The translations under genes were made by a program, and so were the position numbers. Shown here one piece after another: positions 1 through 48,711 of a stretch of DNA of 48,711 nt. Location of the stretch: positions 1 through 48,711 of the forward strand of contig JANOBJ010000016.1 in assembly GCA_031411575.1 (NCBI GenBank). Reading direction: 5' to 3'. Positions within the stretch are counted from its first letter, which is position 1; each line of letters begins with the position of its first letter. The notes under the pieces are model-generated. The model was given only the letters and a program-made list of their open reading frames with translations. It had not been told where the DNA came from and did not search any database. This stretch comes from Betaproteobacteria bacterium (lineage in GTDB: Bacteria; Pseudomonadota; Gammaproteobacteria; Burkholderiales; Burkholderiaceae_C).

Positions 1-2613
1 GACCGCTACCTGAAGGCGGTGGGTTACGCCACCAAATCCAAACGCGGCGGCTTGCCCAAGATGGTGTTGGTGGGTGACATTGCCGGCGACGACGCGGACG
101 CCGTGGCGCGCGCCACCTCCGAGGTGGTGCGCATCGCCAACTCGCGCAGCGGCGAGGGCTTCATTGCCATCAGCCCCGAGGCGCGCAAGAAATTCTGGCT
201 CGACCGCAAGCGCACGGCCGCCATCAGCAAGCACACCAACGCCTTCAAGATCAACGAGGACGTGGTGATTCCGCTGCCGCGCATGGGCGAGTACACCGAA
301 GGCATTGAGCGCATCAACATCGAGCTGTCGCTGCGCAACAAGATCGACCTCTGCGACGCGCTCGAAGCGTTCTTCACCCGTGGCAACCTGCCGCTGGGCA
401 AGCAGGACGACGCCAGCGAAATCCCCTCTGCCGAGCTGCTGGAAGACCGGGTGGCGCAAGCGCTGGACGTGGTGCGCGAGGTGCGGGCGCTGTGGCAGGG
501 CTGGCTGAACCACATTGACGCGCGGCCGGACGCCGGGCCGCCCCAAGGCCGGCCAGCCCCCTCGGGGGGCAGCGACCCACACGCAGTGGGGGAGCGTGGG
601 GGCTTTTTTGCTGCGCTACAGGACCACACCCTGCGCGCCAGCTGGAAGACGCAAATCCGAGCGCCGCTGCACAACATTTTTGCGGGCGGGGCGTTCCAGG
701 CCATCCTGGACGAGTGCACCGCCATTCACCAGCGCGTGCTCAAGGGCCGGGTCTGGGTGGCGCTGCACATGCACGCGGGCGACGGCAATGTGCACACCAA
801 TCTTCCGGTCAACAGCGACAACTACGAGATGTTGCAGACCGCCCACGAGGCGGTGGCGCGCATCATGAAACTGGCGCGCAGCCTGGACGGCGTGATTTCG
901 GGCGAGCACGGCATCGGCATCACCAAGCTCGAGTTTTTGACCGACGCCGAGCTGCAGCCGTTCACGGATTACAAGCAGAAGGTCGATCCGGAAGGGCGCT
1001 TCAACAAAGGCAAGTTGCTACGAAATAAAGAGCAACAGATGACCAGTGGGAGAGCACGAGAGGCCGATCTGGGTTCAAATCCGGGCCTTCTGGCTGATTT
1101 GACGAATGCCTACACACCGAGCTTCGGCCTGATGGGCCACGAGTCGCTGATCATGCAGCAGAGCGACATCGGCGCGATCGCCGACAGCATGAAGGACTGC
1201 CTGCGCTGCGGCAAGTGCAAGCCGGTGTGTGCCACGCACGTGCCGCGCGCCAACCTGCTGTACAGCCCGCGCAACAAGATTTTGGCCACCTCGCTGCTGA
1301 TCGAGGCCTTTTTGTACGAAGAGCAGACGCGCCGCGGCGTGTCGATCAAGCACTGGGAAGAGTTCGAGGACGTGGCCGACCACTGCACGGTGTGCCACAA
1401 ATGCCTGTCGCCCTGTCCGGTGAAGATCGATTTTGGCGAAGTGTCGATGAACATGCGCAACCTGCTGCGCAAGATGGGGCAGAAGTCGTTCCGCCCTGGC
1501 AACGCGGCAGCCATGTTCTTCCTGAATGCGACCAACCCCGAAACCATCAAGCTGATGCGCACGGCGATGGTGGACGTGGGCTTCAAGGCCCAGCGCCTGG
1601 CCAATGACTTCCTGCGGGGGCTGGCCCGGGCGCAGACCGCCAAGCCGCCGTCCACCGTGGGCAAGGCGCCGGTGAAGGAACAGATCGTTCACTTCATCAA
1701 CAAGAAAATGCCCAGTGGCCTGCCCAAGAAGACGGCGCGCGCGCTGCTCGACATCGAGGACAAGGACTACGTCCCGATCATCCGCAACCCCAAGGCCACC
1801 ACGGCCGAGACGGAGGCGGTGTTCTACTTCCCGGGCTGCGGCTCGGAACGGCTGTTCTCGCAGGTGGGGCTGGCCACGCAGGCCATGCTGTGGCATGCCG
1901 GCGTGCAGACGGTGTTGCCGCCCGGGTACCTCTGCTGCGGCTACCCGCAGCGCGGCAGCGGGCAGTTCGACAAGGCCGAGAAAATCATCACCGACAACCG
2001 GGTGCTGTTCCACCGCGTCGCCAACACGCTGAACTACCTGGACATCAAGACCGTGGTGGTGAGCTGCGGCACCTGCTACGACCAGCTGCAGGGCTACGAG
2101 TTTGAGAAGATCTTCCCGGGTTGCCGCATCATCGACATCCACGAGTACCTGCTGGAGAAAGGCATCACGCTCAACACCGCCGGTGGGTCCTACCTGTACC
2201 ACGACCCCTGCCACAGCCCGATGAAGCTGCAGGAGCCGATGAAGACCGTCAAGGCGCTGATGGGCGACCAGGTGCTGGAATCCAAGCGCTGCTGCGGCGA
2301 ATCGGGCACGCTGGGCGTGACGCGTCCCGACATCTCCACGCAAATTCGCTTCCGCAAGGAAGAAGAGCTGCAAAAGGACGCGGTGGCGCTGCGCGAACTC
2401 GGCGGCCTGGCGCCCAAGGACAACGTGAAAATCCTCACCAGCTGCCCGAGCTGCCTGCAGGGCCTGTCGCGCTACGGCAATGACCTGCAGAACGGGCTGC
2501 TGGAAGCCGATTACATCGTGGTCGAGATGGCCAGCCAGATTCTGGGCGAGAACTGGATGGGTGAGTACGTCGAGGCGGCCAATACTGGCGGCATCGAGCG
2601 GGTCTTGGTGTGA
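1..2613 (+). CDS. FAD-linked oxidase (GlcD-like) fused to Fe-S/CCG-domain (GlcF-like) oxidoreductase; 5' end outside window
   Basis: ORF track gives 19..2613, but the frame is open from nt 1. FAD-oxidase C-terminal motif 'GVISGEHGIGITKLEF'. Ferredoxin-type motifs 'CLRCGKCKPVC' and 'CTVCHKCLSPCP'. CCG-type Cys motifs ('FPGCGSE','HDPCH','SCPSC'). Carries two in-frame repeat insertions (521-613, 1015-1075). Confidence 0.85.
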   Translation, partial: DRYLKAVGYATKSKRGGLPKMVLVGDIAGDDADAVARATSEVVRIANSRSGEGFIAISPEARKKFWLDRKRTAAISKHTNAFKINEDVVIPLPRMGEYTEGIERINIELSLRNKIDLCDALEAFFTRGNLPLGKQDDASEIPSAELLEDRVAQALDVVREVRALWQGWLNHIDARPDAGPPQGRPAPSGGSDPHAVGERGGFFAALQDHTLRASWKTQIRAPLHNIFAGGAFQAILDECTAIHQRVLKGRVWVALHMHAGDGNVHTNLPVNSDNYEMLQTAHEAVARIMKLARSLDGVISGEHGIGITKLEFLTDAELQPFTDYKQKVDPEGRFNKGKLLRNKEQQMTSGRAREADLGSNPGLLADLTNAYTPSFGLMGHESLIMQQSDIGAIADSMKDCLRCGKCKPVCATHVPRANLLYSPRNKILATSLLIEAFLYEEQTRRGVSIKHWEEFEDVADHCTVCHKCLSPCPVKIDFGEVSMNMRNLLRKMGQKSFRPGNAAAMFFLNATNPETIKLMRTAMVDVGFKAQRLANDFLRGLARAQTAKPPSTVGKAPVKEQIVHFINKKMPSGLPKKTARALLDIEDKDYVPIIRNPKATTAETEAVFYFPGCGSERLFSQVGLATQAMLWHAGVQTVLPPGYLCCGYPQRGSGQFDKAEKIITDNRVLFHRVANTLNYLDIKTVVVSCGTCYDQLQGYEFEKIFPGCRIIDIHEYLLEKGITLNTAGGSYLYHDPCHSPMKLQEPMKTVKALMGDQVLESKRCCGESGTLGVTRPDISTQIRFRKEEELQKDAVALRELGGLAPKDNVKILTSCPSCLQGLSRYGNDLQNGLLEADYIVVEMASQILGENWMGEYVEAANTGGIERVLV
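521..613. repeat. GC-rich hairpin-bearing element D1, in frame inside the oxidase gene
   Basis: CCCCC-TC-GGGGGG (556-569), CCCAC-ACGCA-GTGGG (576-590), then GGGGGCTTTTTTG. Encodes 'RPDAGPPQGRPAPSGGSDPHAVGERGGFFA'. Confidence 0.55.
1015..1075 (+). repeat. Family-A repeat copy A0 (AT-rich palindromic core plus GC-rich tail), in frame inside the oxidase gene
   Basis: TTGCTACGAAATAAAGAGCAACAGATGACCAGTGGGAGAGCACGAGAGGCC aligns without gaps to A1 and A4. Encodes 'LLRNKEQQMTSGRAREA'. Confidence 0.8.
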
Positions 2614-2620
2614 TGTGAAA

Positions 2621-2700
2621 CACCCCCGACGCGCTTTCAGCGCCTCCCCGTCGAGGGGGCGCGACCAGCGGCCCGGCGAAGCCGGTTCCGCGTTCGCCCG
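2621..2700. repeat. GC-rich REP-like element D2 immediately after the oxidase stop
   Basis: GCGCCTCCCC-GTCGA-GGGGGCGC and CCGGC-GAA-GCCGG hairpins. The core CCCCGTCGAGGGGGCGCGACCA resembles D1 CCCCCTCGGGGGGCAGCGACCCA. Confidence 0.5.
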
Positions 2701-2764
2701 CGCAATGCATGGGTGGGCAAGCGTACTGTGCCGTTCACGGTAAACATCTGATCTGGAAGAAATC

Positions 2765-3178
2765 ATGGCAGGTTTGCAATCCGGCGCCCCGACGCCACAG
2801 TCGATCACCGCGCACAGCCAGTCGCGGGTACTGGAGGTGTCGTTTTCCGATGGCGCCACCTTCCGCATCCCGTTTGAGCTGATGCGTGTGTATTCGCCTT
2901 CGGCCGAGGTCCAGGGCCACGGCCCGGGGCAGGAGGTGCTGCAGACCGGCAAGCGCGAGGTCGAGCTGGCAGGGCTGGAGCCAGTGGGCAATTACGCGGT
3001 GCAGCCGACGTTTTCGGACGGGCATGACACCGGCATCTTTTCATGGGACTACCTGTATTTTCTGGGCTCGCAGCAGGACAGGCTGTGGTCCGACTACACC
3101 ACGCGGCTACAGGCGGCCGGGGTGGACCGCGACGCGCCGATGCCTGATAAGGGTGGCCACGCCTGCGCCAGCCACTGA
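2765..3178 (+). CDS. DUF971 (gamma-butyrobetaine hydroxylase-like N-terminal domain) protein
   Basis: 137-aa ORF with 'FSDG..F.IP.ELMRVYSPSAEV' and 'VGNYAVQPTFSDGHDTGIFSWDYLY', typical of the DUF971 proteins found upstream of ubiE in Burkholderiales. Confidence 0.7.
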   Translation: MAGLQSGAPTPQSITAHSQSRVLEVSFSDGATFRIPFELMRVYSPSAEVQGHGPGQEVLQTGKREVELAGLEPVGNYAVQPTFSDGHDTGIFSWDYLYFLGSQQDRLWSDYTTRLQAAGVDRDAPMPDKGGHACASH

Positions 3179-3247
3179 GTGGCCGCGCGTCGTCATGGTG
3201 GGCGGCGCACCAGCCCGCCAGGTGTTGGGCCAGCACCGGGCCGATAA

Positions 3248-3312
3248 TTGCTATAATTTTAATAGCAAACTATGACGAGAGGACGCGGACAACAGGCGCT
3301 TTTTCATCAGAT
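3248..3312 (+). repeat. Family-A repeat copy A1 (intergenic, upstream of ubiE)
   Basis: TTGCTATAATTTTAATAGCAAACTATGACGAGAGGACGCGGACAACAGGCGCTTTTTCATCAG. The 7-bp arms TTGCTAT/ATAGCAA are perfect. Confidence 0.85.
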
Positions 3313-3387
3313 TTCCGACAAATTCACTGATTTGGTGCGGGTTTGTCGCTGCATGCACCATGTTTGGCTCTAGCATTGTGACTGTCC

Positions 3388-4119
3388 ATGAGTACCACGC
3401 ATTTCGGCTACCAGACCGTTGACGAACGCGAGAAGGCGCGCCATGTGCGCGGCGTCTTTGATTCGGTCGCGCCCAAGTACGACCTGATGAACGACTTGAT
3501 GTCGGCCGGCCTGCACCGTGCATGGAAGGCCTACACCGTGATGGTGGCTAACGTCGCCGAGGGCGACGAGGTGCTCGACATCGCCGGCGGCACCGGCGAC
3601 CTGGCGCTGGCGTTCGCCAAAAAGGTCGGTGCCAGCGGCCGCGTCGTGCACACCGACATCAACGAAGCCATGCTGCGCACCGGGCGCGACCGCCTGCTCG
3701 ACGCGGGCGTGACGCTGCCCACCACGGTGTGTGATGCCGAGCGCCTGCCGTTCGCCGACAACCAGTTCAACCTGGTCAGCGTGGCTTTTGGCCTGCGCAA
3801 CATGACCCACAAGGATGTGGCGCTGGCCGAAATGTGCCGCGTGCTCAAGCCCGGCGGCAAGCTGCTGGTGCTGGAGTTTTCCAAGGTGGCCAAGCCGCTG
3901 CAAAAAGCCTACGACTGGTATTCGTTCAAGGTGCTGCCGCAACTGGGCCGGCTGGTGGCGGGCGACGACGCCAGTTACCGCTACCTCGCCGAATCCATCC
4001 GCATGCATCCCGACCAGGACCAGCTCAAATCCCTCATGCAAAAAAGTGGTTTTGGCCATGTGGACTATCACAACCTCTCTGGCGGAATGGTGGCATTGCA
4101 TGTTGGAATCAAGTGCTGA
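3388..4119 (+). CDS. ubiE: Ubiquinone/menaquinone biosynthesis C-methyltransferase
   Basis: 'FGYQTV...[26 protein letters not shown]' N-terminus and SAM motif '[12 protein letters not shown]'. Sits in a ubi cluster. Confidence 0.95.
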
Positions 4120-4148
4120 GTGGGTTCAATCCAATTGATGGAGGCAAG

Positions 4149-5168
4149 ATGAAAACGTTTTTCCTGATGGTGCTGGTCAGCGTGCTGACGTTCGCCAGCC
4201 TCGACGCGGACGCCGCACGGCGCCTGGGCGGCGGTAAATCCGTCGGCAAACAGTCCAACAACGTGACGCAGCGCGAGGCGACGCCACCGGCTGCGCCGGG
4301 CACGCCACAAGCCGCGCCCAACAGCGCTGCCAAGGCCGCTCCGGCCGCCGGCGCGGCGGGCACCGCTGCCGCCACCAAGCGGCCGTGGGGCGCCATGCTG
4401 GGCGGCCTGGCAGCCGGTCTTGGCCTGGCCTGGCTGGCCAGCAGCCTCGGTCTGGGCGAGGCCTTTGGCCAGATCATCATGTTCGCGCTGCTCGCCATGG
4501 TGGTGATGGCGGTCATCGGCTACTTCATGCGGCGCCGTGCGCAGGGCAACAGCGGCAATGGTGGCCTGGCCTACCAGGGCGCTGGCGGCTCGGGCTCACC
4601 GAAAGACTTTTCGCAAAGCCATTACAACCCGGCCAACGTTGGCAACGACGCCTCGGCCCGGCCCTGGGAGCGCAACACCACAGCGTTTGAGGCCAGTCCC
4701 CAAACCCCCGCCACGGGTGCCACGGGGCGCAGCACCGGCTCGATTATCGGCTCGGCCCTGCGCGGTTCGCCCTCGTGGAGCGTGCCGGAGGGCTTCGACA
4801 CCGACGGTTTCCTGAGTGCGGCCAAACGCAACTTCGTGACGCTGCAAGATGCCTGGGACCGCTCCGACATCAGCACCCTGCGCTCGATGATGACCGACGA
4901 CATGGTCGGCGAGATCAAGTCGCAGCTGGCCGAGCGCGAGACGCACACCGACGGCCAGCCCAACAAGACCGACGTGGTGATGCTCGAGGCGCAGCTGCTT
5001 GGCATCGAAGAGCTGGGCGACGGTTACCTCGCCAGTGTCGAGTTCTCGGGGATGATCCGCGAGCAGCCTTCGGCCGGCCCGAGCCCGTTCCGCGAGGTCT
5101 GGAACATGACCAAACCCAAGTCCGGCTCCGCGGGCTGGCTGGTAGCCGGGGTGCAGGCACTGCAATAA
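4149..5168 (+). CDS. Tim44-like domain protein (signal peptide, Ala/Gly-rich linker, TM segment, C-terminal Tim44-like domain)
   Basis: Start moved to the ATG at 4149 ('MKTFFLMVLVSVLTFASLDADA'). The 5' part of ORF 3834..5168 overlaps ubiE. Position between ubiE and ubiJ is typical for betaproteobacteria. Confidence 0.75.
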   Translation: MKTFFLMVLVSVLTFASLDADAARRLGGGKSVGKQSNNVTQREATPPAAPGTPQAAPNSAAKAAPAAGAAGTAAATKRPWGAMLGGLAAGLGLAWLASSLGLGEAFGQIIMFALLAMVVMAVIGYFMRRRAQGNSGNGGLAYQGAGGSGSPKDFSQSHYNPANVGNDASARPWERNTTAFEASPQTPATGATGRSTGSIIGSALRGSPSWSVPEGFDTDGFLSAAKRNFVTLQDAWDRSDISTLRSMMTDDMVGEIKSQLAERETHTDGQPNKTDVVMLEAQLLGIEELGDGYLASVEFSGMIREQPSAGPSPFREVWNMTKPKSGSAGWLVAGVQALQ

Positions 5169-5228
5169 CCCCGGCCCATGCTCCGCCCGGCAAGGGCGGG
5201 GCATTCATTCGGTAAATAATGGGGGACT

Positions 5229-5924
5229 ATGGCAACACCGTCCCCCTTTGCATTTCTGGAACAGCTGGTCGAGCGCGTGGGCAGCAGTCTGCAACCGCCG
5301 GTCTGGCTGGTGGACGAAGTCCAGCACCGCGCCATCCTGTTCGTCAACCACGTGCTGATGCAGGAAAGCGAGGCCACCAGCCGGCTTTCAAGGCAAAAAG
5401 GCCGTGTGGTGCACGTCCAGTGGCGTTCTTACGCTATTAAATTAGTAGCAACTCCAGCCGGACTGGTGGACCGTGCGTCCTCCGCAGCGGTGGCCGACCT
5501 GACGCTCACCGTGACCGACGAATCCCCCTTCAGCCTGGCCCAGGCGGCGCTGCGTGGCGACAAGCCGGGCGTCCGGATCGAGGGCGATGTGCAGCTCGCC
5601 GCTGAAATCAACTGGCTGGTGGACAACGTGCGCTGGGACGCCGAGGAAGACCTGGCGCGCGTGCTGGGTGACGCCCCCGCGCATGCGCTGGGCGACGCGG
5701 TGCGGCGCCTGGCGGACGGCCTGCGCTTGTTTCTCAGCACGCGGCAGGCCCCCGCCGACGCGGGCGGCAGCGGGGCTGCGGGCGCCGGGTCGGCCCCGGC
5801 AACCGGCTTTGGACCGGTGCCTTCCACAGGGTTCGGGCAGAGCCCCCCGGCCGGTTCCGCACAGGCCCCTTCGACAGGCTCGGGACAGGCTCCGTCGGCA
5901 GGCTCCGGGCAGGCGTCCGCATGA
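5229..5924 (+). CDS. ubiJ: SCP2-domain ubiquinone biosynthesis accessory factor
   Basis: Lies between the Tim44-like gene and ubiB with an ATGA overlap to ubiB. '[12 protein letters not shown]' SCP2-like C-terminal region. Contains repeat A2 and a tandem octapeptide tail. Confidence 0.7.
5385..5452 (-). repeat. Family-A repeat copy A2, in frame inside ubiJ
   Basis: Reverse complement is TTGCTACTAATTTAATAGCGTAAGAACGCCACTGGACGTGCACCACACGGCCTTTTTGCC. Encodes '...[15 protein letters not shown]' using rare AT-rich codons. Confidence 0.75.
5795..5915 (+). repeat. Five tandem 24-nt units (REP-like CCTTCGACAGGCTCGGGACAGGC) forming the UbiJ C-terminal tail
   Basis: Encoded octapeptides are PATGFGPV / PSTGFGQS / PPAGSAQA / PSTGSGQA / PSAGSGQA. 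The opposite strand reads the widespread 'PEPVEG' REP translation. Confidence 0.75.
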
Positions 5925-7483
5925 CGCGGCTGCTGCGCGGCACCTTCATCGTCTGGATCGTCCTGCGCTACGGGCTGGACGAACTGGTTCTCACCAGCTT
6001 CAAGAAGCCGTGGCTGGCCGTGGTGGCGCGGATCGTCTCGGTCGGGCGCAACCTGAAGGCGCCGCGTGGCCAGCGCCTGCGCGAGGCGCTCGAGCGGCTC
6101 GGGCCGATCTTCGTCAAGTTCGGCCAGGTGCTGTCCACCCGGCGCGACCTGCTTCCCACCGACATTGCCGACGAACTGGCGCGGCTGCAGGACAACGTGC
6201 CGCCGTTTGACTCGGCGATCGCGGTGGCCACCATCGAGCGCGCGTTTGGCCGCAAGGTGGACGACATCTTCACCCAGTTCGAGCGCGAGCCGGTGGCCAG
6301 CGCATCCATTGCCCAGGTGCACTTCGCGCGTCTCAAGAACCGTGATGGCCAGGAGCGCGATGTCGCCATCAAGGTGCTGCGGCCCGGCATGCTGCCGGTG
6401 ATCGACAAGGACCTGAGCCTGATGCGCATGATGGCCGGCTGGGTCGAAAGCCTGTCGGCCGACGGCAAGCGGCTGAAGCCGCGCGAGGTGGTGGCCGAGT
6501 TCGACAAGTACCTGCACGACGAGCTCGATCTGGTGCGCGAGGCCGCTAGCGCCGCCCAGCTGCGCCGCAACATGGCCGGCCTGAACCTGGTGCTGATTCC
6601 CGAGATGTTCTGGGATTTCTGTCACCCCGAGGTGATCGTGATGGAGCGCATGGTCGGCATTCCGATCAGCCATACCGAGCGGCTGGTGGCAGCGGGCGTG
6701 GACCGCAAGCAGCTGGCGCGCGACGGTGTCACGATCTTCTTCACCCAGGTGTTCCGCGACGGGTTTTTCCATGCCGACATGCACCCCGGCAACATCCAGG
6801 TGAGCATCGATCCGGCCTCGTTCGGCCGCTACATCTCGCTCGATTTCGGCATCATCGGCACCCTGACCGCGGTCGACAAGGAGTACCTGGCGCAGAACTT
6901 CACCGCGTTTTTCCGGCGCGACTACAAGCGTGTGGCCGAACTCCACATCGAGTCGGGCTGGGTGCCACCGAACACCCGGGTGGACGAGCTGGAGTCGGCC
7001 GTGCGCGGCGTCTGCGAGCCGTACTTTGACCGGCCGTTGAAGGAAATCTCGCTCGGCATCGTGCTGATGCGGCTGTTCCAGACCTCGCGCCGATTCGAGG
7101 TGGAAATCCAGCCCCAGCTGGTGCTGCTGCAAAAGACGCTGCTCAACATCGAGGGCCTGGGCCGCGAGCTGGACCCGGATCTGGACCTCTGGGCCACCGC
7201 CAAGCCTTTCCTGGAAACCTGGATGCTGGAGCAGGTTGGCCCGCAGAAGCTGCTGGACCAGTTGCGCGACGAGGCGCCGCGCTACGCCAAGCTGCTGCCC
7301 GAGTTGCCGCGCCTGCTGGCCGAGTACCTGAAGCAGCGACCGTCCGACATCCGCAACGATCTGGACCTGCTGATCAAGGAGCAGCGGCGCACCAACAAGC
7401 TGCTGCAGGGCATCATCTACGGTGGTATTGGTTTTGCTTTGGGATTGGTCGCGATGCAAATCCTGCTGCGGGTGCGGCTTTGA
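5921..7483 (+). CDS. ubiB: Ubiquinone biosynthesis regulatory protein kinase (ABC1/UbiB family)
   Basis: '[20 protein letters not shown]', 'ASIAQVH.A', '[11 protein letters not shown]', and C-terminal TM helices. Confidence 0.95.
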
Positions 7484-7572
7484 AGCCAAAACCGGCCGAT
7501 TTCGCCCGATAATCCGCGGCAATTGGCGGGCACCCAAGCCCCGGGAACACCTGAACTGCGTGGAGCTTTGAG

Positions 7573-9027
7573 ATGTTGTTGACGTTTATCGTGCTGTACC
7601 TGCTGGTATCCATCGCCATTGGCTTGTACGCCGCCCGGCGCGTGCACACCACGGCCGACTACGCGGTGGCGGGCCGCAGCCTGCCGCTGGCGGTGGTGAT
7701 CGCCACCACGTTCGCCACCTGGTTCGGATCGGAAACCGTGCTGGGCGTCTCGGCCAAGTTCGTGCAGGGCGGCCTCAACTCGGTGGTCGAAGACCCGTTT
7801 GGCGCCTCCATGTGCCTGGTGCTGGTGGGCCTGTTCTTCGCCTACAAGCTGTACCAGAAAAACCTGATCACGCTGGGCGATTACTACCGCCAGCGGTTCG
7901 GCAAGTCGATCGAGATCATCTGCTCGCTGGTCATCATCATGAGCTATCTGGGCTGGGTGGCGGCGCAGATCACCGCGCTGGGCCTGGTGTTCAACCTGCT
8001 GACCCAGGGCGCGATCTCGATCACGCTCGGCATGCTGATCGGCACCACCATCGTGCTGGTGTACACGCTGTACGGCGGCATGTGGTCGGTGGCGATGACC
8101 GATTTCGTACAGATGATCGTGATCGCGGTCGGCTTGCTGGCAGTGGCCTGGTTTTCCGCCGATCTGGCGGGGGGTGCCGCCAAGGTGTTTGACTATGCGG
8201 CGCGCGAAGGCAAGTTCCGTTTCTTCCCGGAGGGCGGTCTCAAGGAATGGGTGTTTTTCTTTGCGGCGGCGATCACCATGATGCTGGGCTCGATTCCCCA
8301 GCAGGACGTGTTCCAGCGCGTCATGTCGTCCAAGGACGTCAAGACCGCACAGCGCGGCCCGATCATCGGCGGCACGCTGTACCTGCTGTTCGCCTTCATC
8401 CCGATGTTCATCGTCACCGCCGCTGTCATGGTGATGCCCGATGTTGCGCAGGGCCTGCTCAAGGACGACCCGCAGAAGGTGTTGCCCACGCTGGTGATGG
8501 AGAAGATGCCGCTGATCCTGCAGATCGCGTTCTTCGGCGCGCTGCTCTCGGCCATCATGTCCACCGCATCGGCCACGCTGCTGGCGCCCAGCACCACGTT
8601 TGTTGAAAACATCCTGCGCAACCTGGTGCCCGGCATGAGCGACCAGGCCACCCTGAAAGCCATGCGTGTGTCGGTGCTGGTGTTCACCACCTGTGTATTG
8701 AGCTACGCGATCACGATGCAGGGCACGTCCATCTACGACCTGGTGTCGGGCGCCTACCAGGTGCCGCTGGTCGGTGCGTTCGTGCCGCTGGTGTTTGGCC
8801 TGTACTGGAGCCGCGCCACCACGCAGGGAGCGTTGTTGGCCGTGATCCTGGGGCTTGGCACCTGGCTGCTGTTCATCGCCATGCCGGGCTGGGCCGAAGC
8901 CTTTCCGCAGCAATTGGCGGGGCTGCTGGCCGCGCTCGCGGGCATGGTGGCGGGCTCGCTCATGCCCCAGTGGCTGACCGACCACAAGGGTCACGTGCAC
9001 CACTACGTGGGCAGCCCGCAGGCCTGA
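7573..9027 (+). CDS. Sodium:solute symporter (SSS) family transporter
   Basis: 484-aa polytopic protein. 'DY.VAGRSLP' N-terminal motif and 'WFGSETVLG' are typical of SSS transporters. Confidence 0.8.
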   Translation: MLLTFIVLYLLVSIAIGLYAARRVHTTADYAVAGRSLPLAVVIATTFATWFGSETVLGVSAKFVQGGLNSVVEDPFGASMCLVLVGLFFAYKLYQKNLITLGDYYRQRFGKSIEIICSLVIIMSYLGWVAAQITALGLVFNLLTQGAISITLGMLIGTTIVLVYTLYGGMWSVAMTDFVQMIVIAVGLLAVAWFSADLAGGAAKVFDYAAREGKFRFFPEGGLKEWVFFFAAAITMMLGSIPQQDVFQRVMSSKDVKTAQRGPIIGGTLYLLFAFIPMFIVTAAVMVMPDVAQGLLKDDPQKVLPTLVMEKMPLILQIAFFGALLSAIMSTASATLLAPSTTFVENILRNLVPGMSDQATLKAMRVSVLVFTTCVLSYAITMQGTSIYDLVSGAYQVPLVGAFVPLVFGLYWSRATTQGALLAVILGLGTWLLFIAMPGWAEAFPQQLAGLLAALAGMVAGSLMPQWLTDHKGHVHHYVGSPQA

Positions 9028-9151
9028 GGGCTGGATGACACCCCTGCCCACGCGGGGTGCCCACACCCGCTGCAGGAAAGCTGCAGGGCTTGAAAAGCCG
9101 CTGCCCGCCTATAATTGAAGGCTTTGCAGCCGGATCACCCCCTCCCATACC

Positions 9152-9496
9152 ATGCCTATCTATGCCTATCGATGCGAGTCCTGCGGCCTGGCCAAGGATG
9201 TGCTGCAGAAAATCTCCGATGCCACGCTGACGGATTGCCCGTCTTGTGGCGCACCCACCTTCAAGAAGCAGGTCACGGCAGCTGGCTTCCAGCTCAAGGG
9301 CTCGGGCTGGTACGCCACTGATTTCCGCAACGGTTCGGGCGCGCCCGCTGCAGCCCCTGCCGCCGAGGGCGAATCCGCGAAAGCGGCCGAACCGTCGGCC
9401 AAGCCCGCTGACGGATCACCTGCTCCCACGACCACGCCCGTCACCACACCCACCCCCGCCGTGACCAAAAGCGCGTCGCCACCTGCCGCGGGCTGA
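9152..9496 (+). CDS. FmdB-family zinc-ribbon regulatory protein with Ala/Pro-rich tail
   Basis: 'MPIYAYRCESCG....CPSCG' double CxxC zinc ribbon. Confidence 0.8.
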   Translation: MPIYAYRCESCGLAKDVLQKISDATLTDCPSCGAPTFKKQVTAAGFQLKGSGWYATDFRNGSGAPAAAPAAEGESAKAAEPSAKPADGSPAPTTTPVTTPTPAVTKSASPPAAG

Positions 9497-9499
9497 AAG

Positions 9500-10132
9500 A
9501 TGGGGATGAATGCATTGCGCAAATGGCTGGTGTCGGGCCTGCTCGTGATCGTGCCGGTCGCGATCACCGTGTGGGTGCTCGAATGGATCATCAGCACGCT
9601 GGACAAGACGCTGTTGATCCTGCCGGGTGGCTGGCACCCCGACAAATTGATCGGGTTCCACATCCCGGGTTTTGGCGTGCTGCTGGCATTTGCCATCCTG
9701 CTGGTGGTGGGTGCGGTGGCCAGCAACTTTTTCGGCCGCAAGCTGGTGCACTGGTGGAATGCGCTGCTGCACCGCATTCCGGTGGTTCGCTCCATCTACT
9801 CCGGCGTCAAGCAGGTTTCGGACACGCTGTTCTCCGAGACCGGCAACGCCTTTCGCAAGGCCGTGCTGGTGCAATGGCCACGCGAAGGTGTCTGGACCAT
9901 TGCCTTCGTCACGGGTGTGCCCGGCGGCGACACCGCCAATCACCTGACGGGCGACTACCAGAGCGTGTACGTGCCGACCACCCCCAACCCCACCGGTGGC
10001 TATTTCGTGATGCTCCGCAAGAGCGAGTGCATCGAGCTCAAGATGAGCGTGGACGAGGCTCTCAAGTACATCGTGTCGATGGGCGTGGTCGTTCCTGGCG
10101 GCCCGGCCAACCCCAACCTCTTCAACAAATAA
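9500..10132 (+). CDS. DUF502 membrane protein
   Basis: Two N-terminal TM helices plus the 'TPNPTGGY' motif characteristic of DUF502. Confidence 0.75.
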
Positions 10133-10175
10133 GGCCTGCCTCGGGCACGCTGATACCTCACGCTGGAAGATTTGT

Positions 10176-11984
10176 ATGGCTATGCGTTCCCACTATTGCG
10201 GTCTGGTGACCGAGGCCCTGATGGGCGAAACCGTGACCCTGTGCGGCTGGGTGAACCGCCGTCGCGACCACGGCGGCGTGATTTTCGTGGACCTGCGCGA
10301 CCGCGAAGGCTATGTGCAGGTGGTGTGCGACCCGGACCGGGCCGACATGTTCAAGACTGCCGAAGGCCTGCGCAACGAGTTCTGCATTCAGGTCAAGGGC
10401 CTTGTGCGCGCGCGCCCGAGCGGCACCGTCAACGACAACCTCAAGAGCGGCAAGATCGAGGTGCTGTGCCATGAACTGACGGTGCTCAACCCGTCGGTCA
10501 CGCCGCCGTTCCAGCTCGATGACGACAACCTTTCGGAGACCACCCGCCTCACGCACCGCGTGCTGGACCTGCGCCGCCCCTACATGCAGAACAACCTGAT
10601 GCTGCGCTACAAGACGGCGATGGAAGTGCGCAAGTTCCTTGACGCCAACGGATTCATCGACATCGAAACGCCGATGCTTACCAAGTCGACGCCCGAAGGC
10701 GCGCGCGATTACCTGGTACCGAGCCGCGTGCACGAAGGCATGTTCTTCGCATTGCCGCAGTCGCCCCAACTGTTCAAGCAACTGCTGATGGTGGCGGGCT
10801 ACGACCGCTACTACCAGATCACCAAGTGCTTCCGCGACGAAGACCTGCGCGCTGACCGGCAGCCCGAGTTCACGCAAATCGATATCGAGACTTCGTTCCT
10901 GACCGAGCAGGACATCCGCGACATGTTCCAGGGCATGATCGCCACCGTTTTCAAGAACGTGCTGAACGTGGACCTGGGCGAATTTCCCGTCATGGCTTAC
11001 TCAGAGGCGATGCACCGCTACGGCTCCGACAAGCCCGACCTGCGCGTCAAGCTCGAGTTCACCGAACTGACCGACGTCATGGCCACCGTGGACTTCAAGG
11101 TGTTCTCGGCGCCGGCCACGATGGAGGGAGGCCGCGTGGTGGCGCTGCGCGTGCCGGGTGGCGCAACCGAGGGCAGCGGCATGAGCCGCGGCGAGATCGA
11201 CGCCTACACCGAGTTCGTCAAGATCTACGGCGCCAAGGGGCTGGCCTGGATCAAGGTCAATGAAGTGGCAAAAGGCCGTGAAGGCCTGCAGTCGCCGATC
11301 GTCAAGAACCTGCACGACGCGGCCATCGCCGAAATCCTGAAGCGCACCGGCGCCCAGGACGGCGATCTGCTGTTCTTCGGTGCCGACAAGGCCAAGATCG
11401 TCAACGACGCCATCGGTGCGCTGCGCATCAAGGTCGGTCACAGCGAGTTCGGCAAGAAGAACGGCCTGTTCGAGAAGTCCTGGCGGCCGATGTGGGTGGT
11501 CGATTTCCCGATGTTCGAGTTCGACGAAGAGGCCCAGCGCTACACCGCCGTGCACCACCCGTTCACCGCGCCCAAGGACGGGCACGAGGACTGGATGGTG
11601 ACCGCGCCCGAGAAATGCATCGCCAAGGGCTACGACATGGTGCTCAACGGCTGGGAGATCGGCGGTGGCTCGGTGCGTATCCACCGCGCCGACGTACAGC
11701 AAAAGGTGTTTGACGCGCTCAAGATCACACCCGAGGAAGCGCAGGCCAAGTTCGGCTTCCTGCTGGATGCGTTGCAGTACGGCGCGCCTCCGCACGGCGG
11801 ACTGGCCTTTGGCCTGGACCGCATCGTCACGCTGATGACGGGTGCCGAATCCATCCGTGACGTGATCGCGTTCCCCAAGACCCAGCGCGCCCAGTGCCTG
11901 CTGACCCAGGCGCCGTCACCCGTGGACGAAAAGCAGTTGCGCGAGTTGCACATCAAGTTGCGCCATCCGGTCGCAGCCGCTTGA
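10176..11984 (+). CDS. aspS: Aspartate--tRNA ligase
   Basis: 'RSHYCG', 'GWV.RRRDHGG.IF.DLRD', '[11 protein letters not shown]', '[18 protein letters not shown]', 'GGGSVRIH'. Confidence 0.97.
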
Positions 11985-12160
11985 TATTGCGCAAGTCCGA
12001 GCCGGTTTGAAGGTCGTTTAAGTTTCACTTAAGCTGTGAAACGGACAGTAACGCAGATGGTGGTCGCCTTGAGAACGAACATGACCCGTGGGAGCTTGGC
12101 TGCCGGTGTGTGTACGTTGCAGGGTGCAACGCCTCCATCTGACTGCGCCACTGGATTGGT

Positions 12161-12460
12161 ATGGATTACTACCTGAACATCGTCAACTACGTGCTGGATT
12201 TCGTGCTGATCGGCGTCTCGCTGTGGATGGCACTCTCGGCGGCATCCATGGGCATGGGCGGTATCCTGGGTGAATCCATGCGTCTGGTGTCGATCGGGGC
12301 GATCGTTCTGGGCCTCGCGCACCTGCTGGAAAGCGTTCTGGATTCCATGGTTCATCTGTCGACCGACCAGAACGAATTCATCCACCGATCCATGATTTTG
12401 GTGGGTTTTGTGCTGTTGTCGCTGGGCTTGCGCCGGATCGGCGAATTGCGCCGCCGATAA
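12161..12460 (+). CDS. Hypothetical small membrane protein (3 predicted TM helices)
   Basis: 99-aa hydrophobic ORF followed by a clean rho-independent terminator. No family recognised. Confidence 0.5.
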   Translation: MDYYLNIVNYVLDFVLIGVSLWMALSAASMGMGGILGESMRLVSIGAIVLGLAHLLESVLDSMVHLSTDQNEFIHRSMILVGFVLLSLGLRRIGELRRR

Positions 12461-12486
12461 GCCGGCCGCACTGCGGCAGAATGAAA

Positions 12487-12510
12487 GGGCGCCTCTGTGG
12501 CGCCCTTTTT
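12487..12510 (+). terminator. Rho-independent terminator
   Basis: GGGCGCC-TCTGT-GGCGCCC followed by TTTTT, 27 nt after the stop codon at 12458-12460. Confidence 0.75.
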
Positions 12511-12511
12511 C

Positions 12512-12988
12512 ATGACCCGACCCTACAAAATCCCCGAATCGGTACTGGTGGTCATCCACACTCCGGCACTTGACGTGCTGCTGATCCAGCGCGCCGATGT
12601 CGACACCACCGCCGGTGGCTTCTGGCAATCGGTCACCGGCGCCAAGGACTGGCCCGATGAACCGCTGGCGATGACCGCCGCGCGCGAAGTGCACGAGGAA
12701 ACCGGCATCGACTGCGGGCCGGGTATGCCGCTCGCCGCCGGCCTGCGCGACTGGGGCCTGCAAAACATCTACGACATCTACCCGCGCTGGCAGTACCGCT
12801 ACGCGCCCGGCGTTACCCGCAACACCGAGCATCTGTTCGGCTTGCGGGTGCCGGCGGGCACGGCGGTCATCCTGAACCCGCGCGAGCACCAGGCGTACCG
12901 CTGGTTGCCCTGGCGCGAGGCGGCCGATGCGTGCTTTTCGCCTTCGAATGCCGAGGCCATCCTGCTGCTGCCACAATTTGCGCTGTGA
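12512..12988 (+). CDS. nudB: Nudix hydrolase, dihydroneopterin triphosphate diphosphatase-like
   Basis: Nudix box 'GAKDWPDEPLAMTAAREVHEETGI'. Start set at the ATG at 12512, because the upstream GTG lies inside the terminator hairpin. Confidence 0.75.
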   Translation: MTRPYKIPESVLVVIHTPALDVLLIQRADVDTTAGGFWQSVTGAKDWPDEPLAMTAAREVHEETGIDCGPGMPLAAGLRDWGLQNIYDIYPRWQYRYAPGVTRNTEHLFGLRVPAGTAVILNPREHQAYRWLPWREAADACFSPSNAEAILLLPQFAL

Positions 12989-13731
12989 ACAAGCCGGCTC
13001 GTCCCATTTTTCGCGTTGCCACCTACAACATCCACAAAGGCGTGCAAGGCATCGGCCCGCGCCGCCGGTTGGAGATCCACAACCTCGGCCATGCGGTGGA
13101 ACAGCTCGATGCCGACGTGGTGTGCCTGCAGGAGGTGCGCAAGGTGCACCGGCGCGAAGAGCAGTACTTCACGCGCTGGCCCGACATGGGGCAGGCCGAT
13201 TTTCTGGCGCCCGAGGGCTACGAAGCGGTTTACCGCACCAATGCCGTCACCCGCCACGGCGAGCACGGCAACGCGCTGCTGTCGCGCTGGCCGGTGGTGC
13301 GCCACCAGCACGAAGACATTTCGGACCACCGGTTCGAACAGCGCGGCCTGCTGCATGTGGAAGTGATCGTTGACGACCAGCCGATCCACGTCATCGTGGT
13401 GCACCTGGGGCTGATCCCGGCCAGCCGCTTGCGCCAGGTCGACCAGCTGCGCCACTTCATCCAGCGCGAGATTCCGGCCAAGGCGCCGTTGGTGGTGGCG
13501 GGCGATTTCAATGACTGGGGCAACCAGGTCCGGCGTTCGCTGGGCACGATCAACCTGGTCGCGGTGGACAGCCAGCGGCATGCCACGTACCCGGCGCGCC
13601 TGCCCCTGGTGCAGCTGGACCACGTGTATGTGCGCGGCATGAAGCCGCTGGGCCTGACCGTGCCGCGTGGCCGTATCTGGTGGCGCATGTCCGACCACCT
13701 GCCGCTGCTGGCTGAGTTCGAGCTTCATTGA
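12985..13731 (+). CDS. Endonuclease/exonuclease/phosphatase (EEP) family protein (YbhP-like)
   Basis: 'VATYNIHKG', 'VVAGDFND', 'SDHLPL'. GTGA overlap with nudB. The start is uncertain (the ORF is open from 12931). Confidence 0.75.
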   Translation: MNKPARPIFRVATYNIHKGVQGIGPRRRLEIHNLGHAVEQLDADVVCLQEVRKVHRREEQYFTRWPDMGQADFLAPEGYEAVYRTNAVTRHGEHGNALLSRWPVVRHQHEDISDHRFEQRGLLHVEVIVDDQPIHVIVVHLGLIPASRLRQVDQLRHFIQREIPAKAPLVVAGDFNDWGNQVRRSLGTINLVAVDSQRHATYPARLPLVQLDHVYVRGMKPLGLTVPRGRIWWRMSDHLPLLAEFELH

Positions 13732-13732
13732 G

Positions 13733-14965
13733 ATGGCCGCCGGCCTGGTTCCCCTGCGAAACGGCCATGTTGTCCAGCTGCTGATGGGCAGCCAGGAGTA
13801 CTTTCCGGCTTTGATCGGCGCGATCGACCGCGCGACCGAAGAGGTGTGGCTCGAAACCTATATCTTTGACTTCACCGCCTCGGGCAGCGAGGTGGCCGAG
13901 GCACTGCTGCGCGCCGCCCGCCGCGGCGTGGCCACGCAACTGATCGTGGATGGCATCGGCACGGCCAGATTGCCAGAGCCCTGGCCGCAACGCTTTGACG
14001 ACGCCGGCGTGCAGTGGCGCGTGTTTTCGCCTCTGGGCCGGTTTGGCCTGCTGATTCCCAGCCGCTGGCGCCGGTTGCACCGCAAGCTGTGCGTGGTGGA
14101 CGGCGCAATAGCCTTCTGCGGCGGCATCAATATCCTGGACGACTTTCACGATCCGAACCACGGCACCCTGACCGCGCCGCGGTTTGACTTTGCGGTCCAG
14201 GCCAGCGGCCCGCTGGTGGCCGACATGCGCGAGGCCATTGCGCAGCTGTGGCGGCGCATGGAAGCCGTGCGCGACGTGCGGCAGCGCCAGCTGGCGGCGG
14301 CCTTCACCGTGCTGCGGAGCGCGGGCCGGCTGTTCGGCGCCAGTGGCGCTGCGCCACTGGCGCCCGCCGACGACACCCAGACGCCCCACGTGACGCGCGC
14401 CGCGCTGCTGCTGCGCGACAACCTGCGCAACCGCAGCCGCATCGAGCGCGCCTACCGCAGGGCCATTGGCACGGCGCGCCACGAAATCATCATCGCCAAC
14501 GCCTACTTCCTGCCCGGCCGCAAGCTGCGCAAGGCCTTGATCCTGGCAGCCGGCCGCGGCGTGCGGGTGCAGCTGCTGCTGCAGGGCAAGTCCGAATACT
14601 TCATGCAATACCATGCATCGCGGCCGGTGTATGGCGCGCTGTTGGCGGCCGGCGTGGAGATCCACGAGTACGCGCCCAGCTTCCTGCACGCCAAGGTGGC
14701 CGTGGTCGATGGGCGCTGGGCCACGGTCGGGTCGTCCAACCTCGATCCCTTGAGCCTGCTGCTGGCGCGCGAGGCCAATGTGGTGGTGGAAGACGCCGAA
14801 TTTGCCACCCATCTGCGCGACAAGCTGGTGCACGCGATGCAGCACCAGGGCCAGCGTATTGACCCGGCCCGCTACGCCAGCCGGCCGTGGGGCCAGCGCC
14901 TGCGCGACCGGATGGCCTTTGGCCTGATGCGCATGGCGCTGTTTGTCACCGGCCACCGGTACTGA
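13733..14965 (+). CDS. clsB: Phospholipase D-family cardiolipin synthase (ClsB-like)
   Basis: Two HKD motifs ('HRKLCVVDG', 'HAKVAVVDG...GSSNLD') and no N-terminal TM. The EEP-clsB pairing matches E. coli ybhP-clsB. Confidence 0.8.
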   Translation: MAAGLVPLRNGHVVQLLMGSQEYFPALIGAIDRATEEVWLETYIFDFTASGSEVAEALLRAARRGVATQLIVDGIGTARLPEPWPQRFDDAGVQWRVFSPLGRFGLLIPSRWRRLHRKLCVVDGAIAFCGGINILDDFHDPNHGTLTAPRFDFAVQASGPLVADMREAIAQLWRRMEAVRDVRQRQLAAAFTVLRSAGRLFGASGAAPLAPADDTQTPHVTRAALLLRDNLRNRSRIERAYRRAIGTARHEIIIANAYFLPGRKLRKALILAAGRGVRVQLLLQGKSEYFMQYHASRPVYGALLAAGVEIHEYAPSFLHAKVAVVDGRWATVGSSNLDPLSLLLAREANVVVEDAEFATHLRDKLVHAMQHQGQRIDPARYASRPWGQRLRDRMAFGLMRMALFVTGHRY

Positions 14966-15009
14966 GCACCAGCCATGCAGCAGGCGGGCGTGGCGCACGG
15001 GGCAGGGCG

Positions 15010-16041
15010 ATGAACGGCACCCGGGTTGACCTGGTGGTGCAGCGCCCCGAGGGCCTGTACTGCCCCGCGGGCGATTTCTTCATCGATCCGTGGCGCCCGG
15101 TGGACCGCGCCATCATCACCCACGCCCACGCCGACCATGCCCGCACCGGGCACCGCCACTACCTGGCCGCCGCGCCCGCCGAGGGCGTGCTGCGGGCGCG
15201 GCTGGGCCCGGTCACGCTGCAGACGCTGGCCTATGGCGAGCGCATCGAACACCACGGCGTGGCGGTGTCGCTGCACCCGGCCGGGCACGTGCTCGGGTCG
15301 GCCCAGGTGCGGCTGGAACACGGCGGTCAGGTCTGGGTGGCCAGCGGCGACTACAAGGTCGCGCCCGACCGCACCTGCGCGCCGTTCGAACCGGTGCGCT
15401 GCCACGTCTTCATCACCGAATCGACCTTCGGCCTGCCGATCTACCGCTGGCAGCCAGACGACGCCGTGTTTGCCGACATCAACGCCTGGTGGCAGGCCAA
15501 TGCCGCAGCGGGCCGCGCCAGCGTGCTGCTGTGCTACAGCTTTGGCAAGGCCCAGCGCATCCTGAGCGGGGTGGACCCTGCCATCGGCCCGATCGTCGTG
15601 CACGGCGCGGTGGAGCCGCTGAACCGCGCCTACCGTGCCGCCGGCGTGGCGCTGCCCGACACGCTCACCGTGTCCGATGTGACCGACAAGGCCGATCTGC
15701 AGCGCGCCCTGGTGTTGTGCCCGCCGGGCGCTGCCGCCAGCCCCTGGATCAAGCGCTTTGGCGACGCCAGCGACGCCTTTGCCAGCGGCTGGATGCAGCT
15801 GCGCGGCGCGCGCCGGCGCGGCGGCTACGACCGTGGTTTTGTGCTGTCCGACCACGCCGACTGGCCCGGCCTGCTCGCCGCCATCGGCGCCACCGGCGCC
15901 CAGCGCGTCATCGTCACCCACGGCAGCGTGCCGGTGATGGTGCGCTACCTCGGTGGCCAGGGTCTGCGGGCCGAGGCGTTTCAGACGGAATACGGCGACG
16001 ACACGGTGGACGAACAGGCCGCGGGGGTGACCGCCGCATGA
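15010..16041 (+). CDS. Ligase-associated DNA damage response exonuclease (metallo-beta-lactamase fold)
   Basis: 'ITHAHADH' HxHxDH motif and an ATGA overlap with the ligase. Start at the ATG at 15010 ('MNGTRVDLV'). Confidence 0.85.
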   Translation: MNGTRVDLVVQRPEGLYCPAGDFFIDPWRPVDRAIITHAHADHARTGHRHYLAAAPAEGVLRARLGPVTLQTLAYGERIEHHGVAVSLHPAGHVLGSAQVRLEHGGQVWVASGDYKVAPDRTCAPFEPVRCHVFITESTFGLPIYRWQPDDAVFADINAWWQANAAAGRASVLLCYSFGKAQRILSGVDPAIGPIVVHGAVEPLNRAYRAAGVALPDTLTVSDVTDKADLQRALVLCPPGAAASPWIKRFGDASDAFASGWMQLRGARRRGGYDRGFVLSDHADWPGLLAAIGATGAQRVIVTHGSVPVMVRYLGGQGLRAEAFQTEYGDDTVDEQAAGVTAA

Positions 16042-17804
16042 GGCGCTTCGCCGCCCTGTTCAGCGAACTCGACAGCACCACCTCGACCAACGCCAAGGTG
16101 GCGGCGCTGCAGCGCTACTTTGCCGGCGCTGACGCCGCCGACGCGGCCTGGGGGGTGTACTTTTTGTCGGGCGGCAAGCCACGCCAGGTGGTGAAAACGG
16201 CCCAGTTGCGCGCGCTGGCCACCGAGGCGGCGGGCATCGAGGACTGGCTGTTCGAGGAGTGCTACCAGGCGGTGGGTGACCTGGCCGAGACCATCGCGCA
16301 CATCCTGCCGACCGAGGGCGAGCCGACGGATGTGCCACTGGCCGAATGGATTGAGCAGCGGCTGCTGCCCCTGCGCGGCCTGCCGGGCGACGAGGTGGCG
16401 CAGCGCGTGCGCGGCTACTGGCGCGAGCTGGATGCGCCGGGCCGCTTTTTGCTGACCAAGCTGGTGGGTGGCGGTTTCAGGGTGGGGGTGAGCAAGCTCC
16501 TGGTGCAGCGCGCGCTGGCGGCGCACGCGGGCATCGACGCCAAGCGCGTGGCGCAGCGGATGATGGGCTATACCGATGGCAAAAGCCTGCCAAGCGCTAC
16601 TAAATATAGAGCATTGATTGACGAGGGGACGGGCACTACAGGCACTTTTGATGATGAAGGGCAGCCCTACCCGTTCTTTCTGGCGCATGCACTCGACAAG
16701 GGCCTAGAAGCCGCGCCCGGCGCGCTCGAAGCCCGGCTCGGCGCGGTGTCGGACTGGCTGGTGGAGTGGAAATACGACGGCATCCGGGGCCAGATCGTGC
16801 GGCGCGGCAGCGGCACGGCGTCGCAGGTCTGGGTCTGGTCGCGCGGCGAAGAGCTGGTGACCGAGCGCTTTCCCGAGCTGGTGGCGCTGGCGCAGGCGCT
16901 GCCCGACGGCACCGTACTGGACGGCGAAATCGTGGTGTGGCTGCCCGACGCGGACGGTCCGGCGCCGTTTGCGCTGCTGCAGCAGCGCATCGGCCGCAAG
17001 ACGCTCGGCCGCAAGGTGCTGGCCGATGCGCCGGTCAGCTTCATCGCCTACGACCTGCTGGAGCAGGGCGGCCAGGACATTCGCGCGTTGCCCCAGCACG
17101 AGCGCCGTGCCCGGCTGGAAGCGGTGCTGGCCGGCAGCGCGTTCCGCCTGTCGCCGCGGGTGCAGCGCGAATCGTGGGCGGCGCTGGCTGAACTGCGGGC
17201 CGAGTCGCGGGCGCGCGGGGTCGAAGGCTTCATGCTCAAAGCTCTGACCAGCGCCTACGGCACTGGCAGGCAAAAAAGGGGTCAGAGCCCGAATTTGGCT
17301 GCGCCAATATCGGGGTCCGACCCCATTTTTGCCTGGTGGAAATGGAAGATCGACCCCATGACCATCGACTGCGTGCTGATCTACGCCCAGGCCGGGCACG
17401 GCCGCCGCGCCTCGGTGTACACCGACTACACCTTTGCCGTCTGGAGCCGCCCGCCGGTGAGTGCTGCGGAGGCTGAGTCGGTGCTGGACGCGATTGCCCG
17501 GAAAGAGCCCGCCGAACCCGGCCAGCTTCAACTAGTCGCCTTCGCCAAAGCCTATTCCGGCCTGACCGACGAGGAATTCAAGGCGGTGGACTCGGTGATC
17601 CGCAAGACCACGCTGGAGAAGTTCGGCCCGGTGCGCAGCGTGCGGCCGTCGCTGGTGTTTGAGCTGGGTTTTGAAGGCATCAACCGCAGCCCGCGCCACA
17701 AAAGCGGCATTGCGGTGCGTTTTCCACGCATGCTGCGCATCCGGACTGACAAGCCGCTGGCCGGGGCCAATACCCTGCAAGACCTCGAATTGCTACTAAA
17801 ATAA
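16038..17804 (+). CDS. ATP-dependent DNA ligase (ligase-associated DNA damage response type)
   Basis: Motif I 'EWKYDGIR', motif IV 'EGFMLK', motif V 'WWKWK'. The 5' part of ORF 15090..17804 is an out-of-frame overlap with the exonuclease gene. Contains repeats A3 and B in frame, and the stop codon lies in repeat A4. Confidence 0.9.
   Translation: MRRFAALFSELDSTTSTNAKVAALQRYFAGADAADAAWGVYFLSGGKPRQVVKTAQLRALATEAAGIEDWLFEECYQAVGDLAETIAHILPTEGEPTDVPLAEWIEQRLLPLRGLPGDEVAQRVRGYWRELDAPGRFLLTKLVGGGFRVGVSKLLVQRALAAHAGIDAKRVAQRMMGYTDGKSLPSATKYRALIDEGTGTTGTFDDEGQPYPFFLAHALDKGLEAAPGALEARLGAVSDWLVEWKYDGIRGQIVRRGSGTASQVWVWSRGEELVTERFPELVALAQALPDGTVLDGEIVVWLPDADGPAPFALLQQRIGRKTLGRKVLADAPVSFIAYDLLEQGGQDIRALPQHERRARLEAVLAGSAFRLSPRVQRESWAALAELRAESRARGVEGFMLKALTSAYGTGRQKRGQSPNLAAPISGSDPIFAWWKWKIDPMTIDCVLIYAQAGHGRRASVYTDYTFAVWSRPPVSAAEAESVLDAIARKEPAEPGQLQLVAFAKAYSGLTDEEFKAVDSVIRKTTLEKFGPVRSVRPSLVFELGFEGINRSPRHKSGIAVRFPRMLRIRTDKPLAGANTLQDLELLLK
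16593..16656 (+). repeat. Family-A repeat copy A3, in frame inside the DNA ligase gene
   Basis: GCGCTACTAAATATAGAGCATTGATTGACGAGGGGACGGGCACTACAGGCACTTTTGATGATG. Encodes 'SATKYRALIDEGTGTTGTFDD'. Confidence 0.8.
17271..17331. repeat. Family-B palindromic MITE-like element (GGGGTCAGAGCCC ... GGGGTCCGACCCC), in frame inside the ligase gene
   Basis: CAAAAAAGGGGTCAGAGCCCGAATTTGG-ctgcg-CCAATATCGGGGTCCGACCCCATTTTTG, with imperfect ~25-nt inverted arms. Resembles the 'GGGGTCAGA...TCTGACCCC' elements common in Burkholderiales. Confidence 0.7.
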
Positions 17805-17850
17805 TAGCAAACTATGACCGCTGGATGAGGACCACAAGCCAATTACAGGG
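17790..17850 (+). repeat. Family-A repeat copy A4, spanning the ligase stop codon
   Basis: TTGCTACTAAAATAATAGCAAACTATGACCGCTGGATGAGGACCACAAGCC. The ligase ends TTG CTA CTA AAA TAA within the core. Confidence 0.85.
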
Positions 17851-17877
17851 ATAATCATTCACTGGTACGATCATCGG

Positions 17878-18615
17878 ATGTTAATGCCCGCCCAAAACGC
17901 CATGAAACTCGCTGATCCTGCGCAACAGGATGACCAGGGCACGCCGGTGTCCGTCAAGATCCGTGAGCGCATCAACGCCGCCCGCAAGCGCTACCACGCC
18001 AATGACAACATCGCCGATTTCATTGAGCCTGGCGAGCTGGACGGCCTGCTCGACGAGGTCACCGCCAAGATGGAGGGCGTGCTGTCCAGCCTGGTGATCG
18101 ACACCGACAACGACCACAACACCGCCAACACCGCGCGCCGTGTGGCCAAGATGTACGTCAACGAGGTGTTCAACGGGCGCTACGTCAAGGTGCCCAACAT
18201 CACCGAGTTTCCCAACGCCGAGCACTTGAACGAGCTGATGATCGTCGGCCCGATCACGGTGCGCAGCGCCTGCAGCCACCATTTTTGCCCGGTCATCGGC
18301 AAGGTCTGGATCGGCGTGCTGCCCAATGAGCACACCAACGTGATCGGCCTTTCCAAATACGCGCGGCTGGCCGAATGGGTGATGGGCCGCCCGCAGATCC
18401 AGGAAGAAGCCGTGATCCAGCTGGCCGACCTGGTGATGGAAAAAACCCAGCCCGACGGCCTGGCCATCGTGATGGAAGCCAGCCACTACTGCATGGCCTG
18501 GCGCGGCGTGAAAGACATGGACAGCAAAATGATCAACTCCGTCATGCGCGGCGCCTTCCTGAAAGACGCCAACCTGCGCCGCGAATTCCTGGCGCTCATC
18601 CCGCGGAGGGCCTGA
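17878..18615 (+). CDS. folE: GTP cyclohydrolase I (FolE type, variant 'CSHH' in place of 'CEHH')
   Basis: 'SACSHHFCPV.GK..IG..P......GLSKYARL.E....RPQIQE', 'EASHYCM..RGV'. Confidence 0.85.
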   Translation: MLMPAQNAMKLADPAQQDDQGTPVSVKIRERINAARKRYHANDNIADFIEPGELDGLLDEVTAKMEGVLSSLVIDTDNDHNTANTARRVAKMYVNEVFNGRYVKVPNITEFPNAEHLNELMIVGPITVRSACSHHFCPVIGKVWIGVLPNEHTNVIGLSKYARLAEWVMGRPQIQEEAVIQLADLVMEKTQPDGLAIVMEASHYCMAWRGVKDMDSKMINSVMRGAFLKDANLRREFLALIPRRA

Positions 18616-18617
18616 CC

Positions 18618-19043
18618 ATGCTGGTACGCCTGCTCTACGTCAGCCGCGCGGTCGACCCCGCCTCGTCCGCCGCCACCGAATCGATTCTCTCCACCTCGCG
18701 GGCCCACAACATGGGCAACGGCATCACCGGCATCCTGTGCTATGGCGGCGGCATTTACCTGCAGGCCATCGAAGGCGGTCGCAACGCGGTGAACGAGCTC
18801 TATGGCCATATCGTGCGCGACATGCGCCACAAAGACGTGGCCCTGCTGCACTACGAAGAAATCACCGAGCGCCGCTTCGGCGGCTGGACCATGGGCCAGG
18901 TCAACCTGGCCAAGCTCAACACCTCGATCGTGCTGAAGTACTCGGAAAAGCCCGAACTCGACCCGTACGCTGTCTCGGGCCAGGTGTCGCTGGCATTGCT
19001 CGAAGAGCTGATGGCCACGGCGTCGATCATCGGCCGGGCTTGA
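18618..19043 (+). CDS. Stand-alone BLUF (blue-light FAD sensor) domain protein
   Basis: 'LLYVSRA........IL..SR..N...GITGILCY..G.YLQAIEG....V..LY..I..D.RH'. Starts 2 nt after the folE stop. Confidence 0.88.
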   Translation: MLVRLLYVSRAVDPASSAATESILSTSRAHNMGNGITGILCYGGGIYLQAIEGGRNAVNELYGHIVRDMRHKDVALLHYEEITERRFGGWTMGQVNLAKLNTSIVLKYSEKPELDPYAVSGQVSLALLEELMATASIIGRA

Positions 19044-19936
19044 AGCCCGCGCCCGTCCGGGGGCTGGCGCACGCCGCCGCAGCCGGGCCACTGCTGGCCG
19101 GCTGCGACTTCTCCAGCCGCCCCACGCGCAAAAAACCCATCGTTTTAGCCCTGGGGTCCGCATCCAGTGGTCGTTTGATGCTATTAAAAATAGAGCAATT
19201 TGACAGCCTGGAGGGCTTTGGCGGCTGGCTGCGCGCGCCCGCTGACTGGGTGGGTGCGTTTGATTTTCCCTTTGGCCTGCCGCGCGAGCTGGTCGAACAG
19301 CTGGGCTGGCCGACCGCGTGGGAAGCCTGCATGCGCCACTACGCGGGCTTGAGCCGCGAGGAGATTCGCGCCACCTTTGCCGCGTTTTGCGACGCCCGGC
19401 CAGTGGGAGGCAAATTCGCCCACCGCGCCACCGACCGGCCGGCCGGCGCCAGCCCGTCGATGAAATGGGTCAACCCGCCGGTGGCCTACATGCTGCACGC
19501 CGGGGTGCCGCTGCTGCTCGACGCGGGCGTGCACCTGCCCGGCCTGCACCCGGGCGAGCCCGCCAACCAGGACGCTGCCGGCCAGCCGCGCCGGGTCGCG
19601 CTGGAAGGCTACCCCGGCCTGCTGGCGCGGCAAATCCTGGGCAACCGGTCGTACAAAAGCGACGACAAGGCCAAGCAGACGCCAGACCGCCTGATCGCGC
19701 GCAAGGACGTGGTGACCGCGCTGGAGCACGGCCAGGCGCCGCTGGTGCAGCCGCTCGGCCTGCGTCTCAAACTCAGCCACGCGCAGCGCGACGCCCTGAT
19801 TGACGACGCCAGCGGCGACCGGCTGGACGCCGTGCTGTGCCTGGTGCAGGCGGCCTGGGCGCAGGCCCGGGGCGCACCGCGCTACGGGCTGCCCGAGCAG
19901 GTCGATCCGCTCGAAGGCTGGATCGTGGCTGCCTGA
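19040..19936 (+). CDS. DUF429 (predicted RNase H-fold) protein; start uncertain
   Basis: 'LLAGCDFSS.P....PIV.A' and 'FDFPFGLPRELV' are DUF429-like. A TTG at 19040 overlaps the BLUF stop (TTGA). The alternative ATG at 19178 lies inside repeat A5. Confidence 0.6.
   Translation: MKPAPVRGLAHAAAAGPLLAGCDFSSRPTRKKPIVLALGSASSGRLMLLKIEQFDSLEGFGGWLRAPADWVGAFDFPFGLPRELVEQLGWPTAWEACMRHYAGLSREEIRATFAAFCDARPVGGKFAHRATDRPAGASPSMKWVNPPVAYMLHAGVPLLLDAGVHLPGLHPGEPANQDAAGQPRRVALEGYPGLLARQILGNRSYKSDDKAKQTPDRLIARKDVVTALEHGQAPLVQPLGLRLKLSHAQRDALIDDASGDRLDAVLCLVQAAWAQARGAPRYGLPEQVDPLEGWIVAA
19128..19198 (-). repeat. Family-A repeat copy A5, inside the 5' region of the DUF429 gene
   Basis: Reverse complement is TTGCTCTATTTTTAATAGCATCAAACGACCACTGGATGCGGACCCCAGGGCTAAAACG. 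Confidence 0.8.
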
Positions 19937-19937
19937 G

Positions 19938-20007
19938 GTGTTTTAGGCATCAAATGTGCCTGTTGTCGTTGTCCTGTGGTCATAGTATGCTATTAATAAT
20001 ATAGCAA
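19938..20007 (-). repeat. Family-A repeat copy A6 (starts 1-2 nt after the DUF429 stop; lies between convergent genes)
   Basis: Reverse complement is TTGCTATATTATTAATAGCATACTATGACCACAGGACAACGACAACAGGCACATTTGATGCCTAAAACACC. Confidence 0.85.
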
Positions 20008-20040
20008 TTGGTCGGGGCGCCGCAACCGGGCGCCGGGACG

Positions 20041-20063
20041 CTTGGACAGGCTCAGGACGACCC
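20041..20063. repeat. Single copy of the same REP-like motif (CTTGGACAGGCTCAGGACGACCC)
   Basis: Intergenic, just downstream of the SulP stop. Matches the units at 5868-5891. Confidence 0.5.
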
Positions 20064-20089
20064 GGGCCGGGCCAGGCAACCGCGCTGGC

Positions 20090-21751
20090 TCAAGCCGAAT
20101 CCAGCTCGCCCAGCGCCGCAATCGCCTCGCCGTCGGTGCGGTACATCCGCAGCAGCGGCCCGTCGGGCAGCTGGCCGGCCTTGCGCAGCACGTTTTCCAC
20201 CGGCAGCTTGATGCCGCTGATGTGCAGCGTGATGCCGCGCTCGGCCAGGCTCTCACGCAGCTGGCCGAAGGTTTCCACCCCGGTCGCGTCGATCCGGTTG
20301 ATCGGCTGCGCAAACAGGCAGACGTGGCGCACCTCGGGGTGGGCGGCCAGGTGCTCCAGGATGTTGCGCTCGAACCCGCTGGCCGAGGCAAAGTCAAACT
20401 CGGCGTCCATCCGCAGGCCGTACAGCCGCGCGGCCAGCGGCGGCAGCTGCCACAGGTGCCGGTCGCGCAGGCTGCCGTCCGGGTGCAGGCCGACTTCGAT
20501 GATGCGCGGGTGCAACCGGTGGTGTAAAAAGTGGGTCAGGCCCATCAGCACGCCCGCCAGCACGCCCCAGTAGATGCGCGGCGCCGTCAGCAGGGTCACG
20601 CCAAAGGTGACAAAGGCCGTGGTGGCTTCAACGCGGTCCAGTTTCCACAGCCCGATCAGCGCGCCCGGCCGCAGCAGACCGGCCACCGCCGCCACCACGA
20701 CTGCGGCCAGCACGGCGCGCGGCACGTGGTGGAGCGCCGGCGTCAGCAGCAGCAGGGCCAGCAGCACGAACATCACCGACGCCACCGACGCCCAGCCGGT
20801 TTTGGCGCCGGCGTACAGCGTGATCGCCGAACGCGAAAACGAGGTGCTGGTGGGGAAACTGCCGCTGAAGGCCGACGCCAGCTTGGCCAGGCCCTGGCCG
20901 ATCAGGTCCTGGTTGTCGTTCCAGCGCTTGCGGTCGCGCTGGGCCTCGATCTTGGCGCTGGAGGCGGTTTCGAGAAAGCTCACCAGCGCAATCACCATCG
21001 CCGGCACCACCAAAGCGCCGAGCGTCTCCCAGCCCGGCAGGCCCGGCCAATACGGGGTGGGCAGGCCGGAGGGCAGCGCGCCAATCACGGCGCCGTGGGC
21101 TGAGTACCCGCTTACTTTCGCCACCAAACCCGCACCCGCCACCACCAGCATGACCATTGGCAACCGCGGCGCCAACCGTTTGCCCAGCAGCAGCGCCGCC
21201 AGGCTGACGGCGCCAAAAGCCAGTGCAACGGTATCAAACCTGGGTGAACCGAACAGCCCGGCGAGCGGGCCTTGCAGTCCGAGCAGCGCCGGCAACTGCG
21301 AGGCGATGATCAGCAAGGCCGCCGCCTGCGTGAAGCCGGTCAGCACCGGCGAGCTGATCAGGTTGAGCAGCCAGCCAAAACCGCCCGCGCCCAGCACCAG
21401 CTGGATCACGCCCGACAAAATGGCCAGCCAGACCGCCAGCGACACCCACTGCGGGCTGCCGGGCGTGGCCAGCCCGGTGAGCGACGCTGCCACCAGGACG
21501 CAGGTCAGCGCAGCCGGGCCAACCGACAGGCGCGTGGAGCTGCCAAACAGCACCGCGACCAGCGACGGCAACAGGGCGGCGTACAGGCCGGTGACCAGTG
21601 GCATGCCTGCCAGACCCGCATAGGCCACCGACTGCGGCACCATCACCAGCGCCACGGTCAGCCCGGCCAGCACTTCACCGCGCAGCAGCGCGGCACTGGG
21701 TCTGGGCCAGGTCAAGAACGGAAAGAAGCGGGTGAGGCTGGAACGCAACAC
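20090..21751 (-). CDS. SulP-family anion transporter with C-terminal STAS domain
   Basis: 553-aa polytopic protein with 'AGLTVALV.VPQS.AYA.LAG' and a soluble STAS-like C-terminus. Confidence 0.88.
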   Translation of the reverse strand: MLRSSLTRFFPFLTWPRPSAALLRGEVLAGLTVALVMVPQSVAYAGLAGMPLVTGLYAALLPSLVAVLFGSSTRLSVGPAALTCVLVAASLTGLATPGSPQWVSLAVWLAILSGVIQLVLGAGGFGWLLNLISSPVLTGFTQAAALLIIASQLPALLGLQGPLAGLFGSPRFDTVALAFGAVSLAALLLGKRLAPRLPMVMLVVAGAGLVAKVSGYSAHGAVIGALPSGLPTPYWPGLPGWETLGALVVPAMVIALVSFLETASSAKIEAQRDRKRWNDNQDLIGQGLAKLASAFSGSFPTSTSFSRSAITLYAGAKTGWASVASVMFVLLALLLLTPALHHVPRAVLAAVVVAAVAGLLRPGALIGLWKLDRVEATTAFVTFGVTLLTAPRIYWGVLAGVLMGLTHFLHHRLHPRIIEVGLHPDGSLRDRHLWQLPPLAARLYGLRMDAEFDFASASGFERNILEHLAAHPEVRHVCLFAQPINRIDATGVETFGQLRESLAERGITLHISGIKLPVENVLRKAGQLPDGPLLRMYRTDGEAIAALGELDSA

Positions 21752-21876
21752 GTGTCAGATGCCGTCAACGGGCTTCAAAACGGGGAGAGTTGCAACCGTA
21801 CCACACTCCGTGAAACTCAGGTGCATTTGCGGACGTGGCAGTACGCGAGCTAGCCGACACATACTACTTAGTAGTT

Positions 21877-21900
21877 AATTTGTACGTCTCGGTACAAATT
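21877..21900. promoter_or_regulatory. Perfect inverted repeat AATTTGTAC-N6-GTACAAATT (candidate operator)
   Basis: 9-bp arms with a 6-bp spacer, read directly from the sequence. Preceded by ACTAC-TTA-GTAGT (21863-21875). Confidence 0.4.
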
Positions 21901-21994
21901 GAACATAAAGTTCGCAAAAATTGCACAAACAAACTGGCTTTGGGGCTTGGACCTGTGGCATGCAAGCTTTGACGTGGGCAGGCGTTCGACATCT

Positions 21995-22014
21995 CTAAAT
22001 TTAGCTACTTAGTT
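21995..22014. promoter_or_regulatory. 10-bp palindrome CTAAATTTAG followed by CTACTTAGT (second copy of a 9-mer also at 21865-21873)
   Basis: Read directly from the sequence. Function unknown. Confidence 0.3.
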
Positions 22015-22271
22015 GTATATAGCGACCCAAGATTAAGCGTGTTTTAAGCCTAATTACAAAGAATTACGGCGATTATGTAGATTTTCACAATAGTCGGATG
22101 CTAGTCTCAAGTTACAAAAAAAGTTCCCCGCGAGTTCAGACTTTTTTGACGGCCGAAATGTGGTGACTGCCCAGATGGGTGGGCCACCCAGTTCGACAAC
22201 ACTTGAAGTCAGTCGCGGGGGCGATGCCAGTCTAAAACTGGCGTTAACCCTAAGTCGTTGGTGAGAACAAA

Positions 22272-23231
22272 ATGAGTGCGACGTCGTTGAATCACGAGAC
22301 CCTGAAGGTCGCTACCAGCGCCTCCAGGTCGTCTTCGATGCACCGGAACACCGGGCATCTGTCGAGTTCCCCTACCGCCGACGCGCCGCGAACGCGTCGG
22401 CCGTTTGGGGATTTCCTGGTCTATTTCGTCCTGTTCGGGCTGACCTGGGGCGTCTGGCAGATCAGCCGCATGGGGTTTTTCAGCGCCGGTGACGACGTTG
22501 GCTACTGGATTGGGGTGGCCGGCGGCGTCATGATGCTGATGCTGTTCACCTATCCACTGCGCAAGCACTTCCGGTTCACGCACCGCTGGGGCAAGGTCAA
22601 GTGGTGGTTCATGGTGCACATGCTGCTGGGGGTCGGCGGCCCGCTGCTGATCCTGCTGCATTCCACGTTTCAGGTCCGCTCGCTCAATGCCGGGGTCGCG
22701 CTGTACAGCATGATCATCGTGGCCCTGAGCGGCGTGATTGGCCGGTTCATCTATGGCCACATCAACCGTGGCCTGCACGGCGAGCAGAGCAGTTTCCGCG
22801 ATCTGCAGTCGCGCGCCGGCCTGCACCAGCGTGAAGCCCGCTCGCGCCTGCGCTTTGCGCCCGCCGTGGAAGCCCGCCTGATCGCGTTTGGCGAGCACGA
22901 ACTGACCGCACGGCCCGGCTTCCTGGCCAGCCTGCGCCGGGTGTTCTGGCTGCCCGTGAAGCAGTGGCTCACCTACCGGGCGTGCATGGCCGAGTTGCGC
23001 AAACCGATGCGCGACCTCGCGGTGCGCGGCGGCTGGGACGAACGCAGCCAGGCCAAGCGGGATCGCCTGGCCCGAAAGCTGGTTCGCCGCTACCTCAACG
23101 CCGTGGTGCGCGTGGCGCAGTTCACCGCCTACGAGCGGCTGTTCTCGCTGTGGCATGTCGCGCACCTGCCGTTTGTCTATCTCCTCGTGATCAGTTCGAT
23201 CGTTCACGTTGTAGCCGTCCACGCCTACTGA
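22272..23231 (+). CDS. 5-TM inner-membrane protein with two His-x13-His pairs (candidate di-haem b-type quinol/quinone oxidoreductase)
   Basis: TM3 'WWFMVHMLLGVGGPLLILLHS' and TM5 'WHVAHLPFVYLLVISSIVHVV' each carry His residues 14 positions apart. A ~115-aa Arg-rich soluble insert lies between TM4 and TM5. First gene after the AT-rich leader. Confidence 0.6.
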   Translation: MSATSLNHETLKVATSASRSSSMHRNTGHLSSSPTADAPRTRRPFGDFLVYFVLFGLTWGVWQISRMGFFSAGDDVGYWIGVAGGVMMLMLFTYPLRKHFRFTHRWGKVKWWFMVHMLLGVGGPLLILLHSTFQVRSLNAGVALYSMIIVALSGVIGRFIYGHINRGLHGEQSSFRDLQSRAGLHQREARSRLRFAPAVEARLIAFGEHELTARPGFLASLRRVFWLPVKQWLTYRACMAELRKPMRDLAVRGGWDERSQAKRDRLARKLVRRYLNAVVRVAQFTAYERLFSLWHVAHLPFVYLLVISSIVHVVAVHAY

Positions 23232-23244
23232 TCCGGGGAACCGG

Positions 23245-25194
23245 TTGTCACCATGGCTGCGACATCACTCCGTCGCCCTGATTCTGCAGGGCCTGCTCGC
23301 CTGCTGCCTGGCAGCCTTCGTGTTGCTGCTGCCCACGGCGGCCGCCGCCCAGAACATCGAGACGATTCTGGCGCCCGGCAAGCTGATTCAGGGTCACGCC
23401 AAATGGGAGCAGGAGTGCTCGCAGTGCCACGTCAAGTTCGACCGCAAGGCGCAGGACGGCCTGTGCCTGGCCTGCCACAAGGATTTGGGGGCTGATGTGC
23501 GCGCCAAAACCGGCTTTCACGGTCGCATGAAGCCGCAGGCATGCAATGTCTGCCACACCGACCACAAGGGTCGTGATGCCAAGATCGTGCTGCTCGACAA
23601 GAAGAAGTTTGACCACACGCTGACCGACTTCCAGCTGCGCGGCAAGCACCAGAAGACCGAGTGCGACAAGTGCCACGTGTCGGGCAAGAAGTACAGCGAG
23701 GCAGCGTCTGACTGCAACAGGTGCCACAAGAAGGACGACGTCCACAAGGGCTCGCTTGGGGCCAAATGCGCTGATTGCCACACCGAAAACAACTGGAAAG
23801 AAACCCGTTTCGACCACGAGAAAACGCGCTTCTCGCTGACCGGCAAGCACGCCGACGTCAAGTGCACCGATTGCCACAAGAACGGCGTCTACAAGGACAC
23901 GCCGCGCACCTGCATCGGCTGCCACAAGAAGGACGACGACAGCGCCAAGGGTCACAAGGGCCAGTTCGGCGAGAAATGCGAGACCTGCCACGGCACCAAG
24001 GCGTGGAAACCGTCCGATTTCAACCACGACACCGACACCAAGTACACCTTGCGCGGCAAGCACCGGACAACGGGCTGCACCGACTGCCACAAGGGCAACA
24101 TCTACCGCGTCAAGCTGAGCCAGGATTGCTACGCCTGCCACCAGAAGGACGACAAGCACAAGGAGTCGCTGGGCAAGGATTGCGGCAGCTGCCACAGCGA
24201 GCGTAGCTGGAAAGAGCCGCCCAAGTTCAACCACGACCAGACCAGCTTTCCGCTGCTGGGCAAGCACGACAAGGTGGAGTGCAAGGATTGCCACAAGAGC
24301 GCCATGTTCAAGGAGGCGCCCAAAGACTGCTATGGCTGCCACAAGAAGGACGACAAGCACGAAACCACGCTGGGCGAAAAGTGCGCGGACTGCCACTCAG
24401 AGCGCGACTGGAAGGTCACGACCGGCCGGTTCGATCACGACCGCACCAAGTTCCAGTTGCGCAACGCGCACGCGGAAAGCACGGTCAAGTGCAATGCCTG
24501 CCACAAGGACCTGAAGAGCTACCGCAAGACGCCGACCGATTGCTACAGCTGCCACAAGAAGGACGACAAGCACGAAGGCCAGCAGGGCAAGCAGTGCGAA
24601 ACCTGCCACAGCGACCGCACCTGGAAGACCACGCGGTTTGACCATGCGCAGACGCGTTTCCCGCTGACCGGCAAGCACGTGGCCACCAAGTGCAGCAGCT
24701 GCCACGAGACCAACCGCTTCAAGGACGCGCCGCGCGACTGCTACTCCTGCCACAAGAAGGAAGACAAGCACAAGCTCAAGTTCGGCGAAAAATGCGAGAG
24801 CTGCCACAACACCCGCGGCTGGCCGATCTGGGATTTTGACCACAACAAGCGCACCGAATACCGGCTGGACGGCAAGCACGTCAAGGTGGCGTGCGAAAGC
24901 TGCCACACCCAGCCGGCGCCCAAGGGCAAGGAAGCCGCGCCGCTGGGCAAGAACTGCATCACCTGCCACCGCAAGGATGACACCCACGACGGCCAGTTTG
25001 GCCCGCGGTGCGAGACCTGCCATGTAACCGAGAACTGGAAGAAGATCACCAGCCGCATCGGCGAACGGGCTGTGGTGCCAGGCGACTGGATTGTGGCGTT
25101 GATGTCGCCACTGGGCGAGGCCAGCCATTTCGCGCGTCGCTCAGACGCGGCAACCACCCGGCCAGCGGCCGACACCGTGGGGGTGCGGCGATGA
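23245..25194 (+). CDS. 24-haem c-type cytochrome (concatenated c7-like trihaem units), secreted
   Basis: 24 CXXCH motifs by manual count. Signal peptide '...LLLPTAAAAQ'. Repeating unit 'C..CHKKDDKH...G..C..CH....W....FDH..T.F.L.GKH....C..CH'. TTG start. Confidence 0.9.
   Translation: MSPWLRHHSVALILQGLLACCLAAFVLLLPTAAAAQNIETILAPGKLIQGHAKWEQECSQCHVKFDRKAQDGLCLACHKDLGADVRAKTGFHGRMKPQACNVCHTDHKGRDAKIVLLDKKKFDHTLTDFQLRGKHQKTECDKCHVSGKKYSEAASDCNRCHKKDDVHKGSLGAKCADCHTENNWKETRFDHEKTRFSLTGKHADVKCTDCHKNGVYKDTPRTCIGCHKKDDDSAKGHKGQFGEKCETCHGTKAWKPSDFNHDTDTKYTLRGKHRTTGCTDCHKGNIYRVKLSQDCYACHQKDDKHKESLGKDCGSCHSERSWKEPPKFNHDQTSFPLLGKHDKVECKDCHKSAMFKEAPKDCYGCHKKDDKHETTLGEKCADCHSERDWKVTTGRFDHDRTKFQLRNAHAESTVKCNACHKDLKSYRKTPTDCYSCHKKDDKHEGQQGKQCETCHSDRTWKTTRFDHAQTRFPLTGKHVATKCSSCHETNRFKDAPRDCYSCHKKEDKHKLKFGEKCESCHNTRGWPIWDFDHNKRTEYRLDGKHVKVACESCHTQPAPKGKEAAPLGKNCITCHRKDDTHDGQFGPRCETCHVTENWKKITSRIGERAVVPGDWIVALMSPLGEASHFARRSDAATTRPAADTVGVRR
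23700..25000 (+). repeat. Intragenic tandem periodicity (~190-220 bp, 64-73 aa, 3 CXXCH per unit)
   Basis: 'TGCCACAAGAAGGA(C/A)GAC' recurs near 23722, 23921, 24134, 24334, 24554, 24747 and 24965. Confidence 0.8.
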
Positions 25195-28100
25195 ACGCAG
25201 GGTTAAGCCGGTCCGGTTTCGGGGCACTGTTCGCCAAGTGGTGCGTGGCCTTGTTGCTTGTGGTCTGCGGCGCGCAGGCGTTTGCACAGGCCGGCGCGAG
25301 GAATTTCGACCACACCAAAACCGGTTTCGCGCTGACCGGCGTGCACATGAACCCGCGCTGCGAGTCGTGCCACATCAGCGGCGTGTTTAAGGGCACACCC
25401 AAAGACTGCGCCAGTTGCCATACGAGCGGCTTCCGCCAGGCGCGCGGCAACATGGTCATGCCGGCCAAGCACCTGCCGACCACCGCCGCCTGCGAGACCT
25501 GCCACAACACGCGTTCGTTCAAGGAAGTCAAGTTCAGCCACGTCGATGTCAAGCCGGGTACATGCGCCACTTGCCACAACGGCACGACGGCTATCGGCAA
25601 GCACGCGGCGCACATGCCGACACAGGCGGCCTGCGACACCTGCCACAAATCAACATCCACGTGGAAATCCGCCAAACCCGACCACAGCGCGTTTACCGCA
25701 ACGACCAACTGCGCGAGTTGCCACGGGTCCACGGCCACCGGCAAGTCGGCGAACCATATTCCTGTCGCGGCCAGTGTCAGCTGCCTGAGCTGCCATACCG
25801 TGACAGGCTGGAAGCCCACCAAGTTCAACCACACGCAAGTGGCCGTGGCCGGCCAGTGCGCCACCTGCCACAGCGGGGCGTTCCCGCCGGCCGACGGCAG
25901 GACCGCCAACCATATTCCGTACCAAAGCGTCAACGGCGTTGCCAACGCCGGCTGCGAGAGCTGCCACAAGGCGGGCTATACGGCATGGGCCCCGGCGACG
26001 TTCCACGGCAGCTTCTCTGTCACTGGCCAATGCGCCACATGCCACACCGGCAACAACCCCAAAGCGGTTGGCAAGCACCCAACGCACGTGCCCACGGCGG
26101 CAGCCTGCGAGACCTGCCACAAGACCACCGGCTGGAAAGGCGCCAAGCCCGACCACGCCAGCTTCACGGCCGCGACCAACTGCGCCACTTGCCACAACGG
26201 CACCAACGCCACGGGCAAGACGGCCGTGCACATCCCGGTGGCGGCCAACGTCAACTGCTTCAGCTGCCACAGCGTGGCGGGCTGGAAGCCCACCAAGTTC
26301 AACCACACGCAAGTGGCCGTGGCCGGCCAGTGCGCCACCTGCCACAGCGGGGCGTTCCCGCCGGCCGATGGCAAGACGGCCAACCACATCGTCTACCAGA
26401 ACATCACCGGCATTGGCGCCAACGCCAGCTGCGAGAGCTGCCACAAGGCTGGCTACACGGCCTGGGCGCCGGCCAAGTTCCACGCCAGCTACACCGTCAC
26501 GGCCCAGTGCGCCACCTGCCACACCGGGGCCAACCCGCTGGCCGTGGGCAAGCCGGCCAACCACCTGCCCACCACGGCGGCCTGCGAGACCTGCCACAAG
26601 ACCACCGGCTGGATCGGGGCGAAGGTTGATCACAGCGGATTCACGACGGCTACCAATTGCACCACTTGTCACAACGGCACGACGGCTACTGGCAAGCCCG
26701 TTGTGCACCCGGTGACAACCGCCAACTGCATCACGTGTCACACGACGGTCGCATGGACTGGCGCCAAGGTTGATCACACCAGCTTCACGGCAGCCACCAA
26801 TTGCGCGAGCTGCCACAACGGTGCAACCGCAACCGGCAAGCCGGTGGTGCATGTCCCGACCACCGCCAATTGCTTCAGCTGCCACACGGTCGCGGGCTGG
26901 AAGCCCACCAAGTTCAACCACACCCAAGTGACGGTTACGGGCCAATGTTCGACTTGCCACAGTGGCGCGTTCCCGCCGGCCGATGGCAGGCCCACCAACC
27001 ACATCCCGTATCAGACACTGAGCGGCGTTGCCATCACCAACTGTGACAGCTGCCACAAGGGTGGCTACGCAGCATGGGCGCCGGCCCGGTTCCACAGCAG
27101 CGTCTCTGTCAGCAACCAGTGTGCAAGCTGCCACACCGGCAACTTCCCGCCCGCCGTCGGCAAGCCCAATACCCCGATCCACGCCGGGGTGACCAATTGC
27201 GAGAGCTGCCACAAGACCACGGGCTGGGCGGGTGCCAAGGTGGACCACTCGACGTTCACCATGGCGACCAACTGCTCGAGCTGCCACAACGGGACAACAG
27301 CTACCGGCAAACGCGGAAACCACATCCCGACTGCCGTCAACTGCTTCAGCTGCCACAGCACGACCGGCTGGATTCCCACCAAGTTCAACCACAGCCAGGT
27401 CGTCACGGCCAACCAGTGCTCGACTTGCCACAGTGGCGCGTTCCCACCCGCCGATGGCCGGCCGATCAGTCATATCCCGTATCAGCTGCTGAGTGGCGTC
27501 GCGGTCACCAACTGCGATACCTGCCACAAGGGCGGATTTGCGGCTTGGACCCCCGCACGGTTCCACGGCTCGGTGTCGGTCAGCAACCAGTGCCATACCT
27601 GCCACATGGGTACCTACTCACCGGGGCAACGCCGACCCAATAACGTCACGCACAGTGCGATCACCAGTGGTTGCGAGAGCTGCCACAAGTCAACCGCCAG
27701 CTGGTTGACGGTGGTGTTTACCCACTCGCCAGCGAATGCCGTGGGCACCGGTACCTGTGATACCTGCCACAACGGTACGTCCGCCAAAGGCAAGCCGGCG
27801 ACCCACATCCCGGTGCCGGCTGGCGTTGCAAAGTGCGATTCCTGCCACCGTTCGCAGACCAGCTTCGCGACGGCGGTCACGATGAACCATAGCGTGGTCA
27901 CGACCGCCACCTGCAAGTCTTGCCACAACGGCAGTTACACCTCCCAGGGGACGACCGGTGCGCTCGCCAAACCGGTCAACCATATTCCGGAGGCGCAGTT
28001 GCTTAACGGTGCCAACATGGACTGCAAGGCCTGTCATACGAGCACGACCAGCTGGGGGACGATGCGAATGGACCACAACGCCAGCCAGGGTGGTGGTGCC

Positions 28101-28265
28101 GGATGGTGCAAGTCATGCCACGCATCAGGAACCAATTTCCTGGGCAATATGGACAAGAAATCCCTGACCCACAGAACCAAAACGCCAGCTGCGATTGACT
28201 GTTCCGAGGCGGGTTGCCACCGTCCCCTGGGTAGCCGGGGGACCCCATACAGCAGGTGGAACTGA
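25191..28265 (+). CDS. 36-haem c-type cytochrome, Thr/Ala/Asn/Gly-rich, secreted (candidate cell-surface component)
   Basis: 36 CXXCH motifs plus one CX4CH ('CSEAGCH') by manual count. ATGA overlap with the upstream gene. Signal peptide '...VVCGAQAFAQ'. The portion of ORF 25008.. upstream of 25191 overlaps the previous gene. Confidence 0.9.
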   Translation: MNAGLSRSGFGALFAKWCVALLLVVCGAQAFAQAGARNFDHTKTGFALTGVHMNPRCESCHISGVFKGTPKDCASCHTSGFRQARGNMVMPAKHLPTTAACETCHNTRSFKEVKFSHVDVKPGTCATCHNGTTAIGKHAAHMPTQAACDTCHKSTSTWKSAKPDHSAFTATTNCASCHGSTATGKSANHIPVAASVSCLSCHTVTGWKPTKFNHTQVAVAGQCATCHSGAFPPADGRTANHIPYQSVNGVANAGCESCHKAGYTAWAPATFHGSFSVTGQCATCHTGNNPKAVGKHPTHVPTAAACETCHKTTGWKGAKPDHASFTAATNCATCHNGTNATGKTAVHIPVAANVNCFSCHSVAGWKPTKFNHTQVAVAGQCATCHSGAFPPADGKTANHIVYQNITGIGANASCESCHKAGYTAWAPAKFHASYTVTAQCATCHTGANPLAVGKPANHLPTTAACETCHKTTGWIGAKVDHSGFTTATNCTTCHNGTTATGKPVVHPVTTANCITCHTTVAWTGAKVDHTSFTAATNCASCHNGATATGKPVVHVPTTANCFSCHTVAGWKPTKFNHTQVTVTGQCSTCHSGAFPPADGRPTNHIPYQTLSGVAITNCDSCHKGGYAAWAPARFHSSVSVSNQCASCHTGNFPPAVGKPNTPIHAGVTNCESCHKTTGWAGAKVDHSTFTMATNCSSCHNGTTATGKRGNHIPTAVNCFSCHSTTGWIPTKFNHSQVVTANQCSTCHSGAFPPADGRPISHIPYQLLSGVAVTNCDTCHKGGFAAWTPARFHGSVSVSNQCHTCHMGTYSPGQRRPNNVTHSAITSGCESCHKSTASWLTVVFTHSPANAVGTGTCDTCHNGTSAKGKPATHIPVPAGVAKCDSCHRSQTSFATAVTMNHSVVTTATCKSCHNGSYTSQGTTGALAKPVNHIPEAQLLNGANMDCKACHTSTTSWGTMRMDHNASQGGGAGWCKSCHASGTNFLGNMDKKSLTHRTKTPAAIDCSEAGCHRPLGSRGTPYSRWN
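25800..27500 (+). repeat. Intragenic tandem modules of 471-615 bp (157-205 aa, ~6-7 CXXCH each)
   Basis: The anchor 'GCTGGAAGCCCACCAAGTTCAACCAC' (GCTGGATTCCCACC... in the fourth copy) is at 25807, 26281, 26896 and 27367. Positions 25807-25894 and 26281-26368 are identical over 88 nt. Confidence 0.85.
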
Positions 28266-28283
28266 TTGGCGAGGGCTTTCCTG

Positions 28284-28312
28284 CTTTGCCAATGGGGCAA
28301 TTGCTGGCAAAG
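28284..28312 (+). other. Intercistronic stem-loop CTTTGCCA-N13-TGGCAAAG
   Basis: Perfect 8-bp stem. The loop contains the palindrome GCAATTGC. Lies in the only sizeable gap (92 nt) of the cytochrome cluster. Confidence 0.4.
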
Positions 28313-28357
28313 TCCTGTCGGTGACAAAAATCAACAGTTCGTAAAATCTGCCACAAC

Positions 28358-30757
28358 ATGAAATTCCCCCTGCGCCTGCTGGCCGCGCCGATTGTTCTGG
28401 CTTCAGCCTGTCCGCTCGCATTCGCTCAGTTGATCGAAGACATCGAGATTCGGCGCGAGGGGTCCAATGCCATCGCCAGCGTTCGATTTGTAACGGCCAT
28501 CCAGTTTCAGCGCGTCACCACCTCCCGCGCCGGCGACCTGGGGCAGGCGTTCTATGACGTATTGCCCAGTCGCCAGACCCTGAGCCTCGTCAGCGGCCAG
28601 CGCCGCGTGCCGGGAGCTGGCTCGATTCCCGAAATCGAGGTGACCGACGAACCTGTTGGGAAAGCGAATCTGAGTCGCAAGCTCATTATTCGTTTCTCCG
28701 CACCCACACGTTTCCGCATCCGGGCGGGGCGTGGCAATCGCAGCATTGAAGTCGTGATGGAAGGGCTTGGCGATTCGGTGCGCCTCGCTGCCGTCACCGC
28801 CCCTGTCAGCGCCGCACCGCCCCAACAAAACTATATCGTTACCCTGCAGTCATCGGCGGACCCGGGACATAACCTACAAGGATCCGTTCCGGCCAGGTTG
28901 CAGCAGTACCAGACATTCACCTCCCGCAGGACGGTGGACGGCAAGACGCTGTACGACATCAATCTTGGCTATTTCGGTACGCTGGCTGACGCCGAAGAAG
29001 CACGCGAGATTCTGGTTTCGCGGTTTCCCCAAGCGACGATTGCCGCTCTGCAGGCCCCTGCCGGCACCGATTCCGGGCCAGGCAGCGCGCCGGCGGAAGT
29101 CGAAGCCAATGCCGCCAATTTGCTGGCGGTTGCACAGGCGGCCTCCGACCGCGGCGATTTTGCAGCATCGCTCGATCCCTTGAGCCAGTTGCTGAACCTT
29201 CCCCCCAATACGTCGTCGCGGCGGGCACAGGAACTGATTGGCTTGTCGCGCCTCAAGCTGGGCGACTCCGTGCGGGCCCGCGCCGAGTTTGAAGCGTTCC
29301 TGAATCTTTACCCCACAGGCGCGGACAGTGATCGGGTACGGGACGTCCTGGCGACGGTTCCAGCAGCCCCCCCAACTGCGGCGGCAGCGCCTCCGCCGCC
29401 GCCCGCCTCCAACTGGAGCGGGTCGGTCTCCACGTTCTTTTTTGGTGGGCAGTCCAAAGTGCGCAGCCAGGAATTTCTGGATTCACCGATCAGCGGACTG
29501 CCTGAACTGCAGGGCGAAAACACGATTTCGGGGACGGACCAGAAGCAGGTTCAGACCAACGTGGACCTCAACTGGCGCCGTCGCGACGCCGAAGCTGACC
29601 AGCGCTTCGTGTTTCGCGACTCCTACACCGCTGACCTGTTGCCCAACGGAAGAAACAGGAACCGCTTGTCGGCGCTGTACTACGACCACAAATCATTCAC
29701 CAATGGCACCAGCTTTCGCGTCGGGCGGCAGTCGCCGACTGGTGGCGGCGTGCTGTACCGGTTCGACGGGTTGCAGGCCGGGTACACGTTTCGCCCGAAG
29801 TGGAAGGCCAATGCCGTCTTTGGCGCGCCGACCGATGACTTGCTTCAAACGCGCAGGCGCCTGTATGGCGCGTGGATAGACGCCGAAGCTCTGACCAACG
29901 AAATCAGTGGGAGCCTTTACTTCAACCAGCAGACCATCGACAGCGAAGTGGACCGACGGGCCGTGGGGACCGAACTGCGCTATTTCAGTGGTGGCGTGTC
30001 GCTGTCAGCGCAGTTCGACTACGACGTGGTGCTCAAGGGTCTCAATATTGCTTCCCTGCAGGGTACCTGGCAATTGCCGGACACCACGGTTTTCAACTTC
30101 CTGTACGACCGGCGCACGACGCCGCTCCTTTCATTGGGGAACACCCTCTTTTTCCAGAACCCCGCGCTGGTGACACCGGCTCAACGCATCCAGGACTTGC
30201 TGACCACCTCGTCGATCTCGCAATTGCGGGAGCAAGTGAAGGGCATTACGGCATATCAGACGCAGGGTTTGGTGGGCGTGACAACACCGCTTGCGAAGAA
30301 CTGGCAAATCGGCGCCGATATCCGGCTGACCAATGTGGGCGAAGTCCGACCGGTGCCGATCATTTTGCCCAACGGGCAAGCGAGCACCGGAAACCAATGG
30401 AGCGTGGGCGGTCAACTCATTGGCACCAATCTGTACTCACAGCGTGATACCCATGTTCTCAGCGCAACATTGCTTAAATCGCCTACTTACAGCGGCTATT
30501 TGCTCTCCTATAACAACCTGACGACGATTGGCGAAGGTTGGCAAATCGAGCCATCGCTCAGGTTCTCCCATCAGAACGAAAATACCGGTGCCCGAACGGT
30601 TCGCTGGGCGCCGGGCTTGCGGGTAACGTACAAACTCATGCAGCAGGTATCGCTGGAGTCTGAACTGTCCTACGAGCGATCCAAGAGAACCTCTCCCGTG
30701 CTAAATGAAACCTCCGACCGGCTTTTTTACTACCTCGGTGCCCGCTACGACTTCTGA
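28358..30757 (+). CDS. Outer-membrane beta-barrel protein with N-terminal periplasmic domains (AMIN-like, SPOR-like, TPR-like)
   Basis: Signal peptide 'MKFPLRLLAAPIVLASACPLAFAQ'. SPOR-like 'YIVTLQSSADPG...TLYDINLGYFGTLADAEEAREIL'. TPR-like 'GDSVRARAEFEAFLNLYP'. Pro/Ala linker. ~450-aa C-terminal region with alternating hydrophobicity that ends 'YYLGARYDF'. Confidence 0.7.
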   Translation: MKFPLRLLAAPIVLASACPLAFAQLIEDIEIRREGSNAIASVRFVTAIQFQRVTTSRAGDLGQAFYDVLPSRQTLSLVSGQRRVPGAGSIPEIEVTDEPVGKANLSRKLIIRFSAPTRFRIRAGRGNRSIEVVMEGLGDSVRLAAVTAPVSAAPPQQNYIVTLQSSADPGHNLQGSVPARLQQYQTFTSRRTVDGKTLYDINLGYFGTLADAEEAREILVSRFPQATIAALQAPAGTDSGPGSAPAEVEANAANLLAVAQAASDRGDFAASLDPLSQLLNLPPNTSSRRAQELIGLSRLKLGDSVRARAEFEAFLNLYPTGADSDRVRDVLATVPAAPPTAAAAPPPPPASNWSGSVSTFFFGGQSKVRSQEFLDSPISGLPELQGENTISGTDQKQVQTNVDLNWRRRDAEADQRFVFRDSYTADLLPNGRNRNRLSALYYDHKSFTNGTSFRVGRQSPTGGGVLYRFDGLQAGYTFRPKWKANAVFGAPTDDLLQTRRRLYGAWIDAEALTNEISGSLYFNQQTIDSEVDRRAVGTELRYFSGGVSLSAQFDYDVVLKGLNIASLQGTWQLPDTTVFNFLYDRRTTPLLSLGNTLFFQNPALVTPAQRIQDLLTTSSISQLREQVKGITAYQTQGLVGVTTPLAKNWQIGADIRLTNVGEVRPVPIILPNGQASTGNQWSVGGQLIGTNLYSQRDTHVLSATLLKSPTYSGYLLSYNNLTTIGEGWQIEPSLRFSHQNENTGARTVRWAPGLRVTYKLMQQVSLESELSYERSKRTSPVLNETSDRLFYYLGARYDF

Positions 30758-30767
30758 TGCACGCGCA

Positions 30768-31400
30768 ATGCCAACGCTGAAGGTTTCCGGGCTGGCCTGC
30801 CGCCGTGGAAATGAATGGCTGTTTCGGGGGCTGGATTTTGCGATCTACCCGGGGCAGATGGTGTGGCTGCGAGGCCATAATGGCAGCGGGAAAACGACGC
30901 TGCTTCGTGTGGTGTCAGGACTGACTCAGGCCGATGAAGGCGAACTCGTGTGGAACCCAAAGCACGCGGAGACTAGTGCGGGTGTCGGCAAGCTGGTTTA
31001 TATCGGCCATCTGAATGCCATGAAAGACGATCTGACCGTGTGCGAATCATTGCAGTTTGTTGCGCGCCTGCACAGCAGGGACGGTAGCGAGGTGGCTGCC
31101 TTGACCGCCTTGAGGCAGTTGGGCATGCACCATCGCCGCCATGCAGCGGTACGCACGCTGTCCCAGGGCCAGCGACGGCGTGCCGCACTGGCCAGGCTGG
31201 CGCTCGAACGCAGCCCGTCTTTGTGGGTGCTGGATGAACCCTACGATGCACTGGACACGGCTGGCATTCAGACGGTCAACGCGCTGCTTGTCAAGCATCT
31301 TGAAATTGGCGGAAGTGTGCTGTTGACCTCGCACCTGGCGCTGGGTACGGATGCACCGGCAACCCGGGAACTGTTGCTGGACAAAGGTATCGTTGCATGA
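30768..31400 (+). CDS. ccmA: Cytochrome c biogenesis ATP-binding export protein
   Basis: Walker A 'GHNGSGKTTLLR', signature 'LSQGQRRR', Walker B 'LWVLDEP'. Starts 10 nt after the barrel gene stop. Confidence 0.9.
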   Translation: MPTLKVSGLACRRGNEWLFRGLDFAIYPGQMVWLRGHNGSGKTTLLRVVSGLTQADEGELVWNPKHAETSAGVGKLVYIGHLNAMKDDLTVCESLQFVARLHSRDGSEVAALTALRQLGMHHRRHAAVRTLSQGQRRRAALARLALERSPSLWVLDEPYDALDTAGIQTVNALLVKHLEIGGSVLLTSHLALGTDAPATRELLLDKGIVA

Positions 31401-32068
31401 CCGTCAGCGTACTGATGACGGTCGCTGGCCGCGACCTGCGACTGGCTGGGCGGCGCAGAATAGAAGCTTTGTTGCCGGTGGCGTTTTTTGTGGTGGCAGC
31501 GAGTCTGTTTCCGCTGGGTGTTGGGCCGGAGCCCCAGATGCTGCGACAGATTGCCTCAGGGGTTGTATGGGTATGCGCACTTCTGGCCGCGATGTTGTCG
31601 TTGAATACCCTTTACTCGGGGGATTTTGCTGACGGATCGCTTGAGCAAATGCTGTTGTCAAGCCAATCCGTTGTTCTGATCGCGGCCGGAAAAGCACTCG
31701 CCCATTGGGTGCTTACGGGTGTCCCGTTGATTTTGGTGACGCCATTGTTGGGTATCTTTTTTGGTATGAGTTCTGAATCCATCGCCGTTCTTGCACTGAC
31801 CTTGCTGCTGGGAACCCCTGTCCTGAGCTTGCTGGGGAGTGTTGGCGCAGCGCTGACCCTCGGACTTCGGAGCGGTGGTGTGCTGATTCTTCTTCTGGTT
31901 CTGCCACTGTGCATCCCCGTGTTGATCTTTGGTGCGGGGGCCGTGTCGGCAGTAGACGCCGGTGTGTCGCCTCGTGGTCACCTGTCCCTTTTGGCCGCAT
32001 TGCTGCTGCTGGCGGGGTTGGGTGCGCCGCCTGCAACGGCCGCGGCATTGCGAATCTCTTCGGCCTGA
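31397..32068 (+). CDS. ccmB: Haem exporter protein B
   Basis: ATGA overlap with ccmA, six hydrophobic segments, 'FADGSLEQMLLS' CcmB motif. Confidence 0.9.
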   Translation: MTVSVLMTVAGRDLRLAGRRRIEALLPVAFFVVAASLFPLGVGPEPQMLRQIASGVVWVCALLAAMLSLNTLYSGDFADGSLEQMLLSSQSVVLIAAGKALAHWVLTGVPLILVTPLLGIFFGMSSESIAVLALTLLLGTPVLSLLGSVGAALTLGLRSGGVLILLLVLPLCIPVLIFGAGAVSAVDAGVSPRGHLSLLAALLLLAGLGAPPATAAALRISSA

Positions 32069-32092
32069 ACCACCGGCTGCGCGACCAAAACC

Positions 32093-32854
32093 ATGGCAAC
32101 GTCACTTCGCTTCTTTACGTTTGCAGCGCCTTCGCGCTTTTATGCGCTCGCGGGCGCGCTTCTTCCCTGGCTGTGGGCCCTGACAGCGGCATTGACACTT
32201 GCCGGGCTGTACATCGGCTTTTTTGTGGCGCCGACGGATGCCACACAAGGCGATGCCTACCGGATCATCTTTATTCATGTCCCGGCGGCCTGGATGTCCA
32301 TGCTGCTGTATCTGGTGATGGCGGGCTGGGCCGTGATTGGCTGGGCGTTTAATGCCCGCCTGGCGTCCATGGTCGCCCGGGCGATTGCGCCAACGGGTGC
32401 GATGTTCACCTTCATCGCGCTGTGGACGGGCGCCTTGTGGGGAAAACCCACTTGGGGCACGTGGTGGGTGTGGGATGCGCGGCTCACGTCGGAACTTATC
32501 CTCCTGTTCCTGTATCTCGGATATATCGCGTTGGTTGAGTCGATTGATGAACAGCGCCGCGCAGACAGTGCCGGAGCGTTGCTCGCATTGATCGGTGTCA
32601 TCAATATTCCGATCATCTATTTCTCCGTCAAATGGTGGAATACGCTGCATCAGGGTGCCACCATCAGTGCGACGGCAGCGCCCAAGATGGCGAGCACGAT
32701 GCTGACGGCGATGTTGTTGATGACAGCAGCGTGTTGGGCGTACTCGTTCGCGGTTGTTTTCATGCGGGCGCGTGCCATAGTCATGGAGCGTGAACGTCAC
32801 GCGGATTGGGCTTCGGAGTTGACGCAGCAGCAAGCGGTGAGGGCACGGGCATGA
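32093..32854 (+). CDS. ccmC: Haem exporter protein C
   Basis: WWD motif 'WGKPTWGTWWVWDARLT'. Confidence 0.93.
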   Translation: MATSLRFFTFAAPSRFYALAGALLPWLWALTAALTLAGLYIGFFVAPTDATQGDAYRIIFIHVPAAWMSMLLYLVMAGWAVIGWAFNARLASMVARAIAPTGAMFTFIALWTGALWGKPTWGTWWVWDARLTSELILLFLYLGYIALVESIDEQRRADSAGALLALIGVINIPIIYFSVKWWNTLHQGATISATAAPKMASTMLTAMLLMTAACWAYSFAVVFMRARAIVMERERHADWASELTQQQAVRARA

Positions 32855-33021
32855 ACTGGGGTAGCGCGAGTGAGTTTTTTGCAATGGGCGGGTATGGTCT
32901 CTACGTGTGGGGTTCGTATGCGGTGGCAGGGCTCGTGCTGGCAATCGAACCGCTCTTGGCGTTTCGCAGGCACAACCGTGCACTACGCGACATCCGCTCA
33001 ATCGACGAACAGGAGCATTGA
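32851..33021 (+). CDS. ccmD: Haem exporter protein D
   Basis: 56-aa single-TM protein ('YGLYVWGSYAVAGLVLAIE'). ATGA overlap with ccmC. Start set at the internal ATG at 32851. Confidence 0.8.
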   Translation: MNWGSASEFFAMGGYGLYVWGSYAVAGLVLAIEPLLAFRRHNRALRDIRSIDEQEH

Positions 33022-33483
33022 ATGAAACCTCGACACAAACGTCTGGCGATCGCTGGCGCGGTACTTGCCGTCGTGGGCGTTGCAGTGGCATTGGTACTCA
33101 ATGCCTTCAACAGCAATCTTGTATTCTTTTACTCGCCGTCGCAGATCGCCGCCAAGGAAGCGCCAACCGGGCGCACCTTTCGCCTGGGCGGCCTTGTCGA
33201 GGCCGGCAGTGTCAAGCGTGATGGCGTGCAGGTCAGTTTCGTCGTGACCGACACCGCCAAAACCGTCCCGGTGCGGTACCAGGGCATCCTTCCTGATCTG
33301 TTCAAGGAGGGCAAAGGTGTGGTGGCCCAGGGCCAACTGCGCAATGGGGTGTTTGAAGCCCGCGAGGTGCTCGCCAAACACGACGAAAACTACATGCCAC
33401 CAGAAGCGGCGGAAGCCTTGAAGCGCGCGGGCGCCGTCAACGGCAAGGTGGCTGAGTCAGTGGTAACGGAGCAAAAGCGATGA
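33022..33483 (+). CDS. ccmE: Cytochrome c-type biogenesis haem chaperone
   Basis: N-terminal TM anchor and '[12 protein letters not shown]' haem-binding His-x3-Tyr. Confidence 0.93.
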
Positions 33484-35468
33484 TTCCTGAGATTGGGCAC
33501 TTCCTGCTCTGGCTGGCACTGGGGGTATCACTGGTTCTGGGCACATTGCCGATGGCGGGCGCGGCGCGCCGCAATACGGAGTGGATGTTGCTGGCCCGGC
33601 CGGCGGCCTACACGCTGTTCGTGCTGATAGGCCTGGCCTTTCTTTGCCTGGTGGTGTCTTTCGTGCGGCACGATTTTTCCGTGATGAACGTCGCATCCAA
33701 TTCGAATTCCGCACTGCCGCTGCCCTATCGCATCGCGGCGAGTTGGGGTAGCCACGAAGGGTCATTGTTGTTGTGGGCCCTGATGCTGAGCGGATGGACG
33801 TTTGCCGTGGCGCGCTTCAGCGCCCATTTGCCGCTGCCCGTGCTGGCACGAACACTGGCGGTGATGGGATTGATCAGCGTTGGCTTCCTGCTGTTCATGC
33901 TGCTGACGTCAAACCCGTTTGACCGCCTGTTCCCGGCACCTGCGGACGGGCGCGATCTGAACCCCCTGCTGCAGGACCCGGGCATGGTGTTCCACCCCCC
34001 GTTGCTGTACATGGGCTATGTCGGGTTCTCTGTGGCGTTTGCATTTGCCATTTCAGCATTGATTGGCGGCAATCTCGATTCGACTTGGGCGCGCTGGACG
34101 AGGCCTTGGACAACCGTGGCGTGGATGTTCCTGACTGTCGGCATCGCGCTTGGAAGCTGGTGGGCCTACTACGAACTGGGCTGGGGCGGATGGTGGTTCT
34201 GGGATCCGGTCGAGAACGCGTCATTCATGCCCTGGCTGATCGGGACCGCCCTGATTCATTCCCTTGCCGTGACCGAAAAGCGGGGCAGCTTCAAATCCTG
34301 GACGGTCCTGCTGGCGATCGTGGCGTTCTCGTTGTCATTGCTCGGTACATTTCTGGTCCGCTCCGGTGTGTTGTCGTCCGTGCATGCGTTTGCGACCGAC
34401 CCGAAGCGCGGCCTCTTCATCCTGGCATTCCTGACCATCGCCGTGGGTGCTTCGCTGGCGCTTTACGCGTGGCGTGCGCCCAAAGTGGGGCTGGGCGCCA
34501 GGTTTTCACTGGTGTCTCGCGAAACGGCTCTCCTCGGGAACAACGTGATGCTGGTGGTGGCCGCTGCGGCGGTTTTGCTGGGTACGCTCTACCCCTTGCT
34601 GCTGGACGCATTGGGCATGGGCAAGATCTCGGTGGGTCCGCCGTATTTTGATTCCGTGTTCATGCCGCTGATGGCGCCAGCGCTGTTCTTGATGGGTATC
34701 GGCCCTATCACCCGTTGGCGGGAGGCCGAGTTGCCCGACATTGCGCGCCGATTGCGTTGGGCGATGGCTGTGGCCATCATCGCCGCGCTGGCCACTGGCT
34801 GGATAGCCGGCCGCATTTCCGTGGTGGCGACCATCGGGCTTGTCATGGCGTTCTGGGTGATGGCGTCGGTGGCCACTGATTTCTGGGACAAGGTGCACAC
34901 GCCTGGCGGCGGCTTGACCGGTGTGCCCCGCAAAATCCGCCAATTGCCGCGTGCAACCGTGGGCATGATGGTGGCGCATCTGGGCGTCGCGGCTTTTTGC
35001 TTTGGCGTCACGATGGTCAAAACGTACGAAGTCGAGCGTGACGTACAGATGGAAATCGGCGACAGCACGACAGTCAATGGCTACACCTTCACCTTCAGGG
35101 GCGCGCGCGAGGTAGCAGGGCCCAACTACGCGGCCATGCGCGGGCTCGTGGAAGTCACGCGTGACGGGAAGAAAATTACGGACATGCGGCCGGAAAAGCG
35201 CGTCTACCGCGTCCAGCAAAACCCGATGACGGAAGCCGCCATTTACCCCCGTGTGACCGGCGATCTCTACGTGTCCCTGGGGGAGCCCACTGAGCGCGGT
35301 GCGTGGATCGTCCGCGTTTATGTCAAGCCGTTCATTGACTGGATCTGGGGTGGCTGCCTGATCATGGCGCTGGGTGGTTTGCTGGCTGCCACAGACCGGC
35401 GATATCGCTCCAAGGTCAGGAAGGATCAGCCTGAGGCGTCCACCGGTACTGCGGGCGCTGCGGTATGA
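33480..35468 (+). CDS. ccmF: Cytochrome c haem lyase subunit
   Basis: 662-aa polytopic protein with WWD motif '[14 protein letters not shown]'. Confidence 0.95.
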
Positions 35469-35995
35469 AACAACTCAAGTTTCTGGTTCCGCTGGCCTTC
35501 TTCTTCGGCCTGGTCGCCTTTCTTGCGGCAGGACTGAAGCTGGATCCCAAGGAGGTGCCGTCACCGCTGATCAACAAGCCCGCGCCGTCATTCGCACTGA
35601 CCCGCCTGGACGACGCTGCGCAGACGATACGCAGGGAGGATCTGCTGGGTAAAGTCTGGATGCTCAACGTGTGGGCGTCCTGGTGCGTGGCGTGCCGCGA
35701 AGAGCATCCGCTACTGGTTGAGTTCTCGGCGAAAAAACTGGTCCCGATCTACGGCCTCAACTACAAGGACGAGCGCGGTGCCGGTAGCCAATGGCTGTCG
35801 CGTTTTGGCAATCCGTACCAGGCGTCGTTGTTTGATCAGGATGGGCGTGTGGGCATCGACTGGGGTGTCTACGGGGTACCCGAGACGTTCGTTGTGGACC
35901 GCGCGGGCATGATCCGCTTCAAGCACATCGGTCCGCTCACACCCGAAGTGATCCGCACGCAGGTTGAACCGCTGGTGAGGCAGCTCAATGGCTAA
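35465..35995 (+). CDS. ccmG: Thiol:disulfide interchange protein DsbE/CcmG
   Basis: 'WASWCVACREEHP' thioredoxin CxxC and 'GVYGVPETF'. Confidence 0.93.
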   Translation: MKQLKFLVPLAFFFGLVAFLAAGLKLDPKEVPSPLINKPAPSFALTRLDDAAQTIRREDLLGKVWMLNVWASWCVACREEHPLLVEFSAKKLVPIYGLNYKDERGAGSQWLSRFGNPYQASLFDQDGRVGIDWGVYGVPETFVVDRAGMIRFKHIGPLTPEVIRTQVEPLVRQLNG

Positions 35996-36446
35996 GTGGC
36001 TCATCCTGATCATGCTGGCCTTCGGGGCGTGCTTGCTGCAGGCCAAGGAGGCTGCGCCTGCGTCCGAAGACCCGGTGCTGGAAGCCCGCATGGTGAAGAT
36101 TGCGGCAGAGCTGCGTTGCCTGGTCTGCCAGAACCAGACGATTGCCGACTCGCACGCCGGGCTGGCCGTTGATTTGCGCAACCAGGTGCGCGAAATGCTG
36201 CGCCGGGGCGAAACCGACCGGCAGATCATCGACTACATGACGGCACGCTACGGTGATTTTGTGCTGTATCGGCCTCCTCTGAAAAACACCACGGCCCTGC
36301 TTTGGTTTGGGCCGGGCGTGCTGCTGGTCGGGGGATTGGTAACCTTGTTCTTCGTGCTGCGTAGACGCAGCCGGATGGACCCGGAACTCTTCGAGGCGGA
36401 TGAACCGGAGGTGAACGATGACATCCGCCCCACTACGGCCAAATAG
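35988..36446 (+). CDS. ccmH: Cytochrome c-type biogenesis protein CcmH
   Basis: 'LRCLVCQNQTIADS' LRCxxC motif, signal peptide, C-terminal TM. Confidence 0.92.
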   Translation: MAKWLILIMLAFGACLLQAKEAAPASEDPVLEARMVKIAAELRCLVCQNQTIADSHAGLAVDLRNQVREMLRRGETDRQIIDYMTARYGDFVLYRPPLKNTTALLWFGPGVLLVGGLVTLFFVLRRRSRMDPELFEADEPEVNDDIRPTTAK

Positions 36447-36477
36447 ACAGCCAAATACACGGCCATACTGAATCACT

Positions 36478-37758
36478 ATGGATTACGACATTCCCACGAT
36501 ACGCCGCCAACTGGTGCAGCTCAAGGAGTTGCATGAAGCCGGGGTGTTGCCGGCCGCGCAATACGAAGAAGGCAAGGCCGCACTGGAGCGCCGCGTGCTT
36601 GATCTCGTCATGAGCGGTGCTTCTGACATCTCCCCATCATCGCCACCAATGCCGGCGGGCGCCAACGCTGCGACCGGCGCGCCGGGTCAACCCGCAGCGG
36701 CGCCTGTAGCGCCCAAGCCATCCAGCCGTCTCGTGATCACGCTGGGCATTGCGATTTTGGCGGTGGCCGCTGGTGGCTACTGGTGGATGGGTTCACCCAC
36801 CTTGGTGGGGGGTGGCCCAGTGGCTACGGGCTCCCCCGCCGGTGGTGCGAGCGGCGGCGCAGGAGGCGAGGCATCTCATCCCACCAGCACCGAGCAGATC
36901 GCCGCGATGGTCGACAAACTGGCGGCGCGCATGAAAGAGGCGCCGGATGACGCAGAGGGCTGGGCCATGCTGGCCCGCTCGTACACCGTGCTGGGCCGCC
37001 ACCCCGAAGCGCTGACCGCATACGAGAAAGCCGTCAAGCTGCGCAAGGACGATCCTCAACTGCTGGCCGACTACGCTGATTCACTGGCTGTCAAGAACGA
37101 CCGCAAGCTCGCTGGAGAGCCCATGAAGTGGGTGGAAGCCGCGCTCAAGCTCGATCCCAAGAACCTCAAAGCGCTGGCACTCGCAGGTACATACGCGTTT
37201 GAACGGAAAGACTACGCGGGCGCGGTGAAGTACTGGGACCAGGTGGTCGAGGTTGGCCCGCCCGACAGCAACTACGTGCAACAGGTGCAGGCCGGCCTGG
37301 TCGAGGCGCGTCAGCTGGGCGGCCTTCCCCCACCCAAGCCCACCGCCAAGGTGCCGGCTGCAGCAGGAGTGGTACCCGCCGCCGCAGCGCAGGGGCCGTC
37401 CGCACTGGTCGAGAAGGCCGTCAGCGGCACCGTGTCCCTGTCGCCTGCGCTGTCAGCGCAGGTCAGCCCGGGCGACACCGTCTTCATCTTTGCCCGCGCG
37501 GCCGAAGGCGAGCAGCGCATGCCGCTGGCCATTTTGCGCAAGCAGGCCAAGGAGTTGCCCATCACCTTCACATTGGATGACAGCTCGGCCATGTCGCCTG
37601 CCGCCAAGATATCCGATGCCAAATCGGTGATCATCAGCGCGCGCATCAGCAAGACGGGTGAAGCCCTTCCGAAGCCAGGCGACCTGTCGGGTCAATCGGC
37701 TCCGGTCAGTGTCGGTACTTCTGCGTTGAAAATCGAAATCCGGGACCAGGTGAAGTAG
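36478..37758 (+). CDS. ccmI: Cytochrome c-type biogenesis protein CcmI (TPR), atypical N-terminus
   Basis: TPR region 'AEGWAMLARSYTVLGRHPEALTAYEKAVKL...'. Single TM 'LVITLGIAILAVAAGGYWWM'. N-terminal SHOCT-like helix pair 'LVQLKELHEAGVLPAAQYEEGKAALERRVL'. Lies after ccmH. Confidence 0.8.
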   Translation: MDYDIPTIRRQLVQLKELHEAGVLPAAQYEEGKAALERRVLDLVMSGASDISPSSPPMPAGANAATGAPGQPAAAPVAPKPSSRLVITLGIAILAVAAGGYWWMGSPTLVGGGPVATGSPAGGASGGAGGEASHPTSTEQIAAMVDKLAARMKEAPDDAEGWAMLARSYTVLGRHPEALTAYEKAVKLRKDDPQLLADYADSLAVKNDRKLAGEPMKWVEAALKLDPKNLKALALAGTYAFERKDYAGAVKYWDQVVEVGPPDSNYVQQVQAGLVEARQLGGLPPPKPTAKVPAAAGVVPAAAAQGPSALVEKAVSGTVSLSPALSAQVSPGDTVFIFARAAEGEQRMPLAILRKQAKELPITFTLDDSSAMSPAAKISDAKSVIISARISKTGEALPKPGDLSGQSAPVSVGTSALKIEIRDQVK

Positions 37759-37806
37759 CCTACGATGGCCCTGTTCGTGGCCTGCCGTGTCGCGAGGTGA
37801 AGCGCA

Positions 37807-39096
37807 TTGGACTACATCTATCTTTATCTGGCCGTCGTAGGCCTTTTCATCATTCTCTACTTGCGGCGTCGCCAGCGCCGTCATGCGGCGCACCACGCCG
37901 AGTACGTTGAAGCCGCTGAGCAGGGGCTCAACGAGCCACCTTCCCTTCATCCCGTGGTCGATCCGGTGCGCTGCATCGGGTCGGGCGCTTGCGTTAAGGC
38001 TTGCCCTGAGGAAGCGCTGGGGATCGTCGCGGGCAAGGCGGTGCTCAAGAATGCAGCCGCCTGCATCGGTCACGGGGCGTGCTTGGCGGCCTGCCCGGTC
38101 GAGGCGATCAAGCTGGTGTTTGGCACCGAGAAGCGCGGCATCGACATCCCCAACGTAAACCCCAAGTTCGAGTCCAACGTGCCAGGGATTTTTATTGCCG
38201 GTGAACTCGGGGGAATGGGCCTGATTCGCAAGGCGGCTGAGCAGGGGCGTCAGGCGATTGAGTCGATCAAGGCGCGCGGAACCGGCAAGGCCGACTATGA
38301 CGTGGTGATCGTCGGCTGCGGGCCGGCGGGATTTTCGGCGGGGCTTTCGGCGATCGCATCCAAGCTGCGCTACAAGTTGATCGAGCAGGAAGACTCACTC
38401 GGCGGTGCCGTGTACCACTACCCGCGCCAGAAAATAGCGATGACCGCTCCGATCAAGCTCGACCTCATAGGCCAGGTGAAGTTTGGTGAAGTCCAGAAGG
38501 AAACGCTGCTGCAGTTCTGGCTGGACGCGGTCAAGAAAACCGGCCTCCAGATTGCCTTTCGTGAACGCATGGAAGGCATCGAACGCGAGTCCAAAGGCTT
38601 TGTGGTGCAAACCAACCGCGGCAGCTATGCCACCCACAGCGTGCTGCTCACCATGGGGCGGCGCGGCACGCCGCGCAAGCTGGATGTGCCGGGCGAAGAC
38701 ACCCACAAGGTGATGTACCGCCTGATCGACCCGGCCCAATACGAGGGGCAGGCCGTCCTGGTGGTGGGCGGCGGCGACAGCGCGCTGGAGGCCGCCATTG
38801 CCTTGTCTGAGGAGAAGGGCACCGACGTCACGCTGTCCTACCGCAGCGCTGCCTTCTCGCGGGTCAAGCAGAAGAACCGCATGTTGCTGGAGCAGCAACA
38901 GACAGCCGGACGGCTGCGGGTGCTGCTCAACTCGACCGTGAAGCAGATCCATGAGACCGAAGTCGAAATGGAGCACGACGGCGGCGTACACCGCTACCGC
39001 AATGACGCGGTCATCGTGTGCGCGGGTGGCTTGCTGCCCACGCCGCTGCTGCAAAAAGTGGGCATCCAGTTCGAAACCAAGCACGGCACAGCCTGA
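37807..39096 (+). CDS. Membrane-anchored 2x[4Fe-4S] ferredoxin fused to a thioredoxin-reductase-like FAD/NAD(P) oxidoreductase
   Basis: TM 'IYLYLAVVGLFIILYL'. 'CIGSGACVKACP' and 'CIGHGACLAACP'. 'DVVIVGCGPAGFSAG' (FAD) and 'VLVVGGGDSALEAA' (NAD(P)). The usually C-terminal 'NVPGIFIAGE' motif precedes the GxGxxG. TTG start. Confidence 0.8.
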   Translation: MDYIYLYLAVVGLFIILYLRRRQRRHAAHHAEYVEAAEQGLNEPPSLHPVVDPVRCIGSGACVKACPEEALGIVAGKAVLKNAAACIGHGACLAACPVEAIKLVFGTEKRGIDIPNVNPKFESNVPGIFIAGELGGMGLIRKAAEQGRQAIESIKARGTGKADYDVVIVGCGPAGFSAGLSAIASKLRYKLIEQEDSLGGAVYHYPRQKIAMTAPIKLDLIGQVKFGEVQKETLLQFWLDAVKKTGLQIAFRERMEGIERESKGFVVQTNRGSYATHSVLLTMGRRGTPRKLDVPGEDTHKVMYRLIDPAQYEGQAVLVVGGGDSALEAAIALSEEKGTDVTLSYRSAAFSRVKQKNRMLLEQQQTAGRLRVLLNSTVKQIHETEVEMEHDGGVHRYRNDAVIVCAGGLLPTPLLQKVGIQFETKHGTA

Positions 39097-39136
39097 GCGC
39101 CTGTTGCTTTGCGTGTTCCGTCGCCTGGTGGGCGCG

Positions 39137-40492
39137 TCAACGCTGCGGCATGTCCTTGACGCTGTAGCCCAGGCTCACTGTGGCGTCCGGCGGAATCGGC
39201 GGCATGCCCGCGTTCCAGGTCAGCCAGTTCTCGCGCATGGCGGCCAGTCGGGCGGGGTCGCTCGCGGTGTGGTTGGCGCGCTCGCGCTCGTCGGCGCGAA
39301 TGTTGAACAGATACTCGTTCCCATCCACCTGCAGGTACTTCCAGTCGCCGTCACGCAGGGCACGCTGGCCGCGGTGGTTCATGCGCCAGTGCAGGGGGCG
39401 GTCAAAGCGGTGCGCCGCGTCACGCAGCACCGGCATCAGCGACACGCCATCCAGCGGATAGGCCGCACTGGCAGCAGCGCCGGCCGCGTCCAGCACCGTG
39501 GCTGACCAGTCCATCGTCATGCAGTGCTGCTCGCTGACGCCACCTTTCCCGACAACGCGTGGCCAGTGCGCGATCCACGGCACGCGGATGCCGCCTTCTG
39601 TGAGGTCCATCTTGCCGCCTACCAGCGGCCAGTTGTCGCTGAACCGCTCGCCACCGTTGTCGCTGGTAAAGACCACCAGCGTGTTCTCGTCAAGGCCGTT
39701 CCGCCGCAGCGCATCCATGAGCCAACCGATGCCTTCGTCCATGTGGTGAATCATGCGGCGGTAGGTGTGGATACTGCCGCCATCCAGGTGGAACAGATTG
39801 TTCTTGACGGCAGGCGCGATGGCGGCATCGTCGCGCGTCTCCCACGGCCAGTGCGGCGCGGTGTAGTGCAGACTCAGAAAGAATGGCGCGTCCTGCTGCG
39901 CCATGCGATTGACATAGTCCACGGCGCGCCGCGAGAGCAGATCGGTCAGATAGCCGTCTTCGGCACGCTCTTCTTCACCGAACCACAAGTCGTGCGTGCC
40001 GCGCGAATCACAGTGGGTGAAATAGTCAACGCCGCCCGACATCGGACCAAAGAACTCGTCATAGCCTGAGCGCAAGGGGCCGAACGCCGGTGGGTAGCCC
40101 AGGTGCCACTTCCCGATCAACGCCGTCCGGTAGCCGCCCGCTTTCAGCAGGGAGGGCAGCGTCGGGTGTTCAGGCGGCAGGCCGAGCGAGGTGCTGCCGC
40201 GGCTCTTGCTGTTGATCGGCTCCTCGGCGGCGCCGCGCAGGCGGTACTGGTAGCGTGCGGTCATGAGTGCAAAGCGCGTGGGCGAGCATACCGGTGAGTT
40301 GGCATAGCCCTGCGAGAACCGGATGCCATTCGCCGCCAGACCATCCAGCACGGGAGACACCGGCACGCGCCCGCCGTAGCAACCGAGGTCGGCAAACCCC
40401 AGGTCATCAGCCACGATGAAGACGATGTTGGGGCGATGAGGGTTGCGCTCAGGTGCCATGAAGTCGCTGACTTTCCCGATCAGTTGCAGCAC
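39137..40492 (-). CDS. Arylsulfatase-family protein (no obvious signal peptide)
   Basis: 'NIVFIVADDLGFADLG' and formylglycine motif 'CSPTRFALMTAR'. The start may instead be the internal ATG at 40459. Confidence 0.88.
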   Translation of the reverse strand: MLQLIGKVSDFMAPERNPHRPNIVFIVADDLGFADLGCYGGRVPVSPVLDGLAANGIRFSQGYANSPVCSPTRFALMTARYQYRLRGAAEEPINSKSRGSTSLGLPPEHPTLPSLLKAGGYRTALIGKWHLGYPPAFGPLRSGYDEFFGPMSGGVDYFTHCDSRGTHDLWFGEEERAEDGYLTDLLSRRAVDYVNRMAQQDAPFFLSLHYTAPHWPWETRDDAAIAPAVKNNLFHLDGGSIHTYRRMIHHMDEGIGWLMDALRRNGLDENTLVVFTSDNGGERFSDNWPLVGGKMDLTEGGIRVPWIAHWPRVVGKGGVSEQHCMTMDWSATVLDAAGAAASAAYPLDGVSLMPVLRDAAHRFDRPLHWRMNHRGQRALRDGDWKYLQVDGNEYLFNIRADERERANHTASDPARLAAMRENWLTWNAGMPPIPPDATVSLGYSVKDMPQR

Positions 40493-40498
40493 TGCACG

Positions 40499-41461
40499 TC
40501 AGTCCGCCCGGAACCCCGACGCCTTGACGATGGGGCTCCAGCGTTGGGTTTCGGCGTCTTGCAGCTTCTGCAGATCGGCCGCGCTGCCGCCGCCGGGTTC
40601 TAGCGAGAGCTTGGCGAAGCGGTCCTGCACGTCGGGCTGGGCCAGTGCCTTGTTGACGGCCGCGTTGACCGTGGCAATCACGGCTGCGGGCGTCTTGGCC
40701 GGGGCGTACAGCCCGAACCAGCTTTGCGCCTGGATGTTGGGCAGACCCTGCTCGCGGAAGGTCGGCACATCGGGCAGCAGCTTGCTGCGCTGCGCGCCCG
40801 AGGTCGCCAAAATGCGCAGCTTGCCCGCGCGGTGCAGCTCCAGCTGCTCGCTCAGCACATCGATCCCGGCCGAGACCTGGTTGCCTGCCAGCGCAGCAAT
40901 CAGGGGCGCGCCACCCTGGTAGGGCACGGGCACGATATCCACACCCGCCTCGCGTCCGATCATCAGCCCGAAAAAATGCGGCAGGCTGCCCGCGCCGGGG
41001 AAGCCGTAGTTCGCCTTGGCCGGGTTGGCCTTGAACCACGCCATCAGTTCGGGCAGGGTCTTGTAGGGCGCGTCAGCGGGCACCGCCAGACCGAAGTGAA
41101 AACTGGCCGCATGGACCACCGGCGTGAAATCGGTGGCCGGGTTGTAGCTGAGCTTGCTGAACACCAGCGGCGCCATCACCGGCACCACGATCGGCGCCAT
41201 CATCATCGTGTCGCCATCGGGCGCGGCATTTTTCAGCAGCTCGGCGGCCAGCCGGCCCCCCGCGCCGGGCTTGTTGTCCACAATCACCGGTCGCTTGAGG
41301 TCATCCTTCATCTTGTCGGCCAGGGCGCGGGCCACGGTGTCCAGCGAACCGCCGGGCGGAAACCCCACGAGGATGCGAAGGGGCTTGTCAGACTGCGCGC
41401 TCACGCCCGAACTGGCGAGTGCGCCCGCCAACGTGGCGGCTACGAATTGACGGCGTTGCAT
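40499..41461 (-). CDS. Bug/TctC-family tripartite tricarboxylate transporter substrate-binding protein
   Basis: Tat-like signal 'MQRRQFVAATLAGALASSGVSAQ' and 'VDNKPGAGGRLAAE'. The rest of ORF 40499..42073 is antisense to lhr and is discarded. Confidence 0.88.
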   Translation of the reverse strand: MQRRQFVAATLAGALASSGVSAQSDKPLRILVGFPPGGSLDTVARALADKMKDDLKRPVIVDNKPGAGGRLAAELLKNAAPDGDTMMMAPIVVPVMAPLVFSKLSYNPATDFTPVVHAASFHFGLAVPADAPYKTLPELMAWFKANPAKANYGFPGAGSLPHFFGLMIGREAGVDIVPVPYQGGAPLIAALAGNQVSAGIDVLSEQLELHRAGKLRILATSGAQRSKLLPDVPTFREQGLPNIQAQSWFGLYAPAKTPAAVIATVNAAVNKALAQPDVQDRFAKLSLEPGGGSAADLQKLQDAETQRWSPIVKASGFRAD

Positions 41462-41506
41462 GGTGTCTCTCCAGATCGTTGTGGCGCCACTGTAACCACT
41501 GCACAA

Positions 41507-41523
41507 TTGATTGATCAAATCAA
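41507..41523. promoter_or_regulatory. Inverted repeat TTGATT-GATCA-AATCAA in the divergent Bug/lhr intergenic region
   Basis: Perfect 6-bp arms, read directly from the sequence. The spacing does not fit the FNR/CRP consensus. Confidence 0.3.
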
Positions 41524-41602
41524 ACATCACGCGTGTAAACCCTTGCCCTCCGCTGACATCTCGCGCCGTGCGCAGCCTGCCGTAGCCGCCCCGCGGCTGC
41601 CT

Positions 41603-44059
41603 GTGCCCGAAACGGCGTCTGTCGAGGCCTGGTTTGCCACGCGCGGCTGGCAGCCGTTCGCCTTCCAGCGCGAGGTCTGGCAGGCCATCGCCCAAGCCCG
41701 CAGCGGCCTGCTGCACGCCACCACCGGCTCGGGCAAAACCTACGCGGTGTGGCTGGGCATGCTGGCCGCGTTGCTGCGTCAGCGGCCCCCGGCCAAGGCG
41801 GCCGAGCCGCTGCGCGTGGTCTGGCTCACACCGATGCGCGCGCTGGCGGCCGACACGGCGCGCGCCCTGACTGGCCCGCTGGCCGATCTGGCGCCCGGCT
41901 GGACGCTGGGCCTGCGCACCGGCGACACGCCCAGCGCCGAGCGCGCGCGCCAGGACCGGCGCTTTCCCACGGTGCTGATCACCACACCCGAGTCGCTGAG
42001 CCTGTTGCTGGCACGTGAATCGGCGCACGAGGAACTGGCAGGCGTGCAGTACCTGGTGGCCGATGAGTGGCATGAGCTGCTGGGCAGCAAGCGCGGAGTG
42101 CAGGTGCAGCTGGCGCTGGCCCGGCTGCGGCGGTTCAACCCTTCGCTGTGCGTCTGGGGTTTGAGCGCCACGCTAGGAAATTCAGAGCAAGCTATGACCA
42201 TTCTGTGCGGACAAGCGGCCGATTTTGCTCCAAAACAGGTGCCACGGCTGGTGCAGGGCCGGATCGACAAGGCGCTCGTCATCGACACGCTGATCCCGCC
42301 CGATCCGGGCAAGTATTCGTGGGCCGGCCACCTGGGCGCGCGCATGCAGCAGCCGGTGGTGGACGAGATCGAGAGCGCGTCCACCACGCTGGTGTTCACC
42401 AACACCCGCAGCCAGGCCGAGATCTGGTACCAGTTGCTGCTGCAGCTCAAGCCCGAGTGGGCCGGCGTGGTCGCGCTGCACCACGGCAGCCTCGACAAGG
42501 AGGTTCGCGAGTGGGTCGAGGCGGGCCTGAAGGAAGGGCGCCTCAAGGCCGTGGTCGCCACCTCGTCGCTCGACCTGGGCGTGGATTTTCTGCCGGTCGA
42601 GCGGGTGCTGCAGATCGGCTCGGCCAAGGGCGTGGCGCGGCTGCTGCAGCGGGCCGGGCGCAGCGGGCACGCGCCCGGGCGCGCCAGCCGCATCACGCTG
42701 GTGCCCACCAACACGCTGGAACTGATCGAGGCGGCGGCGGCGCGGCGCGCGGCGCAGGCCGGACGCATCGAAAAGCGCGACGGCCCCGACAAGCCGCTCG
42801 ATGTGCTGGTGCAGCACCTGGTGACGGTGGCGCTGGGCGGTGGTTTCGAGCCCGATGCACTATTTGCCGAGGTGCGCAGCGCCTGGTGCTATCGCGCGCT
42901 CACGCGTGCCGAATTCGACTGGGCGCTGGCGTTTTGCGAGCGCGGCGGCGAGAGCCTGACCGCCTACCCCGACTACCACCGCATCCAGCGCGACGAGGCC
43001 GGCATCTACCGCGTGCCGGACCGCGCCATCGCGCGCCGGCACCGGCTGTCGATCGGCACCATCGTGAGCGACGCGTCGATGCAGGTGAAGTACCTGAGCG
43101 GCGGCAAGATCGGCTCGATGGAGGAGAGCTTCATCGCGCGGCTGCGCAAGGGCGACTGCTTTGTCTTTGCCGGCCGCCTGCTCGAATTCATCCGGGTACA
43201 GGACATGGTGGCCTATGTGAAGAAGGCCGAGAAAAAGCGCGGCACCGTGCCCACCTGGCAGGGCGGCAAGATGCCCCTGTCCACCGAGATGGCTGAGGCC
43301 GTGCTCGAGCTGATGCAGCAGGCCAGCCAGGGCGACTTTTTCGAGCCTGAGCTGCGGGCTGCGCGGCCGATGCTCGAAACCCAGGCCCGCCTGTCGAAAA
43401 TCCCCACGCCCGCCACGCTGCTGGTGGAGCAATTCACCTCGCGCGAGGGGCACCACCTGTACGTCTATCCGTTCGCCGGGCGCCAGGTGCACCTGGGGCT
43501 GGCCAGTCTGCTGGCATGGCGGCTGGCGCGCGACCACCCCAACACCTACAGCCTCTCGGTCAACGACTACGGCTTTGAGCTGCTGGGCGCGCAACCGATC
43601 GACGCGGCGCCGCTGCTCGACCAGTCGGTGCTCACGCCCGACGGCCTGCTGGACGATGTGCTGGCTTCGCTCAACTCATCAGAACTGGCCCAGCGGCGGT
43701 TCCGCGAGATTGCGCGGGTGGCCGGCCTGGTGTTCACCGGTTACCCGGGCTCGCCCAAGAGCATGAAGCAGGTGCAGGCGTCCAGCGGGCTGTTTTTCGA
43801 GGTGTTCCGCAAGTACGACCGCCACAACCTGCTGCTGAACCAGGCCGAGCGCGAGGTGCTGAGCCAGGAGCTGGAGATGGCGCGGCTCACCGCCACCTTG
43901 AAGCGCATGGCCGGCCAGCGGGTCGAGTTCGTCGTGCTGCGGCATCCCAGCCCGCTGTCGGTGCCGCTGATGGTGGAGCGGCTGCGCGAAAAACTCACCA
44001 CCGAGCAGTTGTCGACCCGGCTGGACCGTATCCTTCGGGCCATGGAGAACAATAACTGA
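41603..44059 (+). CDS. lhr: Ligase-associated DNA damage response DEXH-box helicase (Lhr-like)
   Basis: 'WQPFAFQREVW', Walker A 'HATTGSGKT', 'VADEWHEL', 'ATSSLDLGVDF', 'QRAGRSGH'. GTG start at 41603 chosen ('MPETASVEAWF'); a TTG at 41552 is possible. Confidence 0.85.
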   Translation: MPETASVEAWFATRGWQPFAFQREVWQAIAQARSGLLHATTGSGKTYAVWLGMLAALLRQRPPAKAAEPLRVVWLTPMRALAADTARALTGPLADLAPGWTLGLRTGDTPSAERARQDRRFPTVLITTPESLSLLLARESAHEELAGVQYLVADEWHELLGSKRGVQVQLALARLRRFNPSLCVWGLSATLGNSEQAMTILCGQAADFAPKQVPRLVQGRIDKALVIDTLIPPDPGKYSWAGHLGARMQQPVVDEIESASTTLVFTNTRSQAEIWYQLLLQLKPEWAGVVALHHGSLDKEVREWVEAGLKEGRLKAVVATSSLDLGVDFLPVERVLQIGSAKGVARLLQRAGRSGHAPGRASRITLVPTNTLELIEAAAARRAAQAGRIEKRDGPDKPLDVLVQHLVTVALGGGFEPDALFAEVRSAWCYRALTRAEFDWALAFCERGGESLTAYPDYHRIQRDEAGIYRVPDRAIARRHRLSIGTIVSDASMQVKYLSGGKIGSMEESFIARLRKGDCFVFAGRLLEFIRVQDMVAYVKKAEKKRGTVPTWQGGKMPLSTEMAEAVLELMQQASQGDFFEPELRAARPMLETQARLSKIPTPATLLVEQFTSREGHHLYVYPFAGRQVHLGLASLLAWRLARDHPNTYSLSVNDYGFELLGAQPIDAAPLLDQSVLTPDGLLDDVLASLNSSELAQRRFREIARVAGLVFTGYPGSPKSMKQVQASSGLFFEVFRKYDRHNLLLNQAEREVLSQELEMARLTATLKRMAGQRVEFVVLRHPSPLSVPLMVERLREKLTTEQLSTRLDRILRAMENNN

Positions 44060-44562
44060 TGCGAAAGCTGCTCGTCATTGCTATAATATTAATAGCAAAC
44101 AATGTCCACGCGACAGGCACGTGGAGCGGAATCGTCACAAAAATATCAGATGGCGACACGCTTTGGGTCAAGCCGGCGCCCGACCAGCGCCCCCGCAAGG
44201 TGCGGCTGCAGGGCATCGACGCCCCCGAGATCTGTCAGGCCTGGGGCGCAGAGGCGCGTGACGCGCTGGCGCAGCGCGTGCTGCGCCGCCGAGTCACCAT
44301 CGACACGCGCCGCAACGACGACTACGGCCGCGCACTCGCTCGCATCGAGCTGGATGGTGAAGATGTGGCCGGCTGGATGGTGCAACAAGGTCACGCCTGG
44401 TCGTACCGCTACCGCCGCGATGATGGCCCGTATCTGGCGCAACAGACCGCGGCGCGTGCGGCGCGGCGCGGCCTGTTTGCCGACAGCCAGGCTGAGCGTC
44501 CGCGCGATTTTCGCCAGCGCCACGGCCCGTGCACGCTGCCGGTTGCCGGAGCCAGCCGATGA
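44059..44562 (+). CDS. Secreted thermonuclease (SNase)-family nuclease
   Basis: 'SDGDTLWV', 'VRLQGIDAPE', 'DDYGRALARIELDGEDV'. The signal peptide 'MRKLLVIAIILIANNVHA' is encoded by repeat A7. 1-nt overlap with the lhr stop. Confidence 0.82.
   Translation: MRKLLVIAIILIANNVHATGTWSGIVTKISDGDTLWVKPAPDQRPRKVRLQGIDAPEICQAWGAEARDALAQRVLRRRVTIDTRRNDDYGRALARIELDGEDVAGWMVQQGHAWSYRYRRDDGPYLAQQTAARAARRGLFADSQAERPRDFRQRHGPCTLPVAGASR
44078..44121 (+). repeat. Family-A repeat copy A7, encoding the nuclease signal peptide
   Basis: TTGCTATAATATTAATAGCAAACAATGTCCACGCGACAGGCAC. The tail is shorter and more diverged. Confidence 0.75.
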
Positions 44563-45467
44563 TTGACCTGGCCTGCGTCGGCCATGCGGCCGTGGACCAC
44601 CACTTCGAGATCGAGGCGTTCCCGACGCGCCCGACCAAGACACCCGCCACGGCGTACCACCACATCGTTGGCGGCATGGCCGCCAACGCGGCGGTGGCAG
44701 CCACGCGGCTGGGCGGGCGCGTCCGGCTGCTCGGCCGGGTCGGCGACGACGAGGCGGGCCGGTTTGTGCGAGCTGAACTGGCGGCACTGGGCGTGGCGGA
44801 CGTTCAGCTGGAGGCAGTGGCCGGCGCCGCAACCTCGGTCTCGTCGGTGGTGGTGGACGCGCACGGCGAACGCCAGGTCTTCAACCACCGCGGCAGTGCG
44901 CTCACGCGCGCGCATCCGCTCAATGTGGTGCAACTGGCGGGCGCACGGGCGCTGCTGGTTGATCCGCGCTGGTCGGCCGGCGCCACTGCCGCGCTGCGCT
45001 GGGCCCGCGCGCAAGGTATTTTCTCGATGCTGGACGCCGACGTGGCCCCCCTGGCTGACTTGCAGGCGATGGTGCCGCTGGCGCAGTGGGCGGTGTTTTC
45101 AGAGCCGGGGCTGGCTGCGTTTGCGCCGGGCGCGCCGCAGGAAGATGCCTTGCACCTGGCGGTGCAGTCAGGCGCGGCCGTGGCGATGGTCACACTGGGC
45201 GAACGCGGCGTGCTGTGGACGCACGGCGCCAGCAAGGGTGGGCTGATGCAGCGGGTGCCCGGCTACCGGGTGAAGGCGACCGACACCACCGGCGCCGGTG
45301 ACGTGTTCCATGCCGCTCTGGCGCTCGCGCTGGGCCGGGGCCAGGCGGAGGACGCGGCGGTGCGTTGGGCTTGTGCCGCGGCCGCACTCAAGTGCAGCCG
45401 CGGGCCCGGCGTGCTGGGCACCCCGACGGCACCCGAAATCGCCGAATTCATGACCAAATTCGCCTGA
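44559..45467 (+). CDS. PfkB-family carbohydrate/ribokinase-like kinase
   Basis: 'GGMAANAA.A..RLGG' and PfkB signature 'DTTGAGDVFHAA'. ATGA overlap with the nuclease gene. Confidence 0.85.
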   Translation: MIDLACVGHAAVDHHFEIEAFPTRPTKTPATAYHHIVGGMAANAAVAATRLGGRVRLLGRVGDDEAGRFVRAELAALGVADVQLEAVAGAATSVSSVVVDAHGERQVFNHRGSALTRAHPLNVVQLAGARALLVDPRWSAGATAALRWARAQGIFSMLDADVAPLADLQAMVPLAQWAVFSEPGLAAFAPGAPQEDALHLAVQSGAAVAMVTLGERGVLWTHGASKGGLMQRVPGYRVKATDTTGAGDVFHAALALALGRGQAEDAAVRWACAAAALKCSRGPGVLGTPTAPEIAEFMTKFA

Positions 45468-45512
45468 TGTGCAGGCGGGTTGGTCATTTGTTGCTATTAT
45501 ATTAATAGCATT
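45450..45512 (-). repeat. Family-A repeat copy A8, overlapping the last codons and stop of the PfkB kinase gene
   Basis: Reverse complement is ATGCTATTAATATAATAGCAACAAATGACCAACCCGCCTGCACATCAGGCGAATTTGGTCA. Confidence 0.8.
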
Positions 45513-45515
45513 CTG

Positions 45516-45536
45516 AAAAACGCGGCCGGAGCCGCG
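45516..45536 (-). terminator. Rho-independent terminator of the BON-domain gene (minus strand)
   Basis: On the minus strand, CGCGGC-TCCG-GCCGCG followed by TTTTT, 5 nt after the stop codon at 45542-45544. Confidence 0.65.
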
Positions 45537-45541
45537 AACGA

Positions 45542-45868
45542 TCAGGGGCGAACGGTCAGGCTGTTGCGAACTTCACGCACGCCCTTGGCGTTGCGCGCGA
45601 TCACTTCGGCCTGCGATTTCTCGGCGGACGACTTGGCAAAGCCCGACAGCGACACCGTACCGTTGAGCGTTTCCACCTTCACGGATGCGGCGTCCACGGT
45701 CTTGTCTTCGACAAACTTGGCCTTGATGGCCGTCGTGATCGTGGCGTCGTCAACGTAGGCGCCCACGGTCTGCTGGTCGCGTACGACTGCGCAGCCGGCG
45801 CCCACCAGGGTGATGCCGACCAAAGTGGCGACGGCGAGGGTACGGGCGATGTGGCGAGTGGTTTTCAT
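45542..45868 (-). CDS. BON-domain lipoprotein (OsmY-like)
   Basis: Lipobox 'LVGAGC'. BON pattern 'VKVETLNGTVSLSGFAKSSAEKSQAEVIARNAKGVREVRNSL'. Start set at the internal ATG ('MKTTRHI'). Confidence 0.82.
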   Translation of the reverse strand: MKTTRHIARTLAVATLVGITLVGAGCAVVRDQQTVGAYVDDATITTAIKAKFVEDKTVDAASVKVETLNGTVSLSGFAKSSAEKSQAEVIARNAKGVREVRNSLTVRP

Positions 45869-45980
45869 GGGGTTTTCCTTCTGGATATCGGTGCTGTGGG
45901 TATCGGACAAACCAATGCGCCGCACCACGCGCGCCGGTTTGATTGTTGAGAGGTGGTGGCCCGCACGGGCCGGGCAGCGC

Positions 45981-46403
45981 TCATGGACGACCTCCCGTTT
46001 CCATGTGGCGCCGGTCGCTGGCCAGTAGCGACATGAACAGACCGGGGATGGCGGGCGACTTCAACGCCGCCGCCACCAATGCACCGATCGACACCAGCCG
46101 CCAGGGCCGAAATACAACCAGCGCGGCGCCCAGGCCGGCCGCGATGCCGACCACTTGCAGCGGCCGCTCCTGCGCGTAGGCCGACAGCACGGGCTGCACC
46201 ACCTGTGCCGCCGTATGCGCCGGGTGGTTGCGCCACCAGGCGCCCAGCATGTCGCGCGCCACCGACCACCAGCCCGAACCGGGCAGGGCATCGTCACCCC
46301 GGGCTGACGTGCCGCGCCAGCCGCCCTGGCCCGAGGGCCGCTGCGTTTGCAGCCGGGCCATGATGGCCTGGCGGCTGGCCTGCAGGCGCTGCACGGGCGT
46401 CAT
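45981..46403 (-). CDS. Hypothetical membrane protein
   Basis: 140-aa ORF with an ATGA-type overlap to the upstream gene. Hydrophobic C-terminal half ('VVGIAAGLGAALVVF','LVSIGALVAAAL'). Confidence 0.5.
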   Translation of the reverse strand: MTPVQRLQASRQAIMARLQTQRPSGQGGWRGTSARGDDALPGSGWWSVARDMLGAWWRNHPAHTAAQVVQPVLSAYAQERPLQVVGIAAGLGAALVVFRPWRLVSIGALVAAALKSPAIPGLFMSLLASDRRHMETGGRP

Positions 46404-46771
46404 GTAGACACCCCCGCACGGCGCAGGCCCTCGGCATCAGCATCGAGCTGGGCCTTGAATTCAGCAAAGTAGGTGGTGGCCAGCGGGGCGCGCGCACGGC
46501 TCCAGGCCAGCAGGGCCAGCACCAGTGGCACGCCCGGCGCGACCAGCAAGACCCAGTGAAACTGGAGCAGGGCGCCGAACATCGCCGCCGTGCCGGCCAG
46601 CACCAGAAAGACCGCGAACGCCAGCAACGCCACCGCCCACGCCGCGCCCCGCTTGAGCGCATCCGAGCCCGCGCCGGCGGCTTCTTCGCGCAGCAGCGCG
46701 GCGTAGCCGGCAGCGTGCTCGAACGCCAGCTCGGGCCGGCTCAGCAACAGCGAGAAAAGCGGGTGTGCCAT
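46400..46771 (-). CDS. Phage-holin-like / DUF1469-type membrane protein
   Basis: 123 aa with two long TM segments ('AAWAVALLAFAVFLVLAGTAAMFGALL','VLLVAPGVPLVLALLAW'). Sits next to the DUF883 gene, as is typical for this stress cluster. Confidence 0.55.
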   Translation of the reverse strand: MAHPLFSLLLSRPELAFEHAAGYAALLREEAAGAGSDALKRGAAWAVALLAFAVFLVLAGTAAMFGALLQFHWVLLVAPGVPLVLALLAWSRARAPLATTYFAEFKAQLDADAEGLRRAGVST

Positions 46772-46811
46772 GGCGGTGGTGATGGTGGTCGTGCGTGGGG
46801 TCGCGCGTCGA

Positions 46812-47216
46812 TCAGTAGCGGGTGTGCATGCGGCTGCGTGAACTCATCACCAGCGCCGCCAGCCCTGCGCCAACGGCAGCGGCGATCAGCACCGATTTCA
46901 CCGGCTGCTCGCTCACGTAGCGGCCGGTGGCATCGGCGTAATGGTTCACTTGCGTGCGGGCTTTGGCGGTGGCGTCGGCAGCGGCGTGCAGGCCATGCTT
47001 GGCGATGTCCTGCGCGCGCACGGCGAAGCGGTCAATGCCGTTCTCCACCTGGTGGCGCAGGTCGCGCGCCGTGTCCTCGGCCTTGTCGAGCTGGGTGTGG
47101 GTGAATTCGCGGGTGCTTTCGAGCGCCTTGGCGGTCGATTCAACCGCGCTGTCGGCCATGCTGCGGACGGAGTTGGCGCTGGTGGGCATCAACGAGGGGC
47201 TGGTGGGGTTGTTCAT
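46812..47216 (-). CDS. DUF883 (ElaB/YqjD/YgaM-like) membrane-anchored stress protein
   Basis: Helical N-terminal region plus 'YVSEQPVKSVLIAAAVGAGLAALV' C-terminal anchor. Confidence 0.78.
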   Translation of the reverse strand: MNNPTSPSLMPTSANSVRSMADSAVESTAKALESTREFTHTQLDKAEDTARDLRHQVENGIDRFAVRAQDIAKHGLHAAADATAKARTQVNHYADATGRYVSEQPVKSVLIAAAVGAGLAALVMSSRSRMHTRY

Positions 47217-47288
47217 GGAAGCGGTCCTTGAGGGTTGGAGGGGTGGGCGGGCGGGGGAAAGTGGTTCAGGTGCGCCAATCGAGGCGCG

Positions 47289-47453
47289 TCAGTTCTTCTT
47301 GATCAGGCTGATGATGAAAGTCACCACCGCGATCACGGCAAAGATGACAAACAGGATCTTGGCGATTTCGACAGCGCCAGCAGCAATGCCGCCAAAGCCG
47401 AACACGGCCGCAATCAGCGCAATGACCAGGAACACGACGGAGTAATGCAACAT
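47289..47453 (-). CDS. DUF1328 (UPF0391) small membrane protein
   Basis: Found manually, because it is below the 60-aa ORF cutoff. '[54 protein letters not shown]', 54 aa, ATG at 47453 and TGA at 47289-47291. Confidence 0.75.
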
Positions 47454-47701
47454 TTGGGTCTCCTTGCAGGGCGGTTCCCTGAAGTGGTGGCGTACGGGAT
47501 CGAAACGCCTGCGCCAAGGTTACGGGCCACCCCGGCTGTCAGGCAGCGGCGGCAGGCTTGTCCGGGTGTCGGTGCGCGTCACACCGGTATGTAGGAATAC
47601 GCCCACTCACGGGCGGCGCACGCGGCGCGCCGGCGGGCAGGGTCAGTGGGCGGGGTCAGTGAACGAGGGCAAGCGGATCAGGGCCGGCGAACGCGGCTGG
47701 A

Positions 47702-48711
47702 TCAGACCCGCTGTGTCGGCAGCGTGGCCACGATGCGCGTGCCGCGGCCCGGGGATGAGCGGATGGTCAGCCGGCCGCCCGCCGCTTCAACGCGGTGCCG
47801 CATGCCCGCCAGGCCGTGGGTGGTAGGGCGCTGCAGGGCAGGATCAAACCCCTTGCCGTCATCGTCGATCACCACCTCAACGTGGCCGCCCAGGCTCTGG
47901 ACGACGATGTTGGCGCGTTTGGCCCCGGCGTACTTGCCCAAATTGGTGAGCGACTCCTGCACCAGGCGGTACACCGTGAGCTGACGCGATTCGTCCAGCG
48001 CCACGTCGTCCAGCGCGGTGGAAACCTCCACCCCAGAGCGCTCGCCAAACTCGCGCGCCAGGATCTCCAGGCTCGGCACCAGCCCCAGGTTGGTCAGGGA
48101 CGACGGCCGCAGGTCTTCGATGATGCGCCGCTTGAGCGCAATCACACTGTTCAGCGTGTCGGTCAGATGCTGCAGGCGCAGCGCCACCTCGGGCGGCACC
48201 GGATTCAGCTTGGACCGTACCCGCGCCACGTCCAGCTTGGCAGCCGTGAGCAAGGCGCCCAGTTCGTCATGCAACTCGCGCGCCAGGTGACCACGCTCCT
48301 GCTCGCGCACCTCCTGCAGGTCGGTGGCCAGCTGTGCCAGGCTGGTCGTGCGTTCGCGCACCTCGTGTTCGAGTTGCGCGCGTTCGCGCTCCAGGCTGTC
48401 TTTCAGCCGCTGGTCAGCGCGGCGCAACCGGTGGGTCTGTCGCAAAAACACATACAGCGACAGCAGGCCCATCGCTGCCAGGATTCCCACGCCAATGCGG
48501 CCCACCGTGAGCGCGCTCAGCACGTCGCCGTGGTCGCGGTCGATCTCCTTTTCAGTCGAATCGGTAAGCGCGGCGATGTGGCCGCGAATTGCGTCCATGT
48601 AGTCCCTGCCCAGGTCGGTCTTGAGGACGTCTTTCCAGGCATCTGTTCGGCCGTCTTTTTGCAGTTGGATCGTCATGTCGGCCACCGCCAGCCGGCGCTG
48701 GATGGCGCGCG
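47702..48711 (-). CDS. Sensor histidine kinase (HisKA_3/NarX-type); N-terminus outside window
   Basis: H-box 'LARELHDELGALL', 'VQESLTNLGKYAGA', 'DDGKGFD', 'GLAGMRHRVEAAGG'. The frame stays open upstream of the GTG at 48685 to the window end. Confidence 0.85.
   Translation of the reverse strand, partial: RAIQRRLAVADMTIQLQKDGRTDAWKDVLKTDLGRDYMDAIRGHIAALTDSTEKEIDRDHGDVLSALTVGRIGVGILAAMGLLSLYVFLRQTHRLRRADQRLKDSLERERAQLEHEVRERTTSLAQLATDLQEVREQERGHLARELHDELGALLTAAKLDVARVRSKLNPVPPEVALRLQHLTDTLNSVIALKRRIIEDLRPSSLTNLGLVPSLEILAREFGERSGVEVSTALDDVALDESRQLTVYRLVQESLTNLGKYAGAKRANIVVQSLGGHVEVVIDDDGKGFDPALQRPTTHGLAGMRHRVEAAGGRLTIRSSPGRGTRIVATLPTQRV

Follow-up and report, generated by a model that had tools for sequence, protein, structure and literature searches.

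Ten copies of a short dispersed repeat are present in the window studied here, the whole stretch of 48,711 nucleotides of Betaproteobacteria bacterium DNA that was analysed, and all ten are homologous DNA belonging to one family. This family is widely spread among related bacteria and occupies the same sites in different genera. As alignments with orthologues or solved structures show, four of the five copies located inside genes (those in the ATP-dependent DNA ligase, UbiJ, a DUF429-like protein and motif III of Lhr) overlie native protein segments codon for codon. We tentatively explain these observations by an ancient REP-like repeat that would be maintained, and written onto compatible sequence, through ectopic transfer of short tracts, a reading to which we assign a probability of roughly 40%.

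A repeat family of ten copies

The initial annotation had described nine copies of a dispersed repeat of about 60-70 nt with the palindromic core TTGCTAT...ATAGCAA. The repeat is real and all nine copies were confirmed, but the total is ten, as an additional copy resides in lhr (Table 1). When up to three mismatches are allowed, the core TTGCTAT-N7-ATAGCAA occurs at eight sites in the window against an expectation of 0.41, and none of 100 shuffles reached eight; the ninth copy, A3, is present at 16594 in the wording of that annotation. An ungapped alignment of these nine copies spans about 58 nt. A profile trained on the four copies in intergenic or gene-terminal positions (A1, A4, A6 and A8) retrieves those that overlap coding sequence, with E-values of 7e-10 for A5, 2e-8 for A7, 1e-6 for A3, 1.2e-6 for A2 and 9e-6 for A0, and the same profile yields the tenth copy inside lhr (42170-42227, plus strand; E = 1.2e-5). 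Compared pairwise without gaps, the ten copies have a mean identity of 0.60 (range 0.45-0.79), against 0.27 +/- 0.06, and a maximum of 0.50, for random pairs of 58-mers drawn from the window.

Table 1. Location and genetic context of the ten repeat copies in the window.
Copy	Position	Strand	Context
A0	1015..1080	+	in frame, linker of YdiJ-like oxidoreductase between FAD-oxidase_C and 4Fe-4S domains
A1	3246..3311	+	intergenic, ~140 nt upstream of ubiE
A2	5389..5453	-	antisense within ubiJ, over SCP2-domain strands
A3	16591..16656	+	sense, within ATP-dependent DNA ligase
A4	17787..17851	+	last four codons and stop of ligase; upstream of folE
A5	19136..19201	-	antisense, N-terminal region of DUF429-like gene (PIVLALGSASSGRLMLLKIEQF)
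A6	19945..20010	-	intergenic, between convergent DUF429-like and SulP genes
Tenth copy	42170..42235	+	sense within lhr, over helicase motif III (SATLGNSEQAMTILCGQAADFA)
A7	44076..44135	+	core in frame, forming the hydrophobic core of the SNase signal peptide (IAIILIANNVHA)
A8	45449..45513	-	between convergent PfkB-kinase and BON-domain genes; tail end overlaps last PfkB codons

The dimensions require revision: the conserved unit covers about 57-66 nt, and the frequent C/A at the fifth arm pair reduces the effective palindrome to TTGCTA-N9-TAGCAA. This palindrome is AT-rich, in a genome with a GC content of 65%, and forms the 5' part of the unit; it is followed by a tail of about 40 nt that ends in GGCCGATTTTG and whose 5' half exists in lineage-specific versions. 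The 5' edge of the conserved block is sharp at TTGCTA, as seen in 41 copies from many genomes, and the 3' edge is fuzzy near GGCCGATTTTG. Both orientations are represented among the dispersed copies. Their genic placement, already considered unusual in the initial annotation, is indeed so: A0, A2, A3, A5 and the lhr copy are in frame inside open reading frames, and A4, A7 and A8 lie at gene ends.

Copies over native coding sequence

An origin by insertion, as previously considered for the genic copies, fits A0, but is not supported for most of the others: orthologues from distant genera carry matching residues at these places (A2, A3, A5, A7 and the lhr copy), which is the outcome that the initial annotation itself had named as speaking against insertion. 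A3 overlies the universal P-x-A-x-x-F/Y-x-x-L-I helix of the ligase and the linker that follows it, and none of 120 close and 143 diverse orthologues, nor the archaeal ligase structures, shows an indel at this site. No indel was found either at the UbiJ site of A2 in comparison with 12 orthologues, at the A5 site in comparison with DUF429-like orthologues, or at motif III in comparison with the Lhr proteins of M. smegmatis and the related lineage L147. The segment encoded at A5 (PIVLALGSASSGRLMLLKIEQF) presumably corresponds to the beta2-beta3 strands of an RNase-H-like fold. At the A7 site, the motif A-I-x-L-I-A is part of the majority consensus of 27 aligned nuclease orthologues.

The imprint of the repeat is evident from codon choice. 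Codons ending in A or T make up 12-14 of the 22-23 codons in each of the five intragenic copies (A0, A2, A3, A5 and lhr), compared with 11-18% in the remainder of these genes (P between 2e-7 and 5e-6); the corresponding values for the signal-peptide copy A7 are 10 of 20 and 22% (P = 0.006). The rare codons CTA, AAA, ATA and CAA at the A5 site are common to the window and Polaromonas lineage L065. In UbiJ orthologues that lack the core, 24-29 of the 56 positions specified by the 61-nt consensus nevertheless match (18-19 of 34 in the tail), while the window matches 41 of 56; likewise, Lhr of L147 already encodes TLGNxxQAM, in GC-rich codons. Between close relatives, divergence amounts to 15% and 13% at intragenic copies versus an average of 3.7%.

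Among the intragenic copies, A0 alone is a true length-changing insertion relative to outgroups. It adds 22 codons (66 nt) to the linker of the YdiJ-like protein at a domain boundary, a site that subsequently acquired lineage-specific indels. Changes in the core that remove stop codons (CTA CGA AAT ... GAG) are identical in several lineages. The 5' half of the tail at this site is of the ATGACC type in the window and of the GCGCTTGATGG type in L087 and L093, the latter matching intergenic copies from Acidovorax and Simplicispira.

Distribution and same-site conservation

A genome scan recovered at least 62 loci and, among the matches listed, nearly all belong to Comamonadaceae; the chromosomes that carry the family include those of Rhodoferax, Polaromonas, Acidovorax, Simplicispira and other members of this family. 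Among 2.9 million viral contigs there was a single match, and the plasmids searched gave none. Within the window, no copies are found in the horizontally acquired 17-kb Mtr/ccm island, an insertion relative to the synteny of L146 and L148; the remaining approximately 31 kb hold all ten.

Other genera have cores in the same places, namely at the linker and the stop codon of the ligase, at the signal peptide of the nuclease, and at the N-terminus of the DUF429-like protein and the 3' side of its gene. In Polaromonas L065, exactly three core-like sites exist in 20 kb, and these are the A3, A4 and A5 sites. L146 possesses cores at the A3, A4 and A6 sites, L147 at the A3, A4, A6 and A7 sites, and the close relative L150 at those of A7 and A8; the A3 site is also occupied in L063, and the A1 site in L068, L082, L072 and L079. 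Four lineages retain the arms GCTAY/RTAGC of the A4 site, while the stop codon shifts between TAA, TAG and TGA. At the A3 site, at least one arm is broken in each lineage. L064 and L148 have no motif at any shared site. The core at the A5 site is present in the window and L065 and absent from L147, the sister lineage of L065, and from L146, a patchy pattern that requires losses or independent gains. The phylogeny of these lineages is nearly star-like, and the direction of gain or loss relative to the element-free L064 and L148 cannot be fixed.

Origin and maintenance of the repeat

On our best reading, the repeat is old, restricted to chromosomes and dispersed, with its home in the Rhodoferax/Polaromonas/Acidovorax part of the Comamonadaceae. 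Copies would persist across genera at identical chromosomal sites and would be renewed by short-tract, non-reciprocal transfer from many other copies, through either gene conversion between ectopic copies or templated patch repair; the palindrome and partial prior similarity would provide the seed. Such transfer may occasionally overwrite tolerant coding sequence without changing its length, and selection on the host protein would then sort which motif positions survive, as in the change of TAG to GAG or the breakage of one arm; insertion of whole units, as in the YdiJ-like linker, would occur as well. Tails that are lineage- or genome-specific at shared sites argue for transfer: besides those at the YdiJ site, the window copies A3 and A6 share ACAGGCAC-TTTGATG, and the L146 copies share GGGACT. 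The same holds for the sharpening of prior similarity in UbiJ and relative to the L147 Lhr. Counted in favour of this reading as well are the homology of all ten copies, their broad taxonomic range, the sites occupied in several genera, the four intragenic sites free of indels, the excess of A/T-ending codons, the A4 arms, the lack of copies in the acquired island and in plasmids, and the one whole-unit insertion. Against it stand an equivocal test for concerted evolution, in which tail identity was 0.606 for different sites of the same genome, 0.606 for the same site in different genomes and 0.557 for neither, the 3' tail half of A0, which looks ancestral and not homogenised to the window type, the A5 site of the element-free L064, which has no prior similarity (15 of 56 positions), and the uneven occupancy of the A5 site on a nearly star-like phylogeny. 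No donor-recipient conversion tract was seen directly, and the genome of the window is sampled by one contig. RecA-type conversion normally requires longer near-identical stretches than these sites provide, and we know of no cognate enzyme for the repeat. As to function, the intergenic copies would most likely act in a REP-like manner, forming a weak hairpin at 3' ends or between cistrons, or serving as a protein-binding site.

The main rival is somewhat unlikely in our estimation and views the repeat not as selfish but as a functional or driven genomic motif whose palindrome and tail are recognised by a trans-acting factor, be it a DNA-binding protein or the machinery of DNA uptake or repair; sites would then come into being and be preserved in place through point mutation, governed by selection or molecular drive, in the manner of the uptake signals of Pasteurellaceae and Neisseriaceae or of cyanobacterial HIP1, and the tail dialects would track the factor of each lineage. 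This proposal accommodates the in-place copies in conserved coding sequence, the rare A/T-ending codons maintained across genera, the A4 arms that stay conserved while the encoded stop codon moves, the absence of copies from the acquired island and plasmids and their near-absence from viral contigs, the clades devoid of the motif at all shared sites, and the drift of already compatible sites in UbiJ and Lhr towards the motif. However, at about 60 nt the unit is far longer than every uptake or binding motif known, half-sites on their own show no enrichment, and the sharp 5' edge and the 66-nt insertion of a whole unit speak against it, as do the broken arms at the A3 site; the elevated intragenic divergence is not the mark of purifying selection. 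To our knowledge, natural competence with sequence-specific uptake has not been described in Comamonadaceae.

That the repeat is a non-autonomous mobile element, either a MITE or similar to the Rickettsia palindromic elements (RPEs), with ancient and harmless in-frame insertions, is improbable. The YdiJ-like linker insertion, the sharp 5' boundary, the dispersal in both orientations and a 6-nt direct repeat, TCGTCA, flanking A7 are what such an element might leave behind. Yet the last of these is probably due to chance since the AIxLIA motif is common to many orthologues; neither terminal inverted repeats nor, at nine of the ten copies, target-site duplications are present, and the window contains no transposase. 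Above all, four of the five intragenic copies lie on segments of the same length in element-free orthologues, distant homologues and solved structures. On our reading the copies are not a set of recent MITE insertions, and these alignments refute mobile-element insertion as a general account. Still far less probable is the earlier suggestion of a portable weak sigma-70 promoter (TTGCTA, 17 nt, TATGAC). The hexamer geometry exists in the best-kept copies, and A1 and A4 are oriented towards ubiE and folE, respectively, but none of the seven copies in the scanned region 900-20100 received a sigma-70-like call because the -10 element lacks its final T. A6 and A8 are placed between convergent genes and A2 and A5 antisense within genes, and ubiE has its own conserved promoter-like box, TTGTCG...TAGCAT, downstream of A1 and nearer to the start, which is kept by relatives without the repeat core.

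Comparison with known repeat families

REP/BIME (REPIN) elements, known from enterobacteria and pseudomonads, consist of short palindromes scattered in hundreds of copies, often immediately beyond the 3' ends of genes or between convergent genes; their locations are conserved between relatives while their sequences are species-specific; from this pattern, Higgins et al. reportedly proposed in 1988 that REPs evolve by gene conversion. REPs are GC-rich imperfect palindromes of 20-40 nt with a GTAG or CGTC tag, extragenic by definition and linked to RAYT transposases, whereas the repeat described here has an AT-rich palindrome, a one-sided 40-nt tail and half of its copies in coding sequence. The DNA uptake sequences of Pasteurellaceae (USS) and Neisseriaceae (DUS) and the cyanobacterial motif HIP1 accumulate in place in coding DNA without indels, distort codon choice, are found in either orientation, are rare in DNA of recent acquisition and form lineage dialects; DUS in inverted pairs give rise to hairpins downstream of genes. 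These motifs are 8-12 nt long (for USS, with flanks included, up to about 30 nt) and enriched as single units, unlike our unit of about 60 nt with its non-enriched half-sites and at least one whole-unit insertion. The dRS3/NIME repeats of Neisseria (ATTCCC-N8-GGGAAT), which flank variable repeat units in hundreds of copies, resemble our core in format, short inverted arms with a spacer of 7-9 nt, but they are intergenic recombination and phage-integration sites of unrelated sequence, and we know of no coding overprint described for them.

RPEs lie in frame within unrelated housekeeping genes, are ancient and occupy the same positions in related species (PMC10969869), traits that are shared by the family described here. 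However, their length is about 100-150 bp and they provide the host protein with an extra peptide segment, whereas only one in five of our intragenic copies adds residues and the others replace native codons one for one. No catalogued family was recognised in the initial annotation, and this finding stands: Rfam gave no match, and BRE, the one named betaproteobacterial repeat that we found, differs in sequence. BRE, the beta-proteobacterial repeat element, is a 75-91-bp repeat with 69% GC (TTTGCCGCGGGCCGC...GGGGGCCTTTTT) often arranged in tandem arrays; it is known from Polaromonas, Rhodoferax, Acidovorax, Delftia and Verminephrobacter, and some of its copies lie wholly inside coding sequences (Hot et al., 2011; PMC3110155). 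Both the host genera and the presence of copies in coding sequence are reminiscent of our repeat, but identity with BRE was rejected as there is no sequence similarity to the unit. What renders this repeat unusual is that most of its intragenic copies overlie conserved protein segments at sites shared across genera and do not seem to be insertions.

Results

The family of AT-rich palindromic repeats proposed in the initial annotation is genuine, and its membership rises from nine to ten copies. In a pattern search of the window, the core TTGCTAT-N7-ATAGCAA (up to three mismatches) was observed at 8 sites versus 0.41 expected; the ninth copy, A3, was found with the sequence originally given for it, and the gap-free alignment of the nine listed copies holds. 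A profile trained only on the four intergenic or gene-terminal copies (A1, A4, A6 and A8) recovers all copies overlapping coding sequence (E = 7e-10 to 9e-6), and the same profile detected the tenth copy (E = 1.2e-5), which we refer to as the Lhr copy. Over 58 ungapped bases, the ten copies share a mean identity of 60%, versus 27% for random pairs from the window (maximum 50%). Since the GC content of the window is 65%, the AT-rich core is conspicuous. According to our Pfam and ORF analysis of the window, five of the ten copies lie wholly within genes, and a further three extend over a gene end (A4, A7 and the tail of A8). The earlier count of seven listed copies overlapping coding sequence in frame is correct, and it becomes eight of ten once the Lhr copy is included.

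Repeat copies and accompanying features of the window
Feature	Position	Strand	Context
A0		+	YdiJ-like protein, between FAD-oxidase_C and 4Fe-4S domains
A1		+	upstream of ubiE
A2		-	inside ubiJ, antisense
A3		+	inside ATP-dependent DNA ligase gene
A4		+	ligase 3' end: final four codons and stop
A5		-	inside DUF429-like gene, antisense
A6		-	between DUF429-like gene and convergent SulP gene
Tenth (Lhr) copy	42170-42227	+	inside lhr
A7		+	start of secreted SNase gene
A8		-	between convergent PfkB-kinase and BON-domain genes
Direct repeat	44072-44137		flanks A7
YdiJ-like linker	994-1125		interdomain linker
ubiE box	3335-3387		promoter-like
UbiJ tail	5730-5924		UbiJ C-terminus
Ligase mini-element	17268-17335		inside ligase gene
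Mtr/ccm cluster	~21.8-39.1 kb		between SulP and sulfatase genes
799-aa ORF	28358-30757		in Mtr cluster

When 41 copies from many genomes are aligned on the core, the conserved block begins sharply at TTGCTA and fades out approximately 57-66 nt further on, near GGCCGATTTTG. C/A is frequent at the fifth arm pair, which reduces the effective palindrome to TTGCTA-N9-TAGCAA. The RNAalifold consensus structure of these 41 copies consists of the core hairpin alone, with mutually discordant individual folds and no conserved structure beyond this hairpin. Terminal inverted repeats are absent: the 5' and 3' ends lack complementarity, and the sole consensus pairing lies inside the 5' core. The 5' half of the tail exists in different versions, among them an ATGACC type present in the window, Rhodoferax and Polaromonas, and a GCGCTTGATGGATAAGCGC hairpin type present in Acidovorax, Simplicispira and a UBA9957 bin. 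Flanking direct repeats of at least 4 nt are missing at nine of the ten copies, a test limited by the fuzzy 3' edge of the unit. A7 is flanked by the 6-nt direct repeat TCGTCA, which is probably a chance occurrence because the AIxLIA motif encoded here is common to many orthologues. Deletion of the 60 nt between the two TCGTCA repeats would give in-frame MRKLLVTKISDGDT.

A scan covering one genome per species found the pattern at a minimum of 62 loci; among the matches listed, nearly all belong to the Comamonadaceae (Rhodoferax, Polaromonas, Acidovorax, Paracidovorax, Simplicispira and Verminephrobacter). A single IMG/VR contig matched the core-plus-ATGAC pattern (L149, positions 7569-7595; possibly a Comamonadaceae prophage fragment or a chance match), the plasmid collection contained no match, and on these counts we reject a phage or plasmid origin. 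A known RNA family was likewise rejected: no Rfam model reaches its gathering score anywhere in the window, and for A4-A6 even a threshold of E <= 5 brought no relevant hit. We also considered BRE, a GC-rich betaproteobacterial repeat, using the paper and its supplementary sequences (Hot et al., 2011; PMC3110155); these sequences are unrelated to the unit, and an identity of the two was rejected. Leaving aside the MITEs of Polaromonas JS666 (Mattes et al., 2008), our literature searches turned up no account of the unit, either as a sequence or as a phenomenon.

Cores recur at shared sites across genera. A 20-kb Polaromonas locus (L065) contains exactly three core-like sites, and these are the A3, A4 and A5 sites; cores are present at the A3, A4 and A6 sites in L146, and at the A3, A4, A6 and A7 sites in L147. 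The close relatives L063 and L150 have A3/A4/A5 and A7/A8, respectively, in common with the window, and a core lies 5' of ubiE, as A1 does, in four further loci (L068, L082, L072 and L079). L064 and L148 retain the gene order and possess no core at any shared site. Four lineages retain the arms at the A4 site, but their stop codons (TAA, TAG or TGA) differ in position; at the A5 site, CTA-xxA-AAA-ATA-GAG-CAA is common to the window and Polaromonas. The SNase signal-peptide motif A-I-x-L-I-A is the core of A7 translated in frame; it is part of the majority consensus of 27 aligned SNase orthologues (54-94% identity) and is visible in most of them. The tree of protein identities for six lineages is nearly star-like and consequently does not fix the order of gains and losses. 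We conclude that this is an ancient, chromosome-bound repeat of the Comamonadaceae that persists at orthologous sites.

An origin of the genic copies by insertion, as the initial annotation would have it, applies to A0 only. There, outgroups read GKLLEGADL, the window possesses 22 additional codons (66 nt), and other Comamonadaceae possess 9-26; several of the latter carry the core with identical stop-removing changes (CTA CGA AAT ... GAG). At A2, A3, A5 and the Lhr copy, the length of the segment equals that in element-free orthologues. The ligase stretch of A3 is of identical length in 120 of 120 close orthologues and in 143 diverse ones (40-65% identity), its core overlies a P-x-A-x-x-F/Y-x-x-L-I helix common to these 143 proteins, and archaeal ligase structures align straight across the segment. 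The A2 segment of UbiJ aligns one-to-one with twelve orthologues, and the SCP2 Pfam match of this protein reveals no additional residues at this position. A5 corresponds to residues PIVLALGSASSGRLMLLKIEQF of the DUF429-like protein, which we take to be beta2-beta3 of an RNase-H-like fold, and these align one-to-one with L064, L065 and L148. The Lhr copy overlies helicase motif III (GLSATLGNSEQAMTIL), a segment that aligns one-to-one with the Lhr proteins of M. smegmatis (5v9x) and L147. The imprint of the repeat on these genes is at the DNA level. Of the 22-23 codons in each of the five intragenic copies, 12-14 have A or T in the third position, versus 11-18% in the rest of each gene (P = 2e-7 to 5e-6), and at A7 the proportion is 10/20 versus 22% (P = 0.006); element-free orthologues use GC-rich codons for the homologous residues. 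The majority of the genic copies are hence overprints and not insertions.

The YdiJ-like interdomain linker, from GRFNxGK to AYTPSF, ranges from 22 to 48 residues across the Comamonadaceae (loci L066-L129), and the three outgroups possessing it (L120, L122 and L129) are all at the 22-residue minimum. The ligase gene also harbors an in-frame mini-element unrelated to the repeat family, in which an imperfect ~19-nt inverted repeat (AAAAAAGGGGTCAGAGCCC ... GGGGTCCGACCCCATTTTT) encloses 21 nt; it adds ~15 residues (RGQSPNLAAPISGSDPIFA) that are missing in the 92%-identical orthologue P0002 and in archaeal ligases, and no further copy was found in the window or in 149 fetched loci. The last ~60 residues of UbiJ form a tail of low complexity with abundant Gly, Ser, Ala and Pro; the Polaromonas orthologue, 49 residues shorter, lacks most of it.

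The ubiE gene has a promoter-like box of its own, TTGTCG followed after ~17-20 nt by TAGCAT, which is conserved in numerous relatives (L068, L080, L086, L087, L090, L091 and L108). It ends ~10 nt before the start codon, a short distance which suggests that the ubiE leader is very short or absent. Other regulatory readings of the unit were dismissed: by inspection a sigma-54 promoter, as the reverse complement of TGGTCATAGTTTGCT gives GG-N9-GC and not the canonical GG-N10-GC, and by reasoning an OxyR/LysR box, as the likeness of CTAT-N7-ATAG is partial and a regulator site would have neither this copy number nor such a tail.

A cluster encoding Mtr-type multihaem cytochromes and the ccm cytochrome-maturation system is distinguished by lower GC content and a strong AT skew. 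Its two neighboring genes are directly adjacent in L146 and L148, and the cluster contains no copy of the repeat, with all ten in the remaining ~31 kb. It appears to be an extracellular-electron-transfer island gained by horizontal transfer; the lack of repeat copies marks it as recently acquired DNA. Its 799-aa ORF has no Pfam match and, by its position, could encode an MtrB-like outer-membrane porin partner.

Discussion

We rate the unit as a kind of REP-like dispersed palindromic repeat. REP/BIME elements are GC-rich imperfect palindromes of 20-40 nt with a GTAG or CGTC tag and are extragenic; our unit has an AT-rich core and carries RTAGC inside the stem, not as a tag of that style, and most of its copies touch genes. 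Unlike RPE-like in-frame insertions, which add a peptide, it does so at A0 only, and not at A2, A3, A5 or the Lhr copy. A simple in-frame insertion of a MITE can explain that same single copy, and we regard it as improbable for the family: terminal inverted repeats, target-site duplications and clean empty sites in orthologues would be expected, whereas the unit is devoid of the first, nine of ten copies lack the second, and A0 alone exhibits the third. No transposase is encoded in the 48.7-kb contig. A portable sigma-70 promoter, as had been suggested for the better-preserved copies, is weaker still and very improbable. Such a promoter would have -35 and -10 hexamers pointing to a gene, with a conserved T closing the latter. 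A1 does lie upstream of ubiE; relatives devoid of the core, L087, L090 and L091 for example, still retain the ubiE box, a scan of region 900-20100 made no sigma-70-like call at any of the seven copies it covers, and four copies point away from genes or sit between convergent genes.

We favor, with a probability of about 0.4, an account in which the unit would be written and renewed by ectopic transfer of short sequence tracts originating in other copies, with selection on the proteins acting as a subsequent filter. The evidence on such homogenisation is mixed. In its favor, a common ancestral core at the YdiJ site is joined to differing 5' tail halves, each resembling the type found elsewhere in the related genomes; A3 and A6 of the window have ACAGGCAC-TTTGATG in common, as the copies of L146 have GGGACT. 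The UbiJ site has approached the motif from partial prior similarity (24-29/56 to 41/56), and the Lhr segment TLGNxxQAM, in which prior similarity was also present, has been recoded with A/T-ending codons. Against it, the 3' tail half of A0 looks ancestral, and the mean tail identity is 0.606 for copies at different sites of the same genome and equally 0.606 for the same site in different genomes (0.557 for neither), so that the global test for concerted evolution is equivocal. The main rival to ectopic transfer, a motif that, like uptake sequences or HIP1, is maintained through selection or molecular drive, appears rather unlikely to us, if clearly the strongest of the alternatives. Like USS/DUS, the unit lies in place in coding DNA, without an indel at A2, A3, A5 and the Lhr copy, and is depleted in the Mtr/ccm island and in viral and plasmid DNA. 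USS/DUS, however, are short cores over-represented as solitary units on either strand, and the core of our unit is not: ATAGCAA occurs 7 times versus 0.93 expected, always within palindromes, and outside the known copies TGCTAT occurs three times and ATAGCA not at all, versus ~5.8 expected for a hexamer on both strands. A DUS-like enrichment of half-sites was accordingly rejected. From its close relative L063 the window diverges by 3.7% overall, by 15% at A3, 13% at A5 and 4.6% at A4, a pattern more consistent with turnover or decay than with purifying selection acting on the genic copies.

Going beyond the ectopic-transfer account, an active mechanism might keep writing a ~60-nt 'self' motif onto Comamonadaceae chromosomes, conserved coding segments included, without a change in length; we consider this doubtful. 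Candidates would be templated patch replacement from single-stranded DNA, RNA or other copies, or a bias in uptake or repair, and the motif would drift into lineage-specific dialects. If true, this would constitute a previously undescribed mode of repeat propagation, and housekeeping proteins would acquire clustered amino-acid changes from a new source.

Short dispersed repeats of bacteria are usually treated as intergenic insertions. The unit described here lies codon-for-codon over a ligase helix, a helicase motif III, strands of the UbiJ SCP2 domain and the N-terminal region of a DUF429-like protein, and it imposes runs of rare A/T-ending codons on a GC-rich genome at sites common to different genera. 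In practical terms, its genic copies are open to being mis-called as MITE insertions or gene boundaries. Should ectopic transfer or a motif-level drive be responsible, the repeat would represent a mutational force that reshapes conserved proteins by tracts and not by single points, and it would be a source of functional parts, such as a nuclease signal peptide with its A-I-x-L-I-A core encoded by the palindrome.

Follow-up and report, generated by a model that had tools for sequence, protein, structure and literature searches.

A PCC3 porin-cytochrome conduit joined to a complete System I ccm operon: probably an old, vertically maintained cluster of the Comamonadaceae

The co-localisation of a System I cytochrome c maturation operon with genes for extreme multihaem cytochromes raises the question of whether such a locus was imported as a self-sufficient island or represents an old association native to its lineage. 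Here, this question was examined in a window comprising an isolated metagenomic contig of 48.7 kb, for which a sequence-only reading had proposed a foreign, lower-GC block of 17 kb. The open reading frames of the whole window place 14 co-directional genes on the + strand between 22272 and 39096. Gene content was as that reading had described it, with ccmABCDEFGHI complete and intact according to Pfam, NCBIfam and motif comparisons, and the spacings it gave (13 nt, an overlap, 92, 10, an overlap, 24, an overlap, 0, three overlaps, 31 and 48 nt) were reproduced, as were the AT-rich leader of 520 bp and the 60 haem sites of the client proteins. The features are as follows.

21752..22271, unstranded: AT-rich intergenic leader, 520 bp, 46.9% GC, between a divergent SulP gene and the first module gene
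22272..23231, +: PCC3 inner-membrane protein (IMP), 319 aa; WX3HX13H at residues 112 and 294, SGXXG at 153
23245..25194, +: periplasmic multihaem cytochrome c, 649 aa, 24 CXXCH by motif count
25191..28265, +: extracellular-type multihaem cytochrome c, 1024 aa, 36 CXXCH and one CX4CH by motif count
28358..30757, +: PCC3 outer-membrane porin, 799 aa; signal peptide, N-terminal beta domains, TPR-like helical domain, C-terminal beta-barrel
30768..31400, +: ccmA, haem-exporter ATPase; NF010061 and TIGR01189 above cut-offs (NCBIfam), Walker A present
31397..32068, +: ccmB; Pfam CcmB, 1.6e-68
32093..32854, +: ccmC; Pfam Cytochrom_C_asm, WWD motif WGTWWVWDAR
32851..33021, +: ccmD, 56 aa; TIGR03141, 1.8e-14
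33022..33483, +: ccmE, haem chaperone; Pfam CcmE, HDENY, haem-binding His at residue 120
33480..35468, +: ccmF, haem lyase; Pfam CcmF_C 1e-131, TIGR00353 775 bits, WWD motif present
35465..35995, +: ccmG/dsbE, thiol:disulfide oxidoreductase; TIGR00385, CVAC motif
35988..36446, +: ccmH; Pfam CcmH, 1.3e-48, LRCLVC motif
36478..37758, +: ccmI/cycH, apocytochrome chaperone; Pfam TPR_CcmH_CycH and Ig_CycH
37807..39096, +: FerOx, membrane-anchored Fe-S/flavin oxidoreductase

Judged by their predicted products, the first four genes correspond to the PCC3 porin-cytochrome cluster as published, in agreement with its definition (He et al. 2017, Front Microbiol, PMC5566968). The IMP, which has no match in Pfam or NCBIfam, carries the WX3HX13H and SGXXG motifs that define the PCC3 inner-membrane protein (PMC5566968), and is likely to be a di-haem cytochrome-b-like protein. 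The 24-haem cytochrome is rich in K and D, with 27 aa per haem, and the 36-haem cytochrome is rich in T, A, G and S and contains internal repeats. The porin likewise lacks a Pfam match; its C-terminal barrel has roughly 20-22 strands, and a Foldseek search with its AlphaFold2 model (pLDDT 71) returned outer-membrane barrels only, with low TM-scores. Its 744 homologues are for the most part from Comamonadaceae, and none was found to be plasmid-borne.

All hallmark motifs of the ccmA-I products are intact. A single transmembrane helix is predicted in CcmI (segment 81-104), and the N-terminus of the protein aligns with the cytoplasmic-loop portion of the TIGR03142 model. The FerOx protein consists, in order, of an N-terminal transmembrane helix, the sequence RRRQRR, a 2x[4Fe-4S] ferredoxin domain and a YpdA/thioredoxin-reductase-like FAD/NAD(P)H domain. 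The spacing of the genes suggests that the 14-gene cluster is probably one co-transcribed unit, with the ccm operon physically joined to the multihaem cluster and almost certainly transcribed with it. The leader is presumed to be a promoter or regulatory region; relatives, too, have an AT-rich dip at 100-300 bp in front of the first module gene. A promoter scan of the leader gave no more sites than expected by chance, and no Rfam family matched it. A single long transcript beginning in the leader would yield the apocytochromes along with the proteins for haem export and for haem attachment at their 60 CXXCH sites, such that maturation capacity would climb in step with the extreme haem demand. 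The mature complex would then move electrons between the inner membrane and extracellular iron or manganese minerals, or other acceptors or donors, with a presumed direction of flow.

Base composition was examined across the window, with the flank genes serving as reference set for the codon-adaptation index. A drop in GC does exist (0.622 in the block, 0.656 to the left and 0.677 to the right), but it amounts to only 3-6 points, as opposed to the gap of 10-20 points suggested by earlier spot counts on single lines. Nor does it extend over the whole block. The first three genes resemble the flanks, with GC3 of 0.83-0.87 and a mean codon-adaptation index of 0.66, whereas the genes from the porin to the last have a mean GC3 of 0.72 (flank-gene mean 0.83, with most flank genes at 0.82-0.91) and an index of 0.47 (Mann-Whitney p of ∼1e-5 to 5e-5 for GC3 and index). 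Since GC3 and codon index are normal in the first three genes, the anomalous stretch covers ∼10.7 kb (28358-39096) rather than 17 kb, and its start differs from that of the block. Across relatives, module GC follows host GC from 0.53 to 0.72, with no ccm-specific dip.

At least 24 loci, from Rhodoferax-like genomes and from those of Hydrogenophaga, Polaromonas and Hylemonella, share the order PCC3-ccmA-I-oxidoreductase; the figure counts distinct genome loci with ccmA or ccmB after the porin, many of which end at a contig edge. The same order was also found in distant metagenomic loci of two lineages (L066, L074 and L082), and the complete 14-gene order is identical in Hydrogenophaga sp. PAMC20947 and Polaromonas jejuensis. 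The porin-ccmA junction is conserved across these genera, with a gap of 1-48 nt in all type-A loci with a placeable start codon. The proposed linkage of ccm to the multihaem cluster is upheld, and it is conserved as a unit in many genomes. FerOx stays adjacent to the porin in 15 loci that lack ccmA-H, 11 of which retain ccmI in full, N-terminal-only or C-terminal-only form. Because FerOx in these loci comes straight after the porin or the ccmI remnant, it is regarded as a core PCC3 partner within this clade. In the neighbour-joining tree of the porin, the loci devoid of ccmA-H fall inside the ccm-containing clade in at least two separate positions, indicating that the linkage is ancestral and that ccmA-H has been deleted repeatedly. 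PCC3, ccm and FerOx appear, on this comparative evidence, to be separable, and to have been lost independently in different lineages. The sole difference between two genomes that are ∼94% identical over the flanking ccm-pha region, and 89% identical over GST-yfiH, is a PCC3 cassette of 9.4 kb inserted precisely in front of ccmA, a finding that speaks against recent import.

The surroundings of the module were compared next. At least five Hydrogenophaga-group loci have flanking neighbour genes in common with the window: folE-BLUF-p298 lies upstream of the module, as here, in L004, L005, L007 and L016, and SNase lies downstream in the same four and in L021 and L010. Contigs of the same species show an identical upstream layout until they break inside the 36-haem gene. 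However, Polaromonas and Hydrogenophaga sp. PAMC20947 have the module in unrelated contexts, and three relatives (L134-L136) have folE-BLUF without the module downstream, so that some movement or differential loss has taken place. The idea of acquisition as a unit survives in part: the cluster is conserved as a unit, sits in varied contexts and is missing at some syntenic sites, but it is not one compositional block.

The origin of the maturation genes was addressed with neighbour-joining trees. In a tree of concatenated CcmC/E/F/G, the window groups with Hydrogenophaga loci (90% bootstrap), and the clade of module sequences falls inside stand-alone ccm operons of high GC, the enclosing clade having 100% support. 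Module Ccm proteins cluster by genus inside the stand-alone ccm operons of Burkholderiales, a result at odds with the suggestion of a foreign or dedicated System I. Ca. Skiveiella danica, a member of the Comamonadaceae, carries stand-alone operons of this clade, whose CcmF is 79-80% identical, between yfiH and phaCAB in a housekeeping context. Most likely, the ccm operon is the lineage's own general System I and not an imported extra. The premise of a host that relies on System II does not hold generally either, being contradicted by Polaromonas sp. EUR3 and Caenimonas, which lack it (PMC8805035); among published mtrCAB-ccm clusters of related betaproteobacteria, some genomes have System II elsewhere and others have System I as sole system (PMC8805035).

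Taken together, the block is probably an ancient, vertically maintained Comamonadaceae cluster of PCC3 conduit, System I ccmABCDEFGHI and FerOx; the comparisons favour an ancient, functionally coupled and separable module over a recently imported island. The shared neighbours, host-tracking GC, genus-wise grouping of Ccm proteins and repeated deletion of ccmA-H give no support to the idea that a second, dedicated maturation system was acquired recently. The sequence-only alternative, in which the 17-kb block is a horizontally acquired island bringing its own System I into a System II host, appears unlikely. It would account for the differing chromosomal contexts among genera, the vacant site in three relatives and the reduced GC3 and codon adaptation of part of the block; moreover, loci that keep multihaem genes without ccmA-H must mature their cytochromes by another system, and complete ccmA-I operons are reported to travel with mtrCAB in Ramlibacter, Polaromonas and Caenimonas, four strains having System II elsewhere (PMC8805035). 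Against this, the compositional shift begins only at the porin gene, same-clade ccm operons stand alone in a housekeeping context, and no plasmid-borne porin homologue was found. As that reading had itself noted, mobility signatures are also lacking: there is no tRNA in the window, no integrase or transposase domain among the genes scanned and no island-specific repeat. Its view that direct-repeat boundaries are absent largely holds: an inverted repeat of 39 nt (85%) at 19970/44077 flanks a wider stretch of 24 kb, but is a member of a dispersed family of 22-nt palindromes with copies elsewhere.

Vertical inheritance leaves the low GC3 and atypical codons of the porin-FerOx segment of this genome unexplained, and relatives have no such dip. 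An old module in which 28358-39096 was overwritten by homologous recombination from a lower-GC relative would explain it, and the sharp step between the 36-haem and porin genes (GC3 from 0.83-0.87 to 0.63-0.80, codon index from 0.66 to 0.47) and the module GC3 of 0.60-0.72 in Polaromonas and Rhodoferax-like loci are in keeping with this. Such a replacement is nevertheless improbable. Although FerOx, CcmE and CcmG are slightly nearer to Polaromonas-type than to Hydrogenophaga-type homologues, so is the IMP, which lies outside the dip, whereas the porin, CcmA, CcmB, CcmC and CcmH are nearer to the Hydrogenophaga type, giving no coherent donor signal. The nearest sequenced relatives, only 60-87% identical, are too distant to resolve a recombination tract, and relaxed codon selection on weakly expressed genes explains the dip equally well. 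Least probable by far is that ccm lies beside PCC3 by chance, the two being neither functionally nor transcriptionally coupled. Stand-alone ccm operons exist, as does PCC3 without adjoining ccmA-H, but the 1-48 nt junction is kept in at least 25 loci across several genera and two distant lineages, ccm sits between two PCC3-associated genes, porin and FerOx, and no terminator-like site was found in the 10-nt and 92-nt gaps.

The ancient cluster favoured here has the same four components as PCC3 described by He et al. and surveyed in Gallionellaceae and Leptothrix (PMC9900912, PMC13386937), namely an IMP of ∼300 aa with two WX3HX13H motifs and SGXXG, a large porin, a periplasmic cytochrome (published median 21 haems, 24 here) and an extracellular T/A/G/S-rich cytochrome (published median 34, 36 here), with ∼27-28 aa per haem in both cases. 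PCC3 as published comprises four genes, whereas here, as in many Comamonadaceae, ccmA-I comes between the porin and the Fe-S/flavin oxidoreductase; the PCC3 papers searched make no mention of an adjoining ccm operon or of the oxidoreductase. Gene order, domains and catalytic motifs (WWD of CcmC and CcmF, HDENY of CcmE, LRCxxC of CcmH, CxxC of CcmG) match canonical System I ccmABCDEFGH(I) of Alpha-, Beta- and Gammaproteobacteria. The operon differs from the canonical form in having no upstream intergenic region of its own, since ccmA starts 10 nt past the porin stop codon, and in CcmI, with its single predicted helix and an N-terminus that matches the cytoplasmic-loop portion of the model.

The closest precedent is the adjacency of mtrCAB and ccmA-I, in which complete 'passenger' ccm operons lie beside mtrCAB in Ramlibacter, Polaromonas and Caenimonas (Baker et al. 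2022, mBio, PMC8805035). In both cases a porin-multihaem cluster for extracellular electron transfer lies directly beside a full System I in Comamonadaceae-type bacteria, and the proposed logic, that maturation machinery is brought or kept with a heavy client, is alike. The two are linked by a Leptothrix MAG locus (L139), where a PCC3 porin, MtoA/MtoB, and ccmA-I with FerOx follow one another in a row. They differ in that the conduit is MtrCAB/MtoAB there and PCC3 here, in the extra conserved oxidoreductase gene of the present cluster, and in that the evidence here points to an old, largely vertical association with a family-native ccm lineage.

The window makes up an entire metagenomic contig of 48,711 bp. 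Gene calling reproduced the layout of fourteen + strand genes between positions 22272 and 39096 that the sequence-only reading had described, together with every spacing it had listed. The module comprises genes for an inner-membrane protein (IMP), two multihaem cytochromes and a porin, followed by a ccm operon and a gene encoding a membrane-anchored Fe-S/flavin oxidoreductase, referred to here as FerOx. Pfam matches place a SulP gene on the minus strand upstream of the module, and genes for a sulfatase, a TctC protein and an Lhr helicase downstream.

Features of the module, in gene order
Module gene 1, + strand: membrane protein of 319 aa, without a Pfam or NCBIfam match
Module gene 2, + strand: cytochrome of 649 aa with 24 CXXCH motifs (motif count)
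Module gene 3, + strand: cytochrome of 1024 aa with 36 CXXCH motifs and one CX4CH motif (motif count)
Module gene 4, + strand: 799-aa protein (porin), without a family match
After the porin gene, + strand: ccmA, ccmB, ccmC, ccmD, ccmE, ccmF, ccmG, ccmH and ccmI (Pfam, NCBIfam and motifs)
37807-39096, + strand: FerOx, 429 aa, in which an N-terminal transmembrane helix precedes a 2x[4Fe-4S] ferredoxin domain and then a FAD/NAD(P)H domain of the YpdA/thioredoxin-reductase-like type

The array is tightly packed and co-oriented, with an AT-rich leader preceding it and a porin-ccmA junction of 10 nt, and a scan of the window revealed no terminator-like sites in the intergenic gaps of the module. The array is probably co-transcribed. 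The leader also carries two copies of CTACTTAGT and a TTGTAC-N6-GTACAA palindrome (21864-21897 and 22004-22018). These elements were considered as conserved operators and rejected, since they are peculiar to the window and absent from 17 of the 17 relatives' leaders scanned.

Judged by sequence, the first four genes fit the definition of PCC3, a four-gene porin-cytochrome conduit, in which the IMP has about 300 aa, an SGXXG motif, two WX3HX13H motifs and five transmembrane helices (He et al. 2017, PMC5566968). WX3HX13H is found at residues 112 and 294 of the 319-residue window IMP and the SGXXG motif, as SGVIG, at 153, while a crude hydropathy scan resolved only three to four helices compared with the five of the definition. 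The haem counts of 24 and 36 are near the published PCC3 medians of 21 and 34 (He et al. 2017, PMC5566968); both cytochromes have 27-28 residues per haem, and the 36-haem protein is repetitive and rich in T, A, G and S. In an AlphaFold2 model of the porin (pLDDT 71, pTM 0.41), beta domains at the N-terminus are followed by a TPR-like helical segment, and about 20-22 long antiparallel strands form a C-terminal barrel (residues 353-797); Foldseek searches with this model retrieved outer-membrane barrels only, at low TM-scores of 0.2-0.5. The model supports, with moderate confidence, the assignment of the 799-aa protein as an outer-membrane beta-barrel. PCC3 clusters are widespread among iron-oxidising and other freshwater bacteria. 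The PCC3 literature searched contained no mention of an adjacent ccm operon or of an Fe-S/flavin oxidoreductase, and experimental verification of extracellular electron transfer was not found in it.

The ccm genes form a complete System I set in canonical order (ccmA-H plus ccmI), all scoring above Pfam/NCBIfam cut-offs. A motif check found every hallmark intact, namely the WWD domains of CcmC and CcmF, HDENY of CcmE with its HxxxY histidine, LRCxxC of CcmH and CxxC of CcmG, and the Walker A motif of CcmA reads GHNGSGKT. By gene content and motifs, the operon is a System I cytochrome c maturation operon, with haem attachment as its predicted function. CcmI (36478-37758) has a single predicted transmembrane helix (residues 81-104), followed by a Pro/Ala-rich linker; its first ~45 residues align to positions 41-77 of the N-terminal TIGR03142 model, which represent the cytoplasmic-loop part, and CcmI thus seems to lack the first helix that is usual in the family.

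The sequence-only reading had suggested that the block, rated as lower in GC, was acquired as a unit. Bulk GC is 0.656 across 1-21751, 0.469 in the 520-bp leader, 0.622 in the block and 0.677 across 39097-48711; the drop is real but amounts to only 3-6 points, and per-gene statistics limit the anomaly to the segment 28358-39096. The first three module genes resemble the 27 flank genes both in GC3 (0.83-0.87) and in the codon-adaptation index referenced to the flanks (0.66; Mann-Whitney p about 0.9). Conversely, the genes from the porin through FerOx have GC3 values of 0.63-0.80 and indices of 0.31-0.57 (p about 1e-5 to 5e-5), with both measures stepping down sharply at the porin start and recovering after FerOx. 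The deviation of the entire unit that would be expected of a genomic island is not observed. Across 40-odd related loci, module GC tracks that of the host, from 0.53 to 0.72, and a GC3 dip in ccm relative to the cytochrome genes is absent; per-gene identities gave no coherent donor signal for the dip in the window.

Searches for hallmarks of mobility gave a similar outcome. No tRNA or Rfam elements were found in the window, Pfam revealed no integrase or transposase domains in the neighbours of the module, and no plasmid-borne porin homologue was found. The earlier observation that no integrase, tRNA or direct-repeat boundary is visible was thus borne out, the one repeat that brackets the module being part of a dispersed palindrome family. 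This family consists of a 22-nt AT-rich near-palindrome, ATTGCTATAATATTAATAGCAA, with four intergenic copies at <=3 mismatches (3247-3268, 19987-20008, 44077-44098 and 45490-45511), where 0 are expected. Two copies extend to a 39-nt, 85% inverted repeat (19970-20008 and 44077-44115) that brackets SulP, the module and the sulfatase-TctC-Lhr genes, which is the stretch between the genes that flank the module in Hydrogenophaga. The 39-nt repeat was considered as an island boundary and rejected on the grounds that it is drawn from the four dispersed palindrome copies; the element could be an operator or REP-like, and might be a substrate for rearrangement. With tRNA, Rfam elements, mobility domains, repeats, plasmid copies and whole-block composition all failing to support an island, the tempting reading of the block as a recently acquired one was rejected.

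The chromosomal context of the module was compared with that in relatives (genome or metagenome loci, numbered with the prefix L). In four Hydrogenophaga-group loci (L004, L005, L007 and L016), the folE-BLUF-p298 genes (17929-19937 in the window) lie just upstream of the module, separated from its first gene by one or two variable genes (YitT or GNAT), and the SNase gene (44149-44542 in the window) directly follows FerOx in the same four loci and in L021 and L010. In the window, this layout is interrupted by insertions, of SulP upstream and of sulfatase-TctC-Lhr downstream. The same neighbour genes are found beside the module in at least five Hydrogenophaga-group loci, and five contigs of the same species as the window have the upstream layout in common and break inside the repetitive 36-haem gene. 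Three further loci with folE 88-90% identical to that of the window (L134-L136) carry NUDIX-PLD-exonuclease-ligase-folE-BLUF followed by unrelated regulatory genes, and lack the module; gene order in this neighbourhood also differs by rearrangement from that in the window. In Polaromonas and in Hydrogenophaga sp. PAMC20947, the module occupies other contexts. The comparison of flanking genes indicates that the module is old at the window site in one sub-lineage, and its patchy distribution in the family is ascribed to loss, rearrangement and, possibly, occasional transfer. Genes for an MBL-fold exonuclease and an ATP-dependent ligase (15010-17804) and for an Lhr-type helicase (41651-44059), usually members of one ligase-associated DNA-damage-response set, lie 24 kb apart in the window, with folE-BLUF, SulP, the module, the sulfatase and TctC between ligase and helicase; Hydrogenophaga L005 has no exonuclease or ligase between PLD and folE.

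A search with the porin detected 744 homologues, the best named of which are from Comamonadaceae, and an identical fourteen-gene order is found in Hydrogenophaga sp. PAMC20947 (CP039252) and Polaromonas jejuensis (NBRC 106434). H. aromaticivorans D2P1 is another carrier of the module, whereas the module on the 3.16-Mb contig CAVVRS010000002 has no ccm. A porin-alignment scan of the genome collection yielded 41 loci, which were sorted by tblastn with the 14 window proteins. In 24 distinct loci (type A), ccmA or ccmB directly follows the porin gene, and the run to ccmI and FerOx is complete in 14 longer loci, many of the others ending at a contig edge; where the ccmA start codon could be placed, it lies 1-48 nt from the porin gene. 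Eleven loci (type B) have the porin gene followed by ccmI alone and then by FerOx where the contig extends far enough, with ccmI being full-length in two, reduced to residues ~19-300 in five (~100-280 in L014) and to the C-terminal ~280-426 in four. In the four type C loci, FerOx directly follows the porin gene. In a tree of porins, which like all trees here was built by neighbour-joining, loci of types B and C fall inside type A at no fewer than two places, and L066 and L074, the distant outgroups, also belong to type A. The simplest explanation for this distribution is an ancestral PCC3-ccm-FerOx arrangement from which ccmA-H has been deleted repeatedly and with different boundaries. It follows that FerOx belongs functionally with PCC3 as opposed to ccm, and that another system must mature the multihaem proteins in those genomes that have lost ccmA-H and kept the multihaem genes. 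Every ORF in 140 loci was scanned with the CcmC and CcmF WWD domains, and no CcsA-like protein was found.

Two of the loci have unusual arrangements. In L066 (FSSH01000771, 145-20333), from a distant lineage with a GC of 0.57, the IMP gene lies on the opposite strand and is followed by genes for a 40-haem cytochrome, a porin, ccmA-I and FerOx; further downstream, the minus strand encodes a second cytochrome, with 33 haems. L139, from a Leptothrix sp. MAG (JBFPGZ010000037, 1-15762; genus labels of MAGs are as deposited), encodes a PCC3-type porin, a cytochrome b, a small cytochrome c, MtoA and MtoB, and ccmA-I and a FerOx homologue follow MtoB in one row, making a combined PCC3/Mto/ccm 'electron-transfer island'.

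The origin of the ccm genes was examined separately. In a search of representatives at 50% identity, the nearest outside clusters were those of a low-GC stand-alone operon (64%) and of a stand-alone operon near nap in Iodobacter (56%), which could point to a distant foreign donor. However, denser sampling (80 metagenome loci and the protein database) revealed many closer Burkholderiales operons, both stand-alone and PCC3-linked, and a distant donor was rejected. In a CcmF tree, the proteins linked to PCC3 in Comamonadaceae fall into one clade together with those of stand-alone Skiveiella-type operons, and the sub-groups of this clade match genus labels. In a concatenated CcmC/E/F/G tree, the window groups with Hydrogenophaga loci (90% bootstrap), and the module clade is nested among stand-alone ccm operons of high-GC contigs (100% for the enclosing clade). 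Neither of these neighbour-joining trees shows any sign of a distant donor. One locus, L053 (Ga0116177_10002844), is a near-perfect palindrome with ccm mirrored around ~6350 and, as a probable assembly artefact, was left out of the trees.

Stand-alone operons of the same clade, with CcmF 79-80% identical to that of the window, are located between yfiH and phaCAB in the absence of PCC3, and their 90% cluster includes Candidatus Skiveiella danica (Comamonadaceae). Same-clade ccm is therefore not confined to genomes with the electron-transfer cluster, as a dedicated passenger of that cluster would be. Two contigs, L042 and L140, are about 94% identical over ccm-pha and 89% over GST-yfiH, with PhaC 97.6% identical at the amino acid level, and differ only by a 9.4-kb PCC3 cassette in L042 that is situated between yfiH and ccmA, ~24 nt before the ccmA start (L042 1175-10554 versus L140 6877-7269); the replaced intergenic sequences have no similarity. 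The cytochrome ORFs of L042 are fragmented, which may reflect decay. The clade, the stand-alone operons, the cassette and the Leptothrix locus show this ccm lineage to be native to the family and able to function where PCC3 is absent; they also show PCC3, ccm and FerOx to be separate units with a tendency to occur side by side.

A role for FerOx as supplier of reductant to the Ccm system, substituting for DsbD/CcdA, was considered. It was rejected as a primary role since FerOx is kept beside the porin in loci without ccm and is absent from stand-alone ccm operons. Being tied to PCC3 more faithfully than ccm is, FerOx is a candidate cytoplasmic-side partner of PCC3. Its transmembrane helix is followed by RRRQRR, suggesting that the Fe-S/flavin part is cytoplasmic. 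Among the loci, FerOx accompanies the PCC3 porin more constantly than ccm does, following the porin gene or a ccmI remnant where ccmA-H has gone; it was found with the porin in L012-L014, L017, L022, L025, L027, L028, L030, L031, L035, L039, L040, L066 and L139, and also in a distant lineage with a porin only 32% identical.

A single transcript would couple synthesis of apocytochromes with 60 haem sites to the machinery for haem export and ligation. The 24-haem protein would span the periplasm and the 36-haem protein extend from the porin, as the PCC3 literature proposes, while FerOx may feed or drain the di-haem-b IMP. It is possible, if rather unlikely, that PCC3, the embedded ccm operon and FerOx constitute a complete, quinone-independent 'plug-in' electron conduit. 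The cytoplasm-facing FerOx would then take electrons from NAD(P)H via FAD and two [4Fe-4S] clusters and hand them on to the IMP with its two b-haems, the pair acting as a split NOX/ferric-reductase-like transmembrane wire, from which they would proceed through the 24-haem periplasmic and the 36-haem extracellular cytochrome to acceptors outside the cell, with co-transcribed Ccm as the built-in assembly line of the conduit. If true, this would give PCC3 a defined inner-membrane partner and a direction, and would explain why FerOx stays with the porin when ccm is lost. More broadly, a family-wide PCC3 cluster that is hard-wired to a complete haem-attachment operon shows in nature how a biogenesis system would be expressed together with an extreme client, in this case 60 haems in two proteins, and FerOx, previously unremarked, is a candidate for the missing cytoplasmic-side partner of PCC3. 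The repeated ccmA-H deletions, and the presence or absence of PCC3 beside a resident ccm operon, amount to natural experiments on which parts are dispensable.

The nearest precedent for this arrangement is the association of mtrCAB with ccm described by Baker et al. (2022, PMC8805035), which was the only paper found to bear on ResB/CcsA in these genera. Six mtrCAB clusters adjoin a complete ccmA-I, four of them in Betaproteobacteria (Ramlibacter, Polaromonas sp. EUR3, Caenimonas and bacterium SpSt-328), and the adjoining ccm operons were read as passengers; System II (ccsBA/resBC) was present elsewhere in four strains and not reported in the others (Baker et al. 2022, PMC8805035). The present evidence favours a long-standing, vertically inherited PCC3-ccm linkage over recent transfer. 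The two arrangements are alike in having a complete ccmA-I directly beside porin-cytochrome genes, whereas the window differs in having PCC3 as its conduit family and an additional conserved oxidoreductase.

Follow-up and report, generated by a model that had tools for sequence, protein, structure and literature searches.

The window, by which we mean the whole 48.7-kb stretch of DNA analysed (48,711 nt), carries four co-directional plus-strand genes, termed A to D, at positions 22272–30757, followed by genes for cytochrome c maturation and for a flavoprotein (Table 1). The four open reading frames of the first-pass annotation, with their coordinates, lengths and spacing (13 nt between A and B, an ATGA overlap between B and C, and 92 nt between C and D), were reproduced exactly, and a script returned the same motif counts as its manual inspection: B has 24 CXXCH, while C has 36 and a single CX4CH. 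One haem site per 27.0 residues in B and per 27.7 residues in C cannot arise by chance; among the remaining ORFs of 60 codons or more in the window, just one has a CXXCH, and only once. B, C and D are exported proteins, each with an Ala-x-Ala-type signal peptide, in line with the Sec-type signals reported earlier for both cytochromes. The AT-rich region between A and the divergent SulP gene contains a perfect palindrome, AATTTGTAC-N6-GTACAAATT (21877–21900), and is the probable promoter or regulatory region of the cluster; a consensus promoter scan of its plus strand gave nothing convincing.

Table 1. Features of the porin-cytochrome cluster and its flanks (positions in the window).
Feature	Coordinates	Strand	Basis
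AT-rich intergenic region, 520 nt, probable promoter/regulatory region	21752..22271	.	between divergent SulP gene and gene A
Gene A, PCC3 inner-membrane protein (IMP), 319 aa	22272..23231	+	motifs, AF2, alignment
Gene B, putative periplasmic 24-haem cytochrome c, 649 aa	23245..25194	+	script count, Pfam, repeats
Gene C, putative extracellular 36(+1)-haem cytochrome c, 1024 aa	25191..28265	+	script count, Pfam, NCBIfam, repeats
Gene D, outer-membrane protein, 799 aa	28358..30757	+	AF2, Foldseek, Pfam of homologues
ccmA	30768..31400	+	Pfam
ccmB	31397..32068	+	Pfam
ccmC	32093..32854	+	Pfam
ccmD	32851..33021	+	ORF, comparison with loci L083/L084
ccmE	33022..33483	+	Pfam
ccmF	33480..35468	+	Pfam
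ccmG/dsbE	35465..35995	+	Pfam
ccmH	35988..36446	+	Pfam
ccmI/cycH	36478..37758	+	Pfam
FerPyr, membrane-anchored Fe-S flavoprotein, 429 aa	37807..39096	+	domain folds, motifs, synteny

The A product was predicted to have five transmembrane (TM) helices (AF2 model, pLDDT 79.5), with the motif Wx3Hx13H in TM3 (residues 112–130) and again in TM5 (294–312), SGVIG at residue 153 in TM4, and a helical, Arg-rich insert of ~120 aa between TM4 and TM5, which agrees with the earlier description of a His-rich inner-membrane protein with five helices. In an alignment of A with 130 representatives (n = 131; 28–56% identity to A), the residues H116, H130, H298, H312, W112, W294 and S153-G154-x-x-G157 were kept in 125–131 of the 131 sequences, and the four His alone in 125–130. 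As most homologues are 297–301 aa long, translation of A may start at Met23. The protein generated no hit on any Pfam or NCBIfam family. Since it matched nothing in the PDB by sequence profile or Foldseek, solved dihaem proteins included, it is from the motif that we infer the four His to be ligands for two b-type haems.

Gene B starts with TTG, 8 nt downstream of GGGGA, and encodes a signal peptide followed by eight c7-like trihaem units of ~68 aa (F[DN]H...GKH...CxxCH x3, with CHKKDDKH). It scored 97.8 bits against Pfam Cytochrome_C7 (PF14522) and matched no PDB chain in phmmer at E ≤ 1e-3. The Lys/Asp-rich character remarked on before was borne out (K 12.8%, D 8.8%). As 27 His outside the motifs are available for 24 distal ligands and only three Met are present, all 24 haems could possibly be bis-His ligated. 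The haem number of B orthologues is 24 in 32 of 38 related loci.

The C product has a signal peptide without a lipobox, a c7-like unit at its N-terminus, a haem spacing of about 25 residues, and a tandem duplication of 477 nt (159 aa, 6 haems) at 25767–26680. It scored 204.9 bits over 16 stretches against Cytochrome_C7 and 82.5 bits against TIGR04257 (cut-off, 40); together with the score of B, this upholds at the domain level the likeness to c7 polymers that had been proposed. Only weak matches were found in the PDB by sequence, to an MtrC (9eov, 4e-07) and to cytochrome c554. C was correctly described as rich in Thr, Ala, Asn and Gly (T 13.6, A 13.0, G 9.0, S 7.9 and N 5.8%), but 'nearly uncharged' was slightly too strong, with D 2.0, E 1.1 and K+R 7.2%. 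The CX4CH, at residue 1004, lies in a C-terminal module, DCSEAGCHRPLGSRGTPYSRWN, with the consensus DCSxSGCH[RK]PLGxxGxxYxxW[DN]. A CX4CH was located within the last 32 residues in 67 multihaem ORFs of related loci, 59 of which end in YxxW, and is present in proteins with as few as 8 and as many as 58 haems; the haem number of C orthologues themselves ranges from 12 to 58. Because it is seated in this conserved module, the CX4CH of C is not incidental but part of an invariant C-terminal element. We infer that B would be periplasmic and C would lie at the cell surface, placements that have the same status in the literature; as C lacks a lipobox and genes for a secretion system are missing from the neighbourhood, its placement outside the cell draws on composition and analogy.

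The D product comprises a signal peptide (residues 1–23; site AFA|Q, invariant in 91 homologues), a β-sandwich (26–134), a SPOR-like α/β domain (159–230), a TPR domain (245–331) and a β-barrel of about 22 strands (353–799; AF2 model, pLDDT 82.3) that ends in the β-signal-like YYLGARYDF. In Foldseek it reached a probability of 1.00 to outer-membrane (OM) barrels (FimD usher, MOMP, TonB-dependent receptors and BcsC), matches that are generic, with TM-scores of 0.2–0.3 and about 10% identity. The OM barrel expected from the signal peptide and C-terminus was thus also obtained by structure prediction. More than 744 homologues were found; among 26 of them, TPR scored in 26, SPOR in 12 and OMP_b-brl in 12. 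D did not match MtrB/PioB or any other porin family in Pfam or NCBIfam.

The porin-cytochrome cluster PCC3 was defined as an IMP, a periplasmic and an extracellular multihaem cytochrome, and a porin (He et al. 2017, PMC5566968). All defining sequence features tested were found in A–D, which by sequence clearly form a PCC3-type cluster, as the first-pass annotation had suspected. Its belief that PCC3 had been proposed only from Gallionellaceae was mistaken, since the genomes behind the definition were those of several Fe(II) oxidisers, Leptothrix among them, and the cluster was found in Alpha-, Beta- and Gammaproteobacteria; its remark that no member had been characterised biochemically stands in the literature searched, where PCC3 is still called 'functionally unverified' in 2025–2026 and no member has been purified, localised or mutated (PMC12442390, PMC13386937). 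The architecture was found in 80 Burkholderiales loci, mostly from Hydrogenophaga, Polaromonas, Rhodoferax, Piscinibacter and Roseateles. Synteny was kept in every related Burkholderiales locus spanning the IMP-to-porin interval, including that of Leptothrix discophora, and in a Gallionellaceae-type cluster (L087), where all four proteins are homologous to those of the window (39% identity for the IMP, 51% for the 24-haem cytochrome, 38% for the second cytochrome and 32.5% for the porin). The host is an uncultured Comamonadaceae close to Hydrogenophaga.

A System I cytochrome c maturation operon, ccmABCDEFGHI (30768–37758, plus strand), begins 10 nt past the stop codon of D, with no terminator-like site between D and ccmA, and is probably on the same transcript as A–D. 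In 42 of 75 related loci, ccmA lies 5–307 nt from the porin gene. In the adjoining FerPyr, a TM helix at the N-terminus precedes RRRQRR. The protein carries two cluster motifs (CxxSxxCxxxCP and CxxHxxCxxxCP, the second Cys being replaced in each), and its FAD and NAD(P)H folds, with GxGxxG, are of the YpdA/TrxR-like-FNR type; it lacks CxxC and is therefore not a disulfide reductase. Of the 66 loci that could be evaluated, 60 have FerPyr beside the PCC3(+ccm) block; five gene arrangements occur among them, including loci without ccm genes and one with FerPyr divergent from the IMP gene. PCC3 genes occur in four of the five independent FerPyr contexts, and the fifth (L083) starts at a contig end with only ccm genes upstream. 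FerPyr is absent next to the Gallionellaceae-type cluster and is fused to a CycH-type TPR domain in one locus (L086). It is a candidate for either a fifth cluster component or a maturation accessory.

We consider it fairly probable (about 0.7) that A–D would constitute a haem wire that spans the entire envelope without a break, a reading that supposes haem loading, localisation, complex formation and electron flow. The published definition and models of PCC3 (PMC5566968, PMC9900912, PMC7399161) speak for it. In A, TM3 and TM5 would hold a pair of b-haems, one towards either face of the membrane, and the protein would carry electrons between the cytoplasmic side (the quinone pool, or possibly the linked FerPyr) and the periplasmic face. 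B, its haem number almost fixed at 24, would be a rigid chain of eight c7-type trihaem domains spanning the periplasm, ~24 nm long if scaled from GSU1996 (12 haems, 12 nm), and its distal end would insert into the D barrel, which would insulate the junction while the SPOR-like and TPR domains tie D to the cell wall and partners. C would dock via its CX4CH module and extend outside the cell as a 36–37-haem wire of variable length, the 61 haems being attached by the Ccm system encoded immediately downstream. The near-constant haem number of B, set against the range in C, accords with one wire that bridges a set distance in the periplasm and another that is free of such a limit outside. Counting against the wire, the ~22-strand barrel of D is smaller than the 26-strand barrel of MtrB; the missing lipobox and secretion system for C, and the lack of any match of A to a solved dihaem protein, weigh on the same side. 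Both PCC3 clusters of Sideroxydans lithotrophicus ES-1 are down-regulated on Fe(II) (PMC8788666), which also counts against it; the 'extracellular' cytochrome Slit_1448, from the ES-1 cluster listed in full, was undetected in proteomes (PMC12016527). As to direction, we lean slightly towards outward or bidirectional flow in heterotrophic or hydrogenotrophic hosts over dedicated Fe(II) oxidation.

Dedicated electron uptake, with the cluster as an Fe(II) or mineral oxidase that would draw electrons from Fe(II), minerals or cathodes outside the cell and feed them via B and A into the quinone pool, is possible but doubtful. The genera that contribute most of the 80 related loci are not known as lithotrophic Fe(II) oxidisers; the window has no Cyc2 or Mto genes; and all-bis-His c7-type haems are typically of low potential, so that uptake from Fe(II) would be uphill if the haems are of this kind. 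The ES-1 genes were moreover down-regulated with both Fe(II)-citrate and FeCl2 (PMC8788666). Uptake is nonetheless the model drawn in the PCC3 literature, and the window cluster is homologous to the Gallionellaceae-type one; Fe(II) oxidisers are the organisms in which PCC3 was discovered and in which it is common (103 Gallionellaceae genomes hold 26 complete and 11 partial clusters; Leptothrix groups 1 and 2; PMC9900912, PMC13386937), and the IMP of PCC3 copy 2 is up-regulated in iron-oxidising Sideroxydans CL21 cells (PMC12442390). Unlikely is a split NOX/FRE-like NAD(P)H:extracellular-acceptor oxidoreductase, in which the Arg-rich insert of A, on the cytoplasmic side, would be the docking site of FerPyr and electrons would pass from NAD(P)H through FAD, Fe-S and both b-haems to B and C, bypassing quinones, or in reverse with a low-potential donor. 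The N-terminal anchor of FerPyr with cytoplasmic redox domains, its cofactor motifs without CxxC and its recurrent linkage to PCC3, in some loci without ccm, favour such a path, and the two Hx13H motifs on TM3 and TM5 of the PCC3 IMP mirror the ferric-reductase domain (He et al., PMC5566968). However, the IMP has no detectable homology to that domain, FerPyr is missing beside the Gallionellaceae-type cluster, none of 10 long IMP representatives is an IMP-FerPyr fusion, the FerPyr family is far larger than the IMP family (>8000 vs 2170 in the search output), and the tightest pairing of FerPyr, once a fusion, is with a CycH/CcmI-type TPR protein, which points to cytochrome maturation instead.

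Slightly less likely again, the cytochromes may mainly serve to store electrons in the periplasm or at the surface, as a capacitor, or to buffer redox state. D would then be a TPR-porin that exports or anchors C in the manner of an usher or a BcsC/PgaA-like pore, not a sheath round a wire. This role has been raised for these proteins (PMC7399161, PMC9900912); D joins TPR, SPOR-like and barrel domains, its best Foldseek matches being the secretion ushers FimD and PapC, with BcsC among the others, and the haem number of C varies freely among close relatives, as expected if capacity outweighs geometry. The Foldseek matches are generic, however, and a defined through-path is favoured by the conserved linkage with a dihaem-type IMP and by the nearly constant length of B. 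It is highly improbable that the cluster belongs, as a divergent form, to the characterised MtrCAB/MtoAB/PioAB or Geobacter OmaB-OmbB-OmcB systems. C gave partial, sub-threshold matches to DmsE/MtrA (133.5 bits), OmcA/MtrC (104.5 bits) and Pfam MtrC/MtrF domains II/IV, as well as the weak PDB match to an MtrC, and an HMM marked the Hydrogenophaga porin as OmbB-like (PMC7399161). Yet all full-length decahaem NCBIfam models stayed under their cut-offs (192.2, 209.3 and 325), so that the distinction from Mtr/Mto/Pio made at first pass holds; D lacks a porin family match, the cluster stands apart in its haem numbers, its architecture of c7 repeats and its dedicated IMP, and PCC3 was defined as non-homologous to both systems (PMC5566968). 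Such an identity is effectively refuted at the sequence level.

Compared with known systems, A resembles the dihaem proteins of the ferric-reductase domain (NOX/FRE/MsrQ; PF01794) in having an Hx13H pair on each of two TM helices, an arrangement that could place one haem near each membrane face and allow transmembrane electron transfer; it differs in having five helices rather than six, a ~120-aa helical insert before the last helix and no fused dehydrogenase domain, and in lacking Pfam, PDB profile or Foldseek matches. MtrCAB (Shewanella), MtoAB (Sideroxydans) and PioAB (Rhodopseudomonas) share the concept of a periplasmic multihaem cytochrome in an OM barrel with an optional surface cytochrome, but the haem numbers of the window proteins are 24 and 37, not 10, and their repeats are of the c7 trihaem type. 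The barrel has ~22 strands where theirs has 26, and comes with additional periplasmic domains; the place of CymA/ImoA is taken by a dihaem-type IMP specific to the cluster, and C bears no lipoprotein signal. With the Geobacter c7 polymers (GSU1996/GSU0592 family; TIGR04257, PF14522), the cytochromes share tandem c7-type trihaem domains, ~27 residues per haem and a predicted linear 'nanowire'; B differs in having eight domains rather than four, a His count permitting all-bis-His ligation with almost no Met, and a place in a porin/IMP cluster.

The closest likeness is to PCC3 itself (S. lithotrophicus ES-1 Slit_1446–1449 and L. cholodnii SP-6, PMC5566968; survey, PMC9900912). Gene content and order are alike, as are the IMP (~300 aa, five TM helices, SGxxG, two Wx3Hx13H), the periplasmic cytochrome (24 haems, eight repeats of about 66 aa, with repeat coordinates nearly matching the published SP-6 map), the T/S/A/G-rich, repeat-rich larger cytochrome, ~27 residues per haem and the ~22-strand barrel. 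The differences lie in the Hydrogenophaga-like Comamonadaceae host (≤69% identity to any genome representative retrieved), in the 36+1 haems of C against 22 in SP-6 and 28 in ES-1, and, relative to the Gallionellaceae-type locus, in the complete ccm operon and Fe-S flavoprotein gene after the porin, both absent there, and in the first ~220 residues of D, which do not align with that porin. In the PCC3 literature searched, we found no description of ccmABCDEFGHI 10 nt after the porin, of a linked membrane-anchored Fe-S flavoprotein, of β-sandwich, SPOR-like and TPR (periplasmic) domains in the porin, or of the invariant C-terminal CX4CH module. The cluster is not the first of its kind, as a very similar one was described in 2020 in the same lineage: Hydrogenophaga 'Burkholderiales S13' and Burkholderiales of the Rifle aquifer have a large porin preceded by a 24-haem 'type 1' and a haem-variable 'type 2' cytochrome, the latter with 49 haems (Arbour et al. 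2020, PMC7399161). The text of that paper, as searched, does not mention the inner-membrane protein, ccm operon or flavoprotein. The Rifle genome GWF1_66_17, which is locus L002 of our comparison, encodes cytochromes with 24 and 40 haems and a porin 68% identical to D.

An ORF listing and a script reproduced exactly the coordinates and gaps that the first-pass annotation had assigned to four co-directional genes, designated here A (inner-membrane protein, IMP), B (24-haem cytochrome), C (36(+1)-haem cytochrome) and D (porin): 13 nt separate A from B, B and C share an ATGA overlap, and 92 nt lie between C and D. Its haem-motif counts and its estimate of one haem per about 27-28 residues also stood, the script finding 24 CXXCH motifs in B, and 36 CXXCH motifs plus one CX4CH at residue 1004 in C, equivalent to 27.0 and 27.7 residues per site, respectively. 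Elsewhere in the window, CXXCH occurred in one other ORF, with a single motif. The described compositions were likewise recovered, B being rich in Lys (12.8%) and Asp (8.8%), and C in Thr, Ala, Ser, Gly and Asn (49% in sum) with acidic residues scarce. As a consensus scan of 21.6-31.5 kb found neither a + strand promoter nor a terminator between the cluster genes, and promoter and terminator consensus counts there did not exceed the shuffle expectation, it is from the spacing alone that we infer co-transcription of the cluster genes. An Rfam scan of the whole window gave zero matches. The palindrome ahead of gene A matches no recognised consensus and is possibly a regulator binding site.

Features of the window and of the encoded proteins (genes A to D from the ORF listing and script; domains of D from the AF2 model)
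Feature	Position	Strand	Product	Remarks
ATP-dependent DNA ligase and 'ligase-associated DNA damage response DEXH helicase' genes	15090-17804, 40724-44059	+		helicase TIGR04121, 1113 bits
BLUF (blue-light FAD sensor) gene	18615-19043	+	small protein	~3 kb upstream of the cluster, adjoins GTP cyclohydrolase I
Palindrome AATTTGTAC-N6-GTACAAATT	21877-21900			perfect; in the AT-rich 520-nt region between a divergent SulP gene and gene A
Gene A	22272-23231	+	319 aa	IMP
Gene B	23245-25194	+	649 aa	TTG start, GGGGA ahead of the start
Gene C	25191-28265	+	1024 aa
Tandem duplications in gene C	25767-26888
C-terminal consensus of C	28190-28262			C residues about 1001-1024
Gene D	28358-30757	+	799 aa	porin
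Domains of D	residues of D			signal peptide; β-sandwich 26-134; SPOR-like 159-230; TPR 245-331; ~22-strand barrel 353-799
ccmABCDEFGHI	30768-37758	+
FerPyr gene	37807-39096	+	429 aa	membrane-anchored Fe-S flavoprotein

He et al. (2017) defined the porin-cytochrome cluster type PCC3 by an IMP of ~300 aa whose five transmembrane (TM) helices include one bearing SGxxG (TM4) and two bearing Wx3Hx13H (TM3 and TM5), together with a periplasmic multihaem cytochrome (MHC; median 21 haems), an extracellular MHC of T/S/A/G-rich repeat type (median 34 haems) and a porin (PMC5566968). The window cluster, for which a resemblance to PCC3 had been suggested, has this content and order, with co-directional genes for an IMP, two MHCs and a porin. 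A agrees with the IMP definition in approximate length, number of TM helices and both motifs on the specified helices; B falls within the periplasmic MHCs (~21-27 haems, ~66-aa repeats, low residue-to-haem ratio); C corresponds to the second MHC in composition and internal repeats and is predicted to be extracellular; and D, adjoining the MHC genes, is modelled as an outer-membrane (OM) β-barrel. The repeat map of the 24-haem protein of L. cholodnii SP-6 (113-171, 181-245, 255-313 ...) nearly coincides with the units of B. Homology to the PCC3-defining taxa was tested on a Gallionellaceae-type cluster (L087) and a Leptothrix discophora locus, standing in for sequences of S. lithotrophicus ES-1 and SP-6. 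L087, located on a mine-drainage contig and carrying an IMP that shares a 90%-identity cluster with a protein of Sideroxyarcus emersonii, matched the window in all four proteins (IMP 39%, 1e-62; 24-haem cytochrome 51%, E=0; second MHC 38%, 2e-91; porin 32.5%, 2e-86), and L. discophora showed 49% identity in the porin and 48% in the IMP. A porin-profile scan of 185,579 species genomes yielded 80 loci, with a best porin identity of 69%. Those titled to genus or family were all Burkholderiales except one record titled Chitinophaga pinensis, and the genera among the 80 loci include Hydrogenophaga, Polaromonas, Rhodoferax, Piscinibacter, Roseateles, Rubrivivax, Curvibacter and, with L. discophora, Leptothrix. 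In the synteny check that the first-pass annotation had proposed, gene order was identical in every related locus spanning the IMP-to-porin interval. Because the defining features, the SP-6 repeat map, gene order and four-protein homology to L087 agree, PCC3 membership of the window cluster is secure at the sequence level. All-against-all ORF clustering of the 80 loci, its output swamped by high-GC shadow ORFs, made no further conserved neighbour discernible. A lineage-specific Burkholderiales version has already been published, and the cluster itself is unsurprising to a specialist: in a Hydrogenophaga bin and in Rifle Burkholderiales, a 24-haem cytochrome is followed by a larger one of variable haem number (49 haems in the Hydrogenophaga bin of Arbour et al. 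2020) before the porin (PMC7399161). One of these Rifle genomes is among our related loci (L002).

A had been predicted to be a His-rich inner-membrane protein with five TM helices; AF2 helices and hydrophobic segments gave five (45-67, 75-97, 110-131, 138-165 and 289-318), and the sequence carries two Wx3Hx13H motifs (WFMVH-x13-H at 112-130 and WHVAH-x13-H at 294-312) and SGVIG at 153. The AF2 model (pLDDT 79.5) is all-helical, with an Arg-rich helical insert of ~120 aa ahead of the last helix; homologues of A are 297-301 aa, against 319 aa for A. No Pfam or NCBIfam family matched A, and searching 1.84 billion representatives with a profile assigned 2859 clusters (50% identity level, E<=1e-3) to the IMP family. 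When A was aligned with 130 representatives 28-56% identical to it, the four His, both Trp and S-G-x-x-G-R were each kept in 125-131 of the 131 sequences. Retention of these residues across such diverged IMPs is strong evidence for two predicted bis-His haem sites in A, one near each membrane face. A published analogy likens the PCC3 IMP to the ferric reductase domain (FRD, PF01794; NOX/MsrQ), and homology to that domain found no support in Pfam, PDB-profile or Foldseek searches. A profile of 58 IMPs had zero matches among all PDB sequences at E<=10, and the best Foldseek matches of the A model in the PDB were ABC transporters (E=0.15, TM 0.16). As the fold and profile searches of the PDB were empty, the analogy, on these comparisons, is confined to the motif level, with the Hx13H spacing alone in common.

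The likeness of the cytochromes to c7 polymers, also proposed earlier, was borne out by tandem c7 trihaem domains scoring above the cut-offs: PF14522 (cytochrome c7, cut-off 24.8) matched B with 97.8 bits in five stretches and C with 204.9 bits in 16, and TIGR04257 (c7-type trihaem domain, cut-off 40) matched C with 82.5 bits. B is built of eight ~68-aa units, each containing F(D/N)H, GKH and three CXXCH, and its haem number is 24 in 32 of 38 related loci (21, 27, 28 or 30 in the remainder). Since 27 non-motif His are available for the 24 distal ligands needed and only three Met are present, all-bis-His ligation is possible in B. In C, haem sites are ~25 residues apart, and the tandem duplications comprise a 477-nt six-haem unit (82% DNA identity) and a 144-nt unit (74%). 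These duplications appear recent, consistent with the haem numbers of its orthologues, as the second cytochrome of related loci carries 12-58 haems and is sometimes encoded by two genes. In a metagenomic relative (L081, 1-2617), the called gene-C-type product has 2881 residues, mostly beyond the fetched locus, and would bear roughly 100 haems if its haem density were equal. Searched against the PDB, B had no phmmer match at 1e-3 and C had weak matches only, to MtrC and c554; judged by sequence, neither is close to any solved structure.

The tail of C follows the consensus DCSxSGCH[RK]PLGxxGxxYxxW[DN]. CX4CH occurred in 67 tails of related loci irrespective of haem number (8-58), and 59 of the 67 also had the YxxW end. 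As the tail is kept whatever the length of C, its conservation marks CX4CH as a genuine conserved site, and this C-terminal end is probably a docking point at the porin barrel or a partner. The earlier assignment of D as an OM barrel agrees with the barrel in the AF2 model (pLDDT 82 overall, about 90 over the barrel) and with a Foldseek probability of 1.00 to OM barrels. The Foldseek matches, which include FimD and PapC ushers, TonB-dependent receptors, porins and BcsC, are generic, and MtrB was absent from the best 50. Among 26 D homologues, TPR scored in all 26, and SPOR and OMP_b-brl in 12 each.

A complete ccm operon, comprising the ccmA-I gene set of System I (Ccm), begins 10 nt past the stop codon of D. 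Its products matched ABC_tran, CcmB, Cytochrom_C_asm, CcmE, CcmF_C, Redoxin, CcmH and TPR_CcmH_CycH+Ig_CycH in Pfam, and ccmD was identified as an ORF. ccmA lies 5-307 nt from the porin gene in 42 of the 75 loci having enough downstream sequence; in other loci, a CycH/CcmI-like TPR gene alone lies between the porin gene and that of the flavoprotein FerPyr. FerPyr, which starts 48 nt past ccmI in the window, has an N-terminal TM anchor, two Fe-S motifs with the second Cys replaced (CxxSxxCxxxCP and CxxHxxCxxxCP, kept in 58-59 of 59 loci), and YpdA / TrxR-like-FNR-type folds for FAD and NAD(P)H, but no CxxC. Of the 66 Burkholderiales loci that could be evaluated, 60 have FerPyr beside the PCC3 block, in five arrangements: right after the porin gene, after the CycH-like gene, downstream of an entire ccm operon, convergent, or divergent from the IMP gene. 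Retrieval starting from FerPyr gave five independent contexts, four with PCC3 genes and a fifth that starts at a contig end and has only ccm genes upstream of FerPyr. FerPyr was not found beside the Gallionellaceae-type cluster L087. The PCC3 literature searched contained no mention of the ccm or flavoprotein linkage, which is not proof of novelty.

Two roles are conceivable for FerPyr: it may pair with A as a redox partner on the cytoplasmic side, the two forming a split NOX-like system, or it may assist the CcmI-dependent maturation of the giant cytochromes. In a Burkholderiaceae MAG (JAWKYG010000012.1, L086 17638-19482), a single 614-aa ORF immediately behind a 976-aa PCC3 porin fuses a CcmH/CycH-type TPR domain (20-145) with an Fe-S domain (236-279) and a flavoprotein domain (346-607), a fusion for which a sequencing or gene-calling artefact is conceivable. 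A search for Rosetta-stone fusions among 10 IMP representatives with long N-terminal extensions found no Fe-S or flavin domains; the extensions held TPR, SPOR or nothing. A more far-reaching reading, which we regard as unlikely, takes Burkholderiales PCC3 not as a four-gene conduit linked to quinones but as a self-contained module of ~15 genes, comprising the IMP, two giant cytochromes, the TPR/SPOR-porin, its own Ccm and the NAD(P)H-type Fe-S flavoprotein, in which FerPyr and the IMP would form a NOX-like, quinone-free connection, in either direction, between cytoplasmic NAD(P)H or ferredoxin and the exterior. In L081, L082 and one ENA contig, DUF2844 and DUF3443 genes and a gene for a ~510-550-aa product lie between porin/CycH and FerPyr; in L081 this last product has a TonB C-terminal domain, and ExbB/ExbD genes come after FerPyr in both L081 and L082. 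These genes hint at an energised OM component in such variants.

Genes for the ATP-dependent DNA ligase and the ligase-associated DEXH helicase are normally neighbours. In the window the PCC3-ccm block lies within the 23 kb that separate them, and G+C is 0.58-0.63 at 28-36 kb versus 0.63-0.71 in the 0-22 and 36-48 kb stretches; the block was possibly inserted between them. The BLUF gene is probably unrelated to the cluster, because only 4 of the 80 loci have it nearby.

PCC3 was described as 'functionally unverified' in 2025 (PMC12442390) and in 2026 (PMC13386937), in keeping with the statement of the first-pass annotation that no member has been characterised biochemically; its overall interpretation, of a bioinformatically defined PCC3 with no experimental test of any member, is supported. 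In ES-1, Fe(II) lowered the expression of both PCC3 clusters (PMC8788666). Slit_1448, the extracellular cytochrome, escaped detection in proteomes (PMC12016527), and in Sideroxydans CL21 the IMP of one PCC3 copy was up in iron-oxidising cells (PMC12442390). For the window cluster we favour a trans-envelope conduit, with a probability of about 0.7. A would carry electrons across the inner membrane, B would serve as a periplasm-spanning ruler and C as an external wire of unconstrained length, these two roles being proposed because the haem number of B is near-fixed and that of C variable, and D would insulate the B/C junction, with its SPOR-like and TPR domains tying it to the cell wall and partners. 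The dodecahaem GSU1996 is 12 nm long; scaled from it, B with its eight c7 domains would extend ~24 nm. Bis-His c7 haems typically have low potentials, and such haems, the host range and the ES-1 expression data together give a slight lean towards outward or bidirectional electron flow.

PCC3 is among the most widespread predicted extracellular-electron-transfer systems without experimental support, and its direction, substrate and inner-membrane coupling bear on iron cycling, groundwater geochemistry and bioelectrochemistry. The window supplies a full, intact copy in a Hydrogenophaga-like lineage, and cultivable carriers (Hydrogenophaga aromaticivorans, Polaromonas jejuensis, Roseateles and Leptothrix discophora) make the PCC3 question testable, with the four invariant His of A, the 24-haem 'ruler' and the putative, invariant C-terminal docking module as experimental handles. 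The tightly linked Fe-S flavoprotein and CcmI-type chaperone suggest how PCC3 is matured and supplied with electrons; a functional role of the flavoprotein link, if shown, would change the accepted quinone-pool model of PCC3. The value of the locus beyond the cluster itself lies in these linked genes, the conserved putative docking module and the cultivable relatives.

The distinctness from the Mtr/Pio/Mto systems that had been claimed for the cluster held in profile searches, in which the Mtr, DmsE, OmcA and GSU2203 decahaem models all scored under their cut-offs. With the DmsE/MtrA model (TIGR03508, cut-off 192.2), C reached 133.5 bits and B 18.5 bits; with the OmcA/MtrC model (TIGR03507, cut-off 209.3), C reached 104.5 bits; and the GSU2203-family model (cut-off 325) gave 85.6 bits. 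D was rejected as an MtrB/PioB porin, since its matches to porin families in Pfam and NCBIfam were confined to the generic OMP_b-brl and LamB, both weak. With regard to Geobacter, He et al. treated PCC3 as non-homologous to OmaB-OmbB-OmcB (PMC5566968), and the Hydrogenophaga porin has been called OmbB-like by HMM (PMC7399161).
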